From IMG/VR virus record IMGVR_UViG_3300042894_004766, positions 35,792 through 99,791 of that record: a stretch of 64,000 nucleotides of DNA; one strand, 5' to 3'. How positions within the stretch are numbered: the first letter of the stretch is position 1; the number at the start of each line of letters is the position of its first letter. The notes under the pieces were generated by a model. That model ran no database searches, was not told the origin of the DNA, and was given only the letters and a program-made list of their open reading frames with translations. This DNA is from a virus. Positions 1 through 64,000 of the stretch are shown in pieces. The translations under genes and the position numbers were made by a program.

Positions 1-672
1 ACAAAAGATAGTATTGTTAAATCACCAAAAGAACCAGAAATAGTTGATAATAAAGATATAAAGAGTAAAAATGTTACAAAAACTAAGGTAAAAAATGATA
101 CACCGATAATTAAACCAAGTGAAATTAGACCTAGAGGTTTAATTGCTTACTCTGTCCCTACTGAAATGGAAGTTGGTGATGATTACTTAGTAAAAGTAAG
201 AATAAGTAAGAAGGATGATAGAACAGTTTTATTAGTTGGTGATAGAGAAATTCCTATATCAGATAATTTAGAAGATGTTAGAGTTGAATCCATAACAGTT
301 TCTCCAATAATGTCTGCAAGTTTATTATCAAGTAAAAGAGATTTTGAAATAACTTCATTATCAACAGAAATTCAAAATATAGATGATGAGGGATATACTG
401 AATGGAGTTGGAGTGTAATTCCTTTACAAGGTGGTGAAAATAATTTAAAACTTAATGTAAAAATTAGAATACAAGAAGAAGGTAAAGACTATTATAAGGA
501 TATTACCGTCTTTGAGAGAAAGATAAAAGTCAAGTCTAATCTGGGTTCCAGTATAAAAGACTTTATATTCAAAAACTGGGAGTGGTTTATGGGTGTAATT
601 TTTATTCCACTTTTTCAATGGTTTTGGCTATTGTGGAAGAGAAGAAAAGAAAAAAAAGAAGAAGATGTTTAA
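1..672 (+). CDS. 5'-truncated membrane-anchored protein (C-terminal TM helix)
   Basis: Frame 1 is open from base 1 to the stop at 672. C-terminal hydrophobic stretch WEWFMGVIFIPLFQWFWLLW is followed by a basic tail. Confidence 0.7.
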   Translation, partial: TKDSIVKSPKEPEIVDNKDIKSKNVTKTKVKNDTPIIKPSEIRPRGLIAYSVPTEMEVGDDYLVKVRISKKDDRTVLLVGDREIPISDNLEDVRVESITVSPIMSASLLSSKRDFEITSLSTEIQNIDDEGYTEWSWSVIPLQGGENNLKLNVKIRIQEEGKDYYKDITVFERKIKVKSNLGSSIKDFIFKNWEWFMGVIFIPLFQWFWLLWKRRKEKKEEDV

Positions 673-737
673 TTACATCTTTTTTTATTATAAACATAAT
701 TGTATAATTTGAATACAAATAAAAATAAATAAATATT

Positions 738-1970
738 ATGGATAATATAAATCTAGTAGAGTCTTTTTCAGAGTTAAAAGACATAAAAAACATTGATAAG
801 GAATCAATGATTAAAGTAATGCAAGAAGTTTTCAGAACTATTATTGTTAAAAAATATGGTTCTTCTGATAATTTCGACGTTATTGTAAATCCTAATAAAG
901 GTGATTTAGAAATCTGGAGAAACCGAACTATTGTTGAAGATGATTATGAAGATTTTGATGAAAATCTACATATTACATTAAGTGATGCTCTTAATGTAGA
1001 ACCTGACTTTGAAGTTGGAGAGGATTTAACAGATGAAGTTAAAATTACTGACTTTGGAAGACGTTCAATTTCATCAATTCGTCAAATACTTAAATCTAAA
1101 ATTATTGATTTGGGTAAAGAAACTTTGTATAAAAAATATAAAGATAGAGAAGGAGAGATATTCACTTGTGAAGTTCATCAAATTTTAAGAAAAGAAACTA
1201 TTGTTATTGATGATGAGGGTAATGAATTTGTTTTACCTAAAACTGAACAAGTACCTGGTGACTTTTATAGAAAAGCTGACTCAATTAGAGCGATTTTACA
1301 AAGTGTAACTATTGAAAATGGTAAACTTTTTATGACATTATCAAGAACTTCTAATAAATTCTTAGAAAAATTATTTGAACTTGAAATACCTGAAGTATTT
1401 GATGGTTTAATCACAGTTAAAGCAGTTGTTAGAGAACCTGGTTTTAAAGCAAAAGTTGCAGTTGAGTCTTATGATGATAGAATTGATCCAGTTGGAACTT
1501 GTGTTGGAGTTAAAGGTAGTAGAATACATAGTATTGTAAGAGAACTTAATAATGAAAACATTGATGTTATCAATTACACTACAAATAAATCATTATTTGT
1601 TATGAGAGCACTTGGTCAAAGTAAATCAACTGTTGAGTTAAATGAAGAGAAGAAAACTGCTAATGTGATTATACCTTCTGAAAATATTTCGTTAGCAATC
1701 GGTAAAGGTGGTATGAATATTAAACTTGCAAGTAAAATAAGTGGATATAAAATAAATGTATTTTCTGATGTTGAACACAATGAAGACGTTTTATTAGAAG
1801 ATTTCTCTGATGAAATTGATGGTTGGATTATTGATGAGTTTAGAAAAGTTGGATTTGACACTGCTAAAAGTGTATTAAAAGCAGACTTTAATTACATTGT
1901 AAAACAAACAGATCTTGAAGAAGAAACAATAAGAGAAGTTATTAGAATTTTAGAAATAGAATTTAATTAA
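738..1970 (+). CDS. nusA: Transcription termination/antitermination factor NusA, Bacteroidota type
   Basis: N-terminal domain, S1 domain and KH motifs (FELEIPEV, REPGFKAKVAV, DPVGTCVGVKGSRI, LAIGKGGMNIKLAS). Bacteroidota-type C-terminus DEIDGWIIDEF...DLEEETI. Confidence 0.96.
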   Translation: MDNINLVESFSELKDIKNIDKESMIKVMQEVFRTIIVKKYGSSDNFDVIVNPNKGDLEIWRNRTIVEDDYEDFDENLHITLSDALNVEPDFEVGEDLTDEVKITDFGRRSISSIRQILKSKIIDLGKETLYKKYKDREGEIFTCEVHQILRKETIVIDDEGNEFVLPKTEQVPGDFYRKADSIRAILQSVTIENGKLFMTLSRTSNKFLEKLFELEIPEVFDGLITVKAVVREPGFKAKVAVESYDDRIDPVGTCVGVKGSRIHSIVRELNNENIDVINYTTNKSLFVMRALGQSKSTVELNEEKKTANVIIPSENISLAIGKGGMNIKLASKISGYKINVFSDVEHNEDVLLEDFSDEIDGWIIDEFRKVGFDTAKSVLKADFNYIVKQTDLEEETIREVIRILEIEFN

Positions 1971-1998
1971 AAAAAGAGACTCAAATGAGTCTCTTTTT
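1969..1998. terminator. Bidirectional intrinsic terminator
   Basis: AAAAAAGAGACTCA-AA-TGAGTCTCTTTTTT hairpin between convergent genes. Confidence 0.85.
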
Positions 1999-2579
1999 TA
2001 TTTTATTAAGTAAAGTTTAAAGTCACTAGACTTTGGTCTCTCATTTACAAAGTAATACTTTTCTGTTATACCATTATATTTTATAGTTTTAAGAAAAGCA
2101 TCTGGTACTGTTGCTCCAGTTGGTAACTTAATTGATTTATTAGAAAAGATAAGTTTTATTTCAACATCCACTGTATATTTTTTAGCTAGTTCTCTCTCAT
2201 ATACTTCAAGAAATCTCCAAGTTCCTCTATTTAAGTATTGATCTTGTAATGTACAGTTTAAATAAGTGAAAGTTTTAAATAACATTACTTTATCACAATT
2301 AAAGTCTGCTGCTGGTGCACAATGACCTTTGTCATAAATATTATTCTCATAATCCTTTGCATCGGATGTTTTATAACTCTTTTCAGTATAGAAGTCCATA
2401 CCCTGTCTTGATGCTTTACCATCTTGACAAAGTACACGGTACTTAATTCTTAATGGTTGTTCAAACTTTTCTGAATACGACACTTCAAAAATATCTGTTT
2501 TAACTAACACACTATCTCTAATAACTTGAGAGTAACTAATAGTTGTTACAAATAATAAAATTGATAATAATTTCTTCAT
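1998..2579 (-). CDS. Exported DNA/RNA non-specific endonuclease (NucA/EndoG family)
   Basis: YDKGHCAPAAD active-site motif, LNRGTWRFLE, VPDAFLK. N-terminal signal peptide ending ISYS|Q. Confidence 0.9.
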   Translation of the reverse strand: MKKLLSILLFVTTISYSQVIRDSVLVKTDIFEVSYSEKFEQPLRIKYRVLCQDGKASRQGMDFYTEKSYKTSDAKDYENNIYDKGHCAPAADFNCDKVMLFKTFTYLNCTLQDQYLNRGTWRFLEVYERELAKKYTVDVEIKLIFSNKSIKLPTGATVPDAFLKTIKYNGITEKYYFVNERPKSSDFKLYLIK

Positions 2580-2598
2580 TTCTTCATTTTTTTTAGCT

Positions 2599-2632
2599 TA
2601 TTTTTATATATTAAACTTAATATATAAAAATA
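2599..2632. promoter_or_regulatory. Back-to-back late promoters (TTAATATATA) forming a 16-bp perfect inverted repeat
   Basis: TATTTTTATATATTAA-AC-TTAATATATAAAAATA between divergent genes. Confidence 0.7.
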
Positions 2633-2787
2633 TGAAAAATATATTTGGTGTTTTTTTATTGATTATCTCTCTTGTAATAGGGGCCTTGGTAGATATGAAC
2701 TTCTTTATACAAGTTAGACTTCCTATATTTAGTTCTTTTGTTATATTCTTATTAGGAATATATTTACTTATTGAAAAGAAAGATTAG
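2632..2787 (+). CDS. Small 2-TM membrane protein, 51 aa (not in ORF track)
   Basis: Manual translation MKNIFGVFLLIISLVIGALVDMNFFIQVRLPIFSSFVIFLLGIYLLIEKKD. Late motif immediately upstream. Confidence 0.6.
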   Translation: MKNIFGVFLLIISLVIGALVDMNFFIQVRLPIFSSFVIFLLGIYLLIEKKD

Positions 2788-2954
2788 TTTACAACTACAT
2801 AAACCATTATCTTACTATGTTCTTTGATAAATTTAATCTCACCATAAAATCCTAGTTCTTTGGCTTTTTGTTCATATTTATCATAAATCTCATCAAAGTT
2901 ATTATCAACAACTTTGACTTTCTCAATTCCTAGTTTTTTTAATAATAATTCCAT
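2784..2954 (-). CDS. Small hypothetical protein, 56 aa (not in ORF track)
   Basis: Manual translation MELLLKKLGIEKVKVVDNNFDEIYDKYEQKAKELGFYGEIKFIKEHSKIMVYVVVN. AAATATATA motif just upstream. Confidence 0.6.
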   Translation of the reverse strand: MELLLKKLGIEKVKVVDNNFDEIYDKYEQKAKELGFYGEIKFIKEHSKIMVYVVVN

Positions 2955-3005
2955 ATTGTATATATTTTATATTTCAACTCCTAAGAATAATTTCATATAA
3001 TTATT

Positions 3006-3515
3006 ATGAAATTAAAAGTTTACATTTCCGGATACGGTGCTGAAGTTACTCAAGGAACCTTAACAAATGAAAAAGTTGAGAAAATATACGAGTCACATGA
3101 TTCATTAGAAGAATACTTTAGTCAATATGTTGATGATGATTTTAGTTGGTATGAGATTGATGATAACTTTCATTGCTCTGCTGCTTATTTAGAAGAATCT
3201 TCTATTCAAATTATTGACGAACAAGGTGCAACTATATATGAAAGACCTTGTGATGAATTGATTTATGATGAAGTAATAACAGAACCTATTTATTCTACTG
3301 ATGAGGAATGTGCTATTACCTGTGTATCTACTGAAAAAGGTACTTTTTTTGAAGGAGATTTTGAAATTGAAGAATTTAATCCAGAGTTACTTACTTTGAA
3401 AATTAAAAGATTGGAAAGTTTTAAAATGGTTTCTGAAGTATTCTATAATGGTGTAGAAATACCTGGTGATTTTGTTTTCTCTAATGGGAAAGACTTTAAT
3501 GTTTATATTGACTAA
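3006..3515 (+). CDS. Acidic hypothetical protein
   Basis: ORF preceded by CAAC-N17-TATAAT (2975-3001). Confidence 0.7.
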   Translation: MKLKVYISGYGAEVTQGTLTNEKVEKIYESHDSLEEYFSQYVDDDFSWYEIDDNFHCSAAYLEESSIQIIDEQGATIYERPCDELIYDEVITEPIYSTDEECAITCVSTEKGTFFEGDFEIEEFNPELLTLKIKRLESFKMVSEVFYNGVEIPGDFVFSNGKDFNVYID

Positions 3516-4186
3516 CTCTTCTTTAAAGGTATTGCAGGATTTACATCAAAATTATCATTAAGATAAGTTTTTAACTCATTTTCTATATAATGATCTGGTA
3601 CTAATTTACCATCATCTTCCTTTTCCATTTTATCACTAATAAATGATGTGAAACTATTTACTACTTCAGGTTTAAGTGCTTCAATCAATCTATCCGATAC
3701 TACAAATGCTCTTGAAAATCTATCTTTTAGTGGAACTTCACCTTCTGGTAACATCATATAAGTATCAATAGTTTTCTTTAAGAAATCGGTATATTTAGAT
3801 TGTGGTTCTAAATATTCAAATAATGTATCAAATACTCTGTGTACTAAACGAGAGGAACCAAATATTGTACCTACTACTGCAAGTACTGGAAAGAAAGGTG
3901 CTAATGATAAAGGAATTGCAATTGGTAAGATATTAAATATATTTTTCTTTAGTGTAGTTTTCTTTTTTGCGTCAACCGCGTCTTTAAATATTGCTCTAAG
4001 AATACCAAATGTAAAATTCTCACCTTTAGAATGTAAGTAAGTAGCTAAGTGTCCTTGTTTAGATAAAGAGATTTGTTTTTTCAATTCTTCTTTATCAGTC
4101 ACACCCATTTTAATAAGTTGTTCTTTTATATTTTTATCATATCTTTCTACGATTAGAAAATCACTATATTTCTTTACTTTTTTCAT
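3512..4186 (-). CDS. Hypothetical protein with CTS-like N-terminal tag and central hydrophobic hairpin
   Basis: Starts MKKVKKYSDFLIVE. Hydrophobic segment ILPIAIPLSLAPFFPVLAVVGTIFG. Confidence 0.7.
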   Translation of the reverse strand: MKKVKKYSDFLIVERYDKNIKEQLIKMGVTDKEELKKQISLSKQGHLATYLHSKGENFTFGILRAIFKDAVDAKKKTTLKKNIFNILPIAIPLSLAPFFPVLAVVGTIFGSSRLVHRVFDTLFEYLEPQSKYTDFLKKTIDTYMMLPEGEVPLKDRFSRAFVVSDRLIEALKPEVVNSFTSFISDKMEKEDDGKLVPDHYIENELKTYLNDNFDVNPAIPLKKS

Positions 4187-4250
4187 ATTAAATTATTATT
4201 GTTTTCAATCTATATAAAAACAAAGATTATTTTTTACTATATATAAAATT

Positions 4251-5594
4251 ATGATAACAGAAAAAACAATTTCAGACTTTCTTTCACTTGAGTATAAAGA
4301 GTTCGCGATGTATTCTATTGAAGGTAGGGCAATACCATCAGTTGTTGATGGTTTTAAACCAACACAGAGAAAGATCATTCACATCTCCAATCAAATATGG
4401 AGAACAGGTAATGAGAAGAATCTAAAGGTATTTCAATTGGCTGGTAAAGTAGCATCAGATGCTTTCTATCATCATGGTAATACCTCATTAGAAAATGCTA
4501 TTGTTACAATGGCACAAAAATTTAAAAATAATGCTGCTTTATTAGAAGAAGATGGACAATTTGGTTCATTACGTTCTCCACAACCGGGTGCTGCTAGATA
4601 TATTGGAACAAAATTAAGTGATAACTTTAGATTGATTTATAAAGATTTTGATTTACTTGAATATAAAGAAGAAGAAGGTGAAACAATTGAACCTAGATAC
4701 TTTCTACCAATCATTCCAACTGTATTGCTGAATGGTTCAAGTGGAATTGCAGTTGGATTTGCTTCTAATGTGTTAAATAGAGACATTAAAAGCATTATTG
4801 ATACTTGTGTGAGAGTTATTGAGGGTAAAAAAATAACGAGTATTAAACCGTCTTTAAATGAGTTTACAGGTGAATTCATACAAGATAAGGAAAATCCTAA
4901 GAGATGGATAATAAGAGGTTTATTTCAAAGAGTAAATACATCAACTGTTAGAATAACAGAATTACCACCTTCTATGACTTATGAAAAGTATGAAGAGATA
5001 CTAGATAAACTAGTTGATAATAAAGATATTGTATCATATGATGATAATTGTAAAGATAATATAGATTATACAATTAAATTCCAAAGAGCTGTTCTAGAGG
5101 GTATTGATGATACTGCGATGATAAAGTTGTTAAAATTAGAAGAATCATCAACTGAGATATTTACAACACTTGATGAGTTTGGTAAATTAAAAATATTTGA
5201 AACATCTGAAGAGATTATAGAATACTTTACTAAATTTAGACTAACTTATTATGATATAAGAAAACAACACACTTTGGATAAACTTAATAGAGAATTAAAG
5301 ATATTAAGTAATAGAGGTAGATTTATTAAAGCTATTTTAGATGAGAAACTAAAAATAAATAATGTTTCTAAGGCAGAAATTATATTAAGTATAGAATCAC
5401 TAGGTTTAGAACAAATAGATGACTCTTATGATTACTTATTAAGAATGTCACTTTACTCTTTAACAAAAGAGTTATTTGAAAAAATGAAGCAGGACTTCAC
5501 TGCGAAAAAAGAAGAAATTAAAATATTAGAATCTACTGATCCAAAAGATATGTATCTACTAGATTTAAGTGAATTAAAAAAGAAGTTTAAATAG
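4251..5594 (+). CDS. gp52: Type II DNA topoisomerase, GyrA/ParC-like subunit (T4 gp52-like)
   Basis: RAIPSVVDGFKPTQRKI, YHHGNTSL, GQFGS..AARYI (catalytic Tyr), LLNGSSGIAVGF, ITELP. Confidence 0.95.
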   Translation: MITEKTISDFLSLEYKEFAMYSIEGRAIPSVVDGFKPTQRKIIHISNQIWRTGNEKNLKVFQLAGKVASDAFYHHGNTSLENAIVTMAQKFKNNAALLEEDGQFGSLRSPQPGAARYIGTKLSDNFRLIYKDFDLLEYKEEEGETIEPRYFLPIIPTVLLNGSSGIAVGFASNVLNRDIKSIIDTCVRVIEGKKITSIKPSLNEFTGEFIQDKENPKRWIIRGLFQRVNTSTVRITELPPSMTYEKYEEILDKLVDNKDIVSYDDNCKDNIDYTIKFQRAVLEGIDDTAMIKLLKLEESSTEIFTTLDEFGKLKIFETSEEIIEYFTKFRLTYYDIRKQHTLDKLNRELKILSNRGRFIKAILDEKLKINNVSKAEIILSIESLGLEQIDDSYDYLLRMSLYSLTKELFEKMKQDFTAKKEEIKILESTDPKDMYLLDLSELKKKFK

Positions 5595-5616
5595 TTGAAC
5601 ATTTGATTTTTTTCAC

Positions 5617-5624
5617 TATATTTG
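5617..5624 (+). promoter_or_regulatory. Bacteroidota housekeeping -7 promoter element (TAnnTTTG)
   Basis: TATATTTG with TTG 19 nt upstream, 17 nt before the ATG at 5642. Confidence 0.7.
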
Positions 5625-5641
5625 TAAAAATTATAATAAAG

Positions 5642-6910
5642 ATGAAAGAACAATTAAACCAACTTATAAATGAAAGATCTCCTGGATCTAAACCAATCTT
5701 CTTGGTTATTAGGGGATCACACGCATACGGAACTAATATAGAGACTTCTGATACCGATTATGCGGGTGTATTTATCCAATCATTGGATGATATTCTTGGT
5801 AGTAAATACAAACAGCAAGTAAATGATGATACTAATGATACTGTAATCTATGAGTTACGTAGATTTTTAGAATTATTGGCTAGTAATAACCCAACAGTTT
5901 TAGAATTACTTAATACTCCAGAAGATTGTATTATCTATAAAGATCCTATTTTTGATTTAATATTAGAAAATAGAGAACAATTTATTACTAAAATCTGTGC
6001 TAACTCTTTTGGTGGTTATGCAAGAGCTCAAATTGGTAAAGCAAAGGGTCAAAATAAAAAACAAAACTGGGAAAAAGATAAGGTAACTCGTAAAGATTTA
6101 CTTGACTTTTGTTACGTTATTCAAGGAACAAAAGCTATTCCATGGAAAAAATGGAATGATGGTAGATTTGATGAAAGATTTATTGGTGCAGTAAATGTTC
6201 CATATGCAAAAGATGTTTATACCTTATTCTATGATACTGAATCTGATATGATGTTCTCTGGTAAAGAGAAAAAAGAGTTAAGTGATATGATGATTCAACA
6301 ACGTAAAGACTCTGGTCGAGCATTGGGTCTTGGTTATAAAGGATTGGTTAAAGTTGGTTCGACTACTATTGATAGAAGTAAACTTACTAATATGACTGAT
6401 GAACAAATTGATAGACTTGAGTTAGTTTTTCAAAAAGAAGCAGAAAAGAACTTAGGTGTCTCAAATCAATTGAGGCTATCTTCAATTCCAAAAGGACAAG
6501 AACCATTTTGTACTATTACTTATAACAAAGATGGATATTCAGAACATTGTAAAGACTTTAGAGAGTATGAAGAATGGTTATCAAAAAGAAATCTTCAAAG
6601 ATGGGTAGATGTTAAGTCTCACGGTCAACAAATTGATGGTAAGAATATGATGCACTGTCGTAGATTGATGGATATGGCTCGTGAGATTGCAGAAGGTAAG
6701 GGTATCCTTGTTAAAAGAGATAATGCACAAGAACTTCTTTCAATTAGAAGAGGTGAAATAGATTTACAAACTTTGATTGATCATGTTGAAAGTGAGATTA
6801 AAGAAGTAGATACTTTGTTTAAAGAATCAGATTTACCAGAAAAGGTAGATGAAAATTTTATAAATAGTTTATTAGTAAAAATTAGAAAATCAGTTTATGG
6901 TATACAGTAA
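5642..6910 (+). CDS. Pol-beta superfamily nucleotidyltransferase (YcgL/RlaP-like)
   Basis: GSHAYGTNIETSDTD motif, NNPTVLELL, GKNMMHCRRL, LLSIRRG. Start moved to the ATG at 5642. Confidence 0.85.
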   Translation: MKEQLNQLINERSPGSKPIFLVIRGSHAYGTNIETSDTDYAGVFIQSLDDILGSKYKQQVNDDTNDTVIYELRRFLELLASNNPTVLELLNTPEDCIIYKDPIFDLILENREQFITKICANSFGGYARAQIGKAKGQNKKQNWEKDKVTRKDLLDFCYVIQGTKAIPWKKWNDGRFDERFIGAVNVPYAKDVYTLFYDTESDMMFSGKEKKELSDMMIQQRKDSGRALGLGYKGLVKVGSTTIDRSKLTNMTDEQIDRLELVFQKEAEKNLGVSNQLRLSSIPKGQEPFCTITYNKDGYSEHCKDFREYEEWLSKRNLQRWVDVKSHGQQIDGKNMMHCRRLMDMAREIAEGKGILVKRDNAQELLSIRRGEIDLQTLIDHVESEIKEVDTLFKESDLPEKVDENFINSLLVKIRKSVYGIQ

Positions 6911-7520
6911 CATTGCAATTATTATAGGGTTCTTTTGTTTAGGATATCTATTTAATAATCTTTTAAGAAAGATTGTTGAGGGATATAACGATAGTAAGTA
7001 TCGAAAGGAAATTACGTCTATTTTTCAAAATGTATTAGATAATCTTTATACAAATAAGACAAGTTTTGTTAGTCGAATCAATAACACTGTTACTATTATG
7101 ACAGAGTTGAATGAGGGTATAGTAAATGTTGTTTATCTTATGGATAGACGTGATATTGCTATATTTAAGGGAGATAAGTGTATCTATACATCAGATTCAA
7201 TAGATAAATCATTGGTTGATGAAATCATTGTGGGTTTAGATGTTTTCTATAAACGTGAGATAAATGATGTTGTAAATGTAATGGGAATGGTCTTCTCTCG
7301 TGATGAATTTGAGAACAAATTCAAAATAAAAGTAGAAGATATGAAGAAGGGTATGTTTGGTGGTTTTCCAAAAGAAGAAATGTCAGATATTGAAAAGATA
7401 AAAAGACAGAATGAGGTAAAGTTTAATATAGATGATATATTAGATAGAATTACATCTGTTGGTATTGAAAATCTTACACCAGAGGAAAAAAGATTTTTAG
7501 ATAGTTATAACAATGAATAA
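6897..7520 (+). CDS. Membrane-anchored protein with C-terminal DUF6576-like motif
   Basis: N-terminal TM helix. C-terminal IDDILDRITSVGIENLTPEEKRFL. Confidence 0.7.
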   Translation: MVYSNIAIIIGFFCLGYLFNNLLRKIVEGYNDSKYRKEITSIFQNVLDNLYTNKTSFVSRINNTVTIMTELNEGIVNVVYLMDRRDIAIFKGDKCIYTSDSIDKSLVDEIIVGLDVFYKREINDVVNVMGMVFSRDEFENKFKIKVEDMKKGMFGGFPKEEMSDIEKIKRQNEVKFNIDDILDRITSVGIENLTPEEKRFLDSYNNE

Positions 7521-7854
7521 TCTAGAATTAAATGGATTTAACTCTAATTTTGGTGACTTTAAAATAGTATCAATTTTAAGTGATTATGAGAATCACTGGA
7601 TATTAGGTTTAACTTCTATTATTCTTGAAAGAGATAGTTTGTATTTTTATATTCAAGATGATAAAGAAAAGATTTCCGATGTTTCTAAGATGCCAATTTA
7701 TATAAAAGAGGATTGGATAAATTATAATAAAAAAGATTTAAGTTTAGATATTATAAACAAACATATTAAGTATTATAAAAATGATGATGAAGATATGTTT
7801 AATTTACTAATGACAATACGAAGAGATTTTATACTTACAAAGTATGTTAAATAA
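7513..7854 (+). CDS. Hypothetical protein
   Basis: Overlaps the stop of the upstream gene and ends at a terminator. Confidence 0.65.
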   Translation: MNNLELNGFNSNFGDFKIVSILSDYENHWILGLTSIILERDSLYFYIQDDKEKISDVSKMPIYIKEDWINYNKKDLSLDIINKHIKYYKNDDEDMFNLLMTIRRDFILTKYVK

Positions 7855-7884
7855 AAAAACCACTCATTGAGTGGTTTTTTTTTA
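7852..7884. terminator. Bidirectional intrinsic terminator
   Basis: AAAAAAACCACTCA-T-TGAGTGGTTTTTTT between convergent genes. Confidence 0.8.
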
Positions 7885-7889
7885 TTAGA

Positions 7890-8465
7890 TTAAAGTGGTA
7901 ATTCTTCCTCTTCGTCTTCTTCTTTAGGTTCTTCTTCTTCTTGAGCTTGTCCTTGTGCAGGTGCTTGAGCTTGTCCTTGTGCAGGTGCTTGAGCTTGTCC
8001 TTGTGCAGGTGCTTGAGCTTGTCCTTGTGCAGGTTCTTCAAATTCTCCTTCTGCCGGTGCTTGAGCTTGTGGTTGTGCTTCAGTTTGTACTTGAGCTTGT
8101 GGTTGAGTTTGAGCTTGTGGTTGAGCTTGTGGTTCAGTTTGTACTTGAACTTGTCCTTGACCTTGTGTCTGTGCTTGAGTTTGACCACCCATTATAGCAC
8201 CACCAGGAATCTTATCTATATCTAAGAAAGTAGTTGTTACATATTTAATAATTTCTTCTGCAATATCTACATCACCAAAAAATTGACGTAAGTTTTTACC
8301 TGTTGTATCTTTTACTTTTTTAACATAAGCGTTGATTAAAGATTGAGGTAAGTCAATCATAGTTTTTACTTTATAAAGATCGTTAACTTGGAAAACAGAT
8401 TCTTTTATAATCTCTTCTCTATTTTTTTGAATACGAAATTTTTCAAATGCTTTAACGTGTTTCAT
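7890..8465 (-). CDS. CTS-tagged protein with Q/A/P-rich low-complexity acidic tail (possible head core/internal protein)
   Basis: Starts [18 protein letters not shown] repeats. Late promoter at 8491-8500. Confidence 0.75.
7940..8034. repeat. Coding tandem repeat, 4 x 24 bp
   Basis: CTTGAGCTTGTCCTTGTGCAGGTG x4 with no spacers, encoding (A)PAQGQAQ. Confidence 0.95.
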
Positions 8466-8533
8466 GTTTTTGTTTATTTTTTATATGATTTATATATTAA
8501 GAATAAAAAGCCATTTTTTGTATTTTTTATAAA

Positions 8534-9052
8534 TTATTGAATAATACCAAATGCTGCCAGTACTAATCCTATTATTACTACAGATCCACCTATTCCACCT
8601 ACTACCATCTTTGTTTTTAGTCTTGATAATTGTTTATTCTTTTCATCAATTACATTTTGTCTATTAACTACTTCTGTTTGTAAAACTTGATTTTTTTGCA
8701 TCCAGCCAATTATTTCTTGTTGTAGTGCATTTATTTTCTCATCTTTCTTAACTAATTGACTATCTTGTTTGGTGATAACAACGTCTAGTTTAGCAATTAC
8801 TTCATCTTTATCATTGATTACCTTTACACATATATTTTCATAATCTTGCATTTCTGCTTGTAACTGTTCAAACTTTTCTAATATATTTGAATTATTATTA
8901 AGTTTCATTGCTTGTGGTATAGTCATAACTATAACTTTTTGTCCAAGTGAATCTACTTCAAACCTTGGATATTTAATTTTTTGTGTAACTTGTGAAAACA
9001 TTGTTGTAAAAACTAATGTCATTAATAGTGTGAATAACTTTCTCATTTTCAT
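8534..9052 (-). CDS. Signal peptide + coiled coil + C-terminal TM protein (spanin-like)
   Basis: Signal peptide ending TMFS|Q, long heptad region, C-terminal VVGGIGGSVVIIGLVLAAFGII. Confidence 0.6.
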   Translation of the reverse strand: MKMRKLFTLLMTLVFTTMFSQVTQKIKYPRFEVDSLGQKVIVMTIPQAMKLNNNSNILEKFEQLQAEMQDYENICVKVINDKDEVIAKLDVVITKQDSQLVKKDEKINALQQEIIGWMQKNQVLQTEVVNRQNVIDEKNKQLSRLKTKMVVGGIGGSVVIIGLVLAAFGIIQ

Positions 9053-9063
9053 TTATTTATTTT

Positions 9064-9675
9064 TTAGTTTTTAATTGTTAAGGTTTGTCCTACTTGTAGA
9101 CCTTTATTTTTTAGAAACTTATTTTGTTCCATTATTTCAGAAACACTTACATTATAAAGTTTAGATAAAGAATATAATGTTTCTTTTCCTTCAACTTTGT
9201 GTAGTATTTTATCTTTTACTTTATTTTCATTTGTTTCGGGTAATTTATCTACCTTTTTCTTTTCTATAGAAGATGTATTTTTTATTAAGTCTTCTAATAG
9301 TTCATCATCGGTAAGAACTTTAGGATTATTTCTTAACTCTTCAATTTCCTTTCTAGTCTTTGCCATACCACCCTGAAGTCTTGATAGATCTTTTTTAGCA
9401 TTCTCTGCATCTTCTTTGGCTCTTTGAGCATTTGCTTTTGCAGTACCTACTTCAATGGCTAGTTTTTTATCCTCTGCATCTTTTTTATTATAAATATCTT
9501 GCCATATTGCAATTTTTGCTTCTGCTGCTTCTTTCTCTTTTTCTAATTTTTTATATTCTTCTTCAAGTTGTTTAACTCTTTGTTTTGATGCATCAAATCC
9601 ACCAAAATACCAAGTAAGACCAAATCCAATAGTTGATACTAGTAAAAATATAATAACAATTTTTTTAAAATCCAT
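9064..9675 (-). CDS. N-terminal TM + coiled coil + C-terminal LysM protein
   Basis: LysM HKVEGKETLYSLSKLYNVSVSEIMEQN...LQVGQTLTI. N-terminal TM helix. Late promoter at 9694-9703. Confidence 0.85.
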   Translation of the reverse strand: MDFKKIVIIFLLVSTIGFGLTWYFGGFDASKQRVKQLEEEYKKLEKEKEAAEAKIAIWQDIYNKKDAEDKKLAIEVGTAKANAQRAKEDAENAKKDLSRLQGGMAKTRKEIEELRNNPKVLTDDELLEDLIKNTSSIEKKKVDKLPETNENKVKDKILHKVEGKETLYSLSKLYNVSVSEIMEQNKFLKNKGLQVGQTLTIKN

Positions 9676-9714
9676 ATTTCTATTATTTTTTATTATATAT
9701 TAAAAAATTATATA

Positions 9715-9722
9715 TATCTTTG
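9715..9722 (+). promoter_or_regulatory. Bacteroidota -7 promoter element
   Basis: TATCTTTG 20 nt upstream of the ATG at 9743. Confidence 0.65.
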
Positions 9723-9742
9723 TATAAAATTTTATAGAAAAT

Positions 9743-10255
9743 ATGGGAATAAAAAAATTGATATGTTTTGACTTTGATGATACTCTTTGTCATACCTTGA
9801 AACCAGAGGAAGGTAAACCTATCTGGAAAGAAAAATTTGGTACAGATTGGCCACATAGAGGATGGTGGTCGAAGCCAGAAACTTTGGATCTAGATGTCTT
9901 TGATACAAAAATAAACCCTTATGTCTACCAAGAATATTTAAAAGCAGTTTCTGATCCGGATAACTATGTTTTTTGTGCAACTGGTCGTATTGAAAAATTA
10001 AGAACTGAAGTAGAAGCAGTTTTACATAAATTAAACCTATCATTTGATGCTTTATATTTAAACACTGGTGGAGATACCTTCACTTTTAAATGTAGATTAT
10101 TTGCTAAACTTATTAGAGAATTACAACCAGAGGAATTCATTATGTATGATGATAGATTTGAACATTTAGTTGAATTTGAAAAATGGGCGGAAACTATTGA
10201 TTGTAAAATCACTATAATAGATGTAGTAAACAAAACAACAAAAACATTCAATTAA
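9743..10255 (+). CDS. HAD-superfamily phosphatase (Swiss-army-knife RNA-repair-like HAD)
   Basis: FDFDDTL motif I, GWWS, ATGR motif II, K, YDDR motif IV. Confidence 0.85.
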   Translation: MGIKKLICFDFDDTLCHTLKPEEGKPIWKEKFGTDWPHRGWWSKPETLDLDVFDTKINPYVYQEYLKAVSDPDNYVFCATGRIEKLRTEVEAVLHKLNLSFDALYLNTGGDTFTFKCRLFAKLIRELQPEEFIMYDDRFEHLVEFEKWAETIDCKITIIDVVNKTTKTFN

Positions 10256-10256
10256 G

Positions 10257-10541
10257 ATGCCAACTATTACTAAGAAAAAAACACAATCTAAAGTACAGGA
10301 GATTTTATCTAAACCTTACAAACTGATACTTCATAACGATGATTATAACTCATTTGATTGGGTTATTGAATGTCTTATGAAAGTATGTAAGCATGAATAC
10401 GAACAAGCAACACAATGTGCTCATATTGTTCACAATAATGGTAAGTGTGATGTTAAGTATGGTGATTTAGAAACCATTTCAGAAATGAAGAATTTACTAA
10501 AATCGGCGGGACTCTCAGTCACTATGGAAGTGAATGAATAA
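10257..10541 (+). CDS. clpS: ATP-dependent Clp protease adaptor ClpS
   Basis: LILHNDDYNSFDWVIECL...AHIVHNNGKCDVK. Confidence 0.93.
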   Translation: MPTITKKKTQSKVQEILSKPYKLILHNDDYNSFDWVIECLMKVCKHEYEQATQCAHIVHNNGKCDVKYGDLETISEMKNLLKSAGLSVTMEVNE

Positions 10542-10569
10542 AAAAAGACATCTTTAAGATGTCTTTTTT
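10541..10569. terminator. Bidirectional intrinsic terminator
   Basis: AAAAAAGACATCTT-T-AAGATGTCTTTTTT. Confidence 0.8.
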
Positions 10570-10590
10570 ATTTTAGAATGATTAAATTTT

Positions 10591-11688
10591 TTATTTTAAA
10601 CCATGTATTTTAGGAATTGAAAGTGAAGGTTCTAAATCAATTTCTAAATCAAATTTTAAATAATCTTCTCCTTTTCTAATAGTTATATAACATTTCTCAT
10701 CACCATGATATACACCACCATCTACTTCAAATCCTGGAAATAAATCTTCAAGCTCATCTTTGATGTCTCTAAGTATTTTTTCTGGGTAAATTTCACCCCA
10801 CTTCACCGCATTTTCAAAATTTTCTTCACTATCATAACCAAACATTTGATAATGACTACCATCTATACAATCATGTGGGAACAAATCATTTAATTGTTTT
10901 TTCTTTTCTTCTAAATCGGGTAACTCATAATCCGCATCTATATTAAGTGCTTCATTTGTAAATGATTCAAACTTTTTTAAATATTTCATAGTTTTAAAGC
11001 TCTCTACTACTTGTCCTACTGATTTTTCGATAACTTCCTTACTTGTTGTTGTAAAGTAGTAACCAAGTTTTTGAAAATCATTTCTGTTTGCAACAGAAGC
11101 ACCATTTTGTCCTGGAAACGCTGTAATTACAGAAAGAACTGTTTTATCACCTACTTTGCCAAGCTTGGCACCAATAAAACTAAGAAAAGTAGTTTTCTCA
11201 CCTTCACCTTCTTTTACTTTTATACTAAACTCATTTCCTCTAGAATCCTTATATTTATATAAATTCATAGATTTAAACTCATCACTATTTGGATCTGATT
11301 TATGTAAATTTTCTATACCTACTGGTATTTTAGAGTCTAATCCAAGCCATTTAAACTTTTCTGCTTCATCCGGGTTTGTTACTTTTGTCTCATTTGGTCC
11401 AAATCCTTTAGTCATATCAGTTGGTTTATTATTAGATACTAAGGAAACTATTGCTTTTTTCAAGTCAACTCCTTTTTCAAATTTAGATCCAGGTATTGTT
11501 TCGTCAACATGTGACTCAGTTATATGTGTAAGATCATCTAGAAGTAGAATAAAATCTCCGGCCTCAAAAACACTTTCTTTAGTGGCAGTTACCTTACCTT
11601 TAAGAAATTGATTTGCATCAACCATTTGTTGTATTTCTGAATAGATATTATCTTCAAGTGATTCATTAAATTTTTGTAAATGTTTCAT
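10591..11688 (-). CDS. CTS-tagged hypothetical protein carrying a second, internal tag
   Basis: Starts MKHLQKFNES. Internal MKYLKKFESFTNE begins at the ATG at 10989. Confidence 0.75.
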   Translation of the reverse strand: MKHLQKFNESLEDNIYSEIQQMVDANQFLKGKVTATKESVFEAGDFILLLDDLTHITESHVDETIPGSKFEKGVDLKKAIVSLVSNNKPTDMTKGFGPNETKVTNPDEAEKFKWLGLDSKIPVGIENLHKSDPNSDEFKSMNLYKYKDSRGNEFSIKVKEGEGEKTTFLSFIGAKLGKVGDKTVLSVITAFPGQNGASVANRNDFQKLGYYFTTTSKEVIEKSVGQVVESFKTMKYLKKFESFTNEALNIDADYELPDLEEKKKQLNDLFPHDCIDGSHYQMFGYDSEENFENAVKWGEIYPEKILRDIKDELEDLFPGFEVDGGVYHGDEKCYITIRKGEDYLKFDLEIDLEPSLSIPKIHGLK

Positions 11689-11735
11689 AGATTTCTTTTT
11701 TTTTATTATTCTATATATTTAGCTAGAAAAATCAT

Positions 11736-13883
11736 TTATTTACCATTACTATTAAACCAATTTATACCAGTTGTATTAGAATCGGTAACTGTTTTATTTC
11801 TATTTAAAATCTTTCTTCTAACATTCAGTAATTGTGTATAATCAACAGTTTCTGTAAATTCAAGATTTCTTAGGCAATCTTCAACATAAATCTTAAATAT
11901 GGGATCCTTTTGTAAAGTATCTTCAACCATCTCTTTAAAATCATTTTTTACAAAAGCAGATGTTGCATTTACAATAGTCATCACACAGTCATCATGTCCA
12001 ACATCTGCTGCATATCTTGTATTACCTGCAGTTGTTGTATGTTTAACAAATGTTGTAATCTCTCTAACAGTTTCCTCATTATTTATAGAAAATCCTTTAG
12101 AAATCATTAAATCTTGATAATCTTTAACCATCATATTCTTATTCTCACCTACTTTTAATCCAACTTTTTCTTCGGTTGCATCTGCTCTATGTTTGTATCT
12201 AAGGAAAATAGATGATCCATAATGATTATTACCATCAAATACGTGAGGTAACTCAGCAAGTAAAGTATTTCCGTAGTTATTTAACTCTAAAACTATCTTA
12301 ACATTATCTGGGTTTAAATATTCAAATGCTAAAATATAAAGTAATTCTGCCAATTGTTTAACTGAAACTAAATTACTTCTATATAAACCAATCTGTTCTA
12401 ATCTAAAGAAATCGGTAACCGATTTATAAGCTAATCTTTGTGATTCAATCGTATCCATATCTTTTTTAGATATTTTAAATATGTTTATGATTGAGTAATC
12501 CTGTCCTAAACCTTCTGCAATATCGACTGATAATATAATTTTCTCATTTTTTCTATTTATAGGCATGAATATTTCATCATCATCAATCCATTTCAAATCT
12601 CGATAACTAAATCGTAACTTATTTTCAAATTCAAATATCTCTTCAAATTTATAATTTTTCTTATTATTTAAAAGACTATCAATTATTGCCTCATTTAATA
12701 ATGACTTACTTGAGTTGATAAATCTTAGACCATATTCTTGATTGAAAGCATCCTCACCACCAATATCTTTTACTGCTTCTTCTTTCCAAGTTGTCATCTC
12801 ACCAATTGCTCTTAAAGGAACTTCAAATCCTTTTGAATCAATAAATGTTAAGTTTTTAACATCCTCATCTGTACATCTCTCATTATTAAATACAGAGATG
12901 ATGTCTTTTTGAAAATCTGAGTTGAATCCCATATGAGTTTTTGTTATATCCTCAGGATATGTTTCTCTAATACCACTAAATATTTGTTCTTTTGTTACAC
13001 CATGTTCATATAATCTATGATCATTTAATCTCAAATAAGTAACAAATCTTCCTGGTACTTGATGCCAGTAAACACGCATCGGTTTGTAGTTATTTTTAAG
13101 TGGATCACCTTCAGGTCTTTCTGCATCTGTTAACAACTTATGGAATAAGTTCATACCATTTGGTGTCGATGTAATAATAATCTTTGAATTTTGTACTGCT
13201 GATACGGTTGGATAAGCAGCGGTATAGTATGGTTCGATAATATTTGAAGGAATATGTGCGAACTCATCAAGATAAAGTACGTCAATGGTAAAACCGATTG
13301 CCGGTGTTTTAGATCTCGCAGATGTTTTTATTCTACATCCGTTTTCAAATGTTAGTGACTTTTGATTCCAAGTTTTAATACCCGGTTTTAAAAAGAATGG
13401 TAATAACGAGTAGATAGATTTAATCTTATCTACAATCTCAACTGCGGTATCTCCTTTATTGGCAACAATCATTATATTTTTATCATTACTAAATAGAATT
13501 GTATGCAACATGAAAATTGATGCTGAGATTGTTTTACCAACCTGACGAGAAGCCATTAAAATATTGAATCTACTATTTACAAAATTATCTAATATTTCTT
13601 TTTGATACTCTCTTAATTTAATTTGACCTACTGATCCATCTTCTGTCTTTACTCTACAATATTGTTCTGTAAAGTAATGCACATCTAACGCACATTTGAT
13701 GTATTCTTCTTGTTCTTCAGGTGACATTCTAAAAGATACACCTGCTCTTCTTAATCCTACTTCAGATTTTAACCAAGGATTTTGGTATCTTTTGATGACG
13801 ATACCGTCATTTATTTTATCTGTTGATTCATCTACCAGCTTCGTGGTAAAGATCATTTGTTTCTCTATTATTTCTTTTGCCAT
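11736..13883 (-). CDS. terL: Terminase large subunit (T4 gp17-like)
   Basis: LREYQ, ASRQVGKT (Walker A), LYLDEFAHI (Walker B), ITSTPNG, SVDIAEGLGQDYS, HDDCVM. Confidence 0.96.
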   Translation of the reverse strand: MAKEIIEKQMIFTTKLVDESTDKINDGIVIKRYQNPWLKSEVGLRRAGVSFRMSPEEQEEYIKCALDVHYFTEQYCRVKTEDGSVGQIKLREYQKEILDNFVNSRFNILMASRQVGKTISASIFMLHTILFSNDKNIMIVANKGDTAVEIVDKIKSIYSLLPFFLKPGIKTWNQKSLTFENGCRIKTSARSKTPAIGFTIDVLYLDEFAHIPSNIIEPYYTAAYPTVSAVQNSKIIITSTPNGMNLFHKLLTDAERPEGDPLKNNYKPMRVYWHQVPGRFVTYLRLNDHRLYEHGVTKEQIFSGIRETYPEDITKTHMGFNSDFQKDIISVFNNERCTDEDVKNLTFIDSKGFEVPLRAIGEMTTWKEEAVKDIGGEDAFNQEYGLRFINSSKSLLNEAIIDSLLNNKKNYKFEEIFEFENKLRFSYRDLKWIDDDEIFMPINRKNEKIILSVDIAEGLGQDYSIINIFKISKKDMDTIESQRLAYKSVTDFFRLEQIGLYRSNLVSVKQLAELLYILAFEYLNPDNVKIVLELNNYGNTLLAELPHVFDGNNHYGSSIFLRYKHRADATEEKVGLKVGENKNMMVKDYQDLMISKGFSINNEETVREITTFVKHTTTAGNTRYAADVGHDDCVMTIVNATSAFVKNDFKEMVEDTLQKDPIFKIYVEDCLRNLEFTETVDYTQLLNVRRKILNRNKTVTDSNTTGINWFNSNGK

Positions 13884-13931
13884 AATTGGACTTTAACTTT
13901 TTTTATATATATTGTAAAAAACCGTTTACTT

Positions 13932-14555
13932 ATGTCAAAAAGTGAAGAACAAAGAATTAGACTACAAGATGAATTCGATCAAATCCAGTCAGAAAACTCG
14001 GAATTCGACATTTCTCTACACTTAGCAAAGCCAGAAGATTTACCTGATTTAGGTGAAATTGAGATATATGATTATGATGCTGATTTAACTGTAGCTACAC
14101 AACAATCGATGGATGTATTAGAATCTTTGGTTGATTTATATTTAAGTGATATACCAAAATTAAAAGAGCATTCTTATATAAGAAATAAGATGAGAGAAGA
14201 TGCTATGGTTTACGCTGAAGCAATTTTCTTATCAAAAATGACTAGAAAAAACTTCTTATCTCAACTGAGACAAGTTGATAATGGTGATAACGCTGCAAGA
14301 ATGCATGAAGTTGTCAATCAAACAATTGGTCAGATTAGAGAGAATGGTAAGTTTTTATCAAATCAAAGAACTGAATTAGAGAAGTTCTATAAAACATTAA
14401 GAAAAGACTTAGGTTATAATGAAATAGAAAATCCTGAAGTTAAACAAGCTGAGGCAGAAAGTCAAGCAGATACATCTTCAGAGGGATTGATTACTAATAA
14501 TCGAGATCTAAATGATTTGATTAAAAATGCGATGACTAAAAGAGATGAGAAATAA
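13932..14555 (+). CDS. Probable terminase small subunit (gp16-like), divergent from terL
   Basis: AARMHEVV resembles the gp16 PRxFEV motif. Helical protein adjacent to terL. Start moved to 13932. Confidence 0.6.
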   Translation: MSKSEEQRIRLQDEFDQIQSENSEFDISLHLAKPEDLPDLGEIEIYDYDADLTVATQQSMDVLESLVDLYLSDIPKLKEHSYIRNKMREDAMVYAEAIFLSKMTRKNFLSQLRQVDNGDNAARMHEVVNQTIGQIRENGKFLSNQRTELEKFYKTLRKDLGYNEIENPEVKQAEAESQADTSSEGLITNNRDLNDLIKNAMTKRDEK

Positions 14556-14583
14556 AAAAAGACTAACATAGGTTAGTCTTTTT
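14554..14583. terminator. Bidirectional intrinsic terminator
   Basis: AAAAAGACTAAC-ATAG-GTTAGTCTTTTT. Confidence 0.8.
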
Positions 14584-14589
14584 CGTTTA

Positions 14590-15375
14590 TTAAAGCTTAG
14601 TAAGCCATATCACTGGGTCTATACCACTTAATACATAAAAACTCATTCTTCTATTACCACCAACAATATACCATTTTCCTTCAATTTCAATTGCCGATGT
14701 TATTGGCATTTTACCACCTTTCCTTATTTGTTCTTCAAAGAATAAATAAGATTTACCATAGTAGTCAAAGTAATGAACCGCGTCATTGTAGTCTTTTTTA
14801 TTGATGTCAGGGTACTTACTAAATAAGCCAGTAGTATTAAATTTATCTTCTGCACCTTTTTCTTTCAAGAAAGTCATAGTGTTATCATAAGCTTTTGATA
14901 ATCTTTGATACTCACTGGCATCTTTTATGAAATTTGAAAATTCACCTCTACCTATTGATTGTGAATCATCCGCTAACTTTTGAATTGTTGTTTTATCTAA
15001 TTGAACTTTCTGACCTTTCCAAAATACCTTCTTACAAAATTTAATAAAATCGTAATAAGGTTTTGCATCTACCTTTTTGTCACTAACTGTCAACTCTTTC
15101 ATTGATAGAATTTCGTCTGCAGTTGGTCCAATCTTTGAAGTATCTGTGTGTTTGCCATTTATATCATCTACTTGTGTTTCAAACTCTTTAGGTTCATCAA
15201 GATTGAAGATAGATTTATCTATAGTAAATTTCTCACCATCGACAATCAATTCACTTGGTAGTTGTTTTAACTCTTTAAAGATTCTAAACATTTCTTTGAT
15301 CTCAAGTTCGGCTTCTCCCCAATTTACTTTAGTTTCTTTACTAACAAACTCTTCGTATAATTTTAAATACTTCAT
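14590..15375 (-). CDS. CTS-tagged protein with C-terminal ParB/Srx-like domain
   Basis: Starts MKYLKLYEEF. C-terminal PITSAIEIEGKWYIVGGNRRM resembles the ParB GxxR motif. Confidence 0.65.
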   Translation of the reverse strand: MKYLKLYEEFVSKETKVNWGEAELEIKEMFRIFKELKQLPSELIVDGEKFTIDKSIFNLDEPKEFETQVDDINGKHTDTSKIGPTADEILSMKELTVSDKKVDAKPYYDFIKFCKKVFWKGQKVQLDKTTIQKLADDSQSIGRGEFSNFIKDASEYQRLSKAYDNTMTFLKEKGAEDKFNTTGLFSKYPDINKKDYNDAVHYFDYYGKSYLFFEEQIRKGGKMPITSAIEIEGKWYIVGGNRRMSFYVLSGIDPVIWLTKL

Positions 15376-15377
15376 AA

Positions 15378-16226
15378 TCATTTTTTATAATTAAAATTTT
15401 CAAAGGTTCTTACAATCTTATAAAGATTTAATTCTACTTTTGTTGTAATAAATGTATTTACTTTATTAAATGTAACTTGATTTATAATCAATTCACATTC
15501 TTCCATTTTAAGTACCTCTTTTACTTTCTCTTTTACTTCATCATCACTATTCTTTACTAGAAATTGAAGTACATCATTGATTCCTTTTGCTAACTTAATA
15601 GTATTGGTGTCATCATCATATAAAGAAACTTGATCATATTTAGTTATTTCTTCTTCTGTAAACTTCGTATCCGCGGTCTTTAATCCAATTATATGTTGGA
15701 GTACCAATCTTACTTTTTTGTGTACTATATCGTCTCTATCTCTGTTATAGAATGTTTCTGATATGAAGTAGAAGTTCTTTATTTTTAAACCAAAATCTAA
15801 TAGTTTTTCTTCTAATTTTTCAATTAGTGATTCATAACTTCTTTTAGAATTTTTAGAACAAATAACATAAATATCATCTTGACTATTTTTAAGATGTCTA
15901 ATATTTTCTAAATGGATTGTAAAGTCACCATTTTCAATAATATCTTTATTCATAAACTCTTGCATTGAGAAAGAAAGTTCTGATATATTTACATTATTAT
16001 TTTTAGATTTAATTTTAATCTTATTAAAAAGTTCTTCACTTAGCCAATAAGTTTGTCCATCTATATTAAAGTTTATATTATCCTTTTTATAAACACCTTT
16101 TCTTAAAAGATTAAATTCAGACTTTGATATTCTTATCAAAGGTTTATTAGGAGTTCGGGTATTTACTATCCAAACTTTACTATTCATTGTTATTAGACTA
16201 TTAAGGTCAAAGAAGTGTGCGTTCAT
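15378..16226 (-). CDS. Degenerate HAD-fold protein
   Basis: HFFDLN, ICSK, YDDD arrangement. Ends IVRTFENFNYKK. Confidence 0.55.
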   Translation of the reverse strand: MNAHFFDLNSLITMNSKVWIVNTRTPNKPLIRISKSEFNLLRKGVYKKDNINFNIDGQTYWLSEELFNKIKIKSKNNNVNISELSFSMQEFMNKDIIENGDFTIHLENIRHLKNSQDDIYVICSKNSKRSYESLIEKLEEKLLDFGLKIKNFYFISETFYNRDRDDIVHKKVRLVLQHIIGLKTADTKFTEEEITKYDQVSLYDDDTNTIKLAKGINDVLQFLVKNSDDEVKEKVKEVLKMEECELIINQVTFNKVNTFITTKVELNLYKIVRTFENFNYKK

Positions 16227-16242
16227 AGTACTATATATAAAT

Positions 16243-16272
16243 AAAAAAACCTATCTTTTATGATAGGTTTTT
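16243..16272. terminator. Intrinsic terminator
   Basis: AAAAACCTATC-TTTTAT-GATAGGTTTTT. Confidence 0.75.
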
Positions 16273-16277
16273 ATTTT

Positions 16278-16733
16278 TTATCTTAATAATTTTCTACTTA
16301 GTGCAAAGTCATATAGAACAGGTAAGTTTAAATATTCTATAAAGTGTTTTCTCATATCTTCTAATGTTTTAGATCTTTTTATAATACTTATAACTAATAA
16401 TCCAAATTCTTCTTGAAAATCTAAGTAACAATCACACCAAGGTCTATTATAATTCTCTAGTGTTTTCCACTCTCTCTCACCACCTGTTAGCCAATATAAA
16501 CTTTTTTCTGGTGATATATTATCAATATTCATTTCTTTAATATCAGTTTTCCAAACTTCATCACTTGCATCGCAATTTCTTAGTAATAATGAAACTGCTT
16601 CCCCTAAATCTGTTGTCAACTCTTTACCTATTTCGAAGAACCATTCATTTCCTTCCCTGCTAATTATTATTGTATTGTTATCATAAATGATTTTAGTTCC
16701 AATTTCTTTCAGTAAAGTCTTTTTCTTTCTCAT
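16278..16733 (-). CDS. Hypothetical protein
   Basis: ORF in a co-oriented run. Confidence 0.7.
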   Translation of the reverse strand: MRKKKTLLKEIGTKIIYDNNTIIISREGNEWFFEIGKELTTDLGEAVSLLLRNCDASDEVWKTDIKEMNIDNISPEKSLYWLTGGEREWKTLENYNRPWCDCYLDFQEEFGLLVISIIKRSKTLEDMRKHFIEYLNLPVLYDFALSRKLLR

Positions 16734-16752
16734 AGTTAGTAATTATTTTTAT

Positions 16753-17043
16753 CTAGATAGGTTTATTCAACCCACTCTTCCAAGTTCCTTTAAAAAATCC
16801 ATCTTCCCAAATGCCGTTTTCCCATGTTCCATGAAAAGCACCATTCTTGAATATCCCGTATTTCCAATCTCCATATTTAAAAATTCCTTCATGCCAAATT
16901 AAGGTTTCTTTCTTAATTTCTATAATAGCATTCTCTACTTCAGAATCAATTAGCCAATTGAATCCAAGTTCTTTTAATTTCTTTAAAATTTCTGATTTTG
17001 TTGTGATAGATTTATCACTATATTTAAGTTCTATAATTCCCAT
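16753..17043 (-). CDS. Small protein with G-x-(W/F)-x-x pentapeptide repeats
   Basis: WHEGIFKYGDWKYGIFKNGAFHGTWENGIWEDGFFKGTWKSG. Start moved to 17043. Confidence 0.7.
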   Translation of the reverse strand: MGIIELKYSDKSITTKSEILKKLKELGFNWLIDSEVENAIIEIKKETLIWHEGIFKYGDWKYGIFKNGAFHGTWENGIWEDGFFKGTWKSGLNKPI

Positions 17044-17185
17044 TCTAAAAATAATCTTTTTACAAGTATATATATTTTTTGACACCTGACATTCTTTTTC
17101 ACTTTATCTAATTTTTCCTCAAAAATGAAGATTTGGATTTGAAAAAAATAAAAAATAAAAAAAAACCAAGATTACTCTCGGTTTT

Positions 17186-17683
17186 TTATAATATTTTTAT
17201 AAGAAAAGTTACTTCTTCAACTTCATCATTATCTGATAATTCTTCAAACTCTTCTATTGATAATTTTTCTTCTTTTATTCTAACTAACATTTTAACTTTA
17301 TCATAAGTTTTCTCAACTAATTGTGATGTTAAAAGAATATATTCTTTAACTTCTGATATTTTAAAACTTTCTTTTTCTGTTCTACTAATATTTACTCTAA
17401 ATATAGTCTTATACTTACCTGTTACCAATTCACCTTCTTTATTTACATACGTATCATTTTCACTAAATCCTACTTTGATATTAAATCTATCATCATCCGA
17501 TGAATAAATTACTTCATTCTTAATTAGTTTTGACAAGTCTGCTTTTGGAAATTCATCTGGTAAACTAGGTTTTAGCTCAAATAAAATATTGATTAGTTCG
17601 ATAACTTCGTGTGTATCTAAGTCTTCGGGTTTAGTATATTTTATTTTACCTGAGAAATTCTCATATGTTTTTAAGTTTTTCAT
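17186..17683 (-). CDS. CTS-tagged hypothetical protein
   Basis: Starts MKNLKTYENF. TATATATA immediately upstream. Confidence 0.75.
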   Translation of the reverse strand: MKNLKTYENFSGKIKYTKPEDLDTHEVIELINILFELKPSLPDEFPKADLSKLIKNEVIYSSDDDRFNIKVGFSENDTYVNKEGELVTGKYKTIFRVNISRTEKESFKISEVKEYILLTSQLVEKTYDKVKMLVRIKEEKLSIEEFEELSDNDEVEEVTFLIKIL

Positions 17684-17695
17684 ATGAGTATATAT

Positions 17696-17724
17696 AAAAA
17701 AAACCAGGTTATTTACCTGGTTTT
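17696..17724. terminator. Intrinsic terminator
   Basis: AAAACCAGGT-TATTT-ACCTGGTTTT. Confidence 0.75.
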
Positions 17725-17728
17725 AATA

Positions 17729-18283
17729 TTATTTTTTTGACTTCATCAATCTATCAACTTCTGCGTAATCTTTTCTATCTAACGCATCATCAATCAATGA
17801 TTGAAAGTCTTTTTTTCTTAATTTTGATAAGTCTTCTGTAATAAGAACATCGTTATTTTCACTTTGTTTATTTCTTAAAGACTCAATATATCTATCGAAA
17901 CTAGGCATTCTGATGTCATAACCTTTTTCTAGAAAATATAAGTAAGCATTTATTGATCTTTCATTTTTTGGTACTTTTGGTACTTTTACTGGCTTCATAT
18001 TTTTTAATCTATCATAGATTTTTTTAGTAACTGGTGAGAACTTACTAAAAACCATGAATTGTGGGTCATGTAATTTATTGGTATATTTACACATTAGTTG
18101 TTCTTCCATGCCAATAACTTCGCCTGTATCAGTTGCGATATACAATTTATTAGAACCTGTATTTTTATCACTTACTAATACTTCAAATCCCCAAGAATAG
18201 GTTTCTGCAATACTAAAAATTTGTCTTAAATCCATTGTCTTTAGATTTATACAAATTACCTTATCAATATTAAAATCTGCCAT
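17729..18283 (-). CDS. Hypothetical protein with C-terminal IDEAL-like motif
   Basis: SLIDDALDRKDYAEVDRL. Start moved to 18283, downstream of the host-type promoter. Confidence 0.7.
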   Translation of the reverse strand: MADFNIDKVICINLKTMDLRQIFSIAETYSWGFEVLVSDKNTGSNKLYIATDTGEVIGMEEQLMCKYTNKLHDPQFMVFSKFSPVTKKIYDRLKNMKPVKVPKVPKNERSINAYLYFLEKGYDIRMPSFDRYIESLRNKQSENNDVLITEDLSKLRKKDFQSLIDDALDRKDYAEVDRLMKSKK

Positions 18284-18300
18284 AGTTATTTTTATTTTAA

Positions 18301-18332
18301 CAAAGATAAAGATAATATTTAAAATATCCAAA
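18301..18332 (-). promoter_or_regulatory. Bacteroidota -33/-7 promoter
   Basis: TTTG-N20-TATCTTTG on the minus strand. Confidence 0.7.
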
Positions 18333-18379
18333 AATGATACTTATTATTTTATATATATACTAAAAATTTTTTATCAATA

Positions 18380-21106
18380 ATGAGATATTTAAACAAAAGA
18401 GAAGATTTCTTAAAGAAGAAACAACATATACAAGGAGTTCCATATGAAACATTATTAGAGGTGGCCTCAAATGCTGGTCCATTTGCAAATGATGTAGGTT
18501 GGAATGACTCTTTATTAGGTCGTTTAATAAATCATGTTATTAGAAAAGCAAGAATTGCTGCAAAGGTTCCAAGAATAAAAAGTTTAATTAGTCAATTAAA
18601 AGATGAGTTTGAACAAATTGTAGGACAAGCTAAAATTTATAGTTTATCCTCAGAGGATCAACAATTAGTAATTCAAATAGAACTAGATGTATTCTTTAAA
18701 GAATTAATATATGCGGTTGAAAATAATTTCAAAGTTGGTATTCTAAAAGGATTGACTGATGGTTGTATTAAAAGAGTTACTGATATGGCAGAGTTTGATA
18801 AAAAAGCAGTTCTTTTAGAAGAATTGAAGAAATTTAGAGAGTTTTTAGATCAATTTAAAGATGATCAGGGTTCAAATGATGACGAAGAGGATAAAGAGGA
18901 TGATAAAGATTCTACTGATAAATCTACTGATAAATCTACTGATACTGGTGCCGCTGGTACTGGATATGTTACGATGGTTAAAAATTTAAAAGCACTTGCT
19001 TTAATTTTGGCTAACTATACAAAGGTCAATACTAAAGTATCAACCTCTACAAAAACTGGTAAACCAATAAGTACATATATTACTGTTGCGGGAGATACTT
19101 TGGTTAAGATCCAAAATAACCCTAAAATAAACCCTAATAAATTAGATACGGTTACAATTAGAAGTAAAAATCCTGGCAAATTAGATAAGTATAAACAGGA
19201 TAATATTACTATGGCTGCAGGTATTACACTTGTTATGGAGGCAACTGTAGATACAATTGGAACAGGTGGGTCTGCAAACAGAGGAACTGTAGTTGCAGGT
19301 GAAGATCATTTAACTCAAGCATTCAATAAATTGAAAAAAGATATTGAAGTTTTAATTTCTACAAAAGAAAAGGGAATTGGTGTTGATTATAAATTTATCA
19401 ATGATATTGCTACAAATTCAAATAATACTAGTAATAAAGAACTTATAAAAAATCTTTATAATGAGATAAATAGATATTTGGTTGGTGATAAAAAAGCAAC
19501 AATACAAGAAAAGGATAAACTTTATACTGAGGGTATTGAAGTATTAAATGATAAGAATAAAATTGTAGTTGTTGCTGAGAAAATTGCAAGATTTTCTAAA
19601 AGAGCTCTTCAATTTGAGAAAGAGAATTTATATGGTGGTTTAGGTGATCTAAAAGTTCCATTACAAACGTTTGTAACAACATTGAGAGAAATAAATAAAT
19701 TACCTATAGTTACTGCTAAAAAAGAGTCTTTATTTGATTACTATTCATTCTTAGAAGCTAAAAATATTTTAGATAATCAAGGTGGTGGACAAGCAGCACC
19801 AAGTGGTGATGATAATAAACCTACAACTACTGGAACTGCATCACAGACACAAGGAAAGGATGATAATAAAGATAACGTTGATGACGTTTCTGCAAAAATA
19901 TTAGAGTTTTTTAATAAGACTTGTATTGAAGTAAGAGCTTATACTGTTTCTGATGAAGAAAGAAAGTCTATACAAACTAAAATAGATCAAGTAAAAACAG
20001 AAGATGGTAAAAAAATAGAGATGACAATAGATCCAATTATTGCAATTATGAATTTATTCATTAAAGCGTATAAGATTTATACTGTTAAAACTATTACTAA
20101 GAGAACAGAGGCCGTTGATACAAATACATTATCTGAATATACATCATTTGGTCAATCAGGTGAAGATGGTGGTAAAACAGGTCCTTATAGAAATAACAAA
20201 TTATTTGATATGTGGGAAGAAGCGGTAAATAATATAAGAAAAGACCGTAAGTACCAAGCAATCTTTACTGATAATGCAAATTTAAGATTACCGAAAGTAA
20301 CAGATCCAGATCCTGCTAACCCAGAAGATTGGACTATTAAGCCTAAAGCAGGTGCGTCATTTAGAAAATTTATCAATGATGTTTTAGATGGTGATACATT
20401 ATATAAAAACGCTTCTACAACAGGTGCGGTTGCTACATTTATTGAGAAATATTTTGGTGATGGTACTGTTAGTGAAGGTAAAGCTGGAACTGATATTGAT
20501 TCTGCGGCGTTAGTAGAATGTGGTGAAAATGCTACAGCTATTGCAGCAAATTCAGTTAAATTAGAATTAAAAAAACAAAGTACCATTACACCGGATAAAA
20601 ATATATTCTTTACGATAGAGGGTATGAGACCTAAAGATGCTTCAAAACCTGATGTTTTTGATGAATCAGTACAAAGAACATTCTTTATAGATCAAATTAC
20701 TGCTAGCGAAGTTTGGCTTATTGGTACAACATATTTGAAAAGATTTAATCCTTATTTAGATTCTTTGGAACCAAAACATGAAATTAGTCAAGGTGATTTT
20801 TCAAAAAACTTAACTAATGATACAAGAGGTGAACTTTATTACACTAAAATAACTGTTGAAGATTTTAAGAAATTAAAATCTAATCAGAAGTTAAGTATGA
20901 CTACACAAGATACAAAGGGCGCTTTATCTGAAGTGAATAATATACAGATAACAAATGTTTATACACTTAATAAAGTAGATGATGGTGAACTATATAAACT
21001 ATCTGATGAACAAAGAACTAAGTTTAATGGAATTCTTAATAAAGCAGGAATAAAAAGTGATATAAAGGCAGCCATTGTAACGGGTGCTAAAATAAACACA
21101 ATATAA
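18380..21106 (+). CDS. Large CTS-tagged virion-associated protein, possible LysM-like segment
   Basis: Starts MRYLNKREDFL. YITVAGDTLVKI is LysM-like. Acidic linkers. Late-type promoter. Confidence 0.7.
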   Translation: MRYLNKREDFLKKKQHIQGVPYETLLEVASNAGPFANDVGWNDSLLGRLINHVIRKARIAAKVPRIKSLISQLKDEFEQIVGQAKIYSLSSEDQQLVIQIELDVFFKELIYAVENNFKVGILKGLTDGCIKRVTDMAEFDKKAVLLEELKKFREFLDQFKDDQGSNDDEEDKEDDKDSTDKSTDKSTDTGAAGTGYVTMVKNLKALALILANYTKVNTKVSTSTKTGKPISTYITVAGDTLVKIQNNPKINPNKLDTVTIRSKNPGKLDKYKQDNITMAAGITLVMEATVDTIGTGGSANRGTVVAGEDHLTQAFNKLKKDIEVLISTKEKGIGVDYKFINDIATNSNNTSNKELIKNLYNEINRYLVGDKKATIQEKDKLYTEGIEVLNDKNKIVVVAEKIARFSKRALQFEKENLYGGLGDLKVPLQTFVTTLREINKLPIVTAKKESLFDYYSFLEAKNILDNQGGGQAAPSGDDNKPTTTGTASQTQGKDDNKDNVDDVSAKILEFFNKTCIEVRAYTVSDEERKSIQTKIDQVKTEDGKKIEMTIDPIIAIMNLFIKAYKIYTVKTITKRTEAVDTNTLSEYTSFGQSGEDGGKTGPYRNNKLFDMWEEAVNNIRKDRKYQAIFTDNANLRLPKVTDPDPANPEDWTIKPKAGASFRKFINDVLDGDTLYKNASTTGAVATFIEKYFGDGTVSEGKAGTDIDSAALVECGENATAIAANSVKLELKKQSTITPDKNIFFTIEGMRPKDASKPDVFDESVQRTFFIDQITASEVWLIGTTYLKRFNPYLDSLEPKHEISQGDFSKNLTNDTRGELYYTKITVEDFKKLKSNQKLSMTTQDTKGALSEVNNIQITNVYTLNKVDDGELYKLSDEQRTKFNGILNKAGIKSDIKAAIVTGAKINTI

Positions 21107-21687
21107 TGAAACATTTAAAAAAATATGTTATGTTTTTAGAAGAAGCCGAATTTGATGTTCAGGCTACAGATACTCCTGATGTTAAGATAGCAAAGGATGG
21201 TATGAATACTATGAAACTTAATTTAGATGAGTATAAGACAAAGAAATCTTTAATTGATAAGTTATACTTAGAAGTAAAAGATCCTACTCAAATTGAGACT
21301 AAATTAAAGGAAATACTAGGTGGTACTGATATACAGAATGGTAAAGATAGAAATCCTTTTTTGGTAGAATATGCACATTTGGCAAAGTTAAAAGCAGATG
21401 TAGAATCAATGAAACAACAAAATGTATATGATAAAGCATTCATTGATGATTTTAATCAAGAGTTAAAAGATTTAGATGCTAATAAGAGTAATGATCCCGC
21501 ACAAAAATTAGTCATTGCTAAAAAAATCGCGGATGTAAATAAAAGAATTACGGATAGAACTCCGAAATTGACACAGGTTCAAAATGATTTTAATAAAAGT
21601 TTTGCAGAACATACTACTAAAATCAACAAGATGGGTTCAGATATGACCGAATATATCAAAAAAATATCTAATGTTAATCAAAAATAG
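21106..21687 (+). CDS. CTS-tagged coiled-coil protein
   Basis: Starts MKHLKKYVMFLEE and overlaps the upstream stop. Confidence 0.75.
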   Translation: MKHLKKYVMFLEEAEFDVQATDTPDVKIAKDGMNTMKLNLDEYKTKKSLIDKLYLEVKDPTQIETKLKEILGGTDIQNGKDRNPFLVEYAHLAKLKADVESMKQQNVYDKAFIDDFNQELKDLDANKSNDPAQKLVIAKKIADVNKRITDRTPKLTQVQNDFNKSFAEHTTKINKMGSDMTEYIKKISNVNQK

Positions 21688-21694
21688 AGAAAAT

Positions 21695-21718
21695 ATGATT
21701 TTTTTCTTTTAATATATA
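21695..21718 (+). promoter_or_regulatory. Late promoter (ATG-N13-AATATATA) of the tail sheath gene
   Basis: ATGATTTTTTTCTTTTAATATATA. Confidence 0.75.
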
Positions 21719-21747
21719 CATTAAACTAAAAAATTAAAATAAAAAAT

Positions 21748-24700
21748 ATGGCAATTCAAATTGGAAAATACAAAAGACCTGGTATCTTCATCGAAGAAAT
21801 TGACAAGTCTGTATTCAGTACAGCTACTGTAGAAGGAATAACTAACCTTGTAATGGGAGTTTCTAAAAAAGGACCTGTTAACACACCGATTAGACTAACA
21901 ACTGTAAATGACTTAGAAACAGTTTTTGGTCAGTTGGATAGAAACTTGGAAAGAAAAGGTTCATTTTTTCACAGAACTGTTTCTAAAATGTTAGAAACAA
22001 GTCCTGTTTTCGCAATGAACTTATTGATAACTGATGATACATTAGATATTATTGAATATAAATCTTTGTCTTCTTCTGCGTTAAAAACTAATGATATTAA
22101 GAGAGAAGGACCTTATAGAAGATTCTTTGATACAACTGGTTTCTGGAAGAAAGATACTGAATCATTTATCAATCTAACAAAAAATAATAGTGGATACTCT
22201 GATAGAGCATTTAGCTTTACTAACTTATCTGATAGATATATTACAGTTTTTGTAGTAAAAACTGCTGTATCTGGATTTGATAGAACTTTATTAGAGTGGT
22301 ATGGTTCTATTGAAAAAATGCCTGCTTATGTAAGCACAGTAGATTACGCATCTGACTATATGGTTGATGTTGTAGTTGTAGGTGGTGATTGGTCTAACTA
22401 CAGAGAGTTAGCAGTTGATAACAGATGGGGTCAATATTTTAATGCAGATGGTTTAATTAAAGGTCAATTAAGAAATTTTGCTAATGATAGAAATATGACT
22501 TTATTAGCTTATTATGAAGGTTTGTCATTGATTCCATATTTTAGAGATTTAGATGGTAAAAATATATTTATCGAAACAACAATAAATAGAGATACTGATT
22601 CAACAGGTTTATACTGTGCATTTAATGCAGATTTAGTAGAACAAGACTTCTATACTGGTTTAGTTGACCTTATAGGTGGTACTTTAGTTGGTTCTGAGAA
22701 AAAAACTATTGATTTCTTATCTTACAAAGAAACTATTGTAGAGTCAGTAGAATTTTCACAAGTTCCATTGGATTTACCTGGGAATGTTGTTGCTTTATTT
22801 GGTACTTATTCATATAGTGAAGGTCAATTGGGTCACGCTTATGGTGATCCTGCTCTATCTGGTGTAGTTACTTCAGGTAGATATAGAAGTGCTTGGTTTA
22901 CAGAAGGTGCTGTATTACACGTTAGCGTTTTAGAAGGTGGTCAACCTGGTTCTGGATATACTTATGCTGGCTCTGGTACATCATCAACAATAAATGTTAA
23001 ATATTTTGCGGATAATTCACAATATGAACCATTTTGTGTTATAGGTGGACAATATGTTCCAGTTGTAGGTGGTACTGTATCAACTACATTGAGATCATCA
23101 AACTATCCTTATAGTAATGCAACTGCAAGTTATACAACTGCATTTACTCTTAACTCAAGTGGAGTTATTTCAAGTGTTAGTAGTTATTCTGCTGGTAATC
23201 CTCCATCAGTTGGAGCAAGTGATATAGTTCTAGGTTTCTTAACAGTTGATGTTTATCAACAAGAATTTATTGAATCATCAATAAATTTTGAAGCGGTTAC
23301 ATTAAGTACATCGGGTGGTATATTTGATTATGTTACTCCTGGTTATGTTGAGGGTATTTATGTTACTGACGGTGTTTATAATGACTTTGGATATGGTACA
23401 AGTTCACAACATGACTATTATGTTTATGATTTAAGTAATACTCCTGGTTATGCACAAGGTGATGTTCAAGTGGTTTTCTGGGGAACAAATGCTGCGGCAA
23501 CCTCTAAAAACTATAACCAATATAGAAAAATAAAAATGTTTAATACAATTTTATCTTTCATCAATAGTTCTTATAAAGATAGAGCTACTATGATTATTAG
23601 TGAAGATGTAGAAGGTAATAGAACTAAGAAAAGTTTAGCGGGTATGACTGTAACAAATATCGTTACATCAACATCTCAAAACAAATCTTTTGTACTTAAA
23701 ACTGGATTATCTGATGTATCTTACCTAGTTGCAGGTAGATTGATTTTCTATAAAGAAGACAATGAGTTTATACTTGGTACTGATGGTTTACGTACTCATG
23801 ATATTGCTGCTACACCAGCACAAGGTATTGTTGCTAAATATTCTACATTCTATGAGAGATATTTTAATGGTTTAATCAATACTCGTGACTACTTCTATGA
23901 TAATAGACTACTTTGTGGTTCTGATGGAATTGTTAATGATCTTATTGATAATGATGGTAATGTTTTAAAAGTAAATGTTACTTTTGTAAATGGTGAAGCT
24001 TCTCCAAGTCCAACAAATATTGCCCCAACATCCGGAGTTACTGGAGATTATGCTGGATATAATTATATTGTTTTCGAAGTAGATGGAATTACCGGTGCTC
24101 AAGCAGAAGATACTTTAGAATTAGGTTTATTGGAAGAAATTTCATTCCCTCAGTCTGAGAGTAATACTGGTGTATTTACAATAACTCAAAACACTGTTAA
24201 TCCACAATATAGTGCAGTTCAATTAGCAACTGCATTAGGATTTACTGCAAGTAATAATTTCATTGCTTATCCTGTATCTGAGAATGTTACATTTGAACAA
24301 GTATTGGATGTTACTATGGTTTATAATAATTTAGATAAACATTATTTAAAAATGCTTCTTAATTTAGATGGTACTTTAGAAGTAGACTTTACAGAAAAAT
24401 CTTTAGAATCAATAGAAAATATTGATATACGAACTAACTTTACGTTTAATGTACAGTCAGAATTAAGTAACTTAAAACAAACTATTGAAATTGAAACTCC
24501 ATCTGGATATGTTGAAGTTCCTAATAAAATTTTAGTAAATGGTTCAAGATATACTGAATTAAAAGTTGGTGATTTCTTATTGGCAGATAATGATAATGTT
24601 GAATTAGCAGTTGGTCAATCACCAAGAAATCTTACAAGAGTTTTAAGTAAAAGACAATATGCTGGTAATACTAGTTTATCTGAAATTACTTGTGATGCAA

Positions 24701-25836
24701 AAATATTAAGAACACCATATACTAATGATGTTGGTGGTCAAGATTATCAAACAACAAGATATTCAAGTGTTGATCAATATACAACAACTTATAAAGGTAT
24801 TTCAATGAAAGGATTTAGAATGAGACAAGCTTCTTTACCAGATGGTACAGAAAACAGACAAAATCAAGTTTTAAACTTAGTCGCTAAAGGAACTCCATTA
24901 TTCAAAGCTTTAATCAATAAAGAAGCATTTGACTTTAGATATTTAATAGATTCATTTGGATTAGGTTTAACTGAAAGATCAAAACAACAATTAGTAGATA
25001 TTTGTGGTGAAAGATTAAATGTATTTGGTTTCATAAATATGCCATCATTAAAATCATTCAAAAACTCTTCATCTCCTAGTTTCGTAAACAATGAAGGTAC
25101 TTTACAAGTTGAGTATATTGCTAAAGGTGGTGACCCAGAAAGTAATCCTGCATTCCTTTACTCATTCGGTGATGGAAATGGTGTTTCTACAGTTGGTTAT
25201 TTCACACCTTACGTAACGGTAAATGATAATGGTAGACCATTAGATTTCCCGCCTGCGTCTTATGTGGCAACTACTTTTATGAGAAAACACATTTCTAACG
25301 TAAGTTCAGTTACTCCTTGGACAATTGCAGCTGGTGTTACAAATGGTAGAATTACTAATATTGCTGGTGTTGAACACGAATTTGATCCGACAGATATTGA
25401 ATTCTTAAATCAAGCACAAATGAATCCAATTGTATTCAAAAGAAATAGAGGATTTGTTATTGAGACAGAAAACACTGCTTTAACACTTTATAAATCAGCA
25501 TTATCTTTAATCCACGTGAGAGAAGTTCTAGTTGAGTTAGAAAGAGAGCTTTCTGCAATGTTACTTGATTACCAATGGAAATTCAACACTCCTGATGTTA
25601 GAGCTGAAATTAAATTAAGAGCTGATGTTATTTGTGAAACTTATGTAAACAGAAATGGTTTATTTAACTACTTCAACAAAATGGATGATGAGAATAATAC
25701 ATCTGATATTATTGATAGTCAAATTGGAGTTCTTGATACTTATGTAGAGCCAATTAAAGGTATGGGTATCATTGTAAATAATGTTACAATTTTAAGAACT
25801 GGTGCTATTGCTGCTGGAGGATTCCAAAACGCATAA
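21748..25836 (+). CDS. gp18: Contractile tail sheath protein (gp18-like) with large insertions
   Basis: PGIFIEEIDKS, GVSKKGPVNTP at the N-terminus. PPASYVA, AGVTNG, MNPIV, IHVREVL, FNTPDVR, VEPIKG at the C-terminus. Confidence 0.95.
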   Translation: MAIQIGKYKRPGIFIEEIDKSVFSTATVEGITNLVMGVSKKGPVNTPIRLTTVNDLETVFGQLDRNLERKGSFFHRTVSKMLETSPVFAMNLLITDDTLDIIEYKSLSSSALKTNDIKREGPYRRFFDTTGFWKKDTESFINLTKNNSGYSDRAFSFTNLSDRYITVFVVKTAVSGFDRTLLEWYGSIEKMPAYVSTVDYASDYMVDVVVVGGDWSNYRELAVDNRWGQYFNADGLIKGQLRNFANDRNMTLLAYYEGLSLIPYFRDLDGKNIFIETTINRDTDSTGLYCAFNADLVEQDFYTGLVDLIGGTLVGSEKKTIDFLSYKETIVESVEFSQVPLDLPGNVVALFGTYSYSEGQLGHAYGDPALSGVVTSGRYRSAWFTEGAVLHVSVLEGGQPGSGYTYAGSGTSSTINVKYFADNSQYEPFCVIGGQYVPVVGGTVSTTLRSSNYPYSNATASYTTAFTLNSSGVISSVSSYSAGNPPSVGASDIVLGFLTVDVYQQEFIESSINFEAVTLSTSGGIFDYVTPGYVEGIYVTDGVYNDFGYGTSSQHDYYVYDLSNTPGYAQGDVQVVFWGTNAAATSKNYNQYRKIKMFNTILSFINSSYKDRATMIISEDVEGNRTKKSLAGMTVTNIVTSTSQNKSFVLKTGLSDVSYLVAGRLIFYKEDNEFILGTDGLRTHDIAATPAQGIVAKYSTFYERYFNGLINTRDYFYDNRLLCGSDGIVNDLIDNDGNVLKVNVTFVNGEASPSPTNIAPTSGVTGDYAGYNYIVFEVDGITGAQAEDTLELGLLEEISFPQSESNTGVFTITQNTVNPQYSAVQLATALGFTASNNFIAYPVSENVTFEQVLDVTMVYNNLDKHYLKMLLNLDGTLEVDFTEKSLESIENIDIRTNFTFNVQSELSNLKQTIEIETPSGYVEVPNKILVNGSRYTELKVGDFLLADNDNVELAVGQSPRNLTRVLSKRQYAGNTSLSEITCDAKILRTPYTNDVGGQDYQTTRYSSVDQYTTTYKGISMKGFRMRQASLPDGTENRQNQVLNLVAKGTPLFKALINKEAFDFRYLIDSFGLGLTERSKQQLVDICGERLNVFGFINMPSLKSFKNSSSPSFVNNEGTLQVEYIAKGGDPESNPAFLYSFGDGNGVSTVGYFTPYVTVNDNGRPLDFPPASYVATTFMRKHISNVSSVTPWTIAAGVTNGRITNIAGVEHEFDPTDIEFLNQAQMNPIVFKRNRGFVIETENTALTLYKSALSLIHVREVLVELERELSAMLLDYQWKFNTPDVRAEIKLRADVICETYVNRNGLFNYFNKMDDENNTSDIIDSQIGVLDTYVEPIKGMGIIVNNVTILRTGAIAAGGFQNA

Positions 25837-25853
25837 TCACTTAAATAAATATT

Positions 25854-25883
25854 AAAACCCTTAGAGAAATCTAAGGGTTTTTT
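25854..25883 (+). terminator. Intrinsic terminator after the sheath gene
   Basis: AAACCCTTAGA-GAAA-TCTAAGGGTTTTTT. Confidence 0.85.
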
Positions 25884-25964
25884 ATTTTAAACCAATTAGT
25901 TATTATTTAATATAATAGAGACATTGATTGTATCAATATATAAATAAAAAATAATAATTAAATT

Positions 25965-26909
25965 ATGTCAGATAATAAAAAGGATATGAGTGAAGAAGAT
26001 TACTTAAAAAGACATTTAGGTGATATAGACACTACTAAAAAAAATACACCAAGTTCATTTGATGATACTATCACTGAACCAGTACTTGAAAGTACAAGAA
26101 CTAGTGATCTACAATATTTTAGCTTTGATGTTAGAGACTTTCCTTGTGGAAAATTCTATCCAATCGGAACTATGTTTATGGTTAGACCGGCACAAGTTAG
26201 AGAAATTCAAGCTTACTCAATGGTAGATGATAATAACTTCTATGATGTGGTTGAAAAAATGAATGATATGTTACAATCGTGTGTTCGTATTAAATATACC
26301 GATGGTAGAGTAGGTTCTTTTTTAGAAGTGAAAGACCAAGATAGAATTTATTTAATTTTCTTAATTAGAGAACTAACATTTCAACAAGGTAATTCATTGA
26401 CCGTAAATGCAAAATGTACTTGTGGTGAAGAAATAGCAATAGAATTAAAAAGAGATAACTTTAGATTTCATAAAATTGATGAAAAGTTAGATAAATTTTA
26501 TTCACCTGCATCAAGTTCATTCTCATTTAAAACAATAAATGGTGGTCAGTTTGAAATAACTCCTCCAAATATTGGATTACAAAAAGCTTTCACTGATTAT
26601 ATCATTAAAGAAAATAATGAGAAAAATACTCCTAATTTATCTTTCTTGAAAATTATTCCATTTATGTTAAATGGTAGATCAAGTATTACTTATGATGGAA
26701 TTAAAGCAAAATTAAAAGAATTTCAAGAAATGGATGATATTTCATTTCAATTTTTAAATGCTGCTATAGGTAAAATGACCTTTGGTATAGAAAAATTAGG
26801 TAAGGTTTGTAGTTGTGGTGAGGAGGTTACCACAGAAATGCAGTTTCCCAACGGAACGTCAGGTATTTTCGTTATTCATGATGCCTTTGAAGCATATATT
26901 AAAGAATAA
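25965..26909 (+). CDS. Baseplate hub assembly protein (gp26-like)
   Basis: VRP, DRIYLIFLIRELTF, two Cys pairs (CTCG, CSCG). Lies next to the sheath and tube genes. Confidence 0.7.
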   Translation: MSDNKKDMSEEDYLKRHLGDIDTTKKNTPSSFDDTITEPVLESTRTSDLQYFSFDVRDFPCGKFYPIGTMFMVRPAQVREIQAYSMVDDNNFYDVVEKMNDMLQSCVRIKYTDGRVGSFLEVKDQDRIYLIFLIRELTFQQGNSLTVNAKCTCGEEIAIELKRDNFRFHKIDEKLDKFYSPASSSFSFKTINGGQFEITPPNIGLQKAFTDYIIKENNEKNTPNLSFLKIIPFMLNGRSSITYDGIKAKLKEFQEMDDISFQFLNAAIGKMTFGIEKLGKVCSCGEEVTTEMQFPNGTSGIFVIHDAFEAYIKE

Positions 26910-27132
26910 ATTATTACTTCAAAAACATTTCCATACTCAGGAAGCTGCAATGGATGAATGGCCTTTTTGGATGCTTGAAGAAAACATTAAGTTAGTTAAT
27001 GAAATTCTTGAAGAAGAAGACAAGAATCAGAAAAAAGAGGAAGAGGGTCAAAGATCTTCAATGCCAGACACTGGATCGATGATGAAAAGTGCTCAAAGTA
27101 TGACAGGAAATATGCAAATGCCTAAATTCTAA
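26878..27132 (+). CDS. Baseplate hub assembly chaperone (gp51-like)
   Basis: LLLQKHFH...MDEWPFW pattern resembles gp51. Overlaps the end of the gp26-like gene. Confidence 0.6.
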   Translation: MMPLKHILKNKLLLQKHFHTQEAAMDEWPFWMLEENIKLVNEILEEEDKNQKKEEEGQRSSMPDTGSMMKSAQSMTGNMQMPKF

Positions 27133-27144
27133 AATAGATAAAAA

Positions 27145-27177
27145 TAAAAAATCCATCAATTTGATGGATTTTTTTTA
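27145..27177. terminator. Bidirectional intrinsic terminator
   Basis: AAAAAATCCATCAA-T-TTGATGGATTTTTT. Confidence 0.8.
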
Positions 27178-27194
27178 TTTAATATAAGATGATC

Positions 27195-27818
27195 TTAGTA
27201 ACCAGAAACCAATGGTGGACTGATTGTAAAGTTGTTATCAATATACTCATCAATGAAGTAATCATATGTGAAAGTACCACTAACGTTATCTATGATATTA
27301 TTTGAAGACCAGTCAAGTGAATATCCACTTAGTTTATATAATTGACAGTTTTGAAATGTAACTCTTCTTAAAACAACTCCTTTTTTATCGTGTTGATTTA
27401 CAATGATAGTACCAATTAAATCACTTTTATAGTGAAGTGCACCATTTTGAGAGTTGAATGCTAAGTCATACCAAGCTTTCATAGTATTCCAATTCTCCAT
27501 AGAACCCTGTTGATTTACATTAACCTGAAAAGGTATAGTAAGCTCACCAGAAGTTTTTGTAGGAGTTGAAAGAAACTCTCTTGTAGAGTATTTGAATCTC
27601 TGTTGTTTAGAGGTTATATCAAATTCAGTTAGGGTAGTAAGGTCTATCTTAGTTGCATTTTGCAATAACAAGATTGGATCTCTACCTTGTGCTTGTAAGA
27701 TAACAGGTAATATAAATGTTATCTCAAATAGGTTTAAATATACTACTTCGTCTGGAAGTGTACCAGGTCCCCCAGGTGAACCAACGCCTTGTAACTGGGT
27801 AAAGTGAGGTAAGGGCAT
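27195..27818 (-). CDS. gp19: Tail tube protein (gp19-like)
   Basis: NLFEITF, MKAWYDL, LDWSS..., FTYDYF. Late promoter at 27845-27854. Confidence 0.85.
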   Translation of the reverse strand: MPLPHFTQLQGVGSPGGPGTLPDEVVYLNLFEITFILPVILQAQGRDPILLLQNATKIDLTTLTEFDITSKQQRFKYSTREFLSTPTKTSGELTIPFQVNVNQQGSMENWNTMKAWYDLAFNSQNGALHYKSDLIGTIIVNQHDKKGVVLRRVTFQNCQLYKLSGYSLDWSSNNIIDNVSGTFTYDYFIDEYIDNNFTISPPLVSGY

Positions 27819-27936
27819 ATGTTTTTTAATTATTTTTTATAAATTATATATTATTATTTTTTTATACATATCTGTCTTTTTATTAAATATGTTAAGAAAT
27901 TTGACATTTCCACTTTTAGTATATAATATATATTAT

Positions 27937-28764
27937 ATGGAATGTAGTTATAGATATTGTAGTAAAGAGATTAATTATGGTAGACCAGATAGAAAATTCT
28001 GTAATAAGAATTGTCGATTAAAGGAGAATGCTATAGTTAGAGAGATTAAATCGTTAAATATAAAGTCTAAAAGAGGTAAAGATTTCATAGTAAGGTCTGA
28101 AGTAAAACATAATTCTAGATATAAATACGATTTAGTGATTTATAAAAATGCCAGGACAAAGGTTCGGATAATATGTCCTGTTCATGGTATATTTGAGCAG
28201 ACACCAGATGCACATCTATATGCTGGTTCTGGTTGTGAGCAATGTGCAAGAGACTCTCACAAACTTACTAACATTACCGAGGAAAGATTAAATAATCTAA
28301 AAAAAATACATAAAGATGCTTATCTTTATAATGACTTAAATGTATATAAGGGATTTATTAATATCTATTGTAAAATTCACGGAACATTTAGTCAATACTT
28401 ATACTATCATGAATATGGCCACGGTTGTTCTTTATGTAATTCGACATCAAGAGGAGAAAATAGTATTAAATTTTATCTTGAAAGTAAAAAAATATTATTT
28501 TTTATGAATCACTCTTTTGAAGATTGTAAAAGAATAAAGAGATTAAAGTTTGACTTTTATTTACCTGATTATAAAATGATTATTGAATATGATGGTGAAC
28601 ATCACTTTATAGAAAATAAATACTTTGGTATTAGAAATTTAGAATATATAACCACAAATGATGAAATTAAAAATAAATATTGTATTGATAATAATATAAG
28701 ATTGATTAGAGTACCTTATTGGGAATATAGTAGAATAAATGAAATATTAGATCAAAACATATAA
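27937..28764 (+). CDS. Free-standing homing-type endonuclease (Zn-ribbon repeats + Vsr/DUF559-like PD-(D/E)xK domain)
   Basis: CPVHG..GCEQC and CKIHG..GCSLC repeats, SRGE, FDFYLP..IIEYDGEHHF, LIRVPYW. Confidence 0.85.
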   Translation: MECSYRYCSKEINYGRPDRKFCNKNCRLKENAIVREIKSLNIKSKRGKDFIVRSEVKHNSRYKYDLVIYKNARTKVRIICPVHGIFEQTPDAHLYAGSGCEQCARDSHKLTNITEERLNNLKKIHKDAYLYNDLNVYKGFINIYCKIHGTFSQYLYYHEYGHGCSLCNSTSRGENSIKFYLESKKILFFMNHSFEDCKRIKRLKFDFYLPDYKMIIEYDGEHHFIENKYFGIRNLEYITTNDEIKNKYCIDNNIRLIRVPYWEYSRINEILDQNI

Positions 28765-28807
28765 CTTTATAGATAAATATCATATAAATAAAAAAGAATT
28801 TTTATTG

Positions 28808-29926
28808 ATGAGAGTTTTTATGATAACAGATACTCATTTTGGTATCTATCTAAATAATCTGGACAAATGGCAAAATATGATGGAATCTACATTTTATGAT
28901 TTTGTAATTCCTTATTTAAAAGAAAATGTTAGAGAAGGTGATGTACTAATACATCTTGGTGATTTATTTGATAATAGAACTAGTATACCAATAATAACTT
29001 TAAATAAAGTAGAAAAGATTTTAAAAGAGTTAAGTAAGATATTACCAGTTCATATAATGTTGGGAAATCATGACTTGTTTAATAAAGGATCTAATGAAGT
29101 AAACTCTGTTAGATTATATGGTTATATCGATAACATTACCGTATATGAAGAAACAACAACCTTAGAATTGGGTGGTCAAAGAATCGTTTTAATGCCTTGG
29201 GTTGAAAAACGTTTAGATATGGTCAATGAAATTAGATCTAATCAAGGTGATTATCTAATGTGTCACTCCGACTTAAATGGATGTAAAATGCACCTTAATT
29301 CAGTTGCTCATAGAAACGCTGATAAGATAGATGTAGAAGATTTTAAGTCGTATAAGAGAGCCTTTTCTGGTCATATACATATTCGCCAAGAGAATAGTAA
29401 TTTCACGTTTATAGGGTCTTTATATCAAATGGATAGAAATGATTATGGTGATCAAAAGGGAATAACAATGTTAGATTTATCTGATGATGAAGTTACTTTT
29501 ATACCAAATACATATTCACCTGTATTTAGAAAATATAATGTTATTTCAGAAACTGATGTTGATGGATTAGATGCTTTAAGAAATTCAAAAGATTATATTG
29601 ACTTATCTATCTCAAATAACTTACTTATTAGTAATAGAAAGTTAAGAAGAAAGTTAGAAGTTTTATTAGAAAATAGTGGATTTTCTTCTGTTGATTATAT
29701 TGATGATATAGTTACTAAGGTTGACGAATCTGTTGATACAACACCTGATGAAGAATTTGATGAAGAAAAATTAGATATTTCTATACAACTTGATTATGCT
29801 GATTATATAAAAGAGTATATAAACAAACAAAAGTATGATAATGATACTTTTAGAGAAGGAGTAGTAGCTGAATATGATGAGGTTATTAAAATTTATAATG
29901 AGAACTATAGTTCTAAAAAAGATTAA
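28808..29926 (+). CDS. gp47: Recombination endonuclease subunit (gp47/SbcD/Mre11-like)
   Basis: TDTHFG, LGDLFDNR, GNHD, SGHIH metallophosphoesterase motifs. Confidence 0.93.
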   Translation: MRVFMITDTHFGIYLNNLDKWQNMMESTFYDFVIPYLKENVREGDVLIHLGDLFDNRTSIPIITLNKVEKILKELSKILPVHIMLGNHDLFNKGSNEVNSVRLYGYIDNITVYEETTTLELGGQRIVLMPWVEKRLDMVNEIRSNQGDYLMCHSDLNGCKMHLNSVAHRNADKIDVEDFKSYKRAFSGHIHIRQENSNFTFIGSLYQMDRNDYGDQKGITMLDLSDDEVTFIPNTYSPVFRKYNVISETDVDGLDALRNSKDYIDLSISNNLLISNRKLRRKLEVLLENSGFSSVDYIDDIVTKVDESVDTTPDEEFDEEKLDISIQLDYADYIKEYINKQKYDNDTFREGVVAEYDEVIKIYNENYSSKKD

Positions 29927-29927
29927 A

Positions 29928-30128
29928 ATGAGAGCAGAAAACGTATTTGAAAGAATTACAAATGGTATACTATACAATCGTAATTTAAAAGTTTATACAA
30001 AAGACTATTTACAAGGAATTGTAATAGAACTTGAACAACAAGAGAAGTTTGAGAAATGTGTAATACTAAATGATTTTATAAGTAAAAGATTTAACCACGA
30101 GTTAAATTACAAAAACCCTATTAGATAG
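29928..30128 (+). CDS. Small protein with UVR-like motif
   Basis: ELEQQEKFEKCVILND. Start moved to 29928. Confidence 0.55.
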   Translation: MRAENVFERITNGILYNRNLKVYTKDYLQGIVIELEQQEKFEKCVILNDFISKRFNHELNYKNPIR

Positions 30129-30162
30129 GGTTTTAATTTTTATTTGTAGTCCATTCTCCCCA

Positions 30163-30429
30163 TTAGATAGGGTTTTTTTGTAATCTTATTTTTAAGTCTC
30201 CGGTTCCTTTTATAACTCTGTGATAAACACCCATTGGTATAAAAATTTCACCTTGAATAACTTTTGGTAATTCATCATCTAATTGTATTTTCCAATCTGT
30301 TTCACCTATAGATTCAATTATTCTATCTTCTCTATCACGATGCCATTGATAATCTCCTGAGTCAGTATCTTGTTTAAACTCTCTGATAAATATATTATCT
30401 GATACTATTTCTTCTTTAAAAGGTAACAT
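30163..30429 (-). CDS. Small cupin-like protein
   Basis: WHRDREDR...IPMGVYHRVIKG. Confidence 0.7.
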   Translation of the reverse strand: MLPFKEEIVSDNIFIREFKQDTDSGDYQWHRDREDRIIESIGETDWKIQLDDELPKVIQGEIFIPMGVYHRVIKGTGDLKIRLQKNPI

Positions 30430-30821
30430 TAGTTTACTATTTCTTTATATCTTTCTTTGAATTTATCAATTTTACCTAACCAATTATCTTTTACATCACA
30501 ATCTTTTACATAGTTTTTAACTCTTGGTTCAACATATAGTAGAAGTTCTCTTATTTGTCCTATAAATGCAGATAACATTTTAGGATTATTATATAATAAA
30601 CTAAGATTATCAATTAGTTCTGCATATGTTTTCCCATTTATAAGAGGTTCTCTAAGTCTTTTCATCATAGAACTCAATTCATCTGTTGCTTTTTGATCAA
30701 CACCCATTTTGGTTATTTGTGAAAATCCCATTGTTATCAACATACCAAAATCAAACAAAAAATCATTGATGAATTTTTTGTTTGTAGATTCAAAAATTTT
30801 ATATTCTTTTAAATATCTCAT
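30429..30821 (-). CDS. CTS-tagged hypothetical protein
   Basis: Starts MRYLKEYKIFES. Confidence 0.75.
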   Translation of the reverse strand: MRYLKEYKIFESTNKKFINDFLFDFGMLITMGFSQITKMGVDQKATDELSSMMKRLREPLINGKTYAELIDNLSLLYNNPKMLSAFIGQIRELLLYVEPRVKNYVKDCDVKDNWLGKIDKFKERYKEIVN

Positions 30822-30836
30822 ATTATTATAAATTTT

Positions 30837-31415
30837 TTACCAGAAGCCGGGGTACGTACGTCCACCCCACAGATGTCCATATTTATTTATTCTACAAGCC
30901 CAATAACCTGCCGTAGTTCTATCTTTTTTAGTTGAACACTTATGTCTTGCCGCAAAAGAACTTCTTGCCTTAGGATTACTTACTTTAGCAGTTAAGCCAC
31001 CGTGTACATCACCAAATGCAATCTTTTTGACATTACCTGTTTTAGGATTTTTAACAAAAACTTGATATTTCTTAGTACCACCTCTCATTGGATAATTTAA
31101 CTTAACTTCTCTACCTTGGTATTCTGCTTCGTTTAATTCTTCAATAGTTTCCATTGGTAAATCTAATGGAACTGTTACTCCTTCATATTCTGCAAATCTA
31201 CCTATATCAGTTGATTCAAATAATTCAGTATCTAATTCAGACAATTCAATTTGATTATTATCATATAGTTCTCTAGCTTCTTTGATTAAGTTAAAGTATT
31301 GATTAGAACCAGGTCTAAACACATTTTCAACAATAGGTTTATTATTATCAATGTGATATTGTAGATTTTCTGATATTCTACCAGAAAATGATTCAAATAG
31401 TTTTAAGTACTTCAT
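30837..31415 (-). CDS. CTS-tagged protein with basic C-terminal phage domain (DUF6321-like)
   Basis: Starts MKYLKLFESF. KKIAFG..ARSSFAARHKC..TAGYWAC. Late promoter at 31434-31443. Confidence 0.75.
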   Translation of the reverse strand: MKYLKLFESFSGRISENLQYHIDNNKPIVENVFRPGSNQYFNLIKEARELYDNNQIELSELDTELFESTDIGRFAEYEGVTVPLDLPMETIEELNEAEYQGREVKLNYPMRGGTKKYQVFVKNPKTGNVKKIAFGDVHGGLTAKVSNPKARSSFAARHKCSTKKDRTTAGYWACRINKYGHLWGGRTYPGFW

Positions 31416-31491
31416 AAGTAAGTATTTTTTTAGTATATATTAAATATCAAGAACTCAAAATTTAATATATAATCAAAACTTAATAAACTTA

Positions 31492-34400
31492 ATGTCAAGT
31501 CACGAAAATTTATATTTCTTTAATAAACAAGGAGACGCTCTAAACTTCAGATATGATGAAACAACTCAATTATTTCAAGGAGATATTCTTTTTGATGAGA
31601 ATTCAACAGATACTTTTAAAACATATGCTCTTTATACATTGGAGAGAATACCATCATTTGAATTTGAGTCACCAGGTGAATTAGGAACTAATAAATTTCA
31701 GTTATTTAATGAATATGGATTTCATTTTTATGGATGTAAAGACACATTAAATAAACAAATAACTAAGATAGAACCGGTAAATAATGATCCTGACTTCTAT
31801 TCTAAATGGATATATGGTACTGATTTTGAATCAGTATTTCCAGTAGGAACTTTGATTATATTTAATCAATCATTATTAGAATTTACTAATCCAGATCAAA
31901 CATTTGTTGTTGTTGGTACAAAAAAGAATGCAATTTTAATTATATCAACAGTAGATAACTCTACTTTTGAGACTACTTACTATAGTGATTATTCAAATAA
32001 TTCTTTATATGTCGGTAAAACAATATCTGGTATAAATGCAGTTGGTGTTTATAATTATATTGATACAAATTATGTAAATAATTTATCAGTTTGGAATGAA
32101 CCAAACTTTTATGATAAAGTTTATAGAGGTAAAAAGTTAAATGTAGTAAATAGTAATATAAATGATGGTATTTATACTATAAAGGGTCCAGAGATAACAG
32201 ATATAATTCATTTTGAATATTTAACTACTCCTGCTTTACTACCGACAAACTCTGATTTAATTATTGAGGTTGTTTTAGGAACAGACTTACCAAAGTTATA
32301 TGATGGTGGTTTAGAGATAACTGCGGATAGTAAAATATTGGTAACTAACTATATATACTATCCAACTATGTTAAAATCTGGACAAGAATTTAAGGTTGTT
32401 GGTTCTGTAACAAATGAAAACTTTTTTACAACTGCTGATACTTATGACTTTACTTCAAATAATAATATAAAGTTTTATAATTTAGATGATCAAGTTACTT
32501 TTGATGGTAAACTATATCAGTGTGTTCAAGCTTATACTCATAGTCACGCAGATCAGGCAACTAAATTTATAAATCCTAGTAATGATAATACTCACTGGTC
32601 AAATCCAACATTTATTAGAGTAAATGAATCGACAGTGGATGAATCATTATTATTTGCACAGATATACTTAACAAAAGAAAAGTATTACTATGACTATGGT
32701 TTTACTCAATCTAGTTCTGTAACAATGGCCGCCGCTGCAGAGAAATATAAAACTGATTTAGATATATTTAATGTTGATCTTTATTATGATAAAGGTTATT
32801 TAAAAGCGGATTTAGTTTATCCAAGTAGATATGCGGTTGTTAATTTCTATCATACACAGGTTGGACCAACATACTCGATTGGAGATGAATATAGAGCATT
32901 TGATAGACTTATTGAGGTAAATGAGACTCTTAAACCTGAATTTAATTATGATTACTCAGAGAACTTTAAATACAATATAGTTTTTACTGATTTAGATGAA
33001 TATGGGTTAAAGATAATCATAAACAAAATGGTTTATGAGGAAGAAATATCTTATGTTTATACTGGAATTGGTTTAGATTTACCAAGAACAATTGATAGAA
33101 CACTTAGAAATTGGTTAACAAGAAATTATATTACTTTATATAAGTTAGGTATCAATGCTGAATTGGAATATACATATGTTGCTGGTGGTCCTATTAGTTC
33201 TGTATTTTTTAATTCAATAGTTATTAAAACTGAATATCCTAATGTACCAATTGATGTTAGTTCTGTATTAGTTGGAACTACTGCAAATTATTTTATTGAA
33301 CATTCAAGAGTACTTTTTAATGATTTAGGACCTTCTTTAAATGTAAAGATAAATAATAAAGATCACATTGTACAAAGTACAACATCCTCATTATCAACTG
33401 CAACTGCATCTGTCTTTGATGTTCCACTAACATTGAAGTCTTGGGTTGATTTATATTCAAATGATTTAAAGGAATATGGATTTATTATTAATAATATAAA
33501 TAGTGTTTTAAAGTTTGATATTAAACAAACTGATGTTGCGTTTGATTATACTATTACAACAGGTAAGGTAAATTTACCTGGTTTAAATGATTATAAAATA
33601 ACAAAAAAGATAAGGGGTAATCGAGGCACTTTAGTTGCTTCTAATGAAGTTATTTTGTCTGCATCATCATCTTTATCATTTGAACAAGAAGGATTCGCTA
33701 CAGGTATGGTATTTTCACTTAATAATACATATTGGCCTTGGATGAATCAAGAGTTTGCTATTGAGTTTTTAGATCCACTTGTATTGAATTTAAGTTATCA
33801 AGGTCCTTTTTGGGATTATAATAATACAATTTGTAATAAATCACCATTTGTTACTATTGCATTTAATTTAGGATTTGGGCAGACAGAATGTGATCCAATT
33901 AGTGCTACAGAGGGTGGCCAATTTAATCAGTATCAGTTTAGTGATACTCAATTTAATATAAACTTTTATCCTAACACTTATACACTTAGCGAATATGAAT
34001 CGACTACTAATTTAGTTGATATTAAGTATATACAACTATCAGAGACTGTACTTTCTCTAGGTGATGATTTAGTTGTACATGATTCATATAGTGGAATATA
34101 TATTACAACAATTACTTTATCTGGTAATGTGAATAGTATTAAAATGGAATTTAATCCTATAAATAACTATGTTTATTGTTTATCTTTAAATAAAGTTTGG
34201 ATTGTTGATCCATCTACCAATTACTTAATTACATCTTTTGGCTTAACTAATGATGCAGTTGATTTATTGGTAAATCCTAATAATGGTGATGTTTACATTA
34301 GTTATAGTAATTTATCGGAAGTACATATTTTTAAATCTACAACATTTAATTTAAGTCCAGACTTTCCAATTTCTACTTTTGCTAGTACTGGTAAAATGGC

Positions 34401-37314
34401 TTATAACGAATTTGAGAATGATATTTATGTTATTACCGTTGATAATATTTTAAGAATAGACGGTAATACAAGATCATTACAAGTAGTTTATAATCTACCA
34501 GGTGTTATTGATTATATACTATATGAGCCAGTTAATGAATCTATATTTGTTTATGGTAGCACAGATTTATATAGAATTGATAATGGTTCTCTTTCAACTT
34601 TATCAATTTCAACACAGACATTTAATGATATTATTTTTAATAATTTAACTGGTGATATGAATATATCAGATTCATCTTTTGAAGTAACAAGATTAGGATT
34701 AGATGGTAGTATTTTGAAACAAACTAATATTGCAAACTATGGATATATGGCATTGAATCAATATGATGGTGCCATTTATATCTCATCACAAAATGCAAAT
34801 TCTGTAGTTGTTATAGATTCAATAACACAGCAGTTAGTTTATCAAAATTCACTTTCAGCACCCACAACAAAAATAATTTATAATCCTGATAGAAAATCTA
34901 TTTGGGTATTACAACCATCATTTAATCAAATAATTGAAATAGAAGTAGGTTTAAATAATGATGCGACAGTAGTGGTTGGTACTGCGAGTTATATAAATGA
35001 CAATGTATATGGTACTTTAGATCCTAATTTTGAGGAAAGAGATGATATATGGTTAAAAACTAGAGATTACTTTAGAAGACCTAGAGAAAACTTCACAGAT
35101 GATTATAGAGTACAATATTATTGGAAATGGTTTTCTGATAATGTACCACAATTCTTTTTATATGACTTTTCTGGTGATCAATTGACTAGAACTACAACCG
35201 GATCATATTCATATATTGGTCCAAAGCCTTTAAATAATATTGTTTTAAATAGAAATTCTAATACTGATGTATCTAAGGTTTCTGTATCTGAATATCAACA
35301 AACAATTTTTGATAAAATTGAATATTCATTAAGTTATATTGATGATGAGGTTGATATTTCTACTTCAGTAGAACCACTTCAATTATTTGTTGGATTTCAA
35401 TCACAAAATGAAGGAGCTCTTCGTTCTATATTACAATTGTATAAAAAAGAAGATATAAACTTTACTATTGAGACTAAAGAAGATACAGAGGTAATTCTAC
35501 AAACATTAGATGTAAATGGTCCAGATAAAAGAGGTTTAATATCACTTAGTTCATATTCAACAGAGTATTTTACTGATAAAGGATTAAAACCAGGTCAACA
35601 TATTGTTATTTATCTTAAAGATAAGACTAGTCGTACAAATCAGTATATATCATATAATAATGGTACTTTACTTAAAATTAGAGAAGTTTATTCAAAATCT
35701 TTAATAGTAGATTTCTTTAATTTAACAACTGATATTTTGGATTTAGAATCAACAACTGTTAATCATCCAACTGCAAATGATGTACTTTATTTAAGTTTTG
35801 GTATTAAAGTTATTGATAAGGAAATTGGTAGATTTTTTACTTATGGTCAGACAGAAGAAGAAGATATTAGACATAAGATTGAATTAGGTAATGTTGGTAA
35901 ACTAATATCACCGGAAGACGTATTTATATTTAAACAATATGATATTGAAGAAGGTGGTATTGATTGGGTTTATTTGAATATGAAGAGAAAGGAAATGTTG
36001 ATGATGAAACATCTAATATATCCTTATATCGGATCTTATAAATCAATTATAAATGCTATAAACTTTTTTGGTTATAATGATTTACAATTAAATGAGTATT
36101 ATAGAAATATTGATGCTAGTTCTGAAAACTTTTTAAAACTTTTTAAAGTTGAGATTCCTGATATTTTTGATAATAGTGTTGAAGGTTGGACCGAGAATGA
36201 TTTTATTAGACATACAATGCCAAATGATAATTTTGAGGGAACTAATTTATTTAATTTAACATACTTTATTACTGATAAAGAAGGTAATAATACTTTAAAT
36301 TATACATTAGATGAGGTTATCATAAAACTTCAGGGATTAAAATATTGGCTAAAGAAAAATATTATACCTTTAACACATAAGATACTTGATATTACTGGTA
36401 ATGCTTATTTTACTGGAGGAACTCAAATACAACATAAATTACAAGATACTAGAATAGTCAATATTTATGATAATATGACACCAATTACATCTAAATTAAA
36501 CGAAGCTTACCTTATGCCAGTAAATAGTGGTTCTACTGTTTATAACTGTGTATTGGACTTCTATTCGATTATTCCAGATGTTGGTGCAGACAAAACTAAA
36601 ACAGGTTTGGTTGTACCTCCAAAACCTTTTAATGGTAAAGTATTAAATTTACCAGATTACTTTACTATTAAAATTAGAACTTATAAAACATATAAAGAAT
36701 GGGCACCATTTGTTAGTTATGATTTTGGTGATAGAGTTACTTACTATGGTAAGTTATATGATTCTGTTTATCAAACAGTAGTATTTAATCAAGTAACAAG
36801 AATTTATGAGTTAGTAGACAGTCCTAATAAAATAAACTCTCCTCGAAAATATGAGAATGTTACCAGTTGGATATCTAATCAGTCTTATTTGGAAACAAGT
36901 TTAGTTGAATATAATAGAGATATTTATGTTTTATTGAGTCCAACTCAATCAAATGTCACACCATATTCTGATTTTACTACTAATCTTGGAGGTGGTACTT
37001 ATATTTGGAATAAAGTAACAGAATGGAAAGAAATCGATTGGGATCCAGTTCAGACTATTTCTGAATTTAGACAAGGAAATGATCTATTACCATTTAACTT
37101 TACATTAGACTCAAATATTGATCCATTTGTAACTGTAGAGGTAATATCAGACAATGGGTATGGATGTATTTATAATGATAAAAAGAATTATGAAATAAGA
37201 GGATTAAAGGATTTGGTAGAACCTTATAAACCTATTGAGACAATAGGACCATTTATTCCTATTATAATCAATACTACACCGCCATTTCTAGGTGCTTTGA
37301 CAAGAAATCCTTAG
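31492..37314 (+). CDS. Very large baseplate wedge/structural protein with beta-propeller and CBM5/12-like modules
   Basis: 1940 aa. YVTN-like repeats (FNPINNYVY, VNPNNGDVY, YNPDRKSIW). CBM-like VTFDGKLYQCVQ and GDRVTYYGKLY. YIGSYKSIINAINFFGY. Late promoter at 31462-31471. Confidence 0.7.
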   Translation: MSSHENLYFFNKQGDALNFRYDETTQLFQGDILFDENSTDTFKTYALYTLERIPSFEFESPGELGTNKFQLFNEYGFHFYGCKDTLNKQITKIEPVNNDPDFYSKWIYGTDFESVFPVGTLIIFNQSLLEFTNPDQTFVVVGTKKNAILIISTVDNSTFETTYYSDYSNNSLYVGKTISGINAVGVYNYIDTNYVNNLSVWNEPNFYDKVYRGKKLNVVNSNINDGIYTIKGPEITDIIHFEYLTTPALLPTNSDLIIEVVLGTDLPKLYDGGLEITADSKILVTNYIYYPTMLKSGQEFKVVGSVTNENFFTTADTYDFTSNNNIKFYNLDDQVTFDGKLYQCVQAYTHSHADQATKFINPSNDNTHWSNPTFIRVNESTVDESLLFAQIYLTKEKYYYDYGFTQSSSVTMAAAAEKYKTDLDIFNVDLYYDKGYLKADLVYPSRYAVVNFYHTQVGPTYSIGDEYRAFDRLIEVNETLKPEFNYDYSENFKYNIVFTDLDEYGLKIIINKMVYEEEISYVYTGIGLDLPRTIDRTLRNWLTRNYITLYKLGINAELEYTYVAGGPISSVFFNSIVIKTEYPNVPIDVSSVLVGTTANYFIEHSRVLFNDLGPSLNVKINNKDHIVQSTTSSLSTATASVFDVPLTLKSWVDLYSNDLKEYGFIINNINSVLKFDIKQTDVAFDYTITTGKVNLPGLNDYKITKKIRGNRGTLVASNEVILSASSSLSFEQEGFATGMVFSLNNTYWPWMNQEFAIEFLDPLVLNLSYQGPFWDYNNTICNKSPFVTIAFNLGFGQTECDPISATEGGQFNQYQFSDTQFNINFYPNTYTLSEYESTTNLVDIKYIQLSETVLSLGDDLVVHDSYSGIYITTITLSGNVNSIKMEFNPINNYVYCLSLNKVWIVDPSTNYLITSFGLTNDAVDLLVNPNNGDVYISYSNLSEVHIFKSTTFNLSPDFPISTFASTGKMAYNEFENDIYVITVDNILRIDGNTRSLQVVYNLPGVIDYILYEPVNESIFVYGSTDLYRIDNGSLSTLSISTQTFNDIIFNNLTGDMNISDSSFEVTRLGLDGSILKQTNIANYGYMALNQYDGAIYISSQNANSVVVIDSITQQLVYQNSLSAPTTKIIYNPDRKSIWVLQPSFNQIIEIEVGLNNDATVVVGTASYINDNVYGTLDPNFEERDDIWLKTRDYFRRPRENFTDDYRVQYYWKWFSDNVPQFFLYDFSGDQLTRTTTGSYSYIGPKPLNNIVLNRNSNTDVSKVSVSEYQQTIFDKIEYSLSYIDDEVDISTSVEPLQLFVGFQSQNEGALRSILQLYKKEDINFTIETKEDTEVILQTLDVNGPDKRGLISLSSYSTEYFTDKGLKPGQHIVIYLKDKTSRTNQYISYNNGTLLKIREVYSKSLIVDFFNLTTDILDLESTTVNHPTANDVLYLSFGIKVIDKEIGRFFTYGQTEEEDIRHKIELGNVGKLISPEDVFIFKQYDIEEGGIDWVYLNMKRKEMLMMKHLIYPYIGSYKSIINAINFFGYNDLQLNEYYRNIDASSENFLKLFKVEIPDIFDNSVEGWTENDFIRHTMPNDNFEGTNLFNLTYFITDKEGNNTLNYTLDEVIIKLQGLKYWLKKNIIPLTHKILDITGNAYFTGGTQIQHKLQDTRIVNIYDNMTPITSKLNEAYLMPVNSGSTVYNCVLDFYSIIPDVGADKTKTGLVVPPKPFNGKVLNLPDYFTIKIRTYKTYKEWAPFVSYDFGDRVTYYGKLYDSVYQTVVFNQVTRIYELVDSPNKINSPRKYENVTSWISNQSYLETSLVEYNRDIYVLLSPTQSNVTPYSDFTTNLGGGTYIWNKVTEWKEIDWDPVQTISEFRQGNDLLPFNFTLDSNIDPFVTVEVISDNGYGCIYNDKKNYEIRGLKDLVEPYKPIETIGPFIPIIINTTPPFLGALTRNP

Positions 37315-37331
37315 AATTTCATAAAATTAAT

Positions 37332-37377
37332 AAATAAAAATACTCTTAATTTTAAATAATTAAGAGTATTTTTATTT
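37332..37377. terminator. Bidirectional terminator / long inverted repeat
   Basis: AAATAAAAATACTCTTAATT-TTAAAT-AATTAAGAGTATTTTTATTT. Confidence 0.75.
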
Positions 37378-37405
37378 ATATATTGATTTAGTCAGTCAAA
37401 AATTA

Positions 37406-38065
37406 TTACTTTACTTCTTCAAATTCAATTTCTGTTTGATTACTTCTAACTTCTTTAGAAACTCCTTCTTCAAAACAAGCAACCCAGTCTAAGACATCTG
37501 TTGCAACATTTTTACCAATAGTATCATAGTAGTTAAAAACTTTACTAACCGCACCAATTCTTTTAAGAATTTCTGAAAATGTATAAGTATCTTTTGTAAG
37601 ACCTTTAACTTTGTGTTCCGCAATTAAATGATAGATATATGTTATCTCTGTTGCATCTACTAAGAATGGAATAGAGTCTGTATCATTTGTAAATTTATCG
37701 GTTCTCATAGTTCCTAATATTTCTGTTAATTCAATTGCTAAGAATATAGTATTTACATCATATTCTAATTTACTTTGAATCAAATCACTTAGAAATTTAT
37801 ATTGAACTCTATTTAAGTTAAAGTTATACTTAGTTGACTTTAACGCATTTGTATAATCTATACAAAGTTCTTGAGCACTTTTATAAAGACTATCTTTTTC
37901 TAATTCTGTTTTTCCTTTACCATCATTATTTTTGATAAAGTCTAATATTGCTTGATATTTATTATCTAGATTAGATTCAAAATCTTCTCCAATATTTTTA
38001 TAATCTATATCATTTTCTGTAAAAATAACACTTGGTTTAATTACGTTTGTTTGTATATCTGACAT
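37406..38065 (-). CDS. Hypothetical protein
   Basis: 219-aa ORF in a co-oriented run. Confidence 0.7.
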   Translation of the reverse strand: MSDIQTNVIKPSVIFTENDIDYKNIGEDFESNLDNKYQAILDFIKNNDGKGKTELEKDSLYKSAQELCIDYTNALKSTKYNFNLNRVQYKFLSDLIQSKLEYDVNTIFLAIELTEILGTMRTDKFTNDTDSIPFLVDATEITYIYHLIAEHKVKGLTKDTYTFSEILKRIGAVSKVFNYYDTIGKNVATDVLDWVACFEEGVSKEVRSNQTEIEFEEVK

Positions 38066-38081
38066 ACTTTTTTAATTATTT

Positions 38082-38507
38082 TTATACGATAAAATCGTTA
38101 TCTTGATCTTCTTTTTGCTCAGCAAATAAAGTTTCTACTTGGTTGGCTCTACTAACTTTTTCAACACCATATTTTACTACAATTGAAGAAAATGTATTAA
38201 AGTCAGTTCCTACTAACTTAATTTTACCACTTTCTAAATTCATGTTGATTTTATCAATCTCTTGTTCAATTAAGATAGTTCTTGACTCCTCATCAAATGC
38301 ATCCATTAAATCTTCATTGATAGTAATCTTCAAATCTTTTTTAAGAACGAATGCGTAATCATCTGCAATTTTAGAGATTTTAATAAGTTGTTTTTGTTTT
38401 TTAACTCCAATGAATTCAAATTCAATTTTCACAGGAAATGTTTTTTTATTAAAAACATCAAAAAAATCATTTATTGTATCTTCCGATAGCTCATAAAAAT
38501 TATCCAT
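38082..38507 (-). CDS. Phage metallopeptidase-like protein, degenerate active site
   Basis: ITINED..DEESRTILIEQEIDKI..D.F..IVVKYG pattern, with HExxH replaced by QEIDK. Confidence 0.55.
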   Translation of the reverse strand: MDNFYELSEDTINDFFDVFNKKTFPVKIEFEFIGVKKQKQLIKISKIADDYAFVLKKDLKITINEDLMDAFDEESRTILIEQEIDKINMNLESGKIKLVGTDFNTFSSIVVKYGVEKVSRANQVETLFAEQKEDQDNDFIV

Positions 38508-38555
38508 ATTATATTTTATATTTTTATATTATAAAAAAATATGAAGGAAAGTTTA

Positions 38556-38987
38556 CTAATTTTTAAGTAAAAAGTAAGATATGATACTTAATATCACTAA
38601 GGTCGGAATAAATTTATAATAAAGATTGTTATAAAGTTTAGGTGTCTCAAGTAATGAGAATCCAATTACAATTAGATAAGAGTATTTATCAACCTTCTTA
38701 ATCTCATATGATCTAAAAAGTTCAACTAATCCTTTAGAATTTAGGAATCTTGCAACTTCTCCACTATATTCTCTAATATAAGTTTCTGATATTCTATCAA
38801 TATCAGACTTTTTTAGTGAATACGCCTCACCTACAAGTTCTTCAGGAACATTTAATACTGTATATAATCGATAAGCATTATCGACTCTTATATTTAAGTT
38901 TCTCTCAAGATCTACTTTATTTTCTTTAACTATTTTTCTATAAGATAGAAAAAGTTTTAATTTTTTAAAAAAAGATATTTTATTCAT
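38556..38987 (-). CDS. Protein with C-terminal TM helix
   Basis: FIPTLVILSIISYFLL at the C-terminus. AAAC-N18-TATAAT upstream. Confidence 0.7.
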   Translation of the reverse strand: MNKISFFKKLKLFLSYRKIVKENKVDLERNLNIRVDNAYRLYTVLNVPEELVGEAYSLKKSDIDRISETYIREYSGEVARFLNSKGLVELFRSYEIKKVDKYSYLIVIGFSLLETPKLYNNLYYKFIPTLVILSIISYFLLKN

Positions 38988-39044
38988 AATTATATTATAT
39001 GTATTTATATTGCATTTGTTTAGAGTAAATTAGAACTTATTATT

Positions 39045-42000
39045 TTACCAATTGAACCAACTGCTACCACTATTTCCACCACCTGCAACAGATTTAGTCT
39101 GTACATTACCTTCAGATGCACCAGTAATATGTTGATCTAAAGATACCGTAGTTTGATTTATATTACTTAATAATTGAATAATCATGTCTAATTGTGCATG
39201 AGTATCCATTTTTGGTTTACCTCCTGGTTTTCCTGGTGTTGTAGGTGCGGCCTTTTTGTCTCCAACTGCTGGACGTTTTGTTTTCGTACCATCATATTCA
39301 ACCAACTTACTAAATACACTTGCTCTTTCTTCAAGAGTTTTCATCATATTTTCTAAATTATCCTGATTCATTGAAGCTAATACTGCTAAATTACCAGTTA
39401 GATTTCTTATTAGGTTGACCTTCTTACCATCTATTGATGAAAGTGCACCACCAAATTTCCTCAATGATGTTGCTAACTTATCATAAGCACCTGCAATAGT
39501 AATCATACCTCTTGCTGCTTGTGAAATAGGATCTAAACCAAGTAATGATTTAACTCCACTAAAGAAACCAGAATTTTTGTTAGTACTAGTTAGATAATTT
39601 GCTAGTTTTGCATAATCCATTACGTTTTTAGATAAATTCTTCATATAATTAGGATCAATACTTTTTGAAAAAAATTGTCTTCCTGACCATATAGTTTTTG
39701 CTACTCTTACTAATGATAAAGCTACTAAATTAGTTTTCGCCAAACCTATTAAACTTGTATTTGCTAGACGACTACTTAGACTTTTGTATCCAGTTAAATT
39801 TCTCGTTAAACTTGTAACAAAAGCATTATTCATAGTGGTAAAATACCTTTTATTATTATGAATTATTCTTGCAGTTGCCACCATTAAAAGTACAATAACA
39901 TCTATGTTTAAAATACTTGATAAATCAACATTGACTAAACTAGTTGCAAGTTTAACATAATCTTTAATTGATTTTGATATATTAGTTATCCACGTACTTG
40001 GTGGATAAGATTTCCAAACAGCTAGTTTAACTTTACCAAATTTATTAGCAACTGAAACTATTGCATTAGCAACTGTGTTAATTCCATATACCATTTCATT
40101 TGCCGCTTCTGGGCCTGATTTAAACCAACCACTATTTTCATTCATATAAGTAAATACTGGTGCAAATGCTTGTAAAGCTCCTCCAACATTTTTACCCCAG
40201 TCTGCAGAAGGTGTATTTGATAAATCAAACTTAGACTTATTTAGTCCAAAAGCATCTGCTGCTGCAATTATACCATCTACAATAGTTAGAATACCTGTTT
40301 TCATATCTTCTGGTGTAACCTTTACACTAAACATGCCACCACTACTAAGTGCGGCATATACTGGTGCAAATGCTGCTATCGCACCACCAACTCCCTCTGC
40401 CCACTCTTTAGGTGGTCCTCCTTTAAAATCAACTTTTATTGACTTACCATCTTTATCTTTAGGATCAGAAAAATAGTTTGCCGCATCAACAATTCCTTGA
40501 GATACGGTTCTTATTGCATTTGCAAAGTCTTCTGGTCCAACTCCACCACCAAACAAACTCATTATTTTATTGGCTGCTAACATAGCATAGACTGGAGAGA
40601 ATGCCGCTAATGCAAGAGCTATTCCACCTGCCCATTCTAATGTAGGACCACCTTTAAAACTAACTTTCATTGGCTTACCATTTTTATCTTTAGGATCAGA
40701 AAAATAGTTTGCCGCATCAGCAATTCCTTGAGATACTGTTCTTATTGCATTTGAGAATTCATCAGGTCCAATTCCACCGCCAAATAAACTCATTATTTTA
40801 TTTGCTGCCAACATAGCATAGATTGGAGAGAATGCTGCTAATGCAAGAGCTATTCCACCTGCCCATTCTAATGTAGGACCACCTGTAAAATTACCTTTTG
40901 ATAATATTGCCGCGGAATCAACTATTGTTTGTGCAATCAATAAAACTGCTTCACCACCTGCAGCTAATGCTGTCATTCCTAATCCAAACGATAAAAGAAT
41001 TACACTACCTAAACCAGCCATAGCTAAACCAAATGCAGTTAAACTTATACCAACACCCATTGCCCATCCTATACCAGGATAGTTCTCATATTTACCTTTT
41101 GATAAAATATAAGAAGTTGCAACTATTACTGCTGCAATCCCTACTATAGCAAGTGCTCCTAATGCTAGTGCTGCCCCACCAATACCAGTTTCAATTATTA
41201 AACCAAATACTGTTGCAATTAAACCAAATGCTAATATAGAAGCACCTGTACCAAGTGCCCATTCCCAACCAGGATAATTATCATATTTACCTTCTGAAAT
41301 TAAAAGTGATGATACTGCTACAACTCCAGCTAGTATAATCATACATAATCCGCCTTCTATAATCTTCTTAATTCCTATTTTTGCAAGTACAAAAGCTGCA
41401 AATCCCATTGCAATTGCGGATATCGCAAAAACAATAGAGAATACTACAATATTAAATAATAGAGAATAGTCAATTGGAGTAGTTTCTACCAATATTTTAG
41501 AAGATAACATAATCGCAAGTGATAATGCAGTAAATAATAAAGGTAATACAACAACATCTCCTATTTTTATCTTTTTAATTGCAGGTGCCATTAGTTTTAA
41601 AGCAAACGCCAATACAACAAATACTATTGATATACCAATTGCTGTAAAGAATTGATCAAATCCTATAGGAGTTATTTGTGCTAGAAAGAATGATGATGCG
41701 GCTATTGCCATTGACATAGCAATTAGTAATAAAGGCATCAATATTGCGGCAACTGCAGCCTGTGCTGGGTCTAATCCTTTAAATGCACCTATTAGTTTTT
41801 TAATTCCAAATGAAATTACTGTAAACATTGCTGCAATTAAAATACCTGTCAGTGCTTGTGTAAATGATATTGGAACTATCATTTGTAATACCCAAGATGA
41901 TGCTGCAATACCCAATGCTATTGCAGGTAATATTAGAGGTAAGAATAGAATTGCTTTACCTAATGTTGTTATATCAGCTCCTAGTGCGTTTATCAATTTT

Positions 42001-42821
42001 TTAATTCCAAATGCAATTACTGTAAACATACCTGCGATTAAAATAGCGGTTATTGCTTGTGCAAATGATATAGGATTTATAAATGCTAGTACCCAAGATG
42101 ATAGTGTTATTCCTAAAGCTATTGCAGGTAATATTAGAGGTAAAAATAAAATAGATTTCATCAACGTTCCTATATTTTCACCTAGTGCGTTTATCAATTT
42201 TTTAATTCCAAACGCAATTACTGTAAACATACCTGCGATTAAAATAGCAGTTACTGCTTGAGTAAATGATATTGGTTTTATAAAAGATAGTATCCAAGAT
42301 GATACCATAATAGCCATAGACATTATAACCATAGTTGCACCCGCATCAATTGCCTGGTCTTCTGTAATCTCAGCTTCCGCAATCTTTTGAAATGCGTGAG
42401 CTATTAAAACAATTGCTAAACCAAGTGAGACAACTGATAGAAAATCAACCTTACCTATTATTTTAAATGCTAAACCAATTGCTAATACTGCAACAGCGAT
42501 TAAAAGTATTGTAGTTACACCCTTTTTCAGATCACTTTGTTTTTTAGGATCTTCTCCAGTTTCATCAATAGCATTTTTTTTGTCAGAATCTTTTTGTTTC
42601 TGCATCTCTAAAATAGTGTTTTGTTTCTCTAAAATCTTTTTAGTATCTGACTTAATAGATTTCAAACTAGTTGTAATCTCAGTTAGTTGTTTTGAGAAAT
42701 CACCACTTTGAAGAGCATTGGTAGTTGTAGTATTACTACCCTCTTTATTCTCAAGTGCTTTTGAGATCATTTCGAGTGAATCTGATAAATTATTTAATGC
42801 TTCTAATAACTGCTTATCCAT
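39045..42821 (-). CDS. Tape-measure-like protein with hydrophobic Ala/Gly/Ile repeats
   Basis: Long helical, highly hydrophobic protein with 67-aa and 77-aa internal repeats. Late promoter at 42827-42836 fixes the start at 42821. Confidence 0.65.
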   Translation of the reverse strand: MDKQLLEALNNLSDSLEMISKALENKEGSNTTTTNALQSGDFSKQLTEITTSLKSIKSDTKKILEKQNTILEMQKQKDSDKKNAIDETGEDPKKQSDLKKGVTTILLIAVAVLAIGLAFKIIGKVDFLSVVSLGLAIVLIAHAFQKIAEAEITEDQAIDAGATMVIMSMAIMVSSWILSFIKPISFTQAVTAILIAGMFTVIAFGIKKLINALGENIGTLMKSILFLPLILPAIALGITLSSWVLAFINPISFAQAITAILIAGMFTVIAFGIKKLINALGADITTLGKAILFLPLILPAIALGIAASSWVLQMIVPISFTQALTGILIAAMFTVISFGIKKLIGAFKGLDPAQAAVAAILMPLLLIAMSMAIAASSFFLAQITPIGFDQFFTAIGISIVFVVLAFALKLMAPAIKKIKIGDVVVLPLLFTALSLAIMLSSKILVETTPIDYSLLFNIVVFSIVFAISAIAMGFAAFVLAKIGIKKIIEGGLCMIILAGVVAVSSLLISEGKYDNYPGWEWALGTGASILAFGLIATVFGLIIETGIGGAALALGALAIVGIAAVIVATSYILSKGKYENYPGIGWAMGVGISLTAFGLAMAGLGSVILLSFGLGMTALAAGGEAVLLIAQTIVDSAAILSKGNFTGGPTLEWAGGIALALAAFSPIYAMLAANKIMSLFGGGIGPDEFSNAIRTVSQGIADAANYFSDPKDKNGKPMKVSFKGGPTLEWAGGIALALAAFSPVYAMLAANKIMSLFGGGVGPEDFANAIRTVSQGIVDAANYFSDPKDKDGKSIKVDFKGGPPKEWAEGVGGAIAAFAPVYAALSSGGMFSVKVTPEDMKTGILTIVDGIIAAADAFGLNKSKFDLSNTPSADWGKNVGGALQAFAPVFTYMNENSGWFKSGPEAANEMVYGINTVANAIVSVANKFGKVKLAVWKSYPPSTWITNISKSIKDYVKLATSLVNVDLSSILNIDVIVLLMVATARIIHNNKRYFTTMNNAFVTSLTRNLTGYKSLSSRLANTSLIGLAKTNLVALSLVRVAKTIWSGRQFFSKSIDPNYMKNLSKNVMDYAKLANYLTSTNKNSGFFSGVKSLLGLDPISQAARGMITIAGAYDKLATSLRKFGGALSSIDGKKVNLIRNLTGNLAVLASMNQDNLENMMKTLEERASVFSKLVEYDGTKTKRPAVGDKKAAPTTPGKPGGKPKMDTHAQLDMIIQLLSNINQTTVSLDQHITGASEGNVQTKSVAGGGNSGSSWFNW
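40451..40882. repeat. Internal direct repeat, 231-bp period
   Basis: AGGATCAGAAAAATAGTTTGCCGCATC at 40461 and 40692. Protein repeat GGPTLEWAGGIALALAAFSP.YAMLAANKIMSLFGGG... Confidence 0.85.
41780..42305. repeat. Internal direct repeat, 201-bp period (about 3 copies)
   Basis: CCTAGTGCGTTTATCAATTTTTTAATTCCAAA at 41980 and 42181. Protein repeat AILIAGMFTVIAFGIKKLINALG. Confidence 0.85.
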
Positions 42822-42912
42822 AAAAGTATATATTAAAAAACTTAATCCTTTTAACATTTTATATATTTTTTACTATAATAAATAATAATATATAATAAAT
42901 AAAATAAATCAT

Positions 42913-43377
42913 ATGGAGATGGGACTAAAAAAGACTTTGAAGTACTATATTCTTGGTGAATCTTTAAAGGAAATTGAAGCTAATCGTATATTAGATAAAA
43001 TTTCTAAAAAGAAATCACTTTCAGACAGGGAAAAAAGATTTTTAGAATTATATAATCATAAATCTGAAGAAACTCCTAAAGACCATATGTATTTGTCTAA
43101 GAATACAACTTTTGAGAGAGTTAGAAACTTACTTGATACCGGTAAGTCAGTAATTTGTGATTTAAGTGATAGAAATGGTAAAATTGGATTACAAATTCTA
43201 AGTATAGAGAATGTACATTCAGAAGATGATTGTACTATATTTATGAAAGGTGATGAAACATATAAACTTCAAGATAGATTTTTATACAACATAATTTATA
43301 ATCAAAAATTAAACAAGTATTCTCTACAAGAACAAGGTGAATATTATGAAAAAATAGAACAGAGTAATGAAGATTAA
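42913..43377 (+). CDS. Hypothetical protein with DUF6576-like motif
   Basis: ANRILDKISKKKSLSDREKRFL. Confidence 0.65.
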   Translation: MEMGLKKTLKYYILGESLKEIEANRILDKISKKKSLSDREKRFLELYNHKSEETPKDHMYLSKNTTFERVRNLLDTGKSVICDLSDRNGKIGLQILSIENVHSEDDCTIFMKGDETYKLQDRFLYNIIYNQKLNKYSLQEQGEYYEKIEQSNED

Positions 43378-43648
43378 AACATTTGATAACTTTATAAATG
43401 AAGTAAGCGGTACTGAATTAGTTGGTCCAGAAATGGGTATGGGATTTGGAACAACTCCATTGGATAATAATACAATAAGTTCATCAGATACCTCAGTAAT
43501 TTTTAGTGATATAAATAATACAATTTATACACTAGATGATTATAATCAACTATATCAAGATTATCTAAAAGCAGGTGGTGGTCCACTAAATGGATTTACT
43601 AAAGAGAATTTAGATAAAATTATAATTTCTTTACAGGAACAACAGTAG
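43367..43648 (+). CDS. Small CTS-tagged protein
   Basis: Starts MKIKTFDNFINE, the closest match to the T4 IP leader MKTYQEFIAE. Confidence 0.75.
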   Translation: MKIKTFDNFINEVSGTELVGPEMGMGFGTTPLDNNTISSSDTSVIFSDINNTIYTLDDYNQLYQDYLKAGGGPLNGFTKENLDKIIISLQEQQ

Positions 43649-43693
43649 AATACAATATATATAACGAATTGATAAAAAAACAGAAATCAAGTT

Positions 43694-45025
43694 ATGAGTA
43701 AATTAGTTACCTTAAATGGTATAAATGATGAAGAATTATTAAATTCTTTATTTAGTAATGAAATATCTATTATAGAAGATATACAAGGAAGTAAAATTTG
43801 GGTTAATTGGAATGGTAAAGAATTCACTATTAAAACTAAAAGTATTTCAAGTGAGCCAATCAGTCTTATAGATTTGGCGATGCAGAACTATTATAATCCT
43901 GCAATTAATTATTTCAACTCTTTAGATAATAGAGTAAAAAGTCTATTGAATAGAAAATGGTGGTTTTGTTTTGAATATTTTCCAGACGAACAACCTGCTA
44001 ACATAGAGTATAATAGAGTTCCTAAAAATAAATTAGTTTTAACTGCGATAAATAAGTCAGGTAAGTATGAGTTTGTTTTAGAAGAATTGAATGAGTATGC
44101 AAGACTTTTTGATGTTGAGATTATACCAGTTGTTTTTCAAGGAAAACTAACTGATAAAATGATTGAAGCAATTAAATACTTTTTAAATACCAGTGAAGAA
44201 GACTTAGATTATATCTTTGGTGAGAAATCATTTACATTTTTCTTTTATAAAATATTAAATCCACTTTCTGAAGGTTCATTTTTAATGGATGATGATTTTC
44301 AAAAGAATATTGAGAAGTTGATTATTAGAAATAACTCAGATGATATGTCATTTGAACTATTAAATCCTTTATATACTAGATTAGGTGAAAATAATGATAC
44401 TGAGTTTGTTGAAATATACACTTTGATATTGATAAACTTTTTAAACTTCTGTCAATCTGTTGATTTAAAAGATTTAAAATTAAAAGGTTCATCAAAAGAT
44501 GAAATTTATATTTACTTAATATGTAAACTTTATAATATCTATATTAGTGAAGTAAAACAGGATCTATTGGACTTTGATTTTGTAGTACCAGAATTTTTTG
44601 ATAAAGATAAATTTAAAATAAATACAGAACTTATTCTAAATAAAGTAACTAAAGAATATTTATCGGAGTCTGAAAAACTTGAATATATCTTCAAGGTTAT
44701 TCTTGGTTCATTTAGCAAGAAAAGAAAAAAAGCAATTGGTATATTCACTGATAATACAGTAAAATTATTTAATAAGTTTATTGATGATATTGACGATCAC
44801 ATTGGAACTTACTTACAAAGAATTAGTGAGATAGAATTGACAAGAGCTGGTTTATTAGATTTTGGAGATTTCTTTGATATTCAATATGATGTTGATGGAG
44901 AAGGAGAAGTTTATCCAGATGTTTACTCTGAATTTGAAAAAGGAGTATCAAATGATAAAAAGAAAAAAGGTAAAGGTGGTAAAATGCCAATAGAACCAAT
45001 AAATACAACAAAAAAACCTACATAA
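43694..45025 (+). CDS. RNA/DNA ligase-fold protein lacking the catalytic lysine
   Basis: EDIQGS in place of EKxDG, FEYF, ARLFDVEIIPVVFQG, IEKLIIR. Confidence 0.6.
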   Translation: MSKLVTLNGINDEELLNSLFSNEISIIEDIQGSKIWVNWNGKEFTIKTKSISSEPISLIDLAMQNYYNPAINYFNSLDNRVKSLLNRKWWFCFEYFPDEQPANIEYNRVPKNKLVLTAINKSGKYEFVLEELNEYARLFDVEIIPVVFQGKLTDKMIEAIKYFLNTSEEDLDYIFGEKSFTFFFYKILNPLSEGSFLMDDDFQKNIEKLIIRNNSDDMSFELLNPLYTRLGENNDTEFVEIYTLILINFLNFCQSVDLKDLKLKGSSKDEIYIYLICKLYNIYISEVKQDLLDFDFVVPEFFDKDKFKINTELILNKVTKEYLSESEKLEYIFKVILGSFSKKRKKAIGIFTDNTVKLFNKFIDDIDDHIGTYLQRISEIELTRAGLLDFGDFFDIQYDVDGEGEVYPDVYSEFEKGVSNDKKKKGKGGKMPIEPINTTKKPT

Positions 45026-45039
45026 GTGGGTTTTTTTTT
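45010..45039 (+). terminator. Intrinsic terminator
   Basis: AAAAAACCTAC-ATAA-GTGGGTTTTTTT. Confidence 0.7.
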
Positions 45040-45050
45040 ATAATATAGAA

Positions 45051-45260
45051 ATGAAAGAGATAAATTTAAAAATAAAAACAGTTAATGTTGAGACAAAATC
45101 TAGAAAACTTAGATGTGATTGGTCTACAGAGTTAGTAAAAGATGTTAATTCTTTTCATAATATTGATGCGGAGGCAGAATTAGAAAGGTTAGTGGTTGGT
45201 GAGATTAGAAAACAAAATAGAAAGAAAAAAATTGAAAATTTAACCAAACATACTGTTTAA
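45051..45260 (+). CDS. 69-aa stand-alone fragment of the major capsid protein (gp23-like)
   Basis: VETKSRKLRCDWSTELVKDVNSFHNIDAEAELERLVVGEI aligns to gp23 AKSRxLKAxYSxELAQDLxAxHGxDAxAELxxILxxEI. Confidence 0.8.
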   Translation: MKEINLKIKTVNVETKSRKLRCDWSTELVKDVNSFHNIDAEAELERLVVGEIRKQNRKKKIENLTKHTV

Positions 45261-45276
45261 TTTTGATATAAAAACT

Positions 45277-46509
45277 ATGTATATTGAAAACGTAATAGTC
45301 ACTAAAGAAAGCTCTGAAAGCGTAGCAAAACGCATAGATGATAAATTGTTTTCTCTTCAATTTTTGCCAGAATGTTTATATGGAATATCAACTGTAAAGT
45401 CATTAGAATTTAATGGAGTTAAACTTAAAACAAACTATTTAATTGATATAGTACATAATTTAATATTAAAGTATTACTTCAAAAAAGAAAATAGATTCGC
45501 ACTAAATGCAACTATTCTAAAGGATAAGTATGGTTATCTTTATAATTATTATATCAACTACTTAGTTTCAAATGGTATTTTGATACTTAAAACAAATTAT
45601 CAAAACGGAGTTACATCAAGAATATATGGTTTAGATGAAAGAATATTTACTAATAAAATAAAAAGATATAAAAATCTTGATAAAGTTCTACTAAAAAAGT
45701 TTAAAAATAAATTTATTGATATGATTCATATCAATGATACTTCTAAAGTGAGTTTAATTGAACCACTTATAAAGGAAAAATTAGTCTCTGATTTATTCAG
45801 TGTTAAAATCGAATATGATAGGGCTATTTTCTTTCTAGACTCCTTAAAACATCAAGATATAGACATCTATAACAGAAACATATACTCTGTTGATTGTATC
45901 AATGATAAACATATTTTTTACCACTTTGATGATTATGGTCGAATGCACACAAACTATACTATTCTTAAATCATTTATTAGAAAAAACTGTTTACTTATAG
46001 ATGGTGAAGAAACTTGTGAGATCGACATACCCAACAGCCAACCACTCTTTCTAACTAAAATAATTGATATGGATTCTAATCTAGTAGATCAAAAGGAACT
46101 TCTCTTATTTAAAAAACTTACCATATCAGGAACATATTATCAATATGTTATGAATCAATTAGGTGAGAGTAATAAGAAAAGAGTTAAAGAGATGACATAT
46201 AAGGTTCTTTTTGGAAGAAATATTGCTACAAGTAAAGTAGATAAGGATTTTAAAAAGTTATTTCCAACAATTCATCAGTTTATTAAAAATTATAAAAAAG
46301 AAAATGGTGATTATAGAGTTCTGGCATATGACTTACAAAAGGCGGAATCGGATTTAGTCTTTAATACCGTTATAAAGAAAGTAATGCAATTTTATCCAGA
46401 GATAAAACTAATAACAATTCATGATAGTATCGTTATACCTAGAAAATATAAGGAAGAAGTCAATCAAATTTTTGAGATAGAGCTCAAAAAAGAGTTTAAC
46501 ATAAACTAA
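45277..46509 (+). CDS. Minimal family-A polymerase / T7-RNAP-like palm protein with N-terminal wHTH-like region
   Basis: DDYGRMH, motif A EIDIPNSQP, motif B KRVKEMTYKVLFG, LQKAES, motif C TIHDS. No exonuclease domain. Confidence 0.75.
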   Translation: MYIENVIVTKESSESVAKRIDDKLFSLQFLPECLYGISTVKSLEFNGVKLKTNYLIDIVHNLILKYYFKKENRFALNATILKDKYGYLYNYYINYLVSNGILILKTNYQNGVTSRIYGLDERIFTNKIKRYKNLDKVLLKKFKNKFIDMIHINDTSKVSLIEPLIKEKLVSDLFSVKIEYDRAIFFLDSLKHQDIDIYNRNIYSVDCINDKHIFYHFDDYGRMHTNYTILKSFIRKNCLLIDGEETCEIDIPNSQPLFLTKIIDMDSNLVDQKELLLFKKLTISGTYYQYVMNQLGESNKKRVKEMTYKVLFGRNIATSKVDKDFKKLFPTIHQFIKNYKKENGDYRVLAYDLQKAESDLVFNTVIKKVMQFYPEIKLITIHDSIVIPRKYKEEVNQIFEIELKKEFNIN

Positions 46510-46525
46510 AAATAATATATAAGAA

Positions 46526-46684
46526 ATGAAAACATTTTATTTAAGAATAAAGAATACGAAAGAAGTTTTAATAAAAACATCTTGTTATAGTATCGAACAA
46601 GCAATTGATTACTTTTCAAAAGTTAAACAATTACCAAAAAAAGATTTAGTAAGTATATTCTTGATTACTGAATCGAAAAAATAA
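46526..46684 (+). CDS. Small hypothetical protein, 52 aa (not in ORF track)
   Basis: Manual translation MKTFYLRIKNTKEVLIKTSCYSIEQAIDYFSKVKQLPKKDLVSIFLITESKK. ATAATATATA upstream. Confidence 0.6.
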   Translation: MKTFYLRIKNTKEVLIKTSCYSIEQAIDYFSKVKQLPKKDLVSIFLITESKK

Positions 46685-46694
46685 TATATACTTT

Positions 46695-47234
46695 GTGAAT
46701 TTAGAAAACCCAAATATATCTTATCTTATATTATCATCTGATGGATTAGATGATATGACATCTGTTCTTTATGCCAAAGATTATCAGATACTTCCCTTAC
46801 AAACTTATTATAAAGAATCTTTTGATAATTCTGCTATGGGTTATAGTGATGTTGATAATGATACATTGAGAAAAGATGTTATTTTCTTATTAAATCATTT
46901 TCATCAAGAATCGGCAATTATAAAATATAAAGGTGAAAAAACTCCAAGAAGAATCTATAGAACAGGTGCAGAGAAACTATTAGAAATCAATATGTTTAAT
47001 ACTGATTCTGAAAATGTTTCATATTTATATAGAGGATTATCATTTTCTTTTGTTGAATCAAAAAGATATTGGATTCCTAAATCTAAAGAAGATTTTAAAG
47101 TAGGTATGATCGTTGAATATCTTAATAATAATCAATGGTCTCAAAAAGTAGTTGAAAATCCTAATGATGAATGGGAACGAATGTATAAACTTCTTTTAAA
47201 GTATGATAAAGTTAGAGTACAATCTATAAATTAA
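46695..47234 (+). CDS. Hypothetical protein, possible SAM-lyase-like fold
   Basis: PLQTYYKESFDNS...LLNHFHQESAII. GTG start. Confidence 0.45.
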   Translation: MNLENPNISYLILSSDGLDDMTSVLYAKDYQILPLQTYYKESFDNSAMGYSDVDNDTLRKDVIFLLNHFHQESAIIKYKGEKTPRRIYRTGAEKLLEINMFNTDSENVSYLYRGLSFSFVESKRYWIPKSKEDFKVGMIVEYLNNNQWSQKVVENPNDEWERMYKLLLKYDKVRVQSIN

Positions 47235-47260
47235 AAAACCTCTCAAATTGAGAGGTTTTT
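47233..47260. terminator. Bidirectional intrinsic terminator
   Basis: AAAAACCTCTCAA-A-TTGAGAGGTTTTT. Confidence 0.8.
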
Positions 47261-47261
47261 C

Positions 47262-48032
47262 TTATTTTATATGAAACCACATAATTCTATTTTTTAGACT
47301 TGGTGTTTCCTTCATAAAGTATTTATCTTCATCAATTGATTTTATTACAAATAAACCATCTTCACTACCACCATTTATATCTGCTCTTAAAATAATAAAT
47401 TTATCTTTTGAGATTATATTAGATTCAATTAAGGTATAATTTGCTGATTTTACAAGAGTCTTATCTTCAAAATATTTTGATATAGTTTCTGGATGAACAA
47501 TTAAAGTAGTTCCTGGACCACGTCTATTACTCATTGCAATATAACTACCACAACTAACTAATTTAGACATAGTTCTTCTTTGATTATATTCAAAGTTTTC
47601 CCTAGAAGTTTTATCAGGATCATTAGTTATAGTTAAATCAAATGATGACATTCCATTTTTTAAAACAGGTTGTCCTTGTGTAAATTTTTCAATATATTTT
47701 AATAGATCTGTATGTAAATCTTCATAAGAAGTAAATTTAGTTGCTTGTACAGTCATTGAAAATATTTTTGGACTAATAGTCTGTGTATAATTATCATTTT
47801 TTGGTAGATCAACTCTATTATCCCAAGCAGATTCTTGTTTTTCACCAGTTACAATATCAATTGCCAATTCTCGATTTTGTGATTTTACCTTCAATTGTTC
47901 TTCTAATGTGTCTTCTTCTATATAATCCATGTAAGATATAGTAGCAACTGACCCATTATGTTGTTTTTCGGAAAAATTACATAAGTATTTTATTTCCTTT
48001 TTTATTTCATCTTCGGTTTTAGAAAGTATCAT
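47262..48032 (-). CDS. Degenerate major-capsid-protein paralogue
   Basis: PKIFSMTVQA, SKLVSCGSYIAMSNRRGPGTTLIVHP, DKFIILRA..GLFVI. Confidence 0.55.
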   Translation of the reverse strand: MILSKTEDEIKKEIKYLCNFSEKQHNGSVATISYMDYIEEDTLEEQLKVKSQNRELAIDIVTGEKQESAWDNRVDLPKNDNYTQTISPKIFSMTVQATKFTSYEDLHTDLLKYIEKFTQGQPVLKNGMSSFDLTITNDPDKTSRENFEYNQRRTMSKLVSCGSYIAMSNRRGPGTTLIVHPETISKYFEDKTLVKSANYTLIESNIISKDKFIILRADINGGSEDGLFVIKSIDEDKYFMKETPSLKNRIMWFHIK

Positions 48033-48747
48033 AGAAATTACGCATACCTATTTTTTGTGCACTCATATTTATAGATCTAACTAAATCTTCTTTAGAGATT
48101 CCAACCATTTGTTGAAGAATCTTTTCATTTACTGGATTAGTATCAATTTTATTATGAAAGAAATGATAAGCACTGATTGGTAATACATTACTTGTTAAAA
48201 AGTTTTTAACTTTATGTGATAAAAACTCATCAGCACCACCTAATCCAATAAATGATTCATTCCAACCACCTATTTTTTGTATAGCCGCTTTTCTAAATAC
48301 AGAAATTCCACTACATAAAGAAGTTTCTTTACCAGGTCTACTTATTTTTAATATGTCTTCATATTGAATATTTGCTTCATTAGGAAAAAGATCAACCATA
48401 GAATTATGTGGACTAACCATTTCATATTTATCAAGTGATTGAATAGACTCAATAAGTTTATTTGGATCTACTATAGTATCTGCATCACCAAATATTACAA
48501 TATTTGTATTTGAAGACTTTAATCCAACATTATATCCCCAAGATTTATTATATGCTTTATTAGTTTTTATAAAGATGTGTTTACATTTTAATGATAAGTG
48601 TGATATCTTAGAGTGTTTGTCTTGTTCAACAAGAATAACTTCTACATTTGCAAACCCATTTATCCAATCAAGAACTCGTCTAAGATTGTTTAGCCTATCC
48701 GGGCTGTGTCTATATCCAATTATATAGGTAAAAGAATGTGTATTCAT
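48019..48747 (-). CDS. Glycosyltransferase (GT-A fold, GT2/GT7-like)
   Basis: IIGYR, LVEQ, YNKSWGYNVG, FGDAD (DxD), GGWNESFIGLGGAD. Confidence 0.88.
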   Translation of the reverse strand: MNTHSFTYIIGYRHSPDRLNNLRRVLDWINGFANVEVILVEQDKHSKISHLSLKCKHIFIKTNKAYNKSWGYNVGLKSSNTNIVIFGDADTIVDPNKLIESIQSLDKYEMVSPHNSMVDLFPNEANIQYEDILKISRPGKETSLCSGISVFRKAAIQKIGGWNESFIGLGGADEFLSHKVKNFLTSNVLPISAYHFFHNKIDTNPVNEKILQQMVGISKEDLVRSINMSAQKIGMRNFYDTF

Positions 48748-48788
48748 TACTAATTTATTATTTTTCTAATTATATCTTATTTTACCAA

Positions 48789-48941
48789 TTAGTTTAGTGG
48801 GTTTTGATAACCATTTTGTTTAGTTATATGTAACATTTGACTAGTTGATAGTTCATTATGGTTCCAACCCATCTTTTTACAATATTCTACTAAAAATTTC
48901 TCTCTTAAAAAAGAAATTTCTTGTCTTGTTTTAGTTTTCAT
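48789..48941 (-). CDS. Small hypothetical protein, 50 aa (not in ORF track)
   Basis: Manual translation MKTKTRQEISFLREKFLVEYCKKMGWNHNELSTSQMLHITKQNGYQNPLN. Confidence 0.6.
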   Translation of the reverse strand: MKTKTRQEISFLREKFLVEYCKKMGWNHNELSTSQMLHITKQNGYQNPLN

Positions 48942-48973
48942 AACTTTGATTTTTATTTTATATATAATTTTAC

Positions 48974-48981
48974 TATCTTTG
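48974..48981 (+). promoter_or_regulatory. Bacteroidota -7 promoter element
   Basis: TATCTTTG 4 nt before the ATG at 48986, implying a near-leaderless transcript. Confidence 0.65.
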
Positions 48982-48985
48982 TCGT

Positions 48986-49564
48986 ATGGTATTTAAAGTA
49001 AGAGGTATATTAGATTTCAGTCCTGAGGACAAAACTAAGAAGCATGTTAGTCAAGCTTCTTGGAAGAGAGTTGCTATGATCCGTACTAATTGTGAGTTAG
49101 ATAGATACTACGCTTGGTTTTTAAAGAAAAGATTTAGTCTTGAATTAAATAGTACCTTGAGAGGAACTCACGTTACTTTCATCAATGATAAAATGGATGC
49201 TAAAACATTTGAACAATTTGCACAAATCTTCAATGGTAAAGAAATTGATTTCTATGTTGAAACTGAACCAAGAAGTAATGGTGAACACTGGTGGTTAAGA
49301 GTTCACTGTCCAGAAGCGGAAAGTATTAGAGAAGTTATGGGTTTATCAAGAGAACCATTCTATGGAATGCACTTAACTTTAGGATATGCCTTAGTTAAAT
49401 ATCCAGAAGCTACTGCACTAAATGATAGTCCACTTGCAATTAAAGTAAGAAAAGATTATATAGAACATTCTAAATATATTTTAGAGTGTTGTAAAAGACA
49501 CGAATTGATTTCTAATGAACCGAGAAAACCTTTAAGTGACCACGATATAATAGAGTTTAAATAA
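48986..49564 (+). CDS. 2H phosphoesterase
   Basis: Two HxT motifs, GTHVTF and MHLTLG. Confidence 0.8.
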   Translation: MVFKVRGILDFSPEDKTKKHVSQASWKRVAMIRTNCELDRYYAWFLKKRFSLELNSTLRGTHVTFINDKMDAKTFEQFAQIFNGKEIDFYVETEPRSNGEHWWLRVHCPEAESIREVMGLSREPFYGMHLTLGYALVKYPEATALNDSPLAIKVRKDYIEHSKYILECCKRHELISNEPRKPLSDHDIIEFK

Positions 49565-49591
49565 AAAAAGAGGATATTATCCTCTTTTTTT
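49563..49591. terminator. Bidirectional intrinsic terminator
   Basis: AAAAAAGAGGATA-T-TATCCTCTTTTTT. Confidence 0.8.
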
Positions 49592-50576
49592 ATGTTCTTG
49601 ATTGATACCACATTGATTTTGGCTCTTCCTTAGGTTGTTCCAATTGTTTTGGCTCTTCTTCTTTAATTTCTTCTTTTTTAGGTAATTCTCTTGGTATATC
49701 TGCAATACTATAACGAAACCATTTATTTGGGTTTTTATAATCTGCTGAACCTCTAAGTGTTTTCGTATCATCATACAACTGATTTACTTTTATACCATAT
49801 TTTAAAGCATGAATACATTTTTGGAAGTTTCTAGAATCTCCTAATAATGAAAATACCTTCCAAATTTCCCCTTCTATCTGATCATCTATAAGACTTGGTA
49901 GTAATTTCTTAAACTTAAATGCACTATTTCTATCTGAGAATATGCCATAATAATAAACATCACGATATCCCTGACCAGCTGGCATATATACCTGTTTTGG
50001 ATTGGCTTGAGGAAGTCTTAAACTAATGTTTAATTCACTACAATCATCATAAAGTTCTTGTAATGTGTATTGTTTTGGTGGATCTTCTTCATCCCAATCA
50101 TCTGGACTATTCCAACTTTCTAATCCATCATCCCAATTAGATAAATTTACTTTAAAAGAAAATAACGGAACATCCCATCCTGGCAATATACTACCAATTC
50201 TTGTTTTTGTTTCTTCTAATGGATCAAAATAAAATTGTATTGTAAAGTATAACTCTCTTTGTGCATCACTCCAAAGATCAAGCATTTCTTCTTCTGATAT
50301 ATCTTCATATCTTGTATTAATATCACTTACTACATTTGAACCCGGTGTTTTCGCATTTAGAATAAACTTTGCCTTAGGATTTGTAAATTTAACTTCATGA
50401 GTTAAATCACTATAACTTTTAACAAGTTCAATATTATAAACACCCCATTCTTTTTCTGATCCGTAATCTTTTAACTTTTTACCTTTATCTACTTTGTGAG
50501 GCATATACATAAATCTTTGTCCAGCATCTCTATAGATTTTAGGTGTTAGTTCTTCATAAGTTTTAATCCATTTCAT
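49590..50576 (-). CDS. CTS-tagged hypothetical protein
   Basis: Starts MKWIKTYEEL. Late motif at 50581-50590. Confidence 0.75.
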   Translation of the reverse strand: MKWIKTYEELTPKIYRDAGQRFMYMPHKVDKGKKLKDYGSEKEWGVYNIELVKSYSDLTHEVKFTNPKAKFILNAKTPGSNVVSDINTRYEDISEEEMLDLWSDAQRELYFTIQFYFDPLEETKTRIGSILPGWDVPLFSFKVNLSNWDDGLESWNSPDDWDEEDPPKQYTLQELYDDCSELNISLRLPQANPKQVYMPAGQGYRDVYYYGIFSDRNSAFKFKKLLPSLIDDQIEGEIWKVFSLLGDSRNFQKCIHALKYGIKVNQLYDDTKTLRGSADYKNPNKWFRYSIADIPRELPKKEEIKEEEPKQLEQPKEEPKSMWYQSRT

Positions 50577-50627
50577 AAACTATATATTATTTTTTAAACT
50601 CACATTTATATTCTTCATATAATAAAT

Positions 50628-50777
50628 ATGAGAGAACTAACATTAGAAGAAAGAGTACAATTGTTTTGTAATAAATATAAAAAACATATTTCTTATGGTT
50701 TTGACTTGACACATGAAGATTTGGATAAACATGATATTCCTAGGAATATTGAAACTAATTTGAAAAAAGATATATAA
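50628..50777 (+). CDS. Small hypothetical protein, 49 aa (not in ORF track)
   Basis: Manual translation MRELTLEERVQLFCNKYKKHISYGFDLTHEDLDKHDIPRNIETNLKKDI. AAAC-N18-TATAAT upstream. Confidence 0.55.
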   Translation: MRELTLEERVQLFCNKYKKHISYGFDLTHEDLDKHDIPRNIETNLKKDI

Positions 50778-50799
50778 CTAGAAAATAGTAAATTATTAA

Positions 50800-51297
50800 A
50801 TGAGTGATATTACAACAATTGGTTACTTAGAGGATTTAGTTGAACAAGTTAAAACTTTAGATACTACTGAGTTATCTGACGAAATAAGTAAAGAAGAACA
50901 AGAAATAAAACAAGTAGTTGAAGAACAAAAAGTTTATTTTTGGATAAGACTTTATCTAAAAGAAGAAGATTCTAATTTAGAGATAGGAGATGATATTTCT
51001 ATCAAATGGACTCCAACTGGTGAAGAATTAAAAACAAAGTTTATTTGTTTTGGTAAGACAGGACTACAAAAAGACTATGATGAAGAAATAGTAAATTATA
51101 ATTCAGAAGATGATAAAAAAGTTCTTTGTTTAATGGTTGATGAAGGTCAAGTAAATTATAATGAAGATATTCCTTTTGTAAGAACTTTATTCAAAGTTGG
51201 TCGTCATTTTGAATATCAATTAGTTAAAAGATCTGAGTTACTTTTTGTAAACGATAGAAATGGTATGGTTTTAGATTACTTTGATTGTGATTTTTAA
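50800..51297 (+). CDS. Acidic hypothetical protein
   Basis: ORF preceded by AAAC-N17-TATAAC. Confidence 0.7.
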   Translation: MSDITTIGYLEDLVEQVKTLDTTELSDEISKEEQEIKQVVEEQKVYFWIRLYLKEEDSNLEIGDDISIKWTPTGEELKTKFICFGKTGLQKDYDEEIVNYNSEDDKKVLCLMVDEGQVNYNEDIPFVRTLFKVGRHFEYQLVKRSELLFVNDRNGMVLDYFDCDF

Positions 51298-51299
51298 TT

Positions 51300-51809
51300 A
51301 TGGAAACTGAATCAATAGAATATTTATTATTATCTTACTTTAATGAAGTAATTTGGGTGGATGAAAATCCAGTTGAATTTACTATTAGTGAGACTTTTAA
51401 AGAAAATGGAAATATAAGAACTTCAAATAAAGTAGAAGTTTATCAATTACAAGATTTGTTAGTAACTTCTTTGGAAGATACTAACACTTTTTTGTTTGAA
51501 CTAATGTCTGATTGTCAATCAAAAGAACTGGATTTTTATCCAAAGAATATAGTATCTAAATTATTCAATTTAAAGTCAAATAAACGACTTAAAAAAGAAT
51601 TAGATGGTCTTACATCAAATAACTGGATAATCACTTCTAATCATATATATGATACTTATATTAAAGATTTAGGATATAATGTTTACTTATCAGATGAGTT
51701 TGAGAATCAAATTGTGATCGGTGAGAAATCCTCTAAATTGATATTGAATAAAAATTTAAAAGAATTCTACTTAGATAAGTCTAATATTAGAGTGATAAAG
51801 TTAAAATAA
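51300..51809 (+). CDS. Hypothetical protein with weak capsid A-domain-like motifs
   Basis: NNWIITS...GYNVYLSDEFENQIVIG. Confidence 0.5.
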   Translation: METESIEYLLLSYFNEVIWVDENPVEFTISETFKENGNIRTSNKVEVYQLQDLLVTSLEDTNTFLFELMSDCQSKELDFYPKNIVSKLFNLKSNKRLKKELDGLTSNNWIITSNHIYDTYIKDLGYNVYLSDEFENQIVIGEKSSKLILNKNLKEFYLDKSNIRVIKLK

Positions 51810-51838
51810 AAAAGTCGAGAACAATCTCGACTTTTTTT
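51807..51838. terminator. Bidirectional intrinsic terminator
   Basis: AAAAAGTCGAGA-ACAA-TCTCGACTTTTT. Confidence 0.8.
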
Positions 51839-52166
51839 ATTCTTCTAAATAAGTAATTTTAATATTTAGTGATTTCGCTAGTTCAACTTCTGCTAGAAGT
51901 CCAGTTGATTTATCCCAACCTTCTATTTTATATACAAACATTTCATCTGATTTATATAAAAATGATTCACAGAAATTTTTCCAAAATTGCCAGTCACCAG
52001 GCATTTCTTTATATTGTAATAAAGTGTGACCATATACAATAGGTGACATAACTATATGGCCTTGTGATACAAGTTCGGCGACTTTATTACAAGTTTTATT
52101 ATATCTTTCAGTAACAACGTCTGGATTGTTATCTGAGTACGGTGAAGCAAAGTAAATTATTTTCAT
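51837..52166 (-). CDS. DUF1937 / nucleoside 2-deoxyribosyltransferase-like protein
   Basis: IYFASPYS, SPIVYGH, GWDKSTGLLAEV. Confidence 0.85.
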   Translation of the reverse strand: MKIIYFASPYSDNNPDVVTERYNKTCNKVAELVSQGHIVMSPIVYGHTLLQYKEMPGDWQFWKNFCESFLYKSDEMFVYKIEGWDKSTGLLAEVELAKSLNIKITYLEE

Positions 52167-52675
52167 TATTCTATACCTAATTGTTCAAGTTTAAGATTTC
52201 TTTTAACAGAATCATCAACTATAAGTTGAACCTCATTTTTATTTATCCATTTATCTTGCATAAATTGAATTATACCTGATTTTTTTGAAGCATCTCTTCC
52301 GATTTGATCCATTGATGTAAAGTCAACTGCTTTGACTTTGATCCTATACTCAGTTACCTCTAGAACTTCTAATTCATAAGTTACTTTGAAAGACTCTGGT
52401 TTCATTTTTTTACCATCTTTATCCGTATCAGTCCAACTAAGTCCATAGTCTGGATAAATAACTTTATGACCAGGTTCTATAGAAATTAAATTTTTTCTAA
52501 AAGAATCTGCTTTATCTTTATCTTTTTTAATTTGATCTTTTTCTTTTGTGATTTTGTCTTTCTCTTCTCTTATTTCTTCACATTTAGAGTAAAGTTTAAC
52601 AATTCCTAGTAGTGAACCTAAAAGACATAGTGATAGTACGAATACTGTAGTTTGTAGTATTGTAATTGCAGTCAT
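52166..52675 (-). CDS. Membrane-anchored coiled-coil protein
   Basis: N-terminal TM helix, KEKD repeats. Ends KRNLKLEQLGIE. Confidence 0.7.
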   Translation of the reverse strand: MTAITILQTTVFVLSLCLLGSLLGIVKLYSKCEEIREEKDKITKEKDQIKKDKDKADSFRKNLISIEPGHKVIYPDYGLSWTDTDKDGKKMKPESFKVTYELEVLEVTEYRIKVKAVDFTSMDQIGRDASKKSGIIQFMQDKWINKNEVQLIVDDSVKRNLKLEQLGIE

Positions 52676-52686
52676 ATTTAATTTTA

Positions 52687-52953
52687 TTAAAGTTCGTAAT
52701 ACATTTCACCATAGATTGGAGATCTTCTAATTATCTCTTTAATCAACTCAATTCCTAGATCTTGAAGTAAATATAAGAATACTTGATCGTTCTCATTTTT
52801 AGTTACCATTTCACCTTTTGCTAATTTTCTTACATCTTCCTTAGTAAAATAAACATCAGTTTTATTATAACCAATACCATGTGTTACTGTTCCAGTTTTA
52901 CATAAGTTTGTAAATGTAATTTCATTGAAGACTGTTCTTATTTCTTTTTCCAT
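52687..52953 (-). CDS. Hypothetical protein
   Basis: ORF downstream of the host-type TATATTTG (53008-53015, minus strand). Confidence 0.65.
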   Translation of the reverse strand: MEKEIRTVFNEITFTNLCKTGTVTHGIGYNKTDVYFTKEDVRKLAKGEMVTKNENDQVFLYLLQDLGIELIKEIIRRSPIYGEMYYEL

Positions 52954-53083
52954 ATTAAAATCTTTTTTAACTATATAGTTTTTTTATTAGTTTGTTTATT
53001 GATTGTACAAATATATGAAAAAATATGTTTTTAAGATAATTTTTTTTAATATATAAATCACAATAAATTATAATTATACTAAT

Positions 53084-54787
53084 ATGAAATGGATTAAAAA
53101 CAGAAATCTTTTTTTAGAAGCTAAATTACGTGATGTTATTCTACCAAGACAAGCAAAAGCAGTAATATCAAAATGGGGAGAGAAATACTTAGATTATGAA
53201 GAGGTAACACCTACTGATAAGATTATACAAGGAAGTTGGAAGTTATCTGAAGAAGATAAGAATGATGTATTAGGTGTATTTTGTCAAACAGATATGCCAC
53301 AGCTTTTTACTTTGTTTTCAAGTTTACCAGAACAATTTGGTAATGTTTTAAATCAATCTATCAATACTGATCTATTTAGAGAAGATAAAGCTACATATGA
53401 AAGAATTTTTGAGGGATTTGATATTAGAAAACCTAAATTAGATCAAATACTTGCTATATTCAGTTCAGTTTTTAGAAAACTATCAATTCCTGATACAATG
53501 GCAACTTCTGTAATCTCTAAAGATGAATCAAATAGACCAATCAGAGATGAACAAGGTAATATGATTAGAGTTGAAAAGAAACCCGGTGATTTAGCTTTTA
53601 GTAATAACTTAATCAATATAAACTCTTTCATTGTAGATTACAATGATTTAGTTGATAAATGTATTGACGCAAATGTTGAAGGATGGTCTACTATGGATAA
53701 AATAGCATCATCAAATTTATTTTCCGAAAACAGAAACCTAGGTAGTTTTATAAACTTTGCAGCAACAAATGAGAATACACAATATAAATTAGACTTTGAA
53801 ATTTTTAATAAAGATATTTTCTTAAAAATTAGTCATAATCCAAAAGACATTTTAAATATGTCTATTTCTAAATTCTATTCTTCATGTCAACACTTATATA
53901 GTGGTGGATATAGTCGTCAGGTTTTGGCAAATGTATTTGATCCAAATAGTATACCGGCATTTTTAATTTTTGAAACTCCTATTTTCTGGGAAGGTGAAAA
54001 AATATCAGAACATTTACCATTATCTAGAATGATTATTAGAAATCTAGAATCATTTGAAGAAAATGCTCCTACAAAATTATATTTTGATAGAGCTTATCCA
54101 GATAGAATGCAAGATAAATTTGAAGAAATAGTTACTAAATATAGTAAAAATGTAAGTACTGGTCAAAGAGGTGATAGATATTTATATACTCCAGATATTG
54201 ATTTTGAAGATGCATTAGACTCACCATATCAAGATAAATTATCACTTACTCAAGGTAAGATGATTGGTAAAAACATTAAGACATTATATTTAAGTCAAAT
54301 TGGTAATTGGAAAAATGTTAGAGTTGATCCAAATGCAAGAATTAAAGAATTGATTATTGAAACTACTGAAATACCAGATAGTTTACTAACTTTAAATATC
54401 ACATTAGATTGGATTAAGTTTAAATTCATTGAAATACATACTTTAAAAGACTTTGATAATATCAAAACAACAAATATAGCATTTGATAAATGTAAATTTT
54501 CTAATGATGTTTTACAAGATATTAATAAGTCAAATCCAAATATTAAAAAACTACAAATAATTAGTTGTGATAATGTTGGATCTTTTGACTTCTCTACATT
54601 CAAGTCATTAGAAGAGTTACAAGTATTATATACTTTAGATTCTGCAGAAGATTTGAAATCAATTGTATCAGATAGTCTAAAGAAATTGATAATTTCTGGA
54701 GATTTAGTAACTAAAGAAAGTAAATCAATAATATCATCTCTTAGAAGTAAAGGATTAAAAATAGAAATAGTTGGACCAGTAATATGA
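53084..54787 (+). CDS. CTS-tagged protein with C-terminal leucine-rich repeats
   Basis: Starts MKWIKNRNLFLE. LRR-like NIKTLYL, IKELII, NIKKLQI, SLEELQV, SLKKLII. Late promoter at 53046-53055. Confidence 0.75.
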   Translation: MKWIKNRNLFLEAKLRDVILPRQAKAVISKWGEKYLDYEEVTPTDKIIQGSWKLSEEDKNDVLGVFCQTDMPQLFTLFSSLPEQFGNVLNQSINTDLFREDKATYERIFEGFDIRKPKLDQILAIFSSVFRKLSIPDTMATSVISKDESNRPIRDEQGNMIRVEKKPGDLAFSNNLININSFIVDYNDLVDKCIDANVEGWSTMDKIASSNLFSENRNLGSFINFAATNENTQYKLDFEIFNKDIFLKISHNPKDILNMSISKFYSSCQHLYSGGYSRQVLANVFDPNSIPAFLIFETPIFWEGEKISEHLPLSRMIIRNLESFEENAPTKLYFDRAYPDRMQDKFEEIVTKYSKNVSTGQRGDRYLYTPDIDFEDALDSPYQDKLSLTQGKMIGKNIKTLYLSQIGNWKNVRVDPNARIKELIIETTEIPDSLLTLNITLDWIKFKFIEIHTLKDFDNIKTTNIAFDKCKFSNDVLQDINKSNPNIKKLQIISCDNVGSFDFSTFKSLEELQVLYTLDSAEDLKSIVSDSLKKLIISGDLVTKESKSIISSLRSKGLKIEIVGPVI

Positions 54788-56556
54788 AAAATCTAAAATA
54801 TATAAAATTATTTGAAGCATTTGATGCTACAACACTTAACGCAACACTTAAACATATTAATGGAAAAGATGATAAAAATAACTTTTTATCAAATCTAAAA
54901 ACAGTATGTCAAAAATTTGACATACCTGAGTCTAAACTTACAGATGACTTATTTACTTATTTGCCTTTTAATAAAGCATTGAGATTCAACAATGTTGTTT
55001 CTGATGACCAACCTTGTGGTGCAGTAGGTGAGTTTATTCATGGTGAAAGATGTGATAACGGTAAAGTAAGAAGACCTTGGGGTAGAGGATTTAGAGTTGT
55101 TGATTGTGGTACTTGTAAAGGTACTGGTATCAAGCCTAAAAGATCAGATTTATCTTTACTTAAATTTTGGTTTAATGCTGAAGGTAAGTATATTGCTACA
55201 ACTGCAGTAGATGGTATTTATAGAGCATCAACTAATACCGCAGCAACAACATTCTCACCAAATCTTGTAGATTATGATGTAGTTAAAAGAATTCCAAAGT
55301 CGCGTATAAATGAACTTGAAACAGGTGATATTATTGCGTTAGACTTAGTTAATAATGGTGGTTGGAGAAATGAGTTATATCCACAAGTTGTTAGTTATGT
55401 TATGAAAGCTCAAACTTGGTCAGGAACAAAGGTTTTTGCATTACAAAATACTGCGAGTTATTATAATAACTATCCTAGAGAAACTACTGGTTGGAATCAA
55501 ATAGCAGGTAGATATTGGCAAATGAGTCAATCCAGAGTTAATAATATAAATTTATTAAAAGCTAAAGCTAATGCAGGTGGTCAAGATCCTTATGGATATA
55601 ATACATTATTTGATATGTCTAACTTCCGTATTAGACCTGTTCAAGTTGCTTCTACATTGAAAGATGCAAACTTTGCAATTATATTAGACTTCTCTAAATT
55701 AGAGAAGTTGGGAGTTGTAAAGAAAACAGAATTAAAATCTGGTAGAACAGAATTAAGAGCAGGTGCAACTGCTCTTATATCTAATGATGATATAAAGAAA
55801 GCAAATATTAAAAGATACTTTGATAAAATTGCCACTAATTTTAAACTAACTGGAGAATTACAAGATGTTAGTAAATTTACTAGTATGGCTATTAGAGCTC
55901 TTGGTGCTAGATCTTGTGTGTACTTCTTAAATAATTCTGCAAGTACTAATGAAATGGATACTCTGTCAACTATAGCAGGTTATATCTTTAAGATGATTAA
56001 AAAAATAAAAACTGCAGAAAAAATAGATAATCAATCTGCAGAAGATGGATTAGTAGGAACAGCAGTTGAAGATTTAAAACTGGATAGAGACTTTATAGAT
56101 ATTATTACTATTATTAACGATAAATATAAAAGCTTATTGGATAATTCAATTAAAAAAGTAGATAGTACAAACAGATTACTTAAACAACTTAAAGATAGAA
56201 TTAAAGCAGAGACTAATGAAGATTGGACGGATAAAGATCTTAGAATACTATCTAATATAGATAACTTATCTATAGAGATAAATAAATATATTTCATCAAT
56301 CAAAGTAGATACTTTAGAGGATGTTGAATTTCTAATACAAGAGATTTATTCTATAAAAAGTTTATTAAGATCTGATAGAATGTCTATAACTAACTTAAAT
56401 GGTTTATTTGATAGAATGCGTCCAGGTAGTTATTATAATGATGTTCGTCATTTATATCCAGCACTTATAGATAGAAGACAATATTATGGTAATATAAATA
56501 ATGGTATTCAATCTATAATTACAATTATTAGAAAAAAACTAGCAATGTTAGACTAA
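54784..56556 (+). CDS. CTS-tagged protein with DnaJ-like Zn finger
   Basis: MKNLKYIKLFEAF. C..CDNGKV..CGTCKGTG. Confidence 0.75.
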   Translation: MKNLKYIKLFEAFDATTLNATLKHINGKDDKNNFLSNLKTVCQKFDIPESKLTDDLFTYLPFNKALRFNNVVSDDQPCGAVGEFIHGERCDNGKVRRPWGRGFRVVDCGTCKGTGIKPKRSDLSLLKFWFNAEGKYIATTAVDGIYRASTNTAATTFSPNLVDYDVVKRIPKSRINELETGDIIALDLVNNGGWRNELYPQVVSYVMKAQTWSGTKVFALQNTASYYNNYPRETTGWNQIAGRYWQMSQSRVNNINLLKAKANAGGQDPYGYNTLFDMSNFRIRPVQVASTLKDANFAIILDFSKLEKLGVVKKTELKSGRTELRAGATALISNDDIKKANIKRYFDKIATNFKLTGELQDVSKFTSMAIRALGARSCVYFLNNSASTNEMDTLSTIAGYIFKMIKKIKTAEKIDNQSAEDGLVGTAVEDLKLDRDFIDIITIINDKYKSLLDNSIKKVDSTNRLLKQLKDRIKAETNEDWTDKDLRILSNIDNLSIEINKYISSIKVDTLEDVEFLIQEIYSIKSLLRSDRMSITNLNGLFDRMRPGSYYNDVRHLYPALIDRRQYYGNINNGIQSIITIIRKKLAMLD

Positions 56557-57174
56557 ATGAAACACTTGAGAATATTTGATAATTTTCAAGATAAACAAAC
56601 ATTGATAATTGTTGATGTTCAAAAGTCTTTTAGAAAGTTTTTTACTGAAATGTATTTACATGAATTAAAAAACTATTGTAAGAAGTTTGAATCAGTCTAT
56701 CAAATTTGGGATAACCACGTCGATGGTAAGAATGTAGATAAAGATTATCTATATGATGAGAATCCAGATATTCCAGTTCATAACGATTTATATCGTTTTC
56801 CTAATCAAAAAGATTTAATAGAGAAAAGATATAACTATGATGTAGATGTGGATTTTTATAAAAAGATTTTAAGTAAAGATGTTTATAAAGATTTAAAAGA
56901 AAAAGAGTCTAATAAAGAATTAAAAAGAGGTGATACATTCAATACTAAAGAAGGTACATTTATAATTTATATTGGAAATAATCATAAGTGGTATCATTTA
57001 CCGAAAAAACTACAAGAACTATTCACTGAACTAAAAGGACAAGAAGTTGTTATGGTTGGTGGTTCTGATTCAGAGTGTTATTTAGATGTTGAAACTGCGG
57101 CTAAATCATTTGGTGTTAAAATAAAGAGGGATTTTAAATATATCTACTCTGCAAATCATTGTCCAATAAAATAA
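56557..57174 (+). CDS. CTS-tagged isochorismatase/nicotinamidase-fold hydrolase
   Basis: MKHLRIFDNF. LIIVDVQ..F, DNH, EK, VGGSDSEC. Confidence 0.75.
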   Translation: MKHLRIFDNFQDKQTLIIVDVQKSFRKFFTEMYLHELKNYCKKFESVYQIWDNHVDGKNVDKDYLYDENPDIPVHNDLYRFPNQKDLIEKRYNYDVDVDFYKKILSKDVYKDLKEKESNKELKRGDTFNTKEGTFIIYIGNNHKWYHLPKKLQELFTELKGQEVVMVGGSDSECYLDVETAAKSFGVKIKRDFKYIYSANHCPIK

Positions 57175-57183
57175 ATAAAAGAT

Positions 57184-57630
57184 ATGAGATACTTAAAAAC
57201 TTTTGAAAATTTTGATTTTGATAGAATTGATTCTGATGAATCAGACTATTTATATGTAGAAACTTCACAGATACCTAATTCTGGAAGAGGTTTATTCACC
57301 GCAATTGATATTGAAAAAGACGAGGTTATTTCTATTTTTAAAGGAGAAATACTTTCGGATGAAGAAATTAAATCAAGAACTGAATCAGGAGATGATGATT
57401 ATTTCATGAACCTACCAAATGGTGATATATTAGATTGTAAACAAACTGATTGTTTTGCAAAATATGCAAATGATGCAGAGGGTTCTAATACTGGCTTTAA
57501 AAATAATTGTATCATTTCAATGGATGGTGATGATGTTGTTCTTGTTGCAACAAGAGATATAGAATCTGGTGAGGAAATATTTGTTGAATATGGTGAAAAC
57601 TATTGGAACAATAATTCTTATAGACTTTAA
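57184..57630 (+). CDS. CTS-tagged SET-domain protein lysine methyltransferase
   Basis: MRYLKTFENF. SQIPNSGRGLF, FAKYAND, ATRDIESGEEIFVEYG..YW. Confidence 0.9.
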   Translation: MRYLKTFENFDFDRIDSDESDYLYVETSQIPNSGRGLFTAIDIEKDEVISIFKGEILSDEEIKSRTESGDDDYFMNLPNGDILDCKQTDCFAKYANDAEGSNTGFKNNCIISMDGDDVVLVATRDIESGEEIFVEYGENYWNNNSYRL

Positions 57631-58007
57631 CTTACTGTCGCATAAACTTGATAATCAGAAACCGTAAAATTTATAACCATATATTCTTGGTATCTTTCAG
57701 GATCTTCAAAAAATTCTACGAATAGTTCATAAGGAACAGAATCTACTTCTGGTATATAATCAGCAATTTGTGCCATTATTTCTCCTTCAATTGATTCCGC
57801 AGATAATCTAGTTTCGTGTAGTAGTTCTGTTAGATTAGCACCAAAGTTAGGCTCACCTAAAACTTCACCTTTATTAGTAAAGATAATCATTTCATACTTT
57901 TGTATGATAACTCTGATTACGTCATCTTCGATAAGTTCTGCCAATTTAAACATTGGATGTCCTGGATAACAGATATAGAAATCTATAAAATTAAAATTAT
58001 TTGCCAT
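57627..58007 (-). CDS. gp25: Baseplate wedge subunit (gp25-like)
   Basis: IFTNKGEVLGEPNFGANL..LL.E, QIADYIP. Confidence 0.85.
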   Translation of the reverse strand: MANNFNFIDFYICYPGHPMFKLAELIEDDVIRVIIQKYEMIIFTNKGEVLGEPNFGANLTELLHETRLSAESIEGEIMAQIADYIPEVDSVPYELFVEFFEDPERYQEYMVINFTVSDYQVYATVS

Positions 58008-58035
58008 GAACTATATATAAAAAAAAATAACCCAG

Positions 58036-59007
58036 TTAGACTGGGTTTTTTAATATATCTCTAAATTTTCCTATAATTGTAATTCCTAATATAAGAGGAT
58101 CTGTTGCAGTTTCCAACTTAGAAGTATAATCTGCAATTACATAAGCAGTTTCAAATAATTTATTGACACTTTCTTTTTTATCTGTAATACACCAATCAAT
58201 AAAAGGTTTTCCTAATAATTTAATCATCACATCAATTTTCTCAGCCCCAAAGTTTGACATTAGAAAATGATATGTTTTCTCAAAGTCTAAATCTTCATAT
58301 AAAGTATTATAAAGTTCTAACTTCACTTTTGCAGAAACATTACCTGTTCCATCACTTATAGAACCTGTTTCTAAATAACTTTGAACTTCAACTAATACTG
58401 AACGAAAATCTGGAAACTTTTTAGTAATAATGTTGACTAAATCTTCTTTTGGTATCTCTGATTCTTCTTTAGGAAGAATTTCATTGGTAATCTTTTTATA
58501 AATTTCTTGTTTAAGATATTTTTCTTCTTCTACTCCTTGACAATCAAATCCAATTTGTTTAATTCTTGATTTTAGTCCATCAGATATTTTGTTTATATGG
58601 TTCGTTGTAATGATAAAACGAACATTTCTGTTGTATCTTTCTATAAAAGCTTTAAAAGCATCTTGGAAGTTCGCAGAAACTCTTTCAAACTCATCTAGGA
58701 ATACATATTTAATATCTGAATTAGTATCCATCATAGGAGTAAATTTACAGAAGTTATCAATTTCAGTTCTAAGAACATCAATTGATGTATCCATTGAACA
58801 GTTTAATTCTAAGTAAGGAGTTTCTTTTGAGTATCTACCGATTAGTATTCTAGCTAAACTAGTTTTACCGGTTCCGTAGTGACCGTGAAAGATATAGTGT
58901 TGGTTTACACCACTTTCTAATTCTTTTCTAATTCTTGGAAGTAATATGATGTCTTCGATAGTTTTCGGACGCCACTTTTCCCATAATAATAATTTATTTA
59001 CTGACAT
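58036..59007 (-). CDS. gp44: Sliding-clamp loader large subunit (gp44/RFC-like)
   Basis: WEKWRPKTIEDIIL, GHYGTGKT, FLDEFE, SRI, FPDFR. Confidence 0.93.
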   Translation of the reverse strand: MSVNKLLLWEKWRPKTIEDIILLPRIRKELESGVNQHYIFHGHYGTGKTSLARILIGRYSKETPYLELNCSMDTSIDVLRTEIDNFCKFTPMMDTNSDIKYVFLDEFERVSANFQDAFKAFIERYNRNVRFIITTNHINKISDGLKSRIKQIGFDCQGVEEEKYLKQEIYKKITNEILPKEESEIPKEDLVNIITKKFPDFRSVLVEVQSYLETGSISDGTGNVSAKVKLELYNTLYEDLDFEKTYHFLMSNFGAEKIDVMIKLLGKPFIDWCITDKKESVNKLFETAYVIADYTSKLETATDPLILGITIIGKFRDILKNPV

Positions 59008-59053
59008 ATTTATCTCATTTTCTCATGAGTATATCTAAAATTATTAAAAAAGT

Positions 59054-59608
59054 TTATACTTTTGGACGACCAATTAAGTATTCTTCTTCTGTTACAGTAT
59101 GGTCTGGAAGAGTTCTTGTATAAACACCGTCACCAATCCAATTTATTTTAGATTGTGGAAAAACTTTACTTACTGTTTGTTTATCACAATATCTACAATC
59201 TGCCGCTATAAGTATTTCTGCGGGTCTTCCAGACACTTCTATCCAGAAGCCTTCTCTGTGTAGTAGAATAATCAATTGTTTCATTAATTCTTTTCTAGCT
59301 TCTTTTGTACCATCGTGACCCCAACCAGATATTTTATGTCCGTGAGATTCTCTTGAGAATATTACAACATCTGCATGTGGATCTTTATCTATATCAACTG
59401 CAGTCCAGAAAGTTAGATCAGGATCATTAACAACTGCTTCTGGTGAAGATACTCTAACGTGACCACCAAGTGGTTTATAAGCTAGATCAATAATTTCCCA
59501 TATTTCTTTTTTAAGTTTAGACCTATCTTCCATAGAAAGTTCAACCCATTTATTTTTATCAAATAAATCGGAGAATGTAAAGTCTTCAAATAATTTAATG
59601 TAATTCAT
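59054..59608 (-). CDS. CTS-tagged hypothetical protein (possible GNAT-like fold)
   Basis: Starts MNYIKLFEDF. Late promoter at 59614-59623. Confidence 0.7.
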   Translation of the reverse strand: MNYIKLFEDFTFSDLFDKNKWVELSMEDRSKLKKEIWEIIDLAYKPLGGHVRVSSPEAVVNDPDLTFWTAVDIDKDPHADVVIFSRESHGHKISGWGHDGTKEARKELMKQLIILLHREGFWIEVSGRPAEILIAADCRYCDKQTVSKVFPQSKINWIGDGVYTRTLPDHTVTEEEYLIGRPKV

Positions 59609-59656
59609 ATATCTATATATTAATTTAGAGACTTATATTTTTTAATATATACTTGT

Positions 59657-60529
59657 ATGATTGGAGATAGATTTAATTTTGAAGATGTATTCTTTAGAGA
59701 TTTAACAGTATGTGTGTTAGATACATTAGAAGGACAAGTAAAATGGGTAAATAAATTTACCTCAGGTGATAGATTTGTAGAAGTACCTTTTTATTACTCA
59801 ATGACAGGAGATGAGAGATTTTTATTGGATTCGTTTACTGATGATATAGTTTCTGGAGATTCTTCAGGTAATGGTAGATATGTGGAATTAAATACTGATA
59901 TTATACCTAGAGGACATCTAACAATGAAATCATTTGCAATCCGTTCAGATGAGTTTGCTAACCCAAATGTTTGGTTAAGAACTGTTGTAGAAAATGAAGT
60001 AGAAATCAGAAAAGTTTTAGGAAGAATTAGAGCAGTGCCGGTTACAGTTAGTTATGACTTAGTTATATTACTATCAAGTGAAATTGATAGTTTTAAATGT
60101 AGTCAGGCTGTTATGGATACATTATGGTTGTATAAGTTTATGTATTTTGAACATAACTTTATGAATATTGATGCGGTTATCTTAATGCCAGATTCAAATA
60201 CTATTGAGATGACTAGAGAAAAGAATTTAACTTCCGACAATTCAATAAAAATGACAGTTTCATTTGAAGTACAAACATATTATCCTGCATTTAGAAAGGA
60301 TAGAGCTGATTTCCCAGGTTATACAAAAGAAAATGGTGGTATGTCTGATCTTAATGGTTATGCTATTCAGGGTGGATATTCTGATTTCTTTAGTCAACCA
60401 CCTAACTCTAATGAAGGTTTCTTTGTTACACCTAAGAGAACACGTTGGTTTAATAACATTTTACGTGCTAGGGAACAAAGTTCTAGAAGGTATGATAACC
60501 CTAATGGGGATCAGGAAATAAAAAAATAA
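59657..60529 (+). CDS. gp15: Tail sheath stabiliser / tail terminator (gp15-like)
   Basis: VPFYY, IPRG, VPVTVSYDL, SFEVQTYYP. Late promoter at 59642-59651. Confidence 0.75.
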   Translation: MIGDRFNFEDVFFRDLTVCVLDTLEGQVKWVNKFTSGDRFVEVPFYYSMTGDERFLLDSFTDDIVSGDSSGNGRYVELNTDIIPRGHLTMKSFAIRSDEFANPNVWLRTVVENEVEIRKVLGRIRAVPVTVSYDLVILLSSEIDSFKCSQAVMDTLWLYKFMYFEHNFMNIDAVILMPDSNTIEMTREKNLTSDNSIKMTVSFEVQTYYPAFRKDRADFPGYTKENGGMSDLNGYAIQGGYSDFFSQPPNSNEGFFVTPKRTRWFNNILRAREQSSRRYDNPNGDQEIKK

Positions 60530-60552
60530 ATAAAAATAAAAAAAGGAAAAAA

Positions 60553-60576
60553 ATGGCTTTTTTACCTTAATATATA
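60553..60576 (+). promoter_or_regulatory. Late promoter (ATG-N13-AATATATA)
   Basis: ATGGCTTTTTTACCTTAATATATA, a near copy of the minus-strand site at 8491-8519. Confidence 0.75.
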
Positions 60577-60607
60577 GTTTATATAAAAAAAATAATAAAT
60601 TAGAAAT

Positions 60608-61891
60608 ATGAAGAATCTTAAACTTGAATTGTTTAACTTCAAAAAGGATCTTTCTCTTGATCAAGAAGAAATATCTACAATTGTAGAAGGACATATGAAT
60701 GCTTGTAATCAACATTCAGAGAAAACTATAATTACTTCTCTTAATGAAAGATTAAAACCTTATACTTATGATAAGAGTGTGAAGTTATTATTAGAGAGTC
60801 TTAATGATGATGTGGCAGCTTTTGAATTATTATATGAATTGAAAAATTTATATGGAGTTCTTAATACTAGAAACCAAGGAGAACTTTACAGACAACCTAT
60901 AAATGTATTATTACAAACTATTAACCTTGAAACAGATCAAGATAGAATGTCAAAAATTCTTAATGAATTAGCTATTTATGACTGGGTTCCAGAAATTAAA
61001 GTTTTTGTTCATAATTTAACAAAATCTCCAGAAAAAAGATCTAATCTTTTAAGCGGTGGTAATGCTGAATCAATTTTTACAATTGTTGAACAAGTTGAAG
61101 AAGGACACGTTGCTTTAGTTAGAGATTCTTGGTTCTTATTAACTGAAAATACTATTGAGAAAACATTATTAGAAAACCACGTTAAAGATACTGAATCTTT
61201 AAAAAGTTTAAGAACTTTAGAAACTGCTATGAAATATTCAACAGTTACAGAAAGTAGAATTAACTTTAGAGTTTCTGAATATTTGACAATTGGTTTAGCT
61301 GTTGGTAAAAAAGGTGGTTTATATATCAATGATGATGAATTAAATGAAGAAACTACATTAGAAAGTTTATTCAATTCTCCAATTATTCCAATCGTTAACA
61401 AAAACTTTTATCCAGTTTTATTAGAAACTTCTAAAAACTTAGATAAATTTGTTGAGTTAGACGTTGTAAAAAGAGTTAATAACTTAGTAAACCCTTATTT
61501 AGAGGTATTTGCGTTCAACTACAAAAACAATACATTTGTTTACAGATGTGATGAAAGATATGGTAACTCATTCTTTAAATACGAATCTGCATTAGAATTA
61601 GTAAATGAAGTAAGAAATGAATTAAACTATGATTTAACTTATTTCTTTGAAAATAAATTAAACAAAGAAATCGTTGTTAAAAGAAAACTTGAAGACAAAG
61701 AAAGAGAAATCACTCTTAAATTAGAAGATGTTGAATTTAATATTGATAAAATCAAAGGATCATTGAAAATGATTGGTGAGTCAGAAGTTCTAACAACTGC
61801 ACTTAAAAATTTAGAGAAAAGACAAACTAATCTTAGTTCTGAATTACAAGCTGTTAAAGAATTACAATACAAAGAAAGAATTAAAGGATAA
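60608..61891 (+). CDS. Late protein rich in (L/I/V)xE sites, possible prohead core protein
   Basis: Many LNE/LLE/LTE/VTE/IVE triplets, C-terminal coiled coil, own late promoter and terminator. Confidence 0.5.
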   Translation: MKNLKLELFNFKKDLSLDQEEISTIVEGHMNACNQHSEKTIITSLNERLKPYTYDKSVKLLLESLNDDVAAFELLYELKNLYGVLNTRNQGELYRQPINVLLQTINLETDQDRMSKILNELAIYDWVPEIKVFVHNLTKSPEKRSNLLSGGNAESIFTIVEQVEEGHVALVRDSWFLLTENTIEKTLLENHVKDTESLKSLRTLETAMKYSTVTESRINFRVSEYLTIGLAVGKKGGLYINDDELNEETTLESLFNSPIIPIVNKNFYPVLLETSKNLDKFVELDVVKRVNNLVNPYLEVFAFNYKNNTFVYRCDERYGNSFFKYESALELVNEVRNELNYDLTYFFENKLNKEIVVKRKLEDKEREITLKLEDVEFNIDKIKGSLKMIGESEVLTTALKNLEKRQTNLSSELQAVKELQYKERIKG

Positions 61892-61907
61892 TCTTTAAAC
61901 TTATATT

Positions 61908-61943
61908 AAAAATACTCAAACGAAAGTTTGAGTATTTTTTTTT
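61908..61943 (+). terminator. Intrinsic terminator
   Basis: AAAAATACTCAAAC-GAAA-GTTTGAGTATTTTTT. Confidence 0.85.
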
Positions 61944-62012
61944 AAACTTTTTTAAACGAATATATATAACATGAATGAATAGCATTACAGAGTTCATCTC
62001 TGAAAAAAATAA

Positions 62013-62387
62013 ATGCTATATATGTACCTGAATAATAAAGAATTATACATTGAGATCATAGTGTCAAAAGCACAAGGTCGATTAACGAGAAATGCGGAAA
62101 AAATGCTAGAATTACTAGCGAAAAAAACAATAAAAAAAATGAGATACTGGTCTAATGATGACAAGTTAGATTGCTACCAAAGTGGTTTATTAGACATGTT
62201 TCAAAACTGGTATAACTTCAATGAAGATAAGTCGATTAATGCGTTTGCTTATTTCACAGAGATATTCAAAAGAGGATTGGCAAAAGGATGGAATGACCTT
62301 TATAAAAAGAAAGGTGATAATGAACATCAAATTAGACTTATATCAATAAATAGTGCCAATGACGGAAATGGATTACACTCAATTTAA
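62013..62387 (+). CDS. gp55: Late-transcription sigma factor (gp55-like)
   Basis: YLNNKEL, NFNEDKSINAFAYFTEI, as in the gp55 N(F)D..K..NPFAYFTQI motif. Confidence 0.85.
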   Translation: MLYMYLNNKELYIEIIVSKAQGRLTRNAEKMLELLAKKTIKKMRYWSNDDKLDCYQSGLLDMFQNWYNFNEDKSINAFAYFTEIFKRGLAKGWNDLYKKKGDNEHQIRLISINSANDGNGLHSI

Positions 62388-62388
62388 C

Positions 62389-62511
62389 ATGAACAACCTA
62401 TTTGATATAGTTGTAGATCCAGGATTTCGTACCGCAACTATAACAAGGGGATTAATTTTTCCAAAGGAAGTTATAAGAAAGAAAAAGATAAAAAACTTAT
62501 TTAATTTTTAG
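62389..62511 (+). CDS. Small protein, 40 aa (not in ORF track)
   Basis: MNNLFDIVVDPGFRTATITRGLIFPKEVIRKKKIKNLFNF, starting 1 nt after the gp55 stop. Confidence 0.5.
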   Translation: MNNLFDIVVDPGFRTATITRGLIFPKEVIRKKKIKNLFNF

Positions 62512-62537
62512 TATAGAATACTTTTAAAACAATTGTT

Positions 62538-62831
62538 ATGAATAAAGTTTATCTTCAAATCTGGGAAGAATCAATTATTAATGAAGGAACAAGACCTGAT
62601 GGTTGTTCTTTACATATAGATTTAGAATCAAATAAAAGGTATTTAAGATCTATCTATGAGTTTAGAGAGAATATGAGAATACCTAATGAATATGACTCTG
62701 CAGTCGGAGAGCCAATTGAAGTTTTAGTTAATGATAATGTATTTGAATTGATTAAAATTGAAAAAACAATTAGATTATTACAAAATGAATTTAATAATCT
62801 AATACAATTAAAAGATATATTAGTGGAATGA
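62538..62831 (+). CDS. Hypothetical phage protein
   Basis: WEES...GTRPDGCSLH motif. Confidence 0.7.
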   Translation: MNKVYLQIWEESIINEGTRPDGCSLHIDLESNKRYLRSIYEFRENMRIPNEYDSAVGEPIEVLVNDNVFELIKIEKTIRLLQNEFNNLIQLKDILVE

Positions 62832-63184
62832 TGAAACTTTTAACAATATTAACACCATTACTATTTATAATAAATATTTTGTACTTTATTGTAAATAAAG
62901 ATAGATTACAAAAAAAATCTTTTGAAAAAAATATAGAAAGTGTTAAATTTACTGAAGTTTTATTCTATTATATAAACCTATTCTTTTACATTTTTATATT
63001 ATTGGGTACATTTACTGGTGATAATATTTGTATTGTATTATTTGTGTTATATCTAATTAAGTTTCCAATCTATCACATAAATAAAAAGATATATAAAGTA
63101 TATTCTTATTTATATCCTTATATGAATATAATAATTTTACTATACTCTATATTCCAAATTTCTTTAAGTGTTGCTCAGTTATGA
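62828..63184 (+). CDS. Multi-pass membrane protein
   Basis: About 4 hydrophobic segments. Confidence 0.6.
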   Translation: MMKLLTILTPLLFIINILYFIVNKDRLQKKSFEKNIESVKFTEVLFYYINLFFYIFILLGTFTGDNICIVLFVLYLIKFPIYHINKKIYKVYSYLYPYMNIIILLYSIFQISLSVAQL

Positions 63185-63674
63185 TAATAAACTCATAACC
63201 TTTCTTATTACACCAAGAAATCATAGTTTCCCATTTATTCTTATTCTTATAAGCCATTTTAAGATCGTACTCGAAGTTTTTTAACTTCTTTAGTCCATTT
63301 GTAGGTACATTCATTTTACCTTCATTTAAGTCTATTACCATTTGATATTCTTTCATTGGTTTAACTTCCACTACAACTCTTTTTCTACTTCCATCTGGGA
63401 GTTGCATTTCATAATAAAAGTCTGGATAATAACAATGTTCTTTTACTCTCATATCACCATTATCAAAGTGAGTCATTTGATATGGAATCTTTAAACACTC
63501 TGCACCCCACATTAAGATATTTGAGTTATTATCTAACCAAGTCATTATTCTTTTTTCCCAAGAGCTTCTAAAATAAACACCACCATTAGTATTTAGTTTC
63601 ATTACTTTGTTTTTGTTCACTGGGATAAAGTTTCCTTGATTATAGTTCTTATTATTTGGTTTTGAATTTATCAT
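63147..63674 (-). CDS. gp4: Head completion nuclease (gp4/TnsA-like)
   Basis: YFRSSWE, WGAE..IPY, YYPDFY, VEVKP, NKNKW, F.IITE. Confidence 0.9.
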   Translation of the reverse strand: MINSKPNNKNYNQGNFIPVNKNKVMKLNTNGGVYFRSSWEKRIMTWLDNNSNILMWGAECLKIPYQMTHFDNGDMRVKEHCYYPDFYYEMQLPDGSRKRVVVEVKPMKEYQMVIDLNEGKMNVPTNGLKKLKNFEYDLKMAYKNKNKWETMISWCNKKGYEFIIITEQHLKKFGI

Positions 63675-63706
63675 ATTTTATATATAAATAAAAAATATTT
63701 CTCTTT

Positions 63707-64000
63707 ATGGCAGAGTTATTAGAACGTGTTAAGTTAAGTTTACTTTATAATGGTAATGGAATAGTTGAAAACTTTAAAAATAATTCACTTTTCTTTTATG
63801 ATAGATATAATAAATCAGATAAAGATGTTGAATCTATCAACATTAAAGATATATATCCAGGTGGCTTTTACTTTTTTCACTATAAAGACGATTCAAATTG
63901 GATGAAATATGCCCCAGTATTCATAGTTGATTTTAAAAAATTTGAAGATAAGGTAATTCTATTTGCAGTCAATTTCAACTTTGTACCAATGGAGATAAGA
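63707..64000 (+). CDS. gp2: DNA end protector protein (gp2-like), 3'-truncated
   Basis: Manual translation ...IYPGGFYFFHY...YAPVF...AVNFNFVPMEIR. Divergent from gp4. Confidence 0.7.
   Translation, partial: MAELLERVKLSLLYNGNGIVENFKNNSLFFYDRYNKSDKDVESINIKDIYPGGFYFFHYKDDSNWMKYAPVFIVDFKKFEDKVILFAVNFNFVPMEIR

Follow-up and report, generated by a model that had tools for sequence, protein, structure and literature searches.

A short peptide leader recurs at the extreme N-termini of unrelated proteins encoded on a genome fragment from a huge, uncultured Flavobacterium-type phage, where it forms a portable N-terminal address tag carried by about one in five genes of the contig. The contig is 99.8 kb long and holds 127 ORFs, 72 of them within the window (the whole stretch of 64,000 nucleotides analysed here); a relative, LR745206 (634 kb, 923 ORFs), was used as the comparison genome. 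The 16 leaders listed in the window by the initial annotation all read as described, both in N-terminal sequence and in start coordinate (16/16). Using the strict pattern M[KR]x[ILV][KR]x[FY][EDN]x[FL], we found matches at residue 1 of seven of the 127 contig ORFs, compared with 0.006 on average for shuffled N-termini, the control that the annotation had proposed; at internal positions of the contig proteins the pattern occurred twice in 29,056, and it matched none of 373 out-of-frame ORF starts. A census by position-weight scoring, with internal Met positions as the null, assigned 20 type-1 and 3 type-2 tags to the contig (23/127 ORFs), 15 and 1 to the 72 ORFs of the window, and 117 and 18 to LR745206 (135/923), so that the shared leader is more widespread than the ~16 proteins originally claimed; with both genomes pooled, 158 of 1050 ORFs are tagged where at most 7 are expected. 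Every one of the top six 'internal' matches among 194,963 scored windows is immediately preceded by a Met, pointing to mis-called starts and, in one case, to a second in-frame module. These results establish the leader as a real tag specific to the N-terminus. We looked for it in the cultured distant relatives PTm1, MaF61, MA9V-1 and PAU, where it is absent, and found no published description of it in the literature.

All 16 tagged genes of the window have the motif ATATATA directly in front of them or belong to an operon that begins with it, where most of them had been placed by the annotation. On the minus strand, type-1 tags open a 224-aa ORF (3512..4186, ATG at 4186; census score 12.3; ATATATA 51 nt upstream), whose LR745206 orthologue carries the tag at an internal Met owing to a mis-called start, a 191-aa ORF (7890..8465, ATG at 8465; score 16.6; motif 25 nt upstream) with a tagged LR745206 orthologue, and a 365-aa ORF (10591..11688, ATG at 11688; score 20.6; motif 23 nt upstream) in which the Met at 10989 is followed by another tag in the same frame. 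The type-1 261-aa ORF (14590..15375, minus strand, ATG at 15375, frame open from 15381; score 25.1) is the second gene of a unit headed by 15378-16226, with ATATATA 5 nt before the ATG of the head gene. Similarly close spacing, of the leaderless type, separates the end of ATATATA from the ATG of the 165-aa ORF at 17186..17683 (minus strand, type-1, ATG at 17683; score 18.2; 5 nt), and the motif ends 4 nt before the ATG of a 328-aa ORF (49590..50576, minus strand, type-1; score 17.4) and 5 nt before that of a 184-aa ORF (59054..59608, minus strand, type-1; score 15.9), the orthologue of which is tagged at a different place in LR745206. Also on the minus strand, a type-1 192-aa ORF (30837..31415; score 21.7) has ATATATA 18 nt upstream and is followed, as gene 2, by a 130-aa ORF with a type-1 tag of the Y-K-I-F-E-S form (30429..30821; score 20.1).

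On the plus strand, a 908-aa ORF with a weak type-1 tag (18380..21106; score 14.5; ATATATA 20 nt upstream), for which Pfam, PHROG and Atlas searches returned no match, is the first gene of an operon extending into the tail sheath gene. The adjoining 193-aa ORF (21106..21687; score 17.3) carries a type-1 tag followed by F-L-E-E, and its orthologue adjoins the LR745206 sheath gene with the tag kept. As the sheath gene belongs to the same late operon as these two tagged genes, the destination of tagged proteins could include virion parts other than the head. The single type-2 (T4-like) tag of the window, aromatic-x-x-F-I-x-E, belongs to a 93-aa ORF (43367..43648, plus strand) with an LR745206 orthologue of the same form at 220566; it follows 42913-43377 as gene 2, with ATATATA 18 nt upstream of that first gene. 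A four-gene tagged operon is headed by a 567-aa ORF with a weak type-1 tag ending F-L-E-A (53084..54787, plus strand; score 13.6; motif 28 nt upstream; orthologue tagged). Further plus-strand carriers are a 590-aa ORF whose tag is shifted three residues from the start (54784..56556; score 12.5), with an identical layout in its LR745206 orthologue, a conserved 205-aa protein with a type-1 tag (56557..57174) and a type-1 tagged 148-aa SET-domain methyltransferase (57184..57630; Pfam SET E 8.5e-14, domain from residue 34).

ATATATA is enriched 55-65 times upstream of genes. The TATATATA promoter that heads the tagged genes also drives the sheath, portal, scaffold and capsid genes, and ATATATA likewise precedes the protease-scaffold and terminase genes. 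A gp55-like late sigma factor encoded at 62013..62387 (plus strand; phrog_234 'late sigma transcription factor', E 1.1e-7) supports TATATATA as a T4-type late promoter. The co-occurrence with late promoters that the annotation had suggested checking was also found in LR745206, where ATATATA stands before 51% of tagged vs 25% of untagged genes (p=1.6e-6). The tag is therefore coupled to the late promoter class. In line with the claim that replication, tail and host-promoter genes lack it, no replication gene is tagged and none of the 16 tagged genes in the window has the host-type TAnnTTTG motif in front of it; for tail genes the claim holds for recognisable tail proteins only, given the tagged pair in the sheath operon.

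Several observations show that the tag is selected at the level of protein. For seven of the nine residues compared, synonymous codons in the tag occur in the proportions found across the genome (p=0.26 for Lys, 0.19 for Leu, 0.87 for Glu), with mild deviations for Phe and Tyr (p ~0.005-0.008), and we looked for nucleotide conservation upstream of tagged ATGs and found none. IMG/VR contigs of 39-45% GC keep the tag with other codons. Among 120 listed homologues of the 205-aa protein, 118 full-length ones (67-99% identical) keep the tag pattern, while the linker after it is variable.

The tagged proteins are unrelated to each other at the BLAST level, as had been proposed: after trimming of the first 16 residues, 99 of them fall into 91 components, 75 of which are singletons. 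They form a distinct, mostly domain-less class, since a set of 150 yields matches to 23 Pfam families, contributed by ~11 proteins, vs 103 families for 150 length-matched untagged proteins. Replication, tRNA and recognised structural proteins are all missing from the tagged set, and the cargo is acidic (median pI 4.9; 77% below 6). The portability claimed for the tag is borne out at the protein level by the SET enzyme: Flavobacterium homologues are ~60% identical and untagged, and all ten aligned phage versions are tagged, the tag standing where the Flavobacterium homologues have a short 'MSK' start. These alignments indicate an enzyme of host origin onto which the tag was grafted. In AlphaFold models the tag is predicted to lie outside the cargo fold, residues 1-11 of the 205-aa protein (mean pLDDT 84.9) and residues 1-19 of the SET enzyme having pLDDT below 50.

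Judged by similarity searches, the lineage has T4-type head assembly. The contig stops short of the head module, which is known from relatives alone; in these, the portal matches Portal_T4 (E 3.8e-58), the capsid protein is of Gp23 type (E 6.8e-26) and the protease shows a weak Peptidase_S77 match (20.1 bits, under Pfam's 27-bit threshold). The fusion partner of this protease is a scaffold-like region containing ~11-12 tandem 14-residue repeats. Every one of these includes Y-S-E-Y-[IL]-A-E, a unit that matches two T4 sequences, Y-Q-E-F-I-A-E in the core of the tag and F-G-S-F-L-T-E65 at the maturation site of gp23. The exact T4 core is also found in the type-2 tags (21 proteins, one in the window), and a T4-derived pattern written beforehand matched 8 N-termini vs 0 of 3,965 internal Met positions. 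The T4 register is not shared by type-1 tags, only 2 of 137 of which have the full aromatic-x-x-aromatic-[ILV]-x-[ED] core; three positions before Glu they often carry Phe or Tyr in place of Leu or Ile, and the scaffold repeats are not picked up by the type-1 weight matrix. Moreover, a 735-kb phage has the scaffold repeats and no type-1 tags, indicating that the two do not covary. A hydrophobic-x-Glu site within residue 16 is present in 85% of type-1, 100% of type-2 and 34% of untagged proteins, and in the tags it is mostly followed by Ser, Ala or Asn.

The closest known counterpart is the capsid targeting sequence of T4 IPII and IPIII, MKTYQEFIAE (Mullaney and Black 1996, as cited in PMC5694885 and PMC3012670). 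Common to both are a length of ~10 residues, a position at the extreme N-terminus, a Met-Lys start, aromatic residues three positions apart, a hydrophobic-x-Glu end followed by a small residue, late expression, and carriers that are unrelated, fast-evolving, non-essential-looking and often in arrays, as in T-even internal-protein loci; to these are added the T4-type portal, protease, scaffold core and Gp23 capsid protein of the lineage and the exact core spacing of type-2 tags. The differences are that ~15-22% of ORFs are tagged here compared with three to a few in T4, that type-1 tags have three extra N-terminal residues and usually lack T4's [IL]-x-E, and that the candidate cargo is acidic rather than basic and includes large proteins and enzymes of host origin. 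Giant phages of the phiKZ-like group (e.g. SPN3US) load many proteins into the head, with long N-terminal propeptides on head and ejection proteins that a gp21-related prohead protease removes after Glu (PMC5694885, PMC7411985). These propeptides, in contrast, span 20 to >100 residues without a single shared short motif, are cleaved at (A/S/G)-x-E and are processed in ~8 of roughly 50 head proteins. A further parallel is the encapsulin cargo-loading peptide, which is short, portable and sufficient to send unrelated enzymes into an HK97-fold shell, but is usually C-terminal, binds the shell protein directly and stays uncleaved, with neither scaffold nor protease involved.

The leader may well do what the capsid targeting sequence does in T4, but for a far greater number of proteins, a reading to which we give about an even chance. 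Tagged proteins would be made late in infection, dock through the short amphipathic peptide on the prohead core (the protease-scaffold fusion in relatives), become enclosed as the capsid shell forms, in many cases have the tag cleaved off behind the Glu found at residues 8-13, and be delivered with the DNA into the next host; docking to the scaffold, encapsidation, cleavage and injection are all steps that we infer. The T4-like head payload envisaged in the annotation thus gains partial support, from the promoter class of structural genes, the head assembly of the lineage and the type-2 core, while the type-1 register, the acidic cargo and a head module located off the contig speak against it. 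Also counted against head loading are the very many species that ~15% of the proteome would represent for one capsid, the lack of covariation between repeats and type-1 tags, the cultured distant relatives without the tag and the tagged pair in the sheath operon.

Portability, N-terminal specificity and a position outside the fold would suit any docking tag, and the partner may lie elsewhere than in the capsid interior, whether in the neck, tail or baseplate of the virion, in an assembly inside the cell, or in a chaperone or hub of the phage. The two tagged ORFs in the sheath-gene operon, type-1 tags that do not covary with the scaffold repeats and acidic cargo unlike T4 internal proteins fit such a partner; no recognised tail or baseplate protein has the tag, however, and type-2 and hybrid forms (the latter on other contigs) relate this family of tags to the T4 core as well as to a protease-site-like ending, so that we regard this reading as unlikely, though less so than the alternatives below. 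A translation or nascent-chain signal, for example a favourable opening for leaderless-type late mRNAs with the promoter 4-5 nt before the ATG, is improbable. An AAA second codon and A/U-rich openings favour initiation, and ATATATA stands 4-7 nt ahead of the ATG in 27 tagged genes, but also in 98 untagged ones; half of the tagged genes are operon-internal, synonymous codons are unconstrained, the tag persists with other codons at 39-45% GC, conservation extends to aromatic residues 7 and 10, and the tag is limited to one protein class. We attach a similarly low probability to the shared start being a relic of gene birth with little function, a 5' module reused by recombination or duplication in arrays. 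Tagged genes do run in arrays (52 adjacent tagged pairs vs 19.6 expected), and LR756502 contains runs of ~500-bp genes with the tag at the start of each; against this stand the absence of upstream nucleotide conservation and the ordinary synonymous variation within the tag, purifying selection at the pattern level across the 118 homologues, and the host-derived SET enzyme, which keeps the tag through 60-88% divergence.

Slighter still is the prospect of an N-terminal degradation or turnover signal for a host or phage AAA+ protease, modelled on the N-terminal recognition motifs of ClpX. The Met-basic-hydrophobic-hydrophobic opening loosely resembles ClpX N-motif 2, and the phages encode ClpP and Clp-like ATPases, yet position 5 of the tag is basic rather than hydrophobic, instability of ~15% of late proteins has no obvious reason, and the Glu-Ser/Ala ending and T4-like type-2 form are left unexplained. 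Least probable, and very much so, is a leader for a modifying enzyme as in RiPP systems, whose formal pattern is one short leader on many unrelated bodies: no untagged gene family consistently adjoins tagged genes, the largest untagged LR745206 paralogue families show no clear excess at distances of up to three genes from a tagged one (baseline 47%), and tagged genes are scattered across the whole 634-kb genome.

As to the nature of individual cargoes, the AlphaFold model of the 205-aa protein (56557..57174) gave weak Foldseek matches to nicotinamidases (E ~0.07), which weakly suggest an isochorismatase/nicotinamidase-like fold.

The contig is 99,791 bp long (28% G+C), the window covering its bases 35,792-99,791, and its completeness was estimated at 17% by CheckV. 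Its nearest public relatives are LR745206 (634,780 bp) and LR756502 (642,428 bp), with ∼79% DNA identity in the sheath gene and 73-76% protein identity in the large terminase; both are 'Mahaphage' genomes for which Bacteroidetes are the predicted hosts (Al-Shayeb et al. 2020, PMC7162821). The complete LR745206 genome was analyzed as a second data set. Among the window genes are those of a T4-type large terminase (11736-13883), the tail sheath (21748-25836), the tail tube (27195-27818) and a metallophosphoesterase (28808-29926; Pfam Metallophos only) which we read as Mre11/gp47-like, followed by genes for gp25-like, gp44-like and gp15-like proteins (57627-60529, the gp25 and gp15 matches lying under the Pfam thresholds) and a gp55-like late sigma factor (62013-62387, phrog_234 match).

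The initial annotation had described 16 window ORFs whose products are unrelated but start with the same leader of ∼10 residues (hereafter tag), and had proposed them as a candidate virion-delivered payload. All 16 leaders exist as described, and the strict pattern M[KR]x[ILV][KR]x[FY][EDN]x[FL] starts 7 of the 127 contig ORFs as compared to 0.006 per shuffle; elsewhere on the contig it was found at 2 of 29,056 internal positions and at none of 373 out-of-frame ORF starts. Using a weight matrix with internal Met positions as null, we determined that the dominant form of the tag (type-1) is present on 137 of the 1,050 ORFs of the contig and LR745206 (∼7 expected), and a second, T4-like form (type-2, M-[IL]-K-K-aromatic-x-x-F-[IL]-x-E) on 21 further proteins of these two genomes. 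The 72 ORFs of the window include 15 type-1 and one type-2 tagged ORF, and the part of the contig upstream of the window holds further tagged ORFs. Each of the six top internal matches among 194,963 windows directly follows a Met, indicating that the motif is tied to the initiator Met; the tag is accordingly a short peptide of ∼10 residues at the extreme N-terminus, initiator Met included. Within the minus-strand ORF 10591-11688, a second full tag (position 10989) follows an in-frame Met at residue 234 of 365, the two halves of the protein being otherwise unrelated, so that the ORF either joins two tagged modules with no stop between them or contains an internal start.

Scanning IMG/VR with a back-translated tag pattern returned at least 117 loci, and 245 of the 1,416 ORFs among the loci listed are tagged. 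Across five huge relatives, matches to the type-1 pattern numbered 73, 90, 33, 15 and 3 (controls 0-3), and the cultured distant relatives PTm1, MaF61, MA9V-1 and PAU gave 0-1 matches, the tag being absent from these phages. In LR756502, long tandem arrays of ∼450-550 bp genes, each carrying the tag, occupy 10-32 kb and 418-426 kb, with nine consecutive tag-starting genes at 11.1-15.6 kb; these arrays look like much enlarged versions of the T-even internal-protein loci.

Upstream of the genes, the 8-mers AATATATA and TATATATA are 55-65x enriched within 90 nt. In LR745206 the ATATATA element lies ahead of the genes for sheath, portal, protease-scaffold, capsid and terminase, and in the window ahead of those for terminase, sheath, tube and the gp25-like and gp15-like proteins. 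Because a gp55-like sigma factor is present, ATATATA is best read as the probable counterpart of the T4 late promoter TATAAATA. This element was observed before 51% of the tagged and 25% of the untagged genes in LR745206 (p=1.6e-6), and before 71% and 41%, respectively, on the contig; the co-occurrence with late promoters that had been suggested for the tagged window genes extends to all 16, which lie within ATATATA-headed units. The host-type motif TAnnTTTG is rarer before tagged genes, the difference being not significant. Late production of the tagged proteins is thus indicated at the level of a promoter proxy, namely the shared ATATATA class, its enrichment and the gp55-like sigma factor. 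In ∼125 genes of both genomes, tagged and untagged and including some with signal peptides, ATATATA ends just 4-7 nt before the ATG (e.g. 17683, 50576, 59608, 58007 and 59657), a layout whose mRNAs would be leaderless or nearly so if the start spacing is as in T4 late promoters.

As to the proteins that carry the tag, 99 tagged sequences deprived of their first 16 residues fell into 91 BLAST components, so that the cargo is indeed unrelated at the BLAST level. Most of the BLAST pairs are orthologues of the two phages which have kept the tag pattern. Any Pfam domain was found in only ∼11 of 150 tagged proteins (23 families in total, including a ClpB-like ATPase, two NUDIX, a nucleotide cyclase, Peptidase_M15_4, SET, a methyltransferase and a Zn protease), whereas 150 length-matched untagged proteins yielded 103 families, including topoisomerase, ClpP, DNA methylases, DHFR, RNase H, tRNA synthetase and portal. 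This contrast shows that the tag is the mark of a distinct protein class and not a general expression feature. The tagged cargo has a median pI of 4.9 (77% under pI 6) and lengths of 63-1,284 aa, and in both pI and length it departs from T4 IPI-III, which are small, basic and DNA-associated. Searches of Pfam, PHROG and the Atlas gave no match for the 908-aa tagged ORF. Upstream of the window, at contig positions 4983-7043, a ClpB/ClpC-like double AAA+ ATPase devoid of the usual N-domain has a tag-like leader, and its LR745206 orthologue starts otherwise, indicating that tag presence can vary between orthologues.

Two window proteins illustrate how the tag is joined to its cargo. The SET protein (57184-57630) shares ∼60% identity with SET proteins encoded on Flavobacterium chromosomes, and this points to a Flavobacterium-like host and a probably fairly recent capture of the gene. 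The tag is missing from these Flavobacterium homologues, whose N-terminus is a short 'MSK...', and ten phage versions (59-88% identity, one of them from the 642-kb genome) all have the tag at their start. In the AlphaFold model of the SET protein, which is the weaker of the two, residues 1-19 are unstructured (pLDDT <50). The 205-aa protein (56557-57174) has 1,236 homologues; among the 120 listed, 118 are full-length (67-99% identical) and keep M-[RK]-[YH]-[IL]-K-x-[FY]-E-[NSD]-[FYH], and the layout is a tag followed by a variable polar linker and then a conserved fold with weak matches to nicotinamidases and isochorismatases. Its model has a mean pLDDT of 84.9, with residues 1-11 unstructured (<50). 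The BLAST clustering, the SET graft and the AlphaFold models show that the tag is portable, being borne by unrelated cargo and not forming part of the fold.

Several explanations other than a targeting peptide were weighed against these observations. A family of paralogues sharing a conserved first helix would also produce similar N-termini; it is ruled out at the BLAST level by the 91 components per 99 proteins and is further contradicted by the AlphaFold models, in which the tag lies outside the fold. A nucleotide-level signal around the start codon was also considered. Information content jumps at the ATG and fades past ∼codon 11, and upstream of the ATG no conservation was found except for a general A-rich leader. 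For Lys, Leu, Glu, Asn, Ile, Arg and His the synonymous usage in the tag is the same as in gene bodies, with mild differences for the Phe and Tyr codons (p ∼0.005-0.008); the Leu at position 4 is written with five different codons, and tagged IMG/VR contigs include some of 39% and 45% G+C in which the tag is written in other codons. The unconserved upstream region, the ordinary synonymous usage and the occurrence of the tag at 39-45% GC rule out such a signal; the tag signal is at the protein level. The tag might likewise have met a need of leaderless-type genes, but the 4-7 nt promoter-ATG spacing is shared by 98 untagged genes and half of the tagged genes are operon-internal, which excludes this link. 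Finally, a RiPP-like leader would also be a short N-terminal peptide; we looked for a dedicated enzyme family adjoining the tagged genes and found none, which counts against it.

Among known systems, the T4 capsid targeting sequence (CTS) comes closest; it sends unrelated internal proteins as well as foreign ones into the scaffolding core and is removed by gp21 (PMC5694885, PMC3012670). Type-2 tags, including that of the window ORF at 43367, have the exact spacing of the T4 core, aromatic-x-x-aromatic-[IL]-x-Glu, in all 21 proteins, and a T4-derived pattern written beforehand matched 8 N-termini as compared to none of 3,965 internal Met positions. The 735-kb phage carries type-2 tags as well, and hybrid tags combining a type-1 start with a [FW]-[IL]-x-E ending occur in other IMG/VR contigs. 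A hydrophobic-x-Glu by residue 16 was found in 85% of type-1 and 100% of type-2 tagged proteins (34% of untagged proteins). The residue after the tag Glu is mostly Ser, Ala or Asn, and the residue three before it is often Phe/Tyr, the gp21-type site being (L/I)-x-Glu. In the T4 genome, the CTS was confirmed at the starts of two neighbouring genes, presumably ipII and ipIII, and it is also described in the literature; the Glu-65 maturation site of T4 gp23 reads F-G-S-F-L-T-E, and [LI]-x-E is frequent in T4 gp22. The present tag differs from the T4 CTS by its scale (∼15-22% of ORFs, >130 proteins in the complete relative), by its divergent and longer type-1 form, by its acidic and enzymatic cargo with one gene of host origin, and by its occurrence in a part of the Mahaphage clade as well as in many IMG/VR contigs. 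A search of the open library for work linking megaphages to a capsid-targeting or N-terminal motif found no publication.

The contig stops just before the syntenic head module, which in LR745206 follows the T4 order of a Portal_T4 portal, a 707-aa protein and a Gp23-type capsid protein; putative prohead protease and scaffold genes and Gp23-type capsid genes were found in LR745206, LR756502, LR756504, LR756501 and LR756500. The first ∼160 residues of the 707-aa protein (LR745206 198546-200669) match Peptidase_S77 weakly (E 1.1e-4, 20.1 bits, Pfam threshold 27), and past this domain ∼11-12 copies of a 14-residue repeat, I-x-Y-S-E-Y-[IL]-A-E-N-L-D-K-N, stand in tandem ahead of a very acidic stretch. 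The protease-scaffold fusion and its repeats also occur in four other huge phages (∼10-12 copies over all five) and are kept across 462-735 kb. Each repeat contains [IL]-A-E, the classical gp21 site in T4, and the repeat unit Y-S-E-Y-I-A-E is very similar to the core of the T4 tag, Y-Q-E-F-I-A-E. These approximately one dozen T4-core-like units suggest that the tag may act as a mimic of the scaffold or of a protease substrate. A 'KYLDYLAE' element ahead of the repeats was considered for its likeness to the tag and set aside, being out of register.

Head loading with proteolytic removal of the tag is, in our assessment, evenly balanced between being right and wrong. Against it stand the rarity of the full T4 core in type-1 tags (2 of 137), the uneven abundance of type-1 tags among relatives which all have the repeats, the acidic cargo and the presence of two tagged ORFs in the sheath-gene operon. 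Repeats and type-1 tags do not covary across the five huge phages, the 735-kb phage, which lacks type-1 tags, having repeats too; a direct likeness of type-1 tags to the repeats is not claimed, as the matrix does not score them (best scaffold window at rank 369). Building on the head-loading reading, we put forward as a tentative proposal, somewhat more doubtful than head loading itself, that a Mahaphage-relative subclade with Flavobacterium-like hosts pre-loads about a hundred different proteins per head by means of an expanded and diversified capsid-targeting tag and then injects this effector proteome with its DNA. The pre-loaded set would include host-derived enzymes such as the SET methyltransferase, NUDIX hydrolases, the nucleotide cyclase, the M15 peptidase and the isochorismatase-like hydrolase, and a ready-made effector proteome would enter the host together with the phage DNA.

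Should the tag load heads, the proteins that the largest known phages inject could be recognised from sequence alone, and >100 mostly uncharacterised proteins per genome would become prime candidates for immediate host take-over and anti-defence functions, which would help to account for part of what a 600-kb genome does. It would also supply a short natural tag for putting foreign proteins into very large capsids, and the recognition of T4-type tags, a long-standing question, becomes testable in this clade.

Two gene arrangements of the contig are shared with LR745206. The gp55-like sigma region (62013-62511) consists of two overlapping ORFs of 124 and 50 aa, and that of LR745206 (189151-189649) likewise of two overlapping ORFs of 121 and 53 aa; the phrog_234 match comes from the longer ORF only, a search with the 50-aa ORF giving no match. 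The conservation of this split in both phages suggests that the protein is made either in two pieces or through a programmed frameshift. Gp23 is represented on the contig only by a 69-aa Gp23-like fragment. The ORF 43367-43648 had been considered as first exon of a capsid gene; this reading was abandoned, as the actual capsid gene in the relative is untagged and lies at another place. The fragment itself, ORF 45051-45260 (within 43694-46509), matches the best-conserved segment of Gp23 alone (Pfam positions 131-185) and is flanked by domain-free ORFs of 443 and 410 aa; this trio is kept in LR745206 (220883-223637), where the mini-ORF continues the frame of the upstream ORF after a single TAA.

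What the first reader, a model, noticed from the sequence alone, without database searches (positions are those of the whole stretch)
45051..45260. Stand-alone 69-aa mini-gene copying the most conserved segment of the major capsid protein
Seen: an intact ORF with its own start and stop, flanked by a terminator and the next promoter. It reads INLKIKTVNVETKSRKLRCDWSTELVKDVNSFHNIDAEAELERLVVGEI. Known: this matches the gp23 signature (AKSRxLKAxYSxELAQDLxxxHGxDAxAEL), and several defence systems (Lit, CapRelSJ46) are triggered by the major capsid protein. The capsid-like part is fused to a foreign basic tail RKKKIENL. Inference: a decoy or competitor for a capsid-sensing immune receptor, or an assembly inhibitor of competing phages, rather than a decaying pseudogene.
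Basis: partly seen in the sequence, partly recalled or inferred. Interest (0 to 1): 0.8.

Follow-up and report, generated by a model that had tools for sequence, protein, structure and literature searches.

The report
Tagged capsid-segment mini-protein, huge phage
A giant bacteriophage keeps, as a separate and selected 69-residue gene, a copy of the capsid-protein segment that joins capsid building blocks; it carries a short tail shared by other mini-proteins that copy signature blocks of other essential phage proteins, a gene class with no described function.

Summary
ORF 45051..45260(+) is intact and matches Pfam Gp23 (E=1e-12). It maps to T4 gp23 residues about 250-316: P-domain strand, short acidic P-domain helix and spine helix. 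It is not a pseudogene. It sits between the same two conserved genes in 39 of 65 unique related huge-phage loci, has at least 278 database clusters (all 'hypothetical'), and shows dN/dS 0.16-0.33 among close relatives. The flanks hold no MCP remainder.

Two corrections. The 'foreign basic tail' aligns with the end of the MCP spine helix and is a protein-level tag. The Lit activator (Gol) lies in a different part of gp23.

New here: the tag recurs on other 40-99-aa proteins. Their bodies are other MCP blocks (significant) or look like blocks of family-B polymerase, terminase, helicase and prohead protease (motif level). The mini is nearer canonical T4-type MCPs (44-64 bits) than the phage's own MCP (17-21 bits). 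A compact HK97-fold MCP paralogue lies 2 kb away and mostly co-occurs.

Function is untested. My best guess is a trans-acting mimic of a capsid contact element. This scan noted the same kind of gene earlier on another genome (e1-5857496, e1-5857506).

The parts
45051..45260 (+). 69-aa mini-gene, a copy of the gp23-type MCP segment (T4 residues about 250-316)
   Evidence: Conserved in synteny. At least 278 clusters. dN/dS 0.16-0.33.
45051..45125 (+). Residues 1-25: the P-domain/E-loop-return strand equivalent (…VNVETKSRKLRCDWS), predicted extended and unpaired
   Evidence: AF2 model, pLDDT 58-64, no secondary structure. Aligns with T4 gp23 I259-S271. Conserved block SVEVKAETRxLRAxWT in the family.
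45126..45152 (+). Residues 26-34: short helix TELVKDVNS, equivalent to the short acidic P-domain helix of gp23. D31 is nearly invariant and aligns with T4 D277.
   Evidence: The role of this helix in intercapsomer charge contacts and head-length mutations is from PMC9546572 section 13.
45168..45248 (+). Residues 40-66: one long helix, the spine-helix equivalent, running through the tail
   Evidence: AF2 H40-66, pLDDT 85-93. Invariant R57 aligns with T4 R304.
45207..45242 (+). Residues 53-64, RKQNRKKKIENL: this subclade's variant of the shared C-terminal tag (elsewhere R(K/R)xx(I/V)x(K/N)(I/L)(F/Y))
   Evidence: Alignment A2. Strict tag found in 32 ORFs against 0-1 in controls. Synonymous codon variation and no shared flanking DNA. 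The window's own tail ends in L-T, not F/Y, and does not satisfy the strict pattern; it is placed by alignment.
43694..45025 (+). Upstream conserved 443-aa gene (RNA-ligase-like, lead only), the synteny anchor
   Evidence: 80 related loci at 49-99% identity. Atlas neighbours carry PF09414 RNA_ligase. No Pfam, PDB or NCBIfam hit.
45277..46509 (+). Downstream conserved 410-aa gene (family-A polymerase palm-like, lead only), the synteny anchor
47262..48032 (-). 256-aa compact HK97-fold paralogue of the resident MCP, which mostly co-occurs with the mini-gene
   Evidence: AF2 pLDDT 85.6. Foldseek matches to T4 gp23/gp24 and HK97 at probability 1.00. 44-51 bits to resident MCPs and none to canonical MCPs. 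Co-occurrence 27/6/2/16.
62353..62511 (+). Second tagged mini-ORF of the window (52 aa, …LFDIVVDPGFRTATIT…RKKKIKNLFNF); its body resembles a block of the gp21-type prohead protease
   Evidence: The source assignment is suggestive only.

Best explanation
What it is (shown): a conserved, independently translated 69-aa protein that copies one contiguous segment of a gp23-type major capsid protein. The segment comprises the P-domain strand, the short acidic P-domain helix that in T4 makes charge contacts between capsomers at the quasi-threefold axes, and the spine helix. The helix end has been converted into a basic tag. It belongs to a class of tagged mini-proteins in a clade of 430-600 kb phages, each made of a signature block of a T4-core protein plus the same tag.

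How it most likely works (inferred): it does not fold alone. Its N-terminal strand is unpaired and its helix exposed, so it acts in trans as a molecular mimic. It would dock, by strand addition and the acidic helix, onto the surface that normally receives this element in gp23-type capsid proteins, giving a non-productive or modified contact. This is the logic of a 'microprotein' or dominant-negative fragment. The tag would give all class members a common partner or fate.

Because the copied block is far closer to canonical T4-type capsids than to the phage's own capsid, the likeliest target is the capsid protein of competing T4-type phages in the same cell. The phage's own capsid is a less likely target.
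For: Homology to gp23. The whole length aligns with the MCP, tail included.

Conserved and selected: syntenic in 39 of 65 unique loci; at least 278 clusters at 90% identity and over 100 at 50%; dN/dS 0.16-0.33.

Not globular, with an unpaired strand and a long helix. The segment contains the T4 head-length mutation cluster A268/A275/D285/D287 and the intercapsomer acidic helix.

Closer to canonical than to resident MCP: 44-64 against 17-21 bits; tree stems 0.75 against about 2.4.

The tag is a protein-level module on small ORFs only. Other tagged minis copy other MCP blocks. Others show polymerase, terminase, helicase and protease motifs.

The same module is re-used in other small-protein architectures in other phages. 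It is the fastest-diverging gene of its neighbourhood and is present, absent or disrupted in different relatives.

Huge phages are documented to target core structural genes of competing phages with CRISPR spacers: PMC7162821.
Against: No binding, expression or phenotype data exist. No RNA data could be obtained.

The polymerase, terminase, helicase and protease assignments rest on short motifs and weak scores, and catalytic-core blocks are not obvious poison peptides. The class therefore may share a logic other than assembly interference.

Greater similarity to canonical MCPs could also reflect an old duplicate that kept ancestral residues while the resident MCP diverged; the tree is unrooted and poorly resolved.

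The immediate neighbours look like nucleic-acid enzymes rather than head genes. Co-occurrence with the resident-type HK97 paralogue p256 hints at a role in the phage's own capsid.
Confidence: 0.35

Rival explanations
1. Antagonist or decoy for host immune sensors that recognise conserved blocks of hallmark phage proteins. The fragments would occupy the sensor without providing the full fold needed for activation, and the tag would add affinity or a common fate.
For: The class copies blocks of proteins of the kinds known to trigger defences (capsid: PMC9712102 listed; Gol-Lit). It evolves fast and is variably present. Leads suggest an RNA-ligase-like neighbour and a translation-repair-rich contig.
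Against: A decoy should mimic the phage's own proteins, yet the MCP block resembles canonical T4-type capsids far more than the resident MCP. Known MCP triggers activate when bound, so a fragment could be harmful. This segment is not the Gol region. No defence gene or sensor is linked to it here.
Confidence: 0.2
2. An accessory of the phage's own giant-capsid assembly. The mini would work with the compact HK97 paralogue p256 or with the resident MCP, for example to tune intercapsomer angles and capsid size or to cement special positions.
For: It co-occurs with p256 (27/6/2/16 unique loci), and where p256 is missing the mini is often degenerate (L092, L144, L124/126). In relatives lacking both, the full MCP lies beside the same locus. 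The copied segment controls head length in T4.
Against: Co-occurrence is not corrected for shared ancestry, and L127/128 keep p256 without the mini. p256 has its own hairpin and spine helix. The mini is unlike the resident MCP. The same tag sits on mini-proteins with polymerase, terminase and helicase motifs, which a capsid role does not explain. A structural part would not be expected to be the most diverged gene of its neighbourhood.
Confidence: 0.2
3. A ligand for a host factor that binds linear blocks of nascent capsid protein (EF-Tu, chaperonin), used to redirect translation or folding capacity.
For: The Gol block of gp23 binds EF-Tu, and this was suggested to be general among T4-type phages (PMC3014915). 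Mosaic proteins in other phages string conserved MCP blocks, including the Gol-equivalent block, in non-native order, so the blocks rather than the fold are under selection. Huge phages are proposed to intercept translation (PMC7162821).
Against: No evidence that the 250-316 segment binds any host factor. This does not explain the polymerase and terminase blocks or the tag.
Confidence: 0.1
4. A functionless remnant of a captured or duplicated capsid gene that happens to stay open.
For: Short length. Absent from a third of related loci and frameshifted in L156. High divergence.
Against: The start, length, strand block and tag are kept across relatives down to about 25-40% identity. dN/dS is 0.16-0.33. 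There are hundreds of intact database members. No MCP remainder lies in the flanks.
Confidence: 0.05

Closest known systems
T4 gp23 major capsid protein (Pfam PF07068; PDB 6UZC, 5VF3, 7VS5), residues about 250-316
   Same: Significant sequence homology over the whole mini-protein. The order of elements is the same: strand, short acidic helix, spine helix. Conserved D (T4 D277) and R (T4 R304).
   Different: Only about 13% of the protein. No A-domain, E-loop hairpin, N-arm or insertion domain, so it cannot form a capsomer. The helix end is turned basic.
T4 gp24 vertex protein and other MCP paralogues, including this phage's own 256-aa HK97 paralogue
   Same: Derived from the capsid gene family and kept as an extra gene.
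   Different: Those are complete HK97 folds. The mini is a single segment and scores lower against gp24 (21 bits) than against gp23 (30 bits).
Satellite capsid-redirection proteins: SaPI CpmB (scaffold-helix mimic), SaPIbov5 Ccm (full MCP homologue), PLE TcaP (PMC5644958, PMC8569155, PMC10945586)
   Same: Small or capsid-related proteins that act by mimicking an assembly contact to change or block another element's capsid.
   Different: They are encoded by satellites, not by the phage. CpmB mimics scaffolding protein and Ccm is a whole capsid protein. None is a stand-alone capsid segment, none carries a shared tag, and none belongs to a multi-protein class.
Eukaryotic 'microProteins' (small single-motif paralogues that titrate their larger relatives); from my own knowledge, not checked here
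   Same: The same design logic: a short paralogue keeping only an interaction element of a larger protein.
   Different: A different domain of life. No evidence yet that the mini binds its larger relative.
Gol peptide of gp23 (activator of the Lit protease; PMC3014915)
   Same: A short conserved linear region of gp23 with activity of its own.
   Different: Gol lies in the first quarter of gp23 and is not a separate gene. The mini copies residues about 250-316.

Membership tests
gp23-type major capsid protein (Pfam PF07068) | Significant match to the family profile | tested here: met
   E=1e-12, 48.6 bits against a cut-off of 24.4, but only profile positions 131-185 of 376.
gp23-type major capsid protein (Pfam PF07068) | Complete HK97 fold able to form capsomers (A-domain, P-domain sheet, E-loop, N-arm) | tested here: not met
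   69 aa. The AF2 model has an extended N-terminus and two helices, pTM 0.33. It is homologous to a segment and is not a capsid protein.
Pseudogene or gene remnant | Disrupted frame, or the remainder of the gene in the flanks | tested here: not met
   Intact ATG to TAA. The flanks are conserved unrelated genes. No other Gp23 match in the contig.
Pseudogene or gene remnant | Neutral evolution (dN/dS near 1) and no conservation across relatives | tested here: not met
   dN/dS 0.16-0.33 for pairs with unsaturated dS. Conserved in 39 of 65 unique loci and at least 278 clusters.
Lit activator (Gol region of gp23) | Corresponds to the 29-residue region in the first quarter of gp23 | tested here: not met
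   It maps to T4 gp23 259-304. The Gol location is from PMC3014915.
Satellite capsid-redirection proteins (CpmB, Ccm, TcaP) | Encoded by a phage satellite; homologous to scaffold C-terminus (CpmB) or whole MCP (Ccm) | tested here: not met
   It lies between conserved genes of the phage itself in dozens of huge-phage contigs. The homology is to an MCP segment only.
T4 prohead core proteins (gp67, gp68, gp22) | Match to a prohead core or scaffold family | tested here: not met
   PHROG scans of the mini and ten other fragment minis hit only 'major head protein'.
Tagged signature-block mini-proteins (class defined here and in scan note e1-5857496) | Length about 40-100 aa with the body homologous to a conserved block of a T4-core protein | tested here: met
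   69 aa; the body is the gp23 block.
Tagged signature-block mini-proteins (class defined here and in scan note e1-5857496) | C-terminal tag R(K/R)xx(I/V)x(K/N)(I/L)(F/Y) | tested here: inconclusive
   The window's subclade has the aligned variant RKKKIENL-T (R57 invariant, I61 nearly invariant), which fails the strict pattern at the last position. Most family members carry the strict tag.
Sliding-clamp-binding C-terminal tail | The same tail on replication or late-transcription proteins of the phage | tested here: not met
   The tail is confined to 40-99-aa ORFs, and no large ORF of G003 or G000 ends in it convincingly. Binding to a clamp could not be tested.

The most novel reading that the evidence does not exclude
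Huge phages encode a multi-member system of tagged mimic peptides. Each copies the most conserved block of a T4-core protein (capsid, prohead protease, terminase, polymerase, helicase) in its canonical form, and all share one address tag. The system would sabotage the assembly and replication proteins of competing T4-type phages in the same cell, or blind host sensors of those blocks. It would spare the phage's own proteins, of which the capsid protein at least is diverged.
Probability: 0.3. Interest if true: 0.9.

Novelty: categorically new. Interest (0 to 1): 0.78.

Why it matters
If the mini-protein and its tagged relatives act as mimics of conserved blocks, they would be a new kind of weapon or shield in virus-virus or virus-host conflict. 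They would also be natural peptide inhibitors aimed at the least mutable parts of phage machinery.

The result makes a testable link between a defined capsid contact element (the T4 head-length cluster) and a natural trans-acting copy of it.

It also gives a name and a recognisable signature (signature block plus tag) to hundreds of 'hypothetical' small proteins in huge-phage genomes. Gene callers and annotation pipelines currently either ignore these or mislabel them as capsid or polymerase fragments.

Tried and rejected
1. Split or rearranged MCP, with the mini as the missing piece of the 256-aa paralogue. Rejected: p256 has its own hairpin and spine helix, and mini versus p256 N-terminus gives only E=0.13.

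2. Complex prediction of mini + p256: no verdict (score 0.00). It is not evidence either way.

3. Tail as the footprint of a repeated DNA element, intron or mobile element. Rejected: codons vary synonymously and the flanks share nothing.

4. Tail as a clamp-binding motif: no large protein ends in it, so no support.

5. Duplication of the resident MCP as the source. Disfavoured by profile scores, but the unrooted, poorly resolved tree cannot exclude an old duplicate.

6. Prohead core or scaffold identity: no PHROG or Pfam support.

7. Sigma-70 promoter and terminator flanks: not supported.

8. Pfam and PHROG naming of the very short non-MCP minis: mostly no hits. Their source assignments stay at motif level.

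Only L207 could be examined.

11. Literature searches found no description of stand-alone capsid-segment genes.

Full report
THE OBSERVATION. The window holds an intact ORF at 45051..45260(+), ATG to TAA, 69 aa. It matches Pfam Gp23 at E=1e-12 (48.6 bits, cut-off 24.4; residues 1-55 on profile 131-185 of 376) and PHROG 138 'major head protein' at E=1.2e-12. The window is the last 64 kb of a 99.8-kb viral contig that CheckV puts at 17% complete, which implies a phage of roughly 590 kb. This ORF is the only Gp23 match in the contig. A profile of the family aligns with T4 gp23 residues 259-304 in solved structures (E=4e-6) and more weakly with gp24. The window protein therefore covers about T4 250-316.

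IT IS A GENE, NOT DEBRIS. The upstream 443-aa gene has 80 relatives in viral contigs (49-99% identity; contigs up to 597 kb). The mini-ORF lies directly after it and before the conserved ~410-aa gene in 39 of 65 unique loci. It is diverged to 25-40% identity but keeps its start, its length (56-73 aa), an N-terminal block SVEVKAETRxLRAxWTxE(L/M)..DL and a C-terminal motif. In the most distant relatives the two flanking genes abut without it, and in L156 it is frameshifted.

The large protein database holds at least 278 clusters of 59-75 aa at 90% identity, all 'hypothetical'. The exhaustive search finds over 100 stand-alone representatives at 50% identity before any full-length MCP appears. dN/dS among close relatives is 0.16-0.33; more distant pairs are saturated.

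The flanks (25 and 16 nt) contain no capsid remainder.

THE TAIL IS NOT FOREIGN. The family profile aligns end to end with the clade's own full-length MCPs (557-596 aa, found in the near-complete sister genomes G001-G005). The aligned MCP residues are about 330-393, and the tail RKKSINKIF lies over the MCP's ISKQIVAKIFE at the end of the spine helix. The invariant R57 matches T4 R304.

The AF2 model of the family has an extended, low-confidence N-terminus (1-25), a short helix (26-34) and one long confident helix (40-66) that runs through the tail, with pTM 0.33. This is the secondary-structure order of the capsid segment, without a fold of its own.

WHAT THE SEGMENT DOES IN A CAPSID. In T4, the head-length mutations A268V, A275T, D285V and D287V/N lie by 'the short P-domain helix'. 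This is a negatively charged helix at the quasi-threefold axes that makes charge contacts with neighbouring capsomers (PMC9546572 section 13). All these positions fall inside the mini-protein's segment, and its nearly invariant D31 aligns with T4 D277.

WHOSE CAPSID DOES IT COPY? The mini profile scores 44-49 bits against 75 foreign full-length gp23-type MCPs, and a profile of those MCPs scores up to 64 bits against the minis. It scores only 17-21 bits against the resident clade's MCPs. No foreign locus has a mini-ORF. In an unrooted, poorly resolved tree of the segment, the minis lie between a tight canonical clade (stem 0.75) and the resident clade (stem 1.75). They evolve about ten times faster than the resident segment in the same genomes. 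Capture from a canonical T4-type capsid gene is the simpler reading, but an old duplicate is not excluded. Among close relatives the mini is the most diverged gene of its neighbourhood: 80-84% nucleotide identity against 93-97% for the flanks.

A SECOND CAPSID PARALOGUE NEARBY. The 256-aa ORF at 47262..48032(-) folds confidently (pLDDT 85.6) as a compact HK97 domain. Its top structural matches are T4 gp23/gp24 and HK97 at probability 1.00. It resembles the resident MCP (44-51 bits) and not canonical ones. It mostly co-occurs with the mini: 27 loci have both, 6 the mini only, 2 p256 only and 16 neither (not corrected for ancestry). Relatives lacking both have the full MCP beside the same locus. 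It has its own hairpin and spine helix, so the mini is not its missing piece.

THE WIDER CLASS. The near-complete sister genomes carry further dispersed mini-ORFs that hit only the major head protein family, each over a different block and each with the same motif, roughly R(K/R)xx(I/V)x(K/N)(I/L)(F/Y):
- the N-terminal block (L178);
- the spine helix alone (L172, L177, L174);
- the RGxGNY block (L175, L176);
- the PYIP…SRY block (L168, L179, L174).

The strict motif occurs in 32 unique ORFs of the loci against 0-1 in shuffles, and in 11 ORFs of the whole G003 genome against 0-2. It is almost confined to ORFs of 40-99 aa. Its codons vary synonymously and the flanks share no DNA, so it is a protein-level tag. 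This tests and supports an earlier scan note (e1-5857496).

Other tagged minis carry signature strings of other T4-core proteins:
- In this contig, G000 29530-29766 (L206) has YDFTSLYPS, family-B polymerase motif A. Its family has 42 clusters, two of which JGI named 'DNA polymerase elongation subunit (family B)'. Its only PHROG hit is a DNA polymerase family at E=0.022.
- In this window, 62353..62511 resembles a block of the gp21-type prohead protease.
- In G003 there are LKMILNSSYG (polymerase motif B), NSRQTGKS (terminase Walker A), IVIVDYF (DnaB-type Walker B) and a DUF2793 tail-fibre-like body.

These non-capsid assignments are at motif level only. The canonical polymerase strings occur in the minis and in no large ORF of G003 or G000, although a resident family-B polymerase exists in the sister genomes.

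In other phages the same capsid module appears in other small architectures. These include compact mosaics of MCP blocks in non-native order (L207, 136 aa; P0239; P0289) and fusions to an unrelated region (P0236, P0275, P0228). Such proteins cannot fold as capsid proteins, so selection acts on the blocks.

MECHANISM. Shown: homology, conservation, selection, lack of an independent fold, the tag, the class and the canonical affinity. Inferred: the protein works in trans as a mimic of a capsid contact element. I favour a target in competing T4-type phages (0.35). The reasons are that the copy is canonical rather than self-like, the gene is fast-evolving and dispensable, and huge phages are known to aim CRISPR spacers at core structural genes of competitors (PMC7162821).

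The rivals are an antagonist of host sensors (0.2), an accessory of the phage's own giant capsid working with p256 (0.2), a ligand of a host factor such as EF-Tu or chaperonin (0.1), and a remnant (0.05). Nothing here measures binding, expression or phenotype.

LIMITS. The single complex prediction gave no verdict. The window's own tail is a variant (…RKKKIENLT…) that fails the strict tag pattern and is placed by alignment. Co-occurrence statistics ignore shared ancestry. Seven literature searches found no description of such genes. The nearest precedents are satellite capsid-redirection proteins (CpmB, Ccm, TcaP), which differ in origin and architecture.

Noticed in passing
window 47262-48032 (-): A 256-aa compact HK97-fold paralogue of the resident major capsid protein (pLDDT 85.6; Foldseek matches to T4 gp23/gp24 and HK97). 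It is unannotatable by Pfam or PHROG from this sequence alone, and it mostly co-occurs with the mini-gene. It could be a vertex or minor capsid protein.
   Followed up: yes
window 62353-62511 (+): A second tagged mini-ORF (52 aa, GTG start, ends RKKKIKNLFNF). It is conserved in G003 (50571-50723), and its body resembles the 'FD(A/I)V(A/V)DP' block of gp21-type prohead proteases.
   Followed up: partly
same contig, outside the window: L206 1031-1264 (G000 29530-29766, +): A 78-aa tagged mini-protein carrying family-B DNA polymerase motif A (YDFTSLYPS) and the tail IRKRKIRNIFQ. Its family has 42 clusters, two of which JGI named DNA polymerase family B.
   Followed up: yes
L207 1249-1659 (+); proteins P0239, P0231, P0289, P0252: Other phages have compact proteins that string conserved MCP blocks together in non-native order. 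P0239 and P0231 begin and end with the same FKF(L/F)RG motif, as if cut from a repeat.
   Followed up: partly
proteins P0236, P0275, P0228: The strand and spine-helix module fused to an unrelated C-terminal region with a shared 'GWFMKGxFESLL' motif, of unknown function.
   Followed up: no
window 43694-45025 (+) and 45277-46509 (+): The two conserved flanking genes have no Pfam, PDB or NCBIfam match. Atlas leads suggest an Rnl2-type RNA-ligase-like protein and a family-A polymerase palm-like protein. The latter agrees with scan note e1-6013124.
   Followed up: partly
G002, G003, G005 (sister genomes): The resident family-B DNA polymerase matches fall in two separate large frames far apart in the genome (for example G005 203506-203952 and 317539-318897). 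This suggests a split polymerase.
   Followed up: no
L156 7348-7541: In one close relative the mini-gene is broken into two frames (38 and 30 aa). This is either a natural loss or an assembly error.
   Followed up: no
window 39045-42857 (-) and 49590-50576 (-): Like the mini-gene, these two genes (a 1270-aa protein rich in membrane-like repeats and a 328-aa protein) are much more diverged among close relatives (about 83-86% nucleotide identity) than their neighbours (93-97%).
   Followed up: no
L120 7378-7962; L159 7394-7681: Inserted genes next to the locus start with the leader MK(Y/H)(I/L)K(T/K)YE(N/Y)F, which scan note e1-6013116 reported on many proteins of this window.
   Followed up: no
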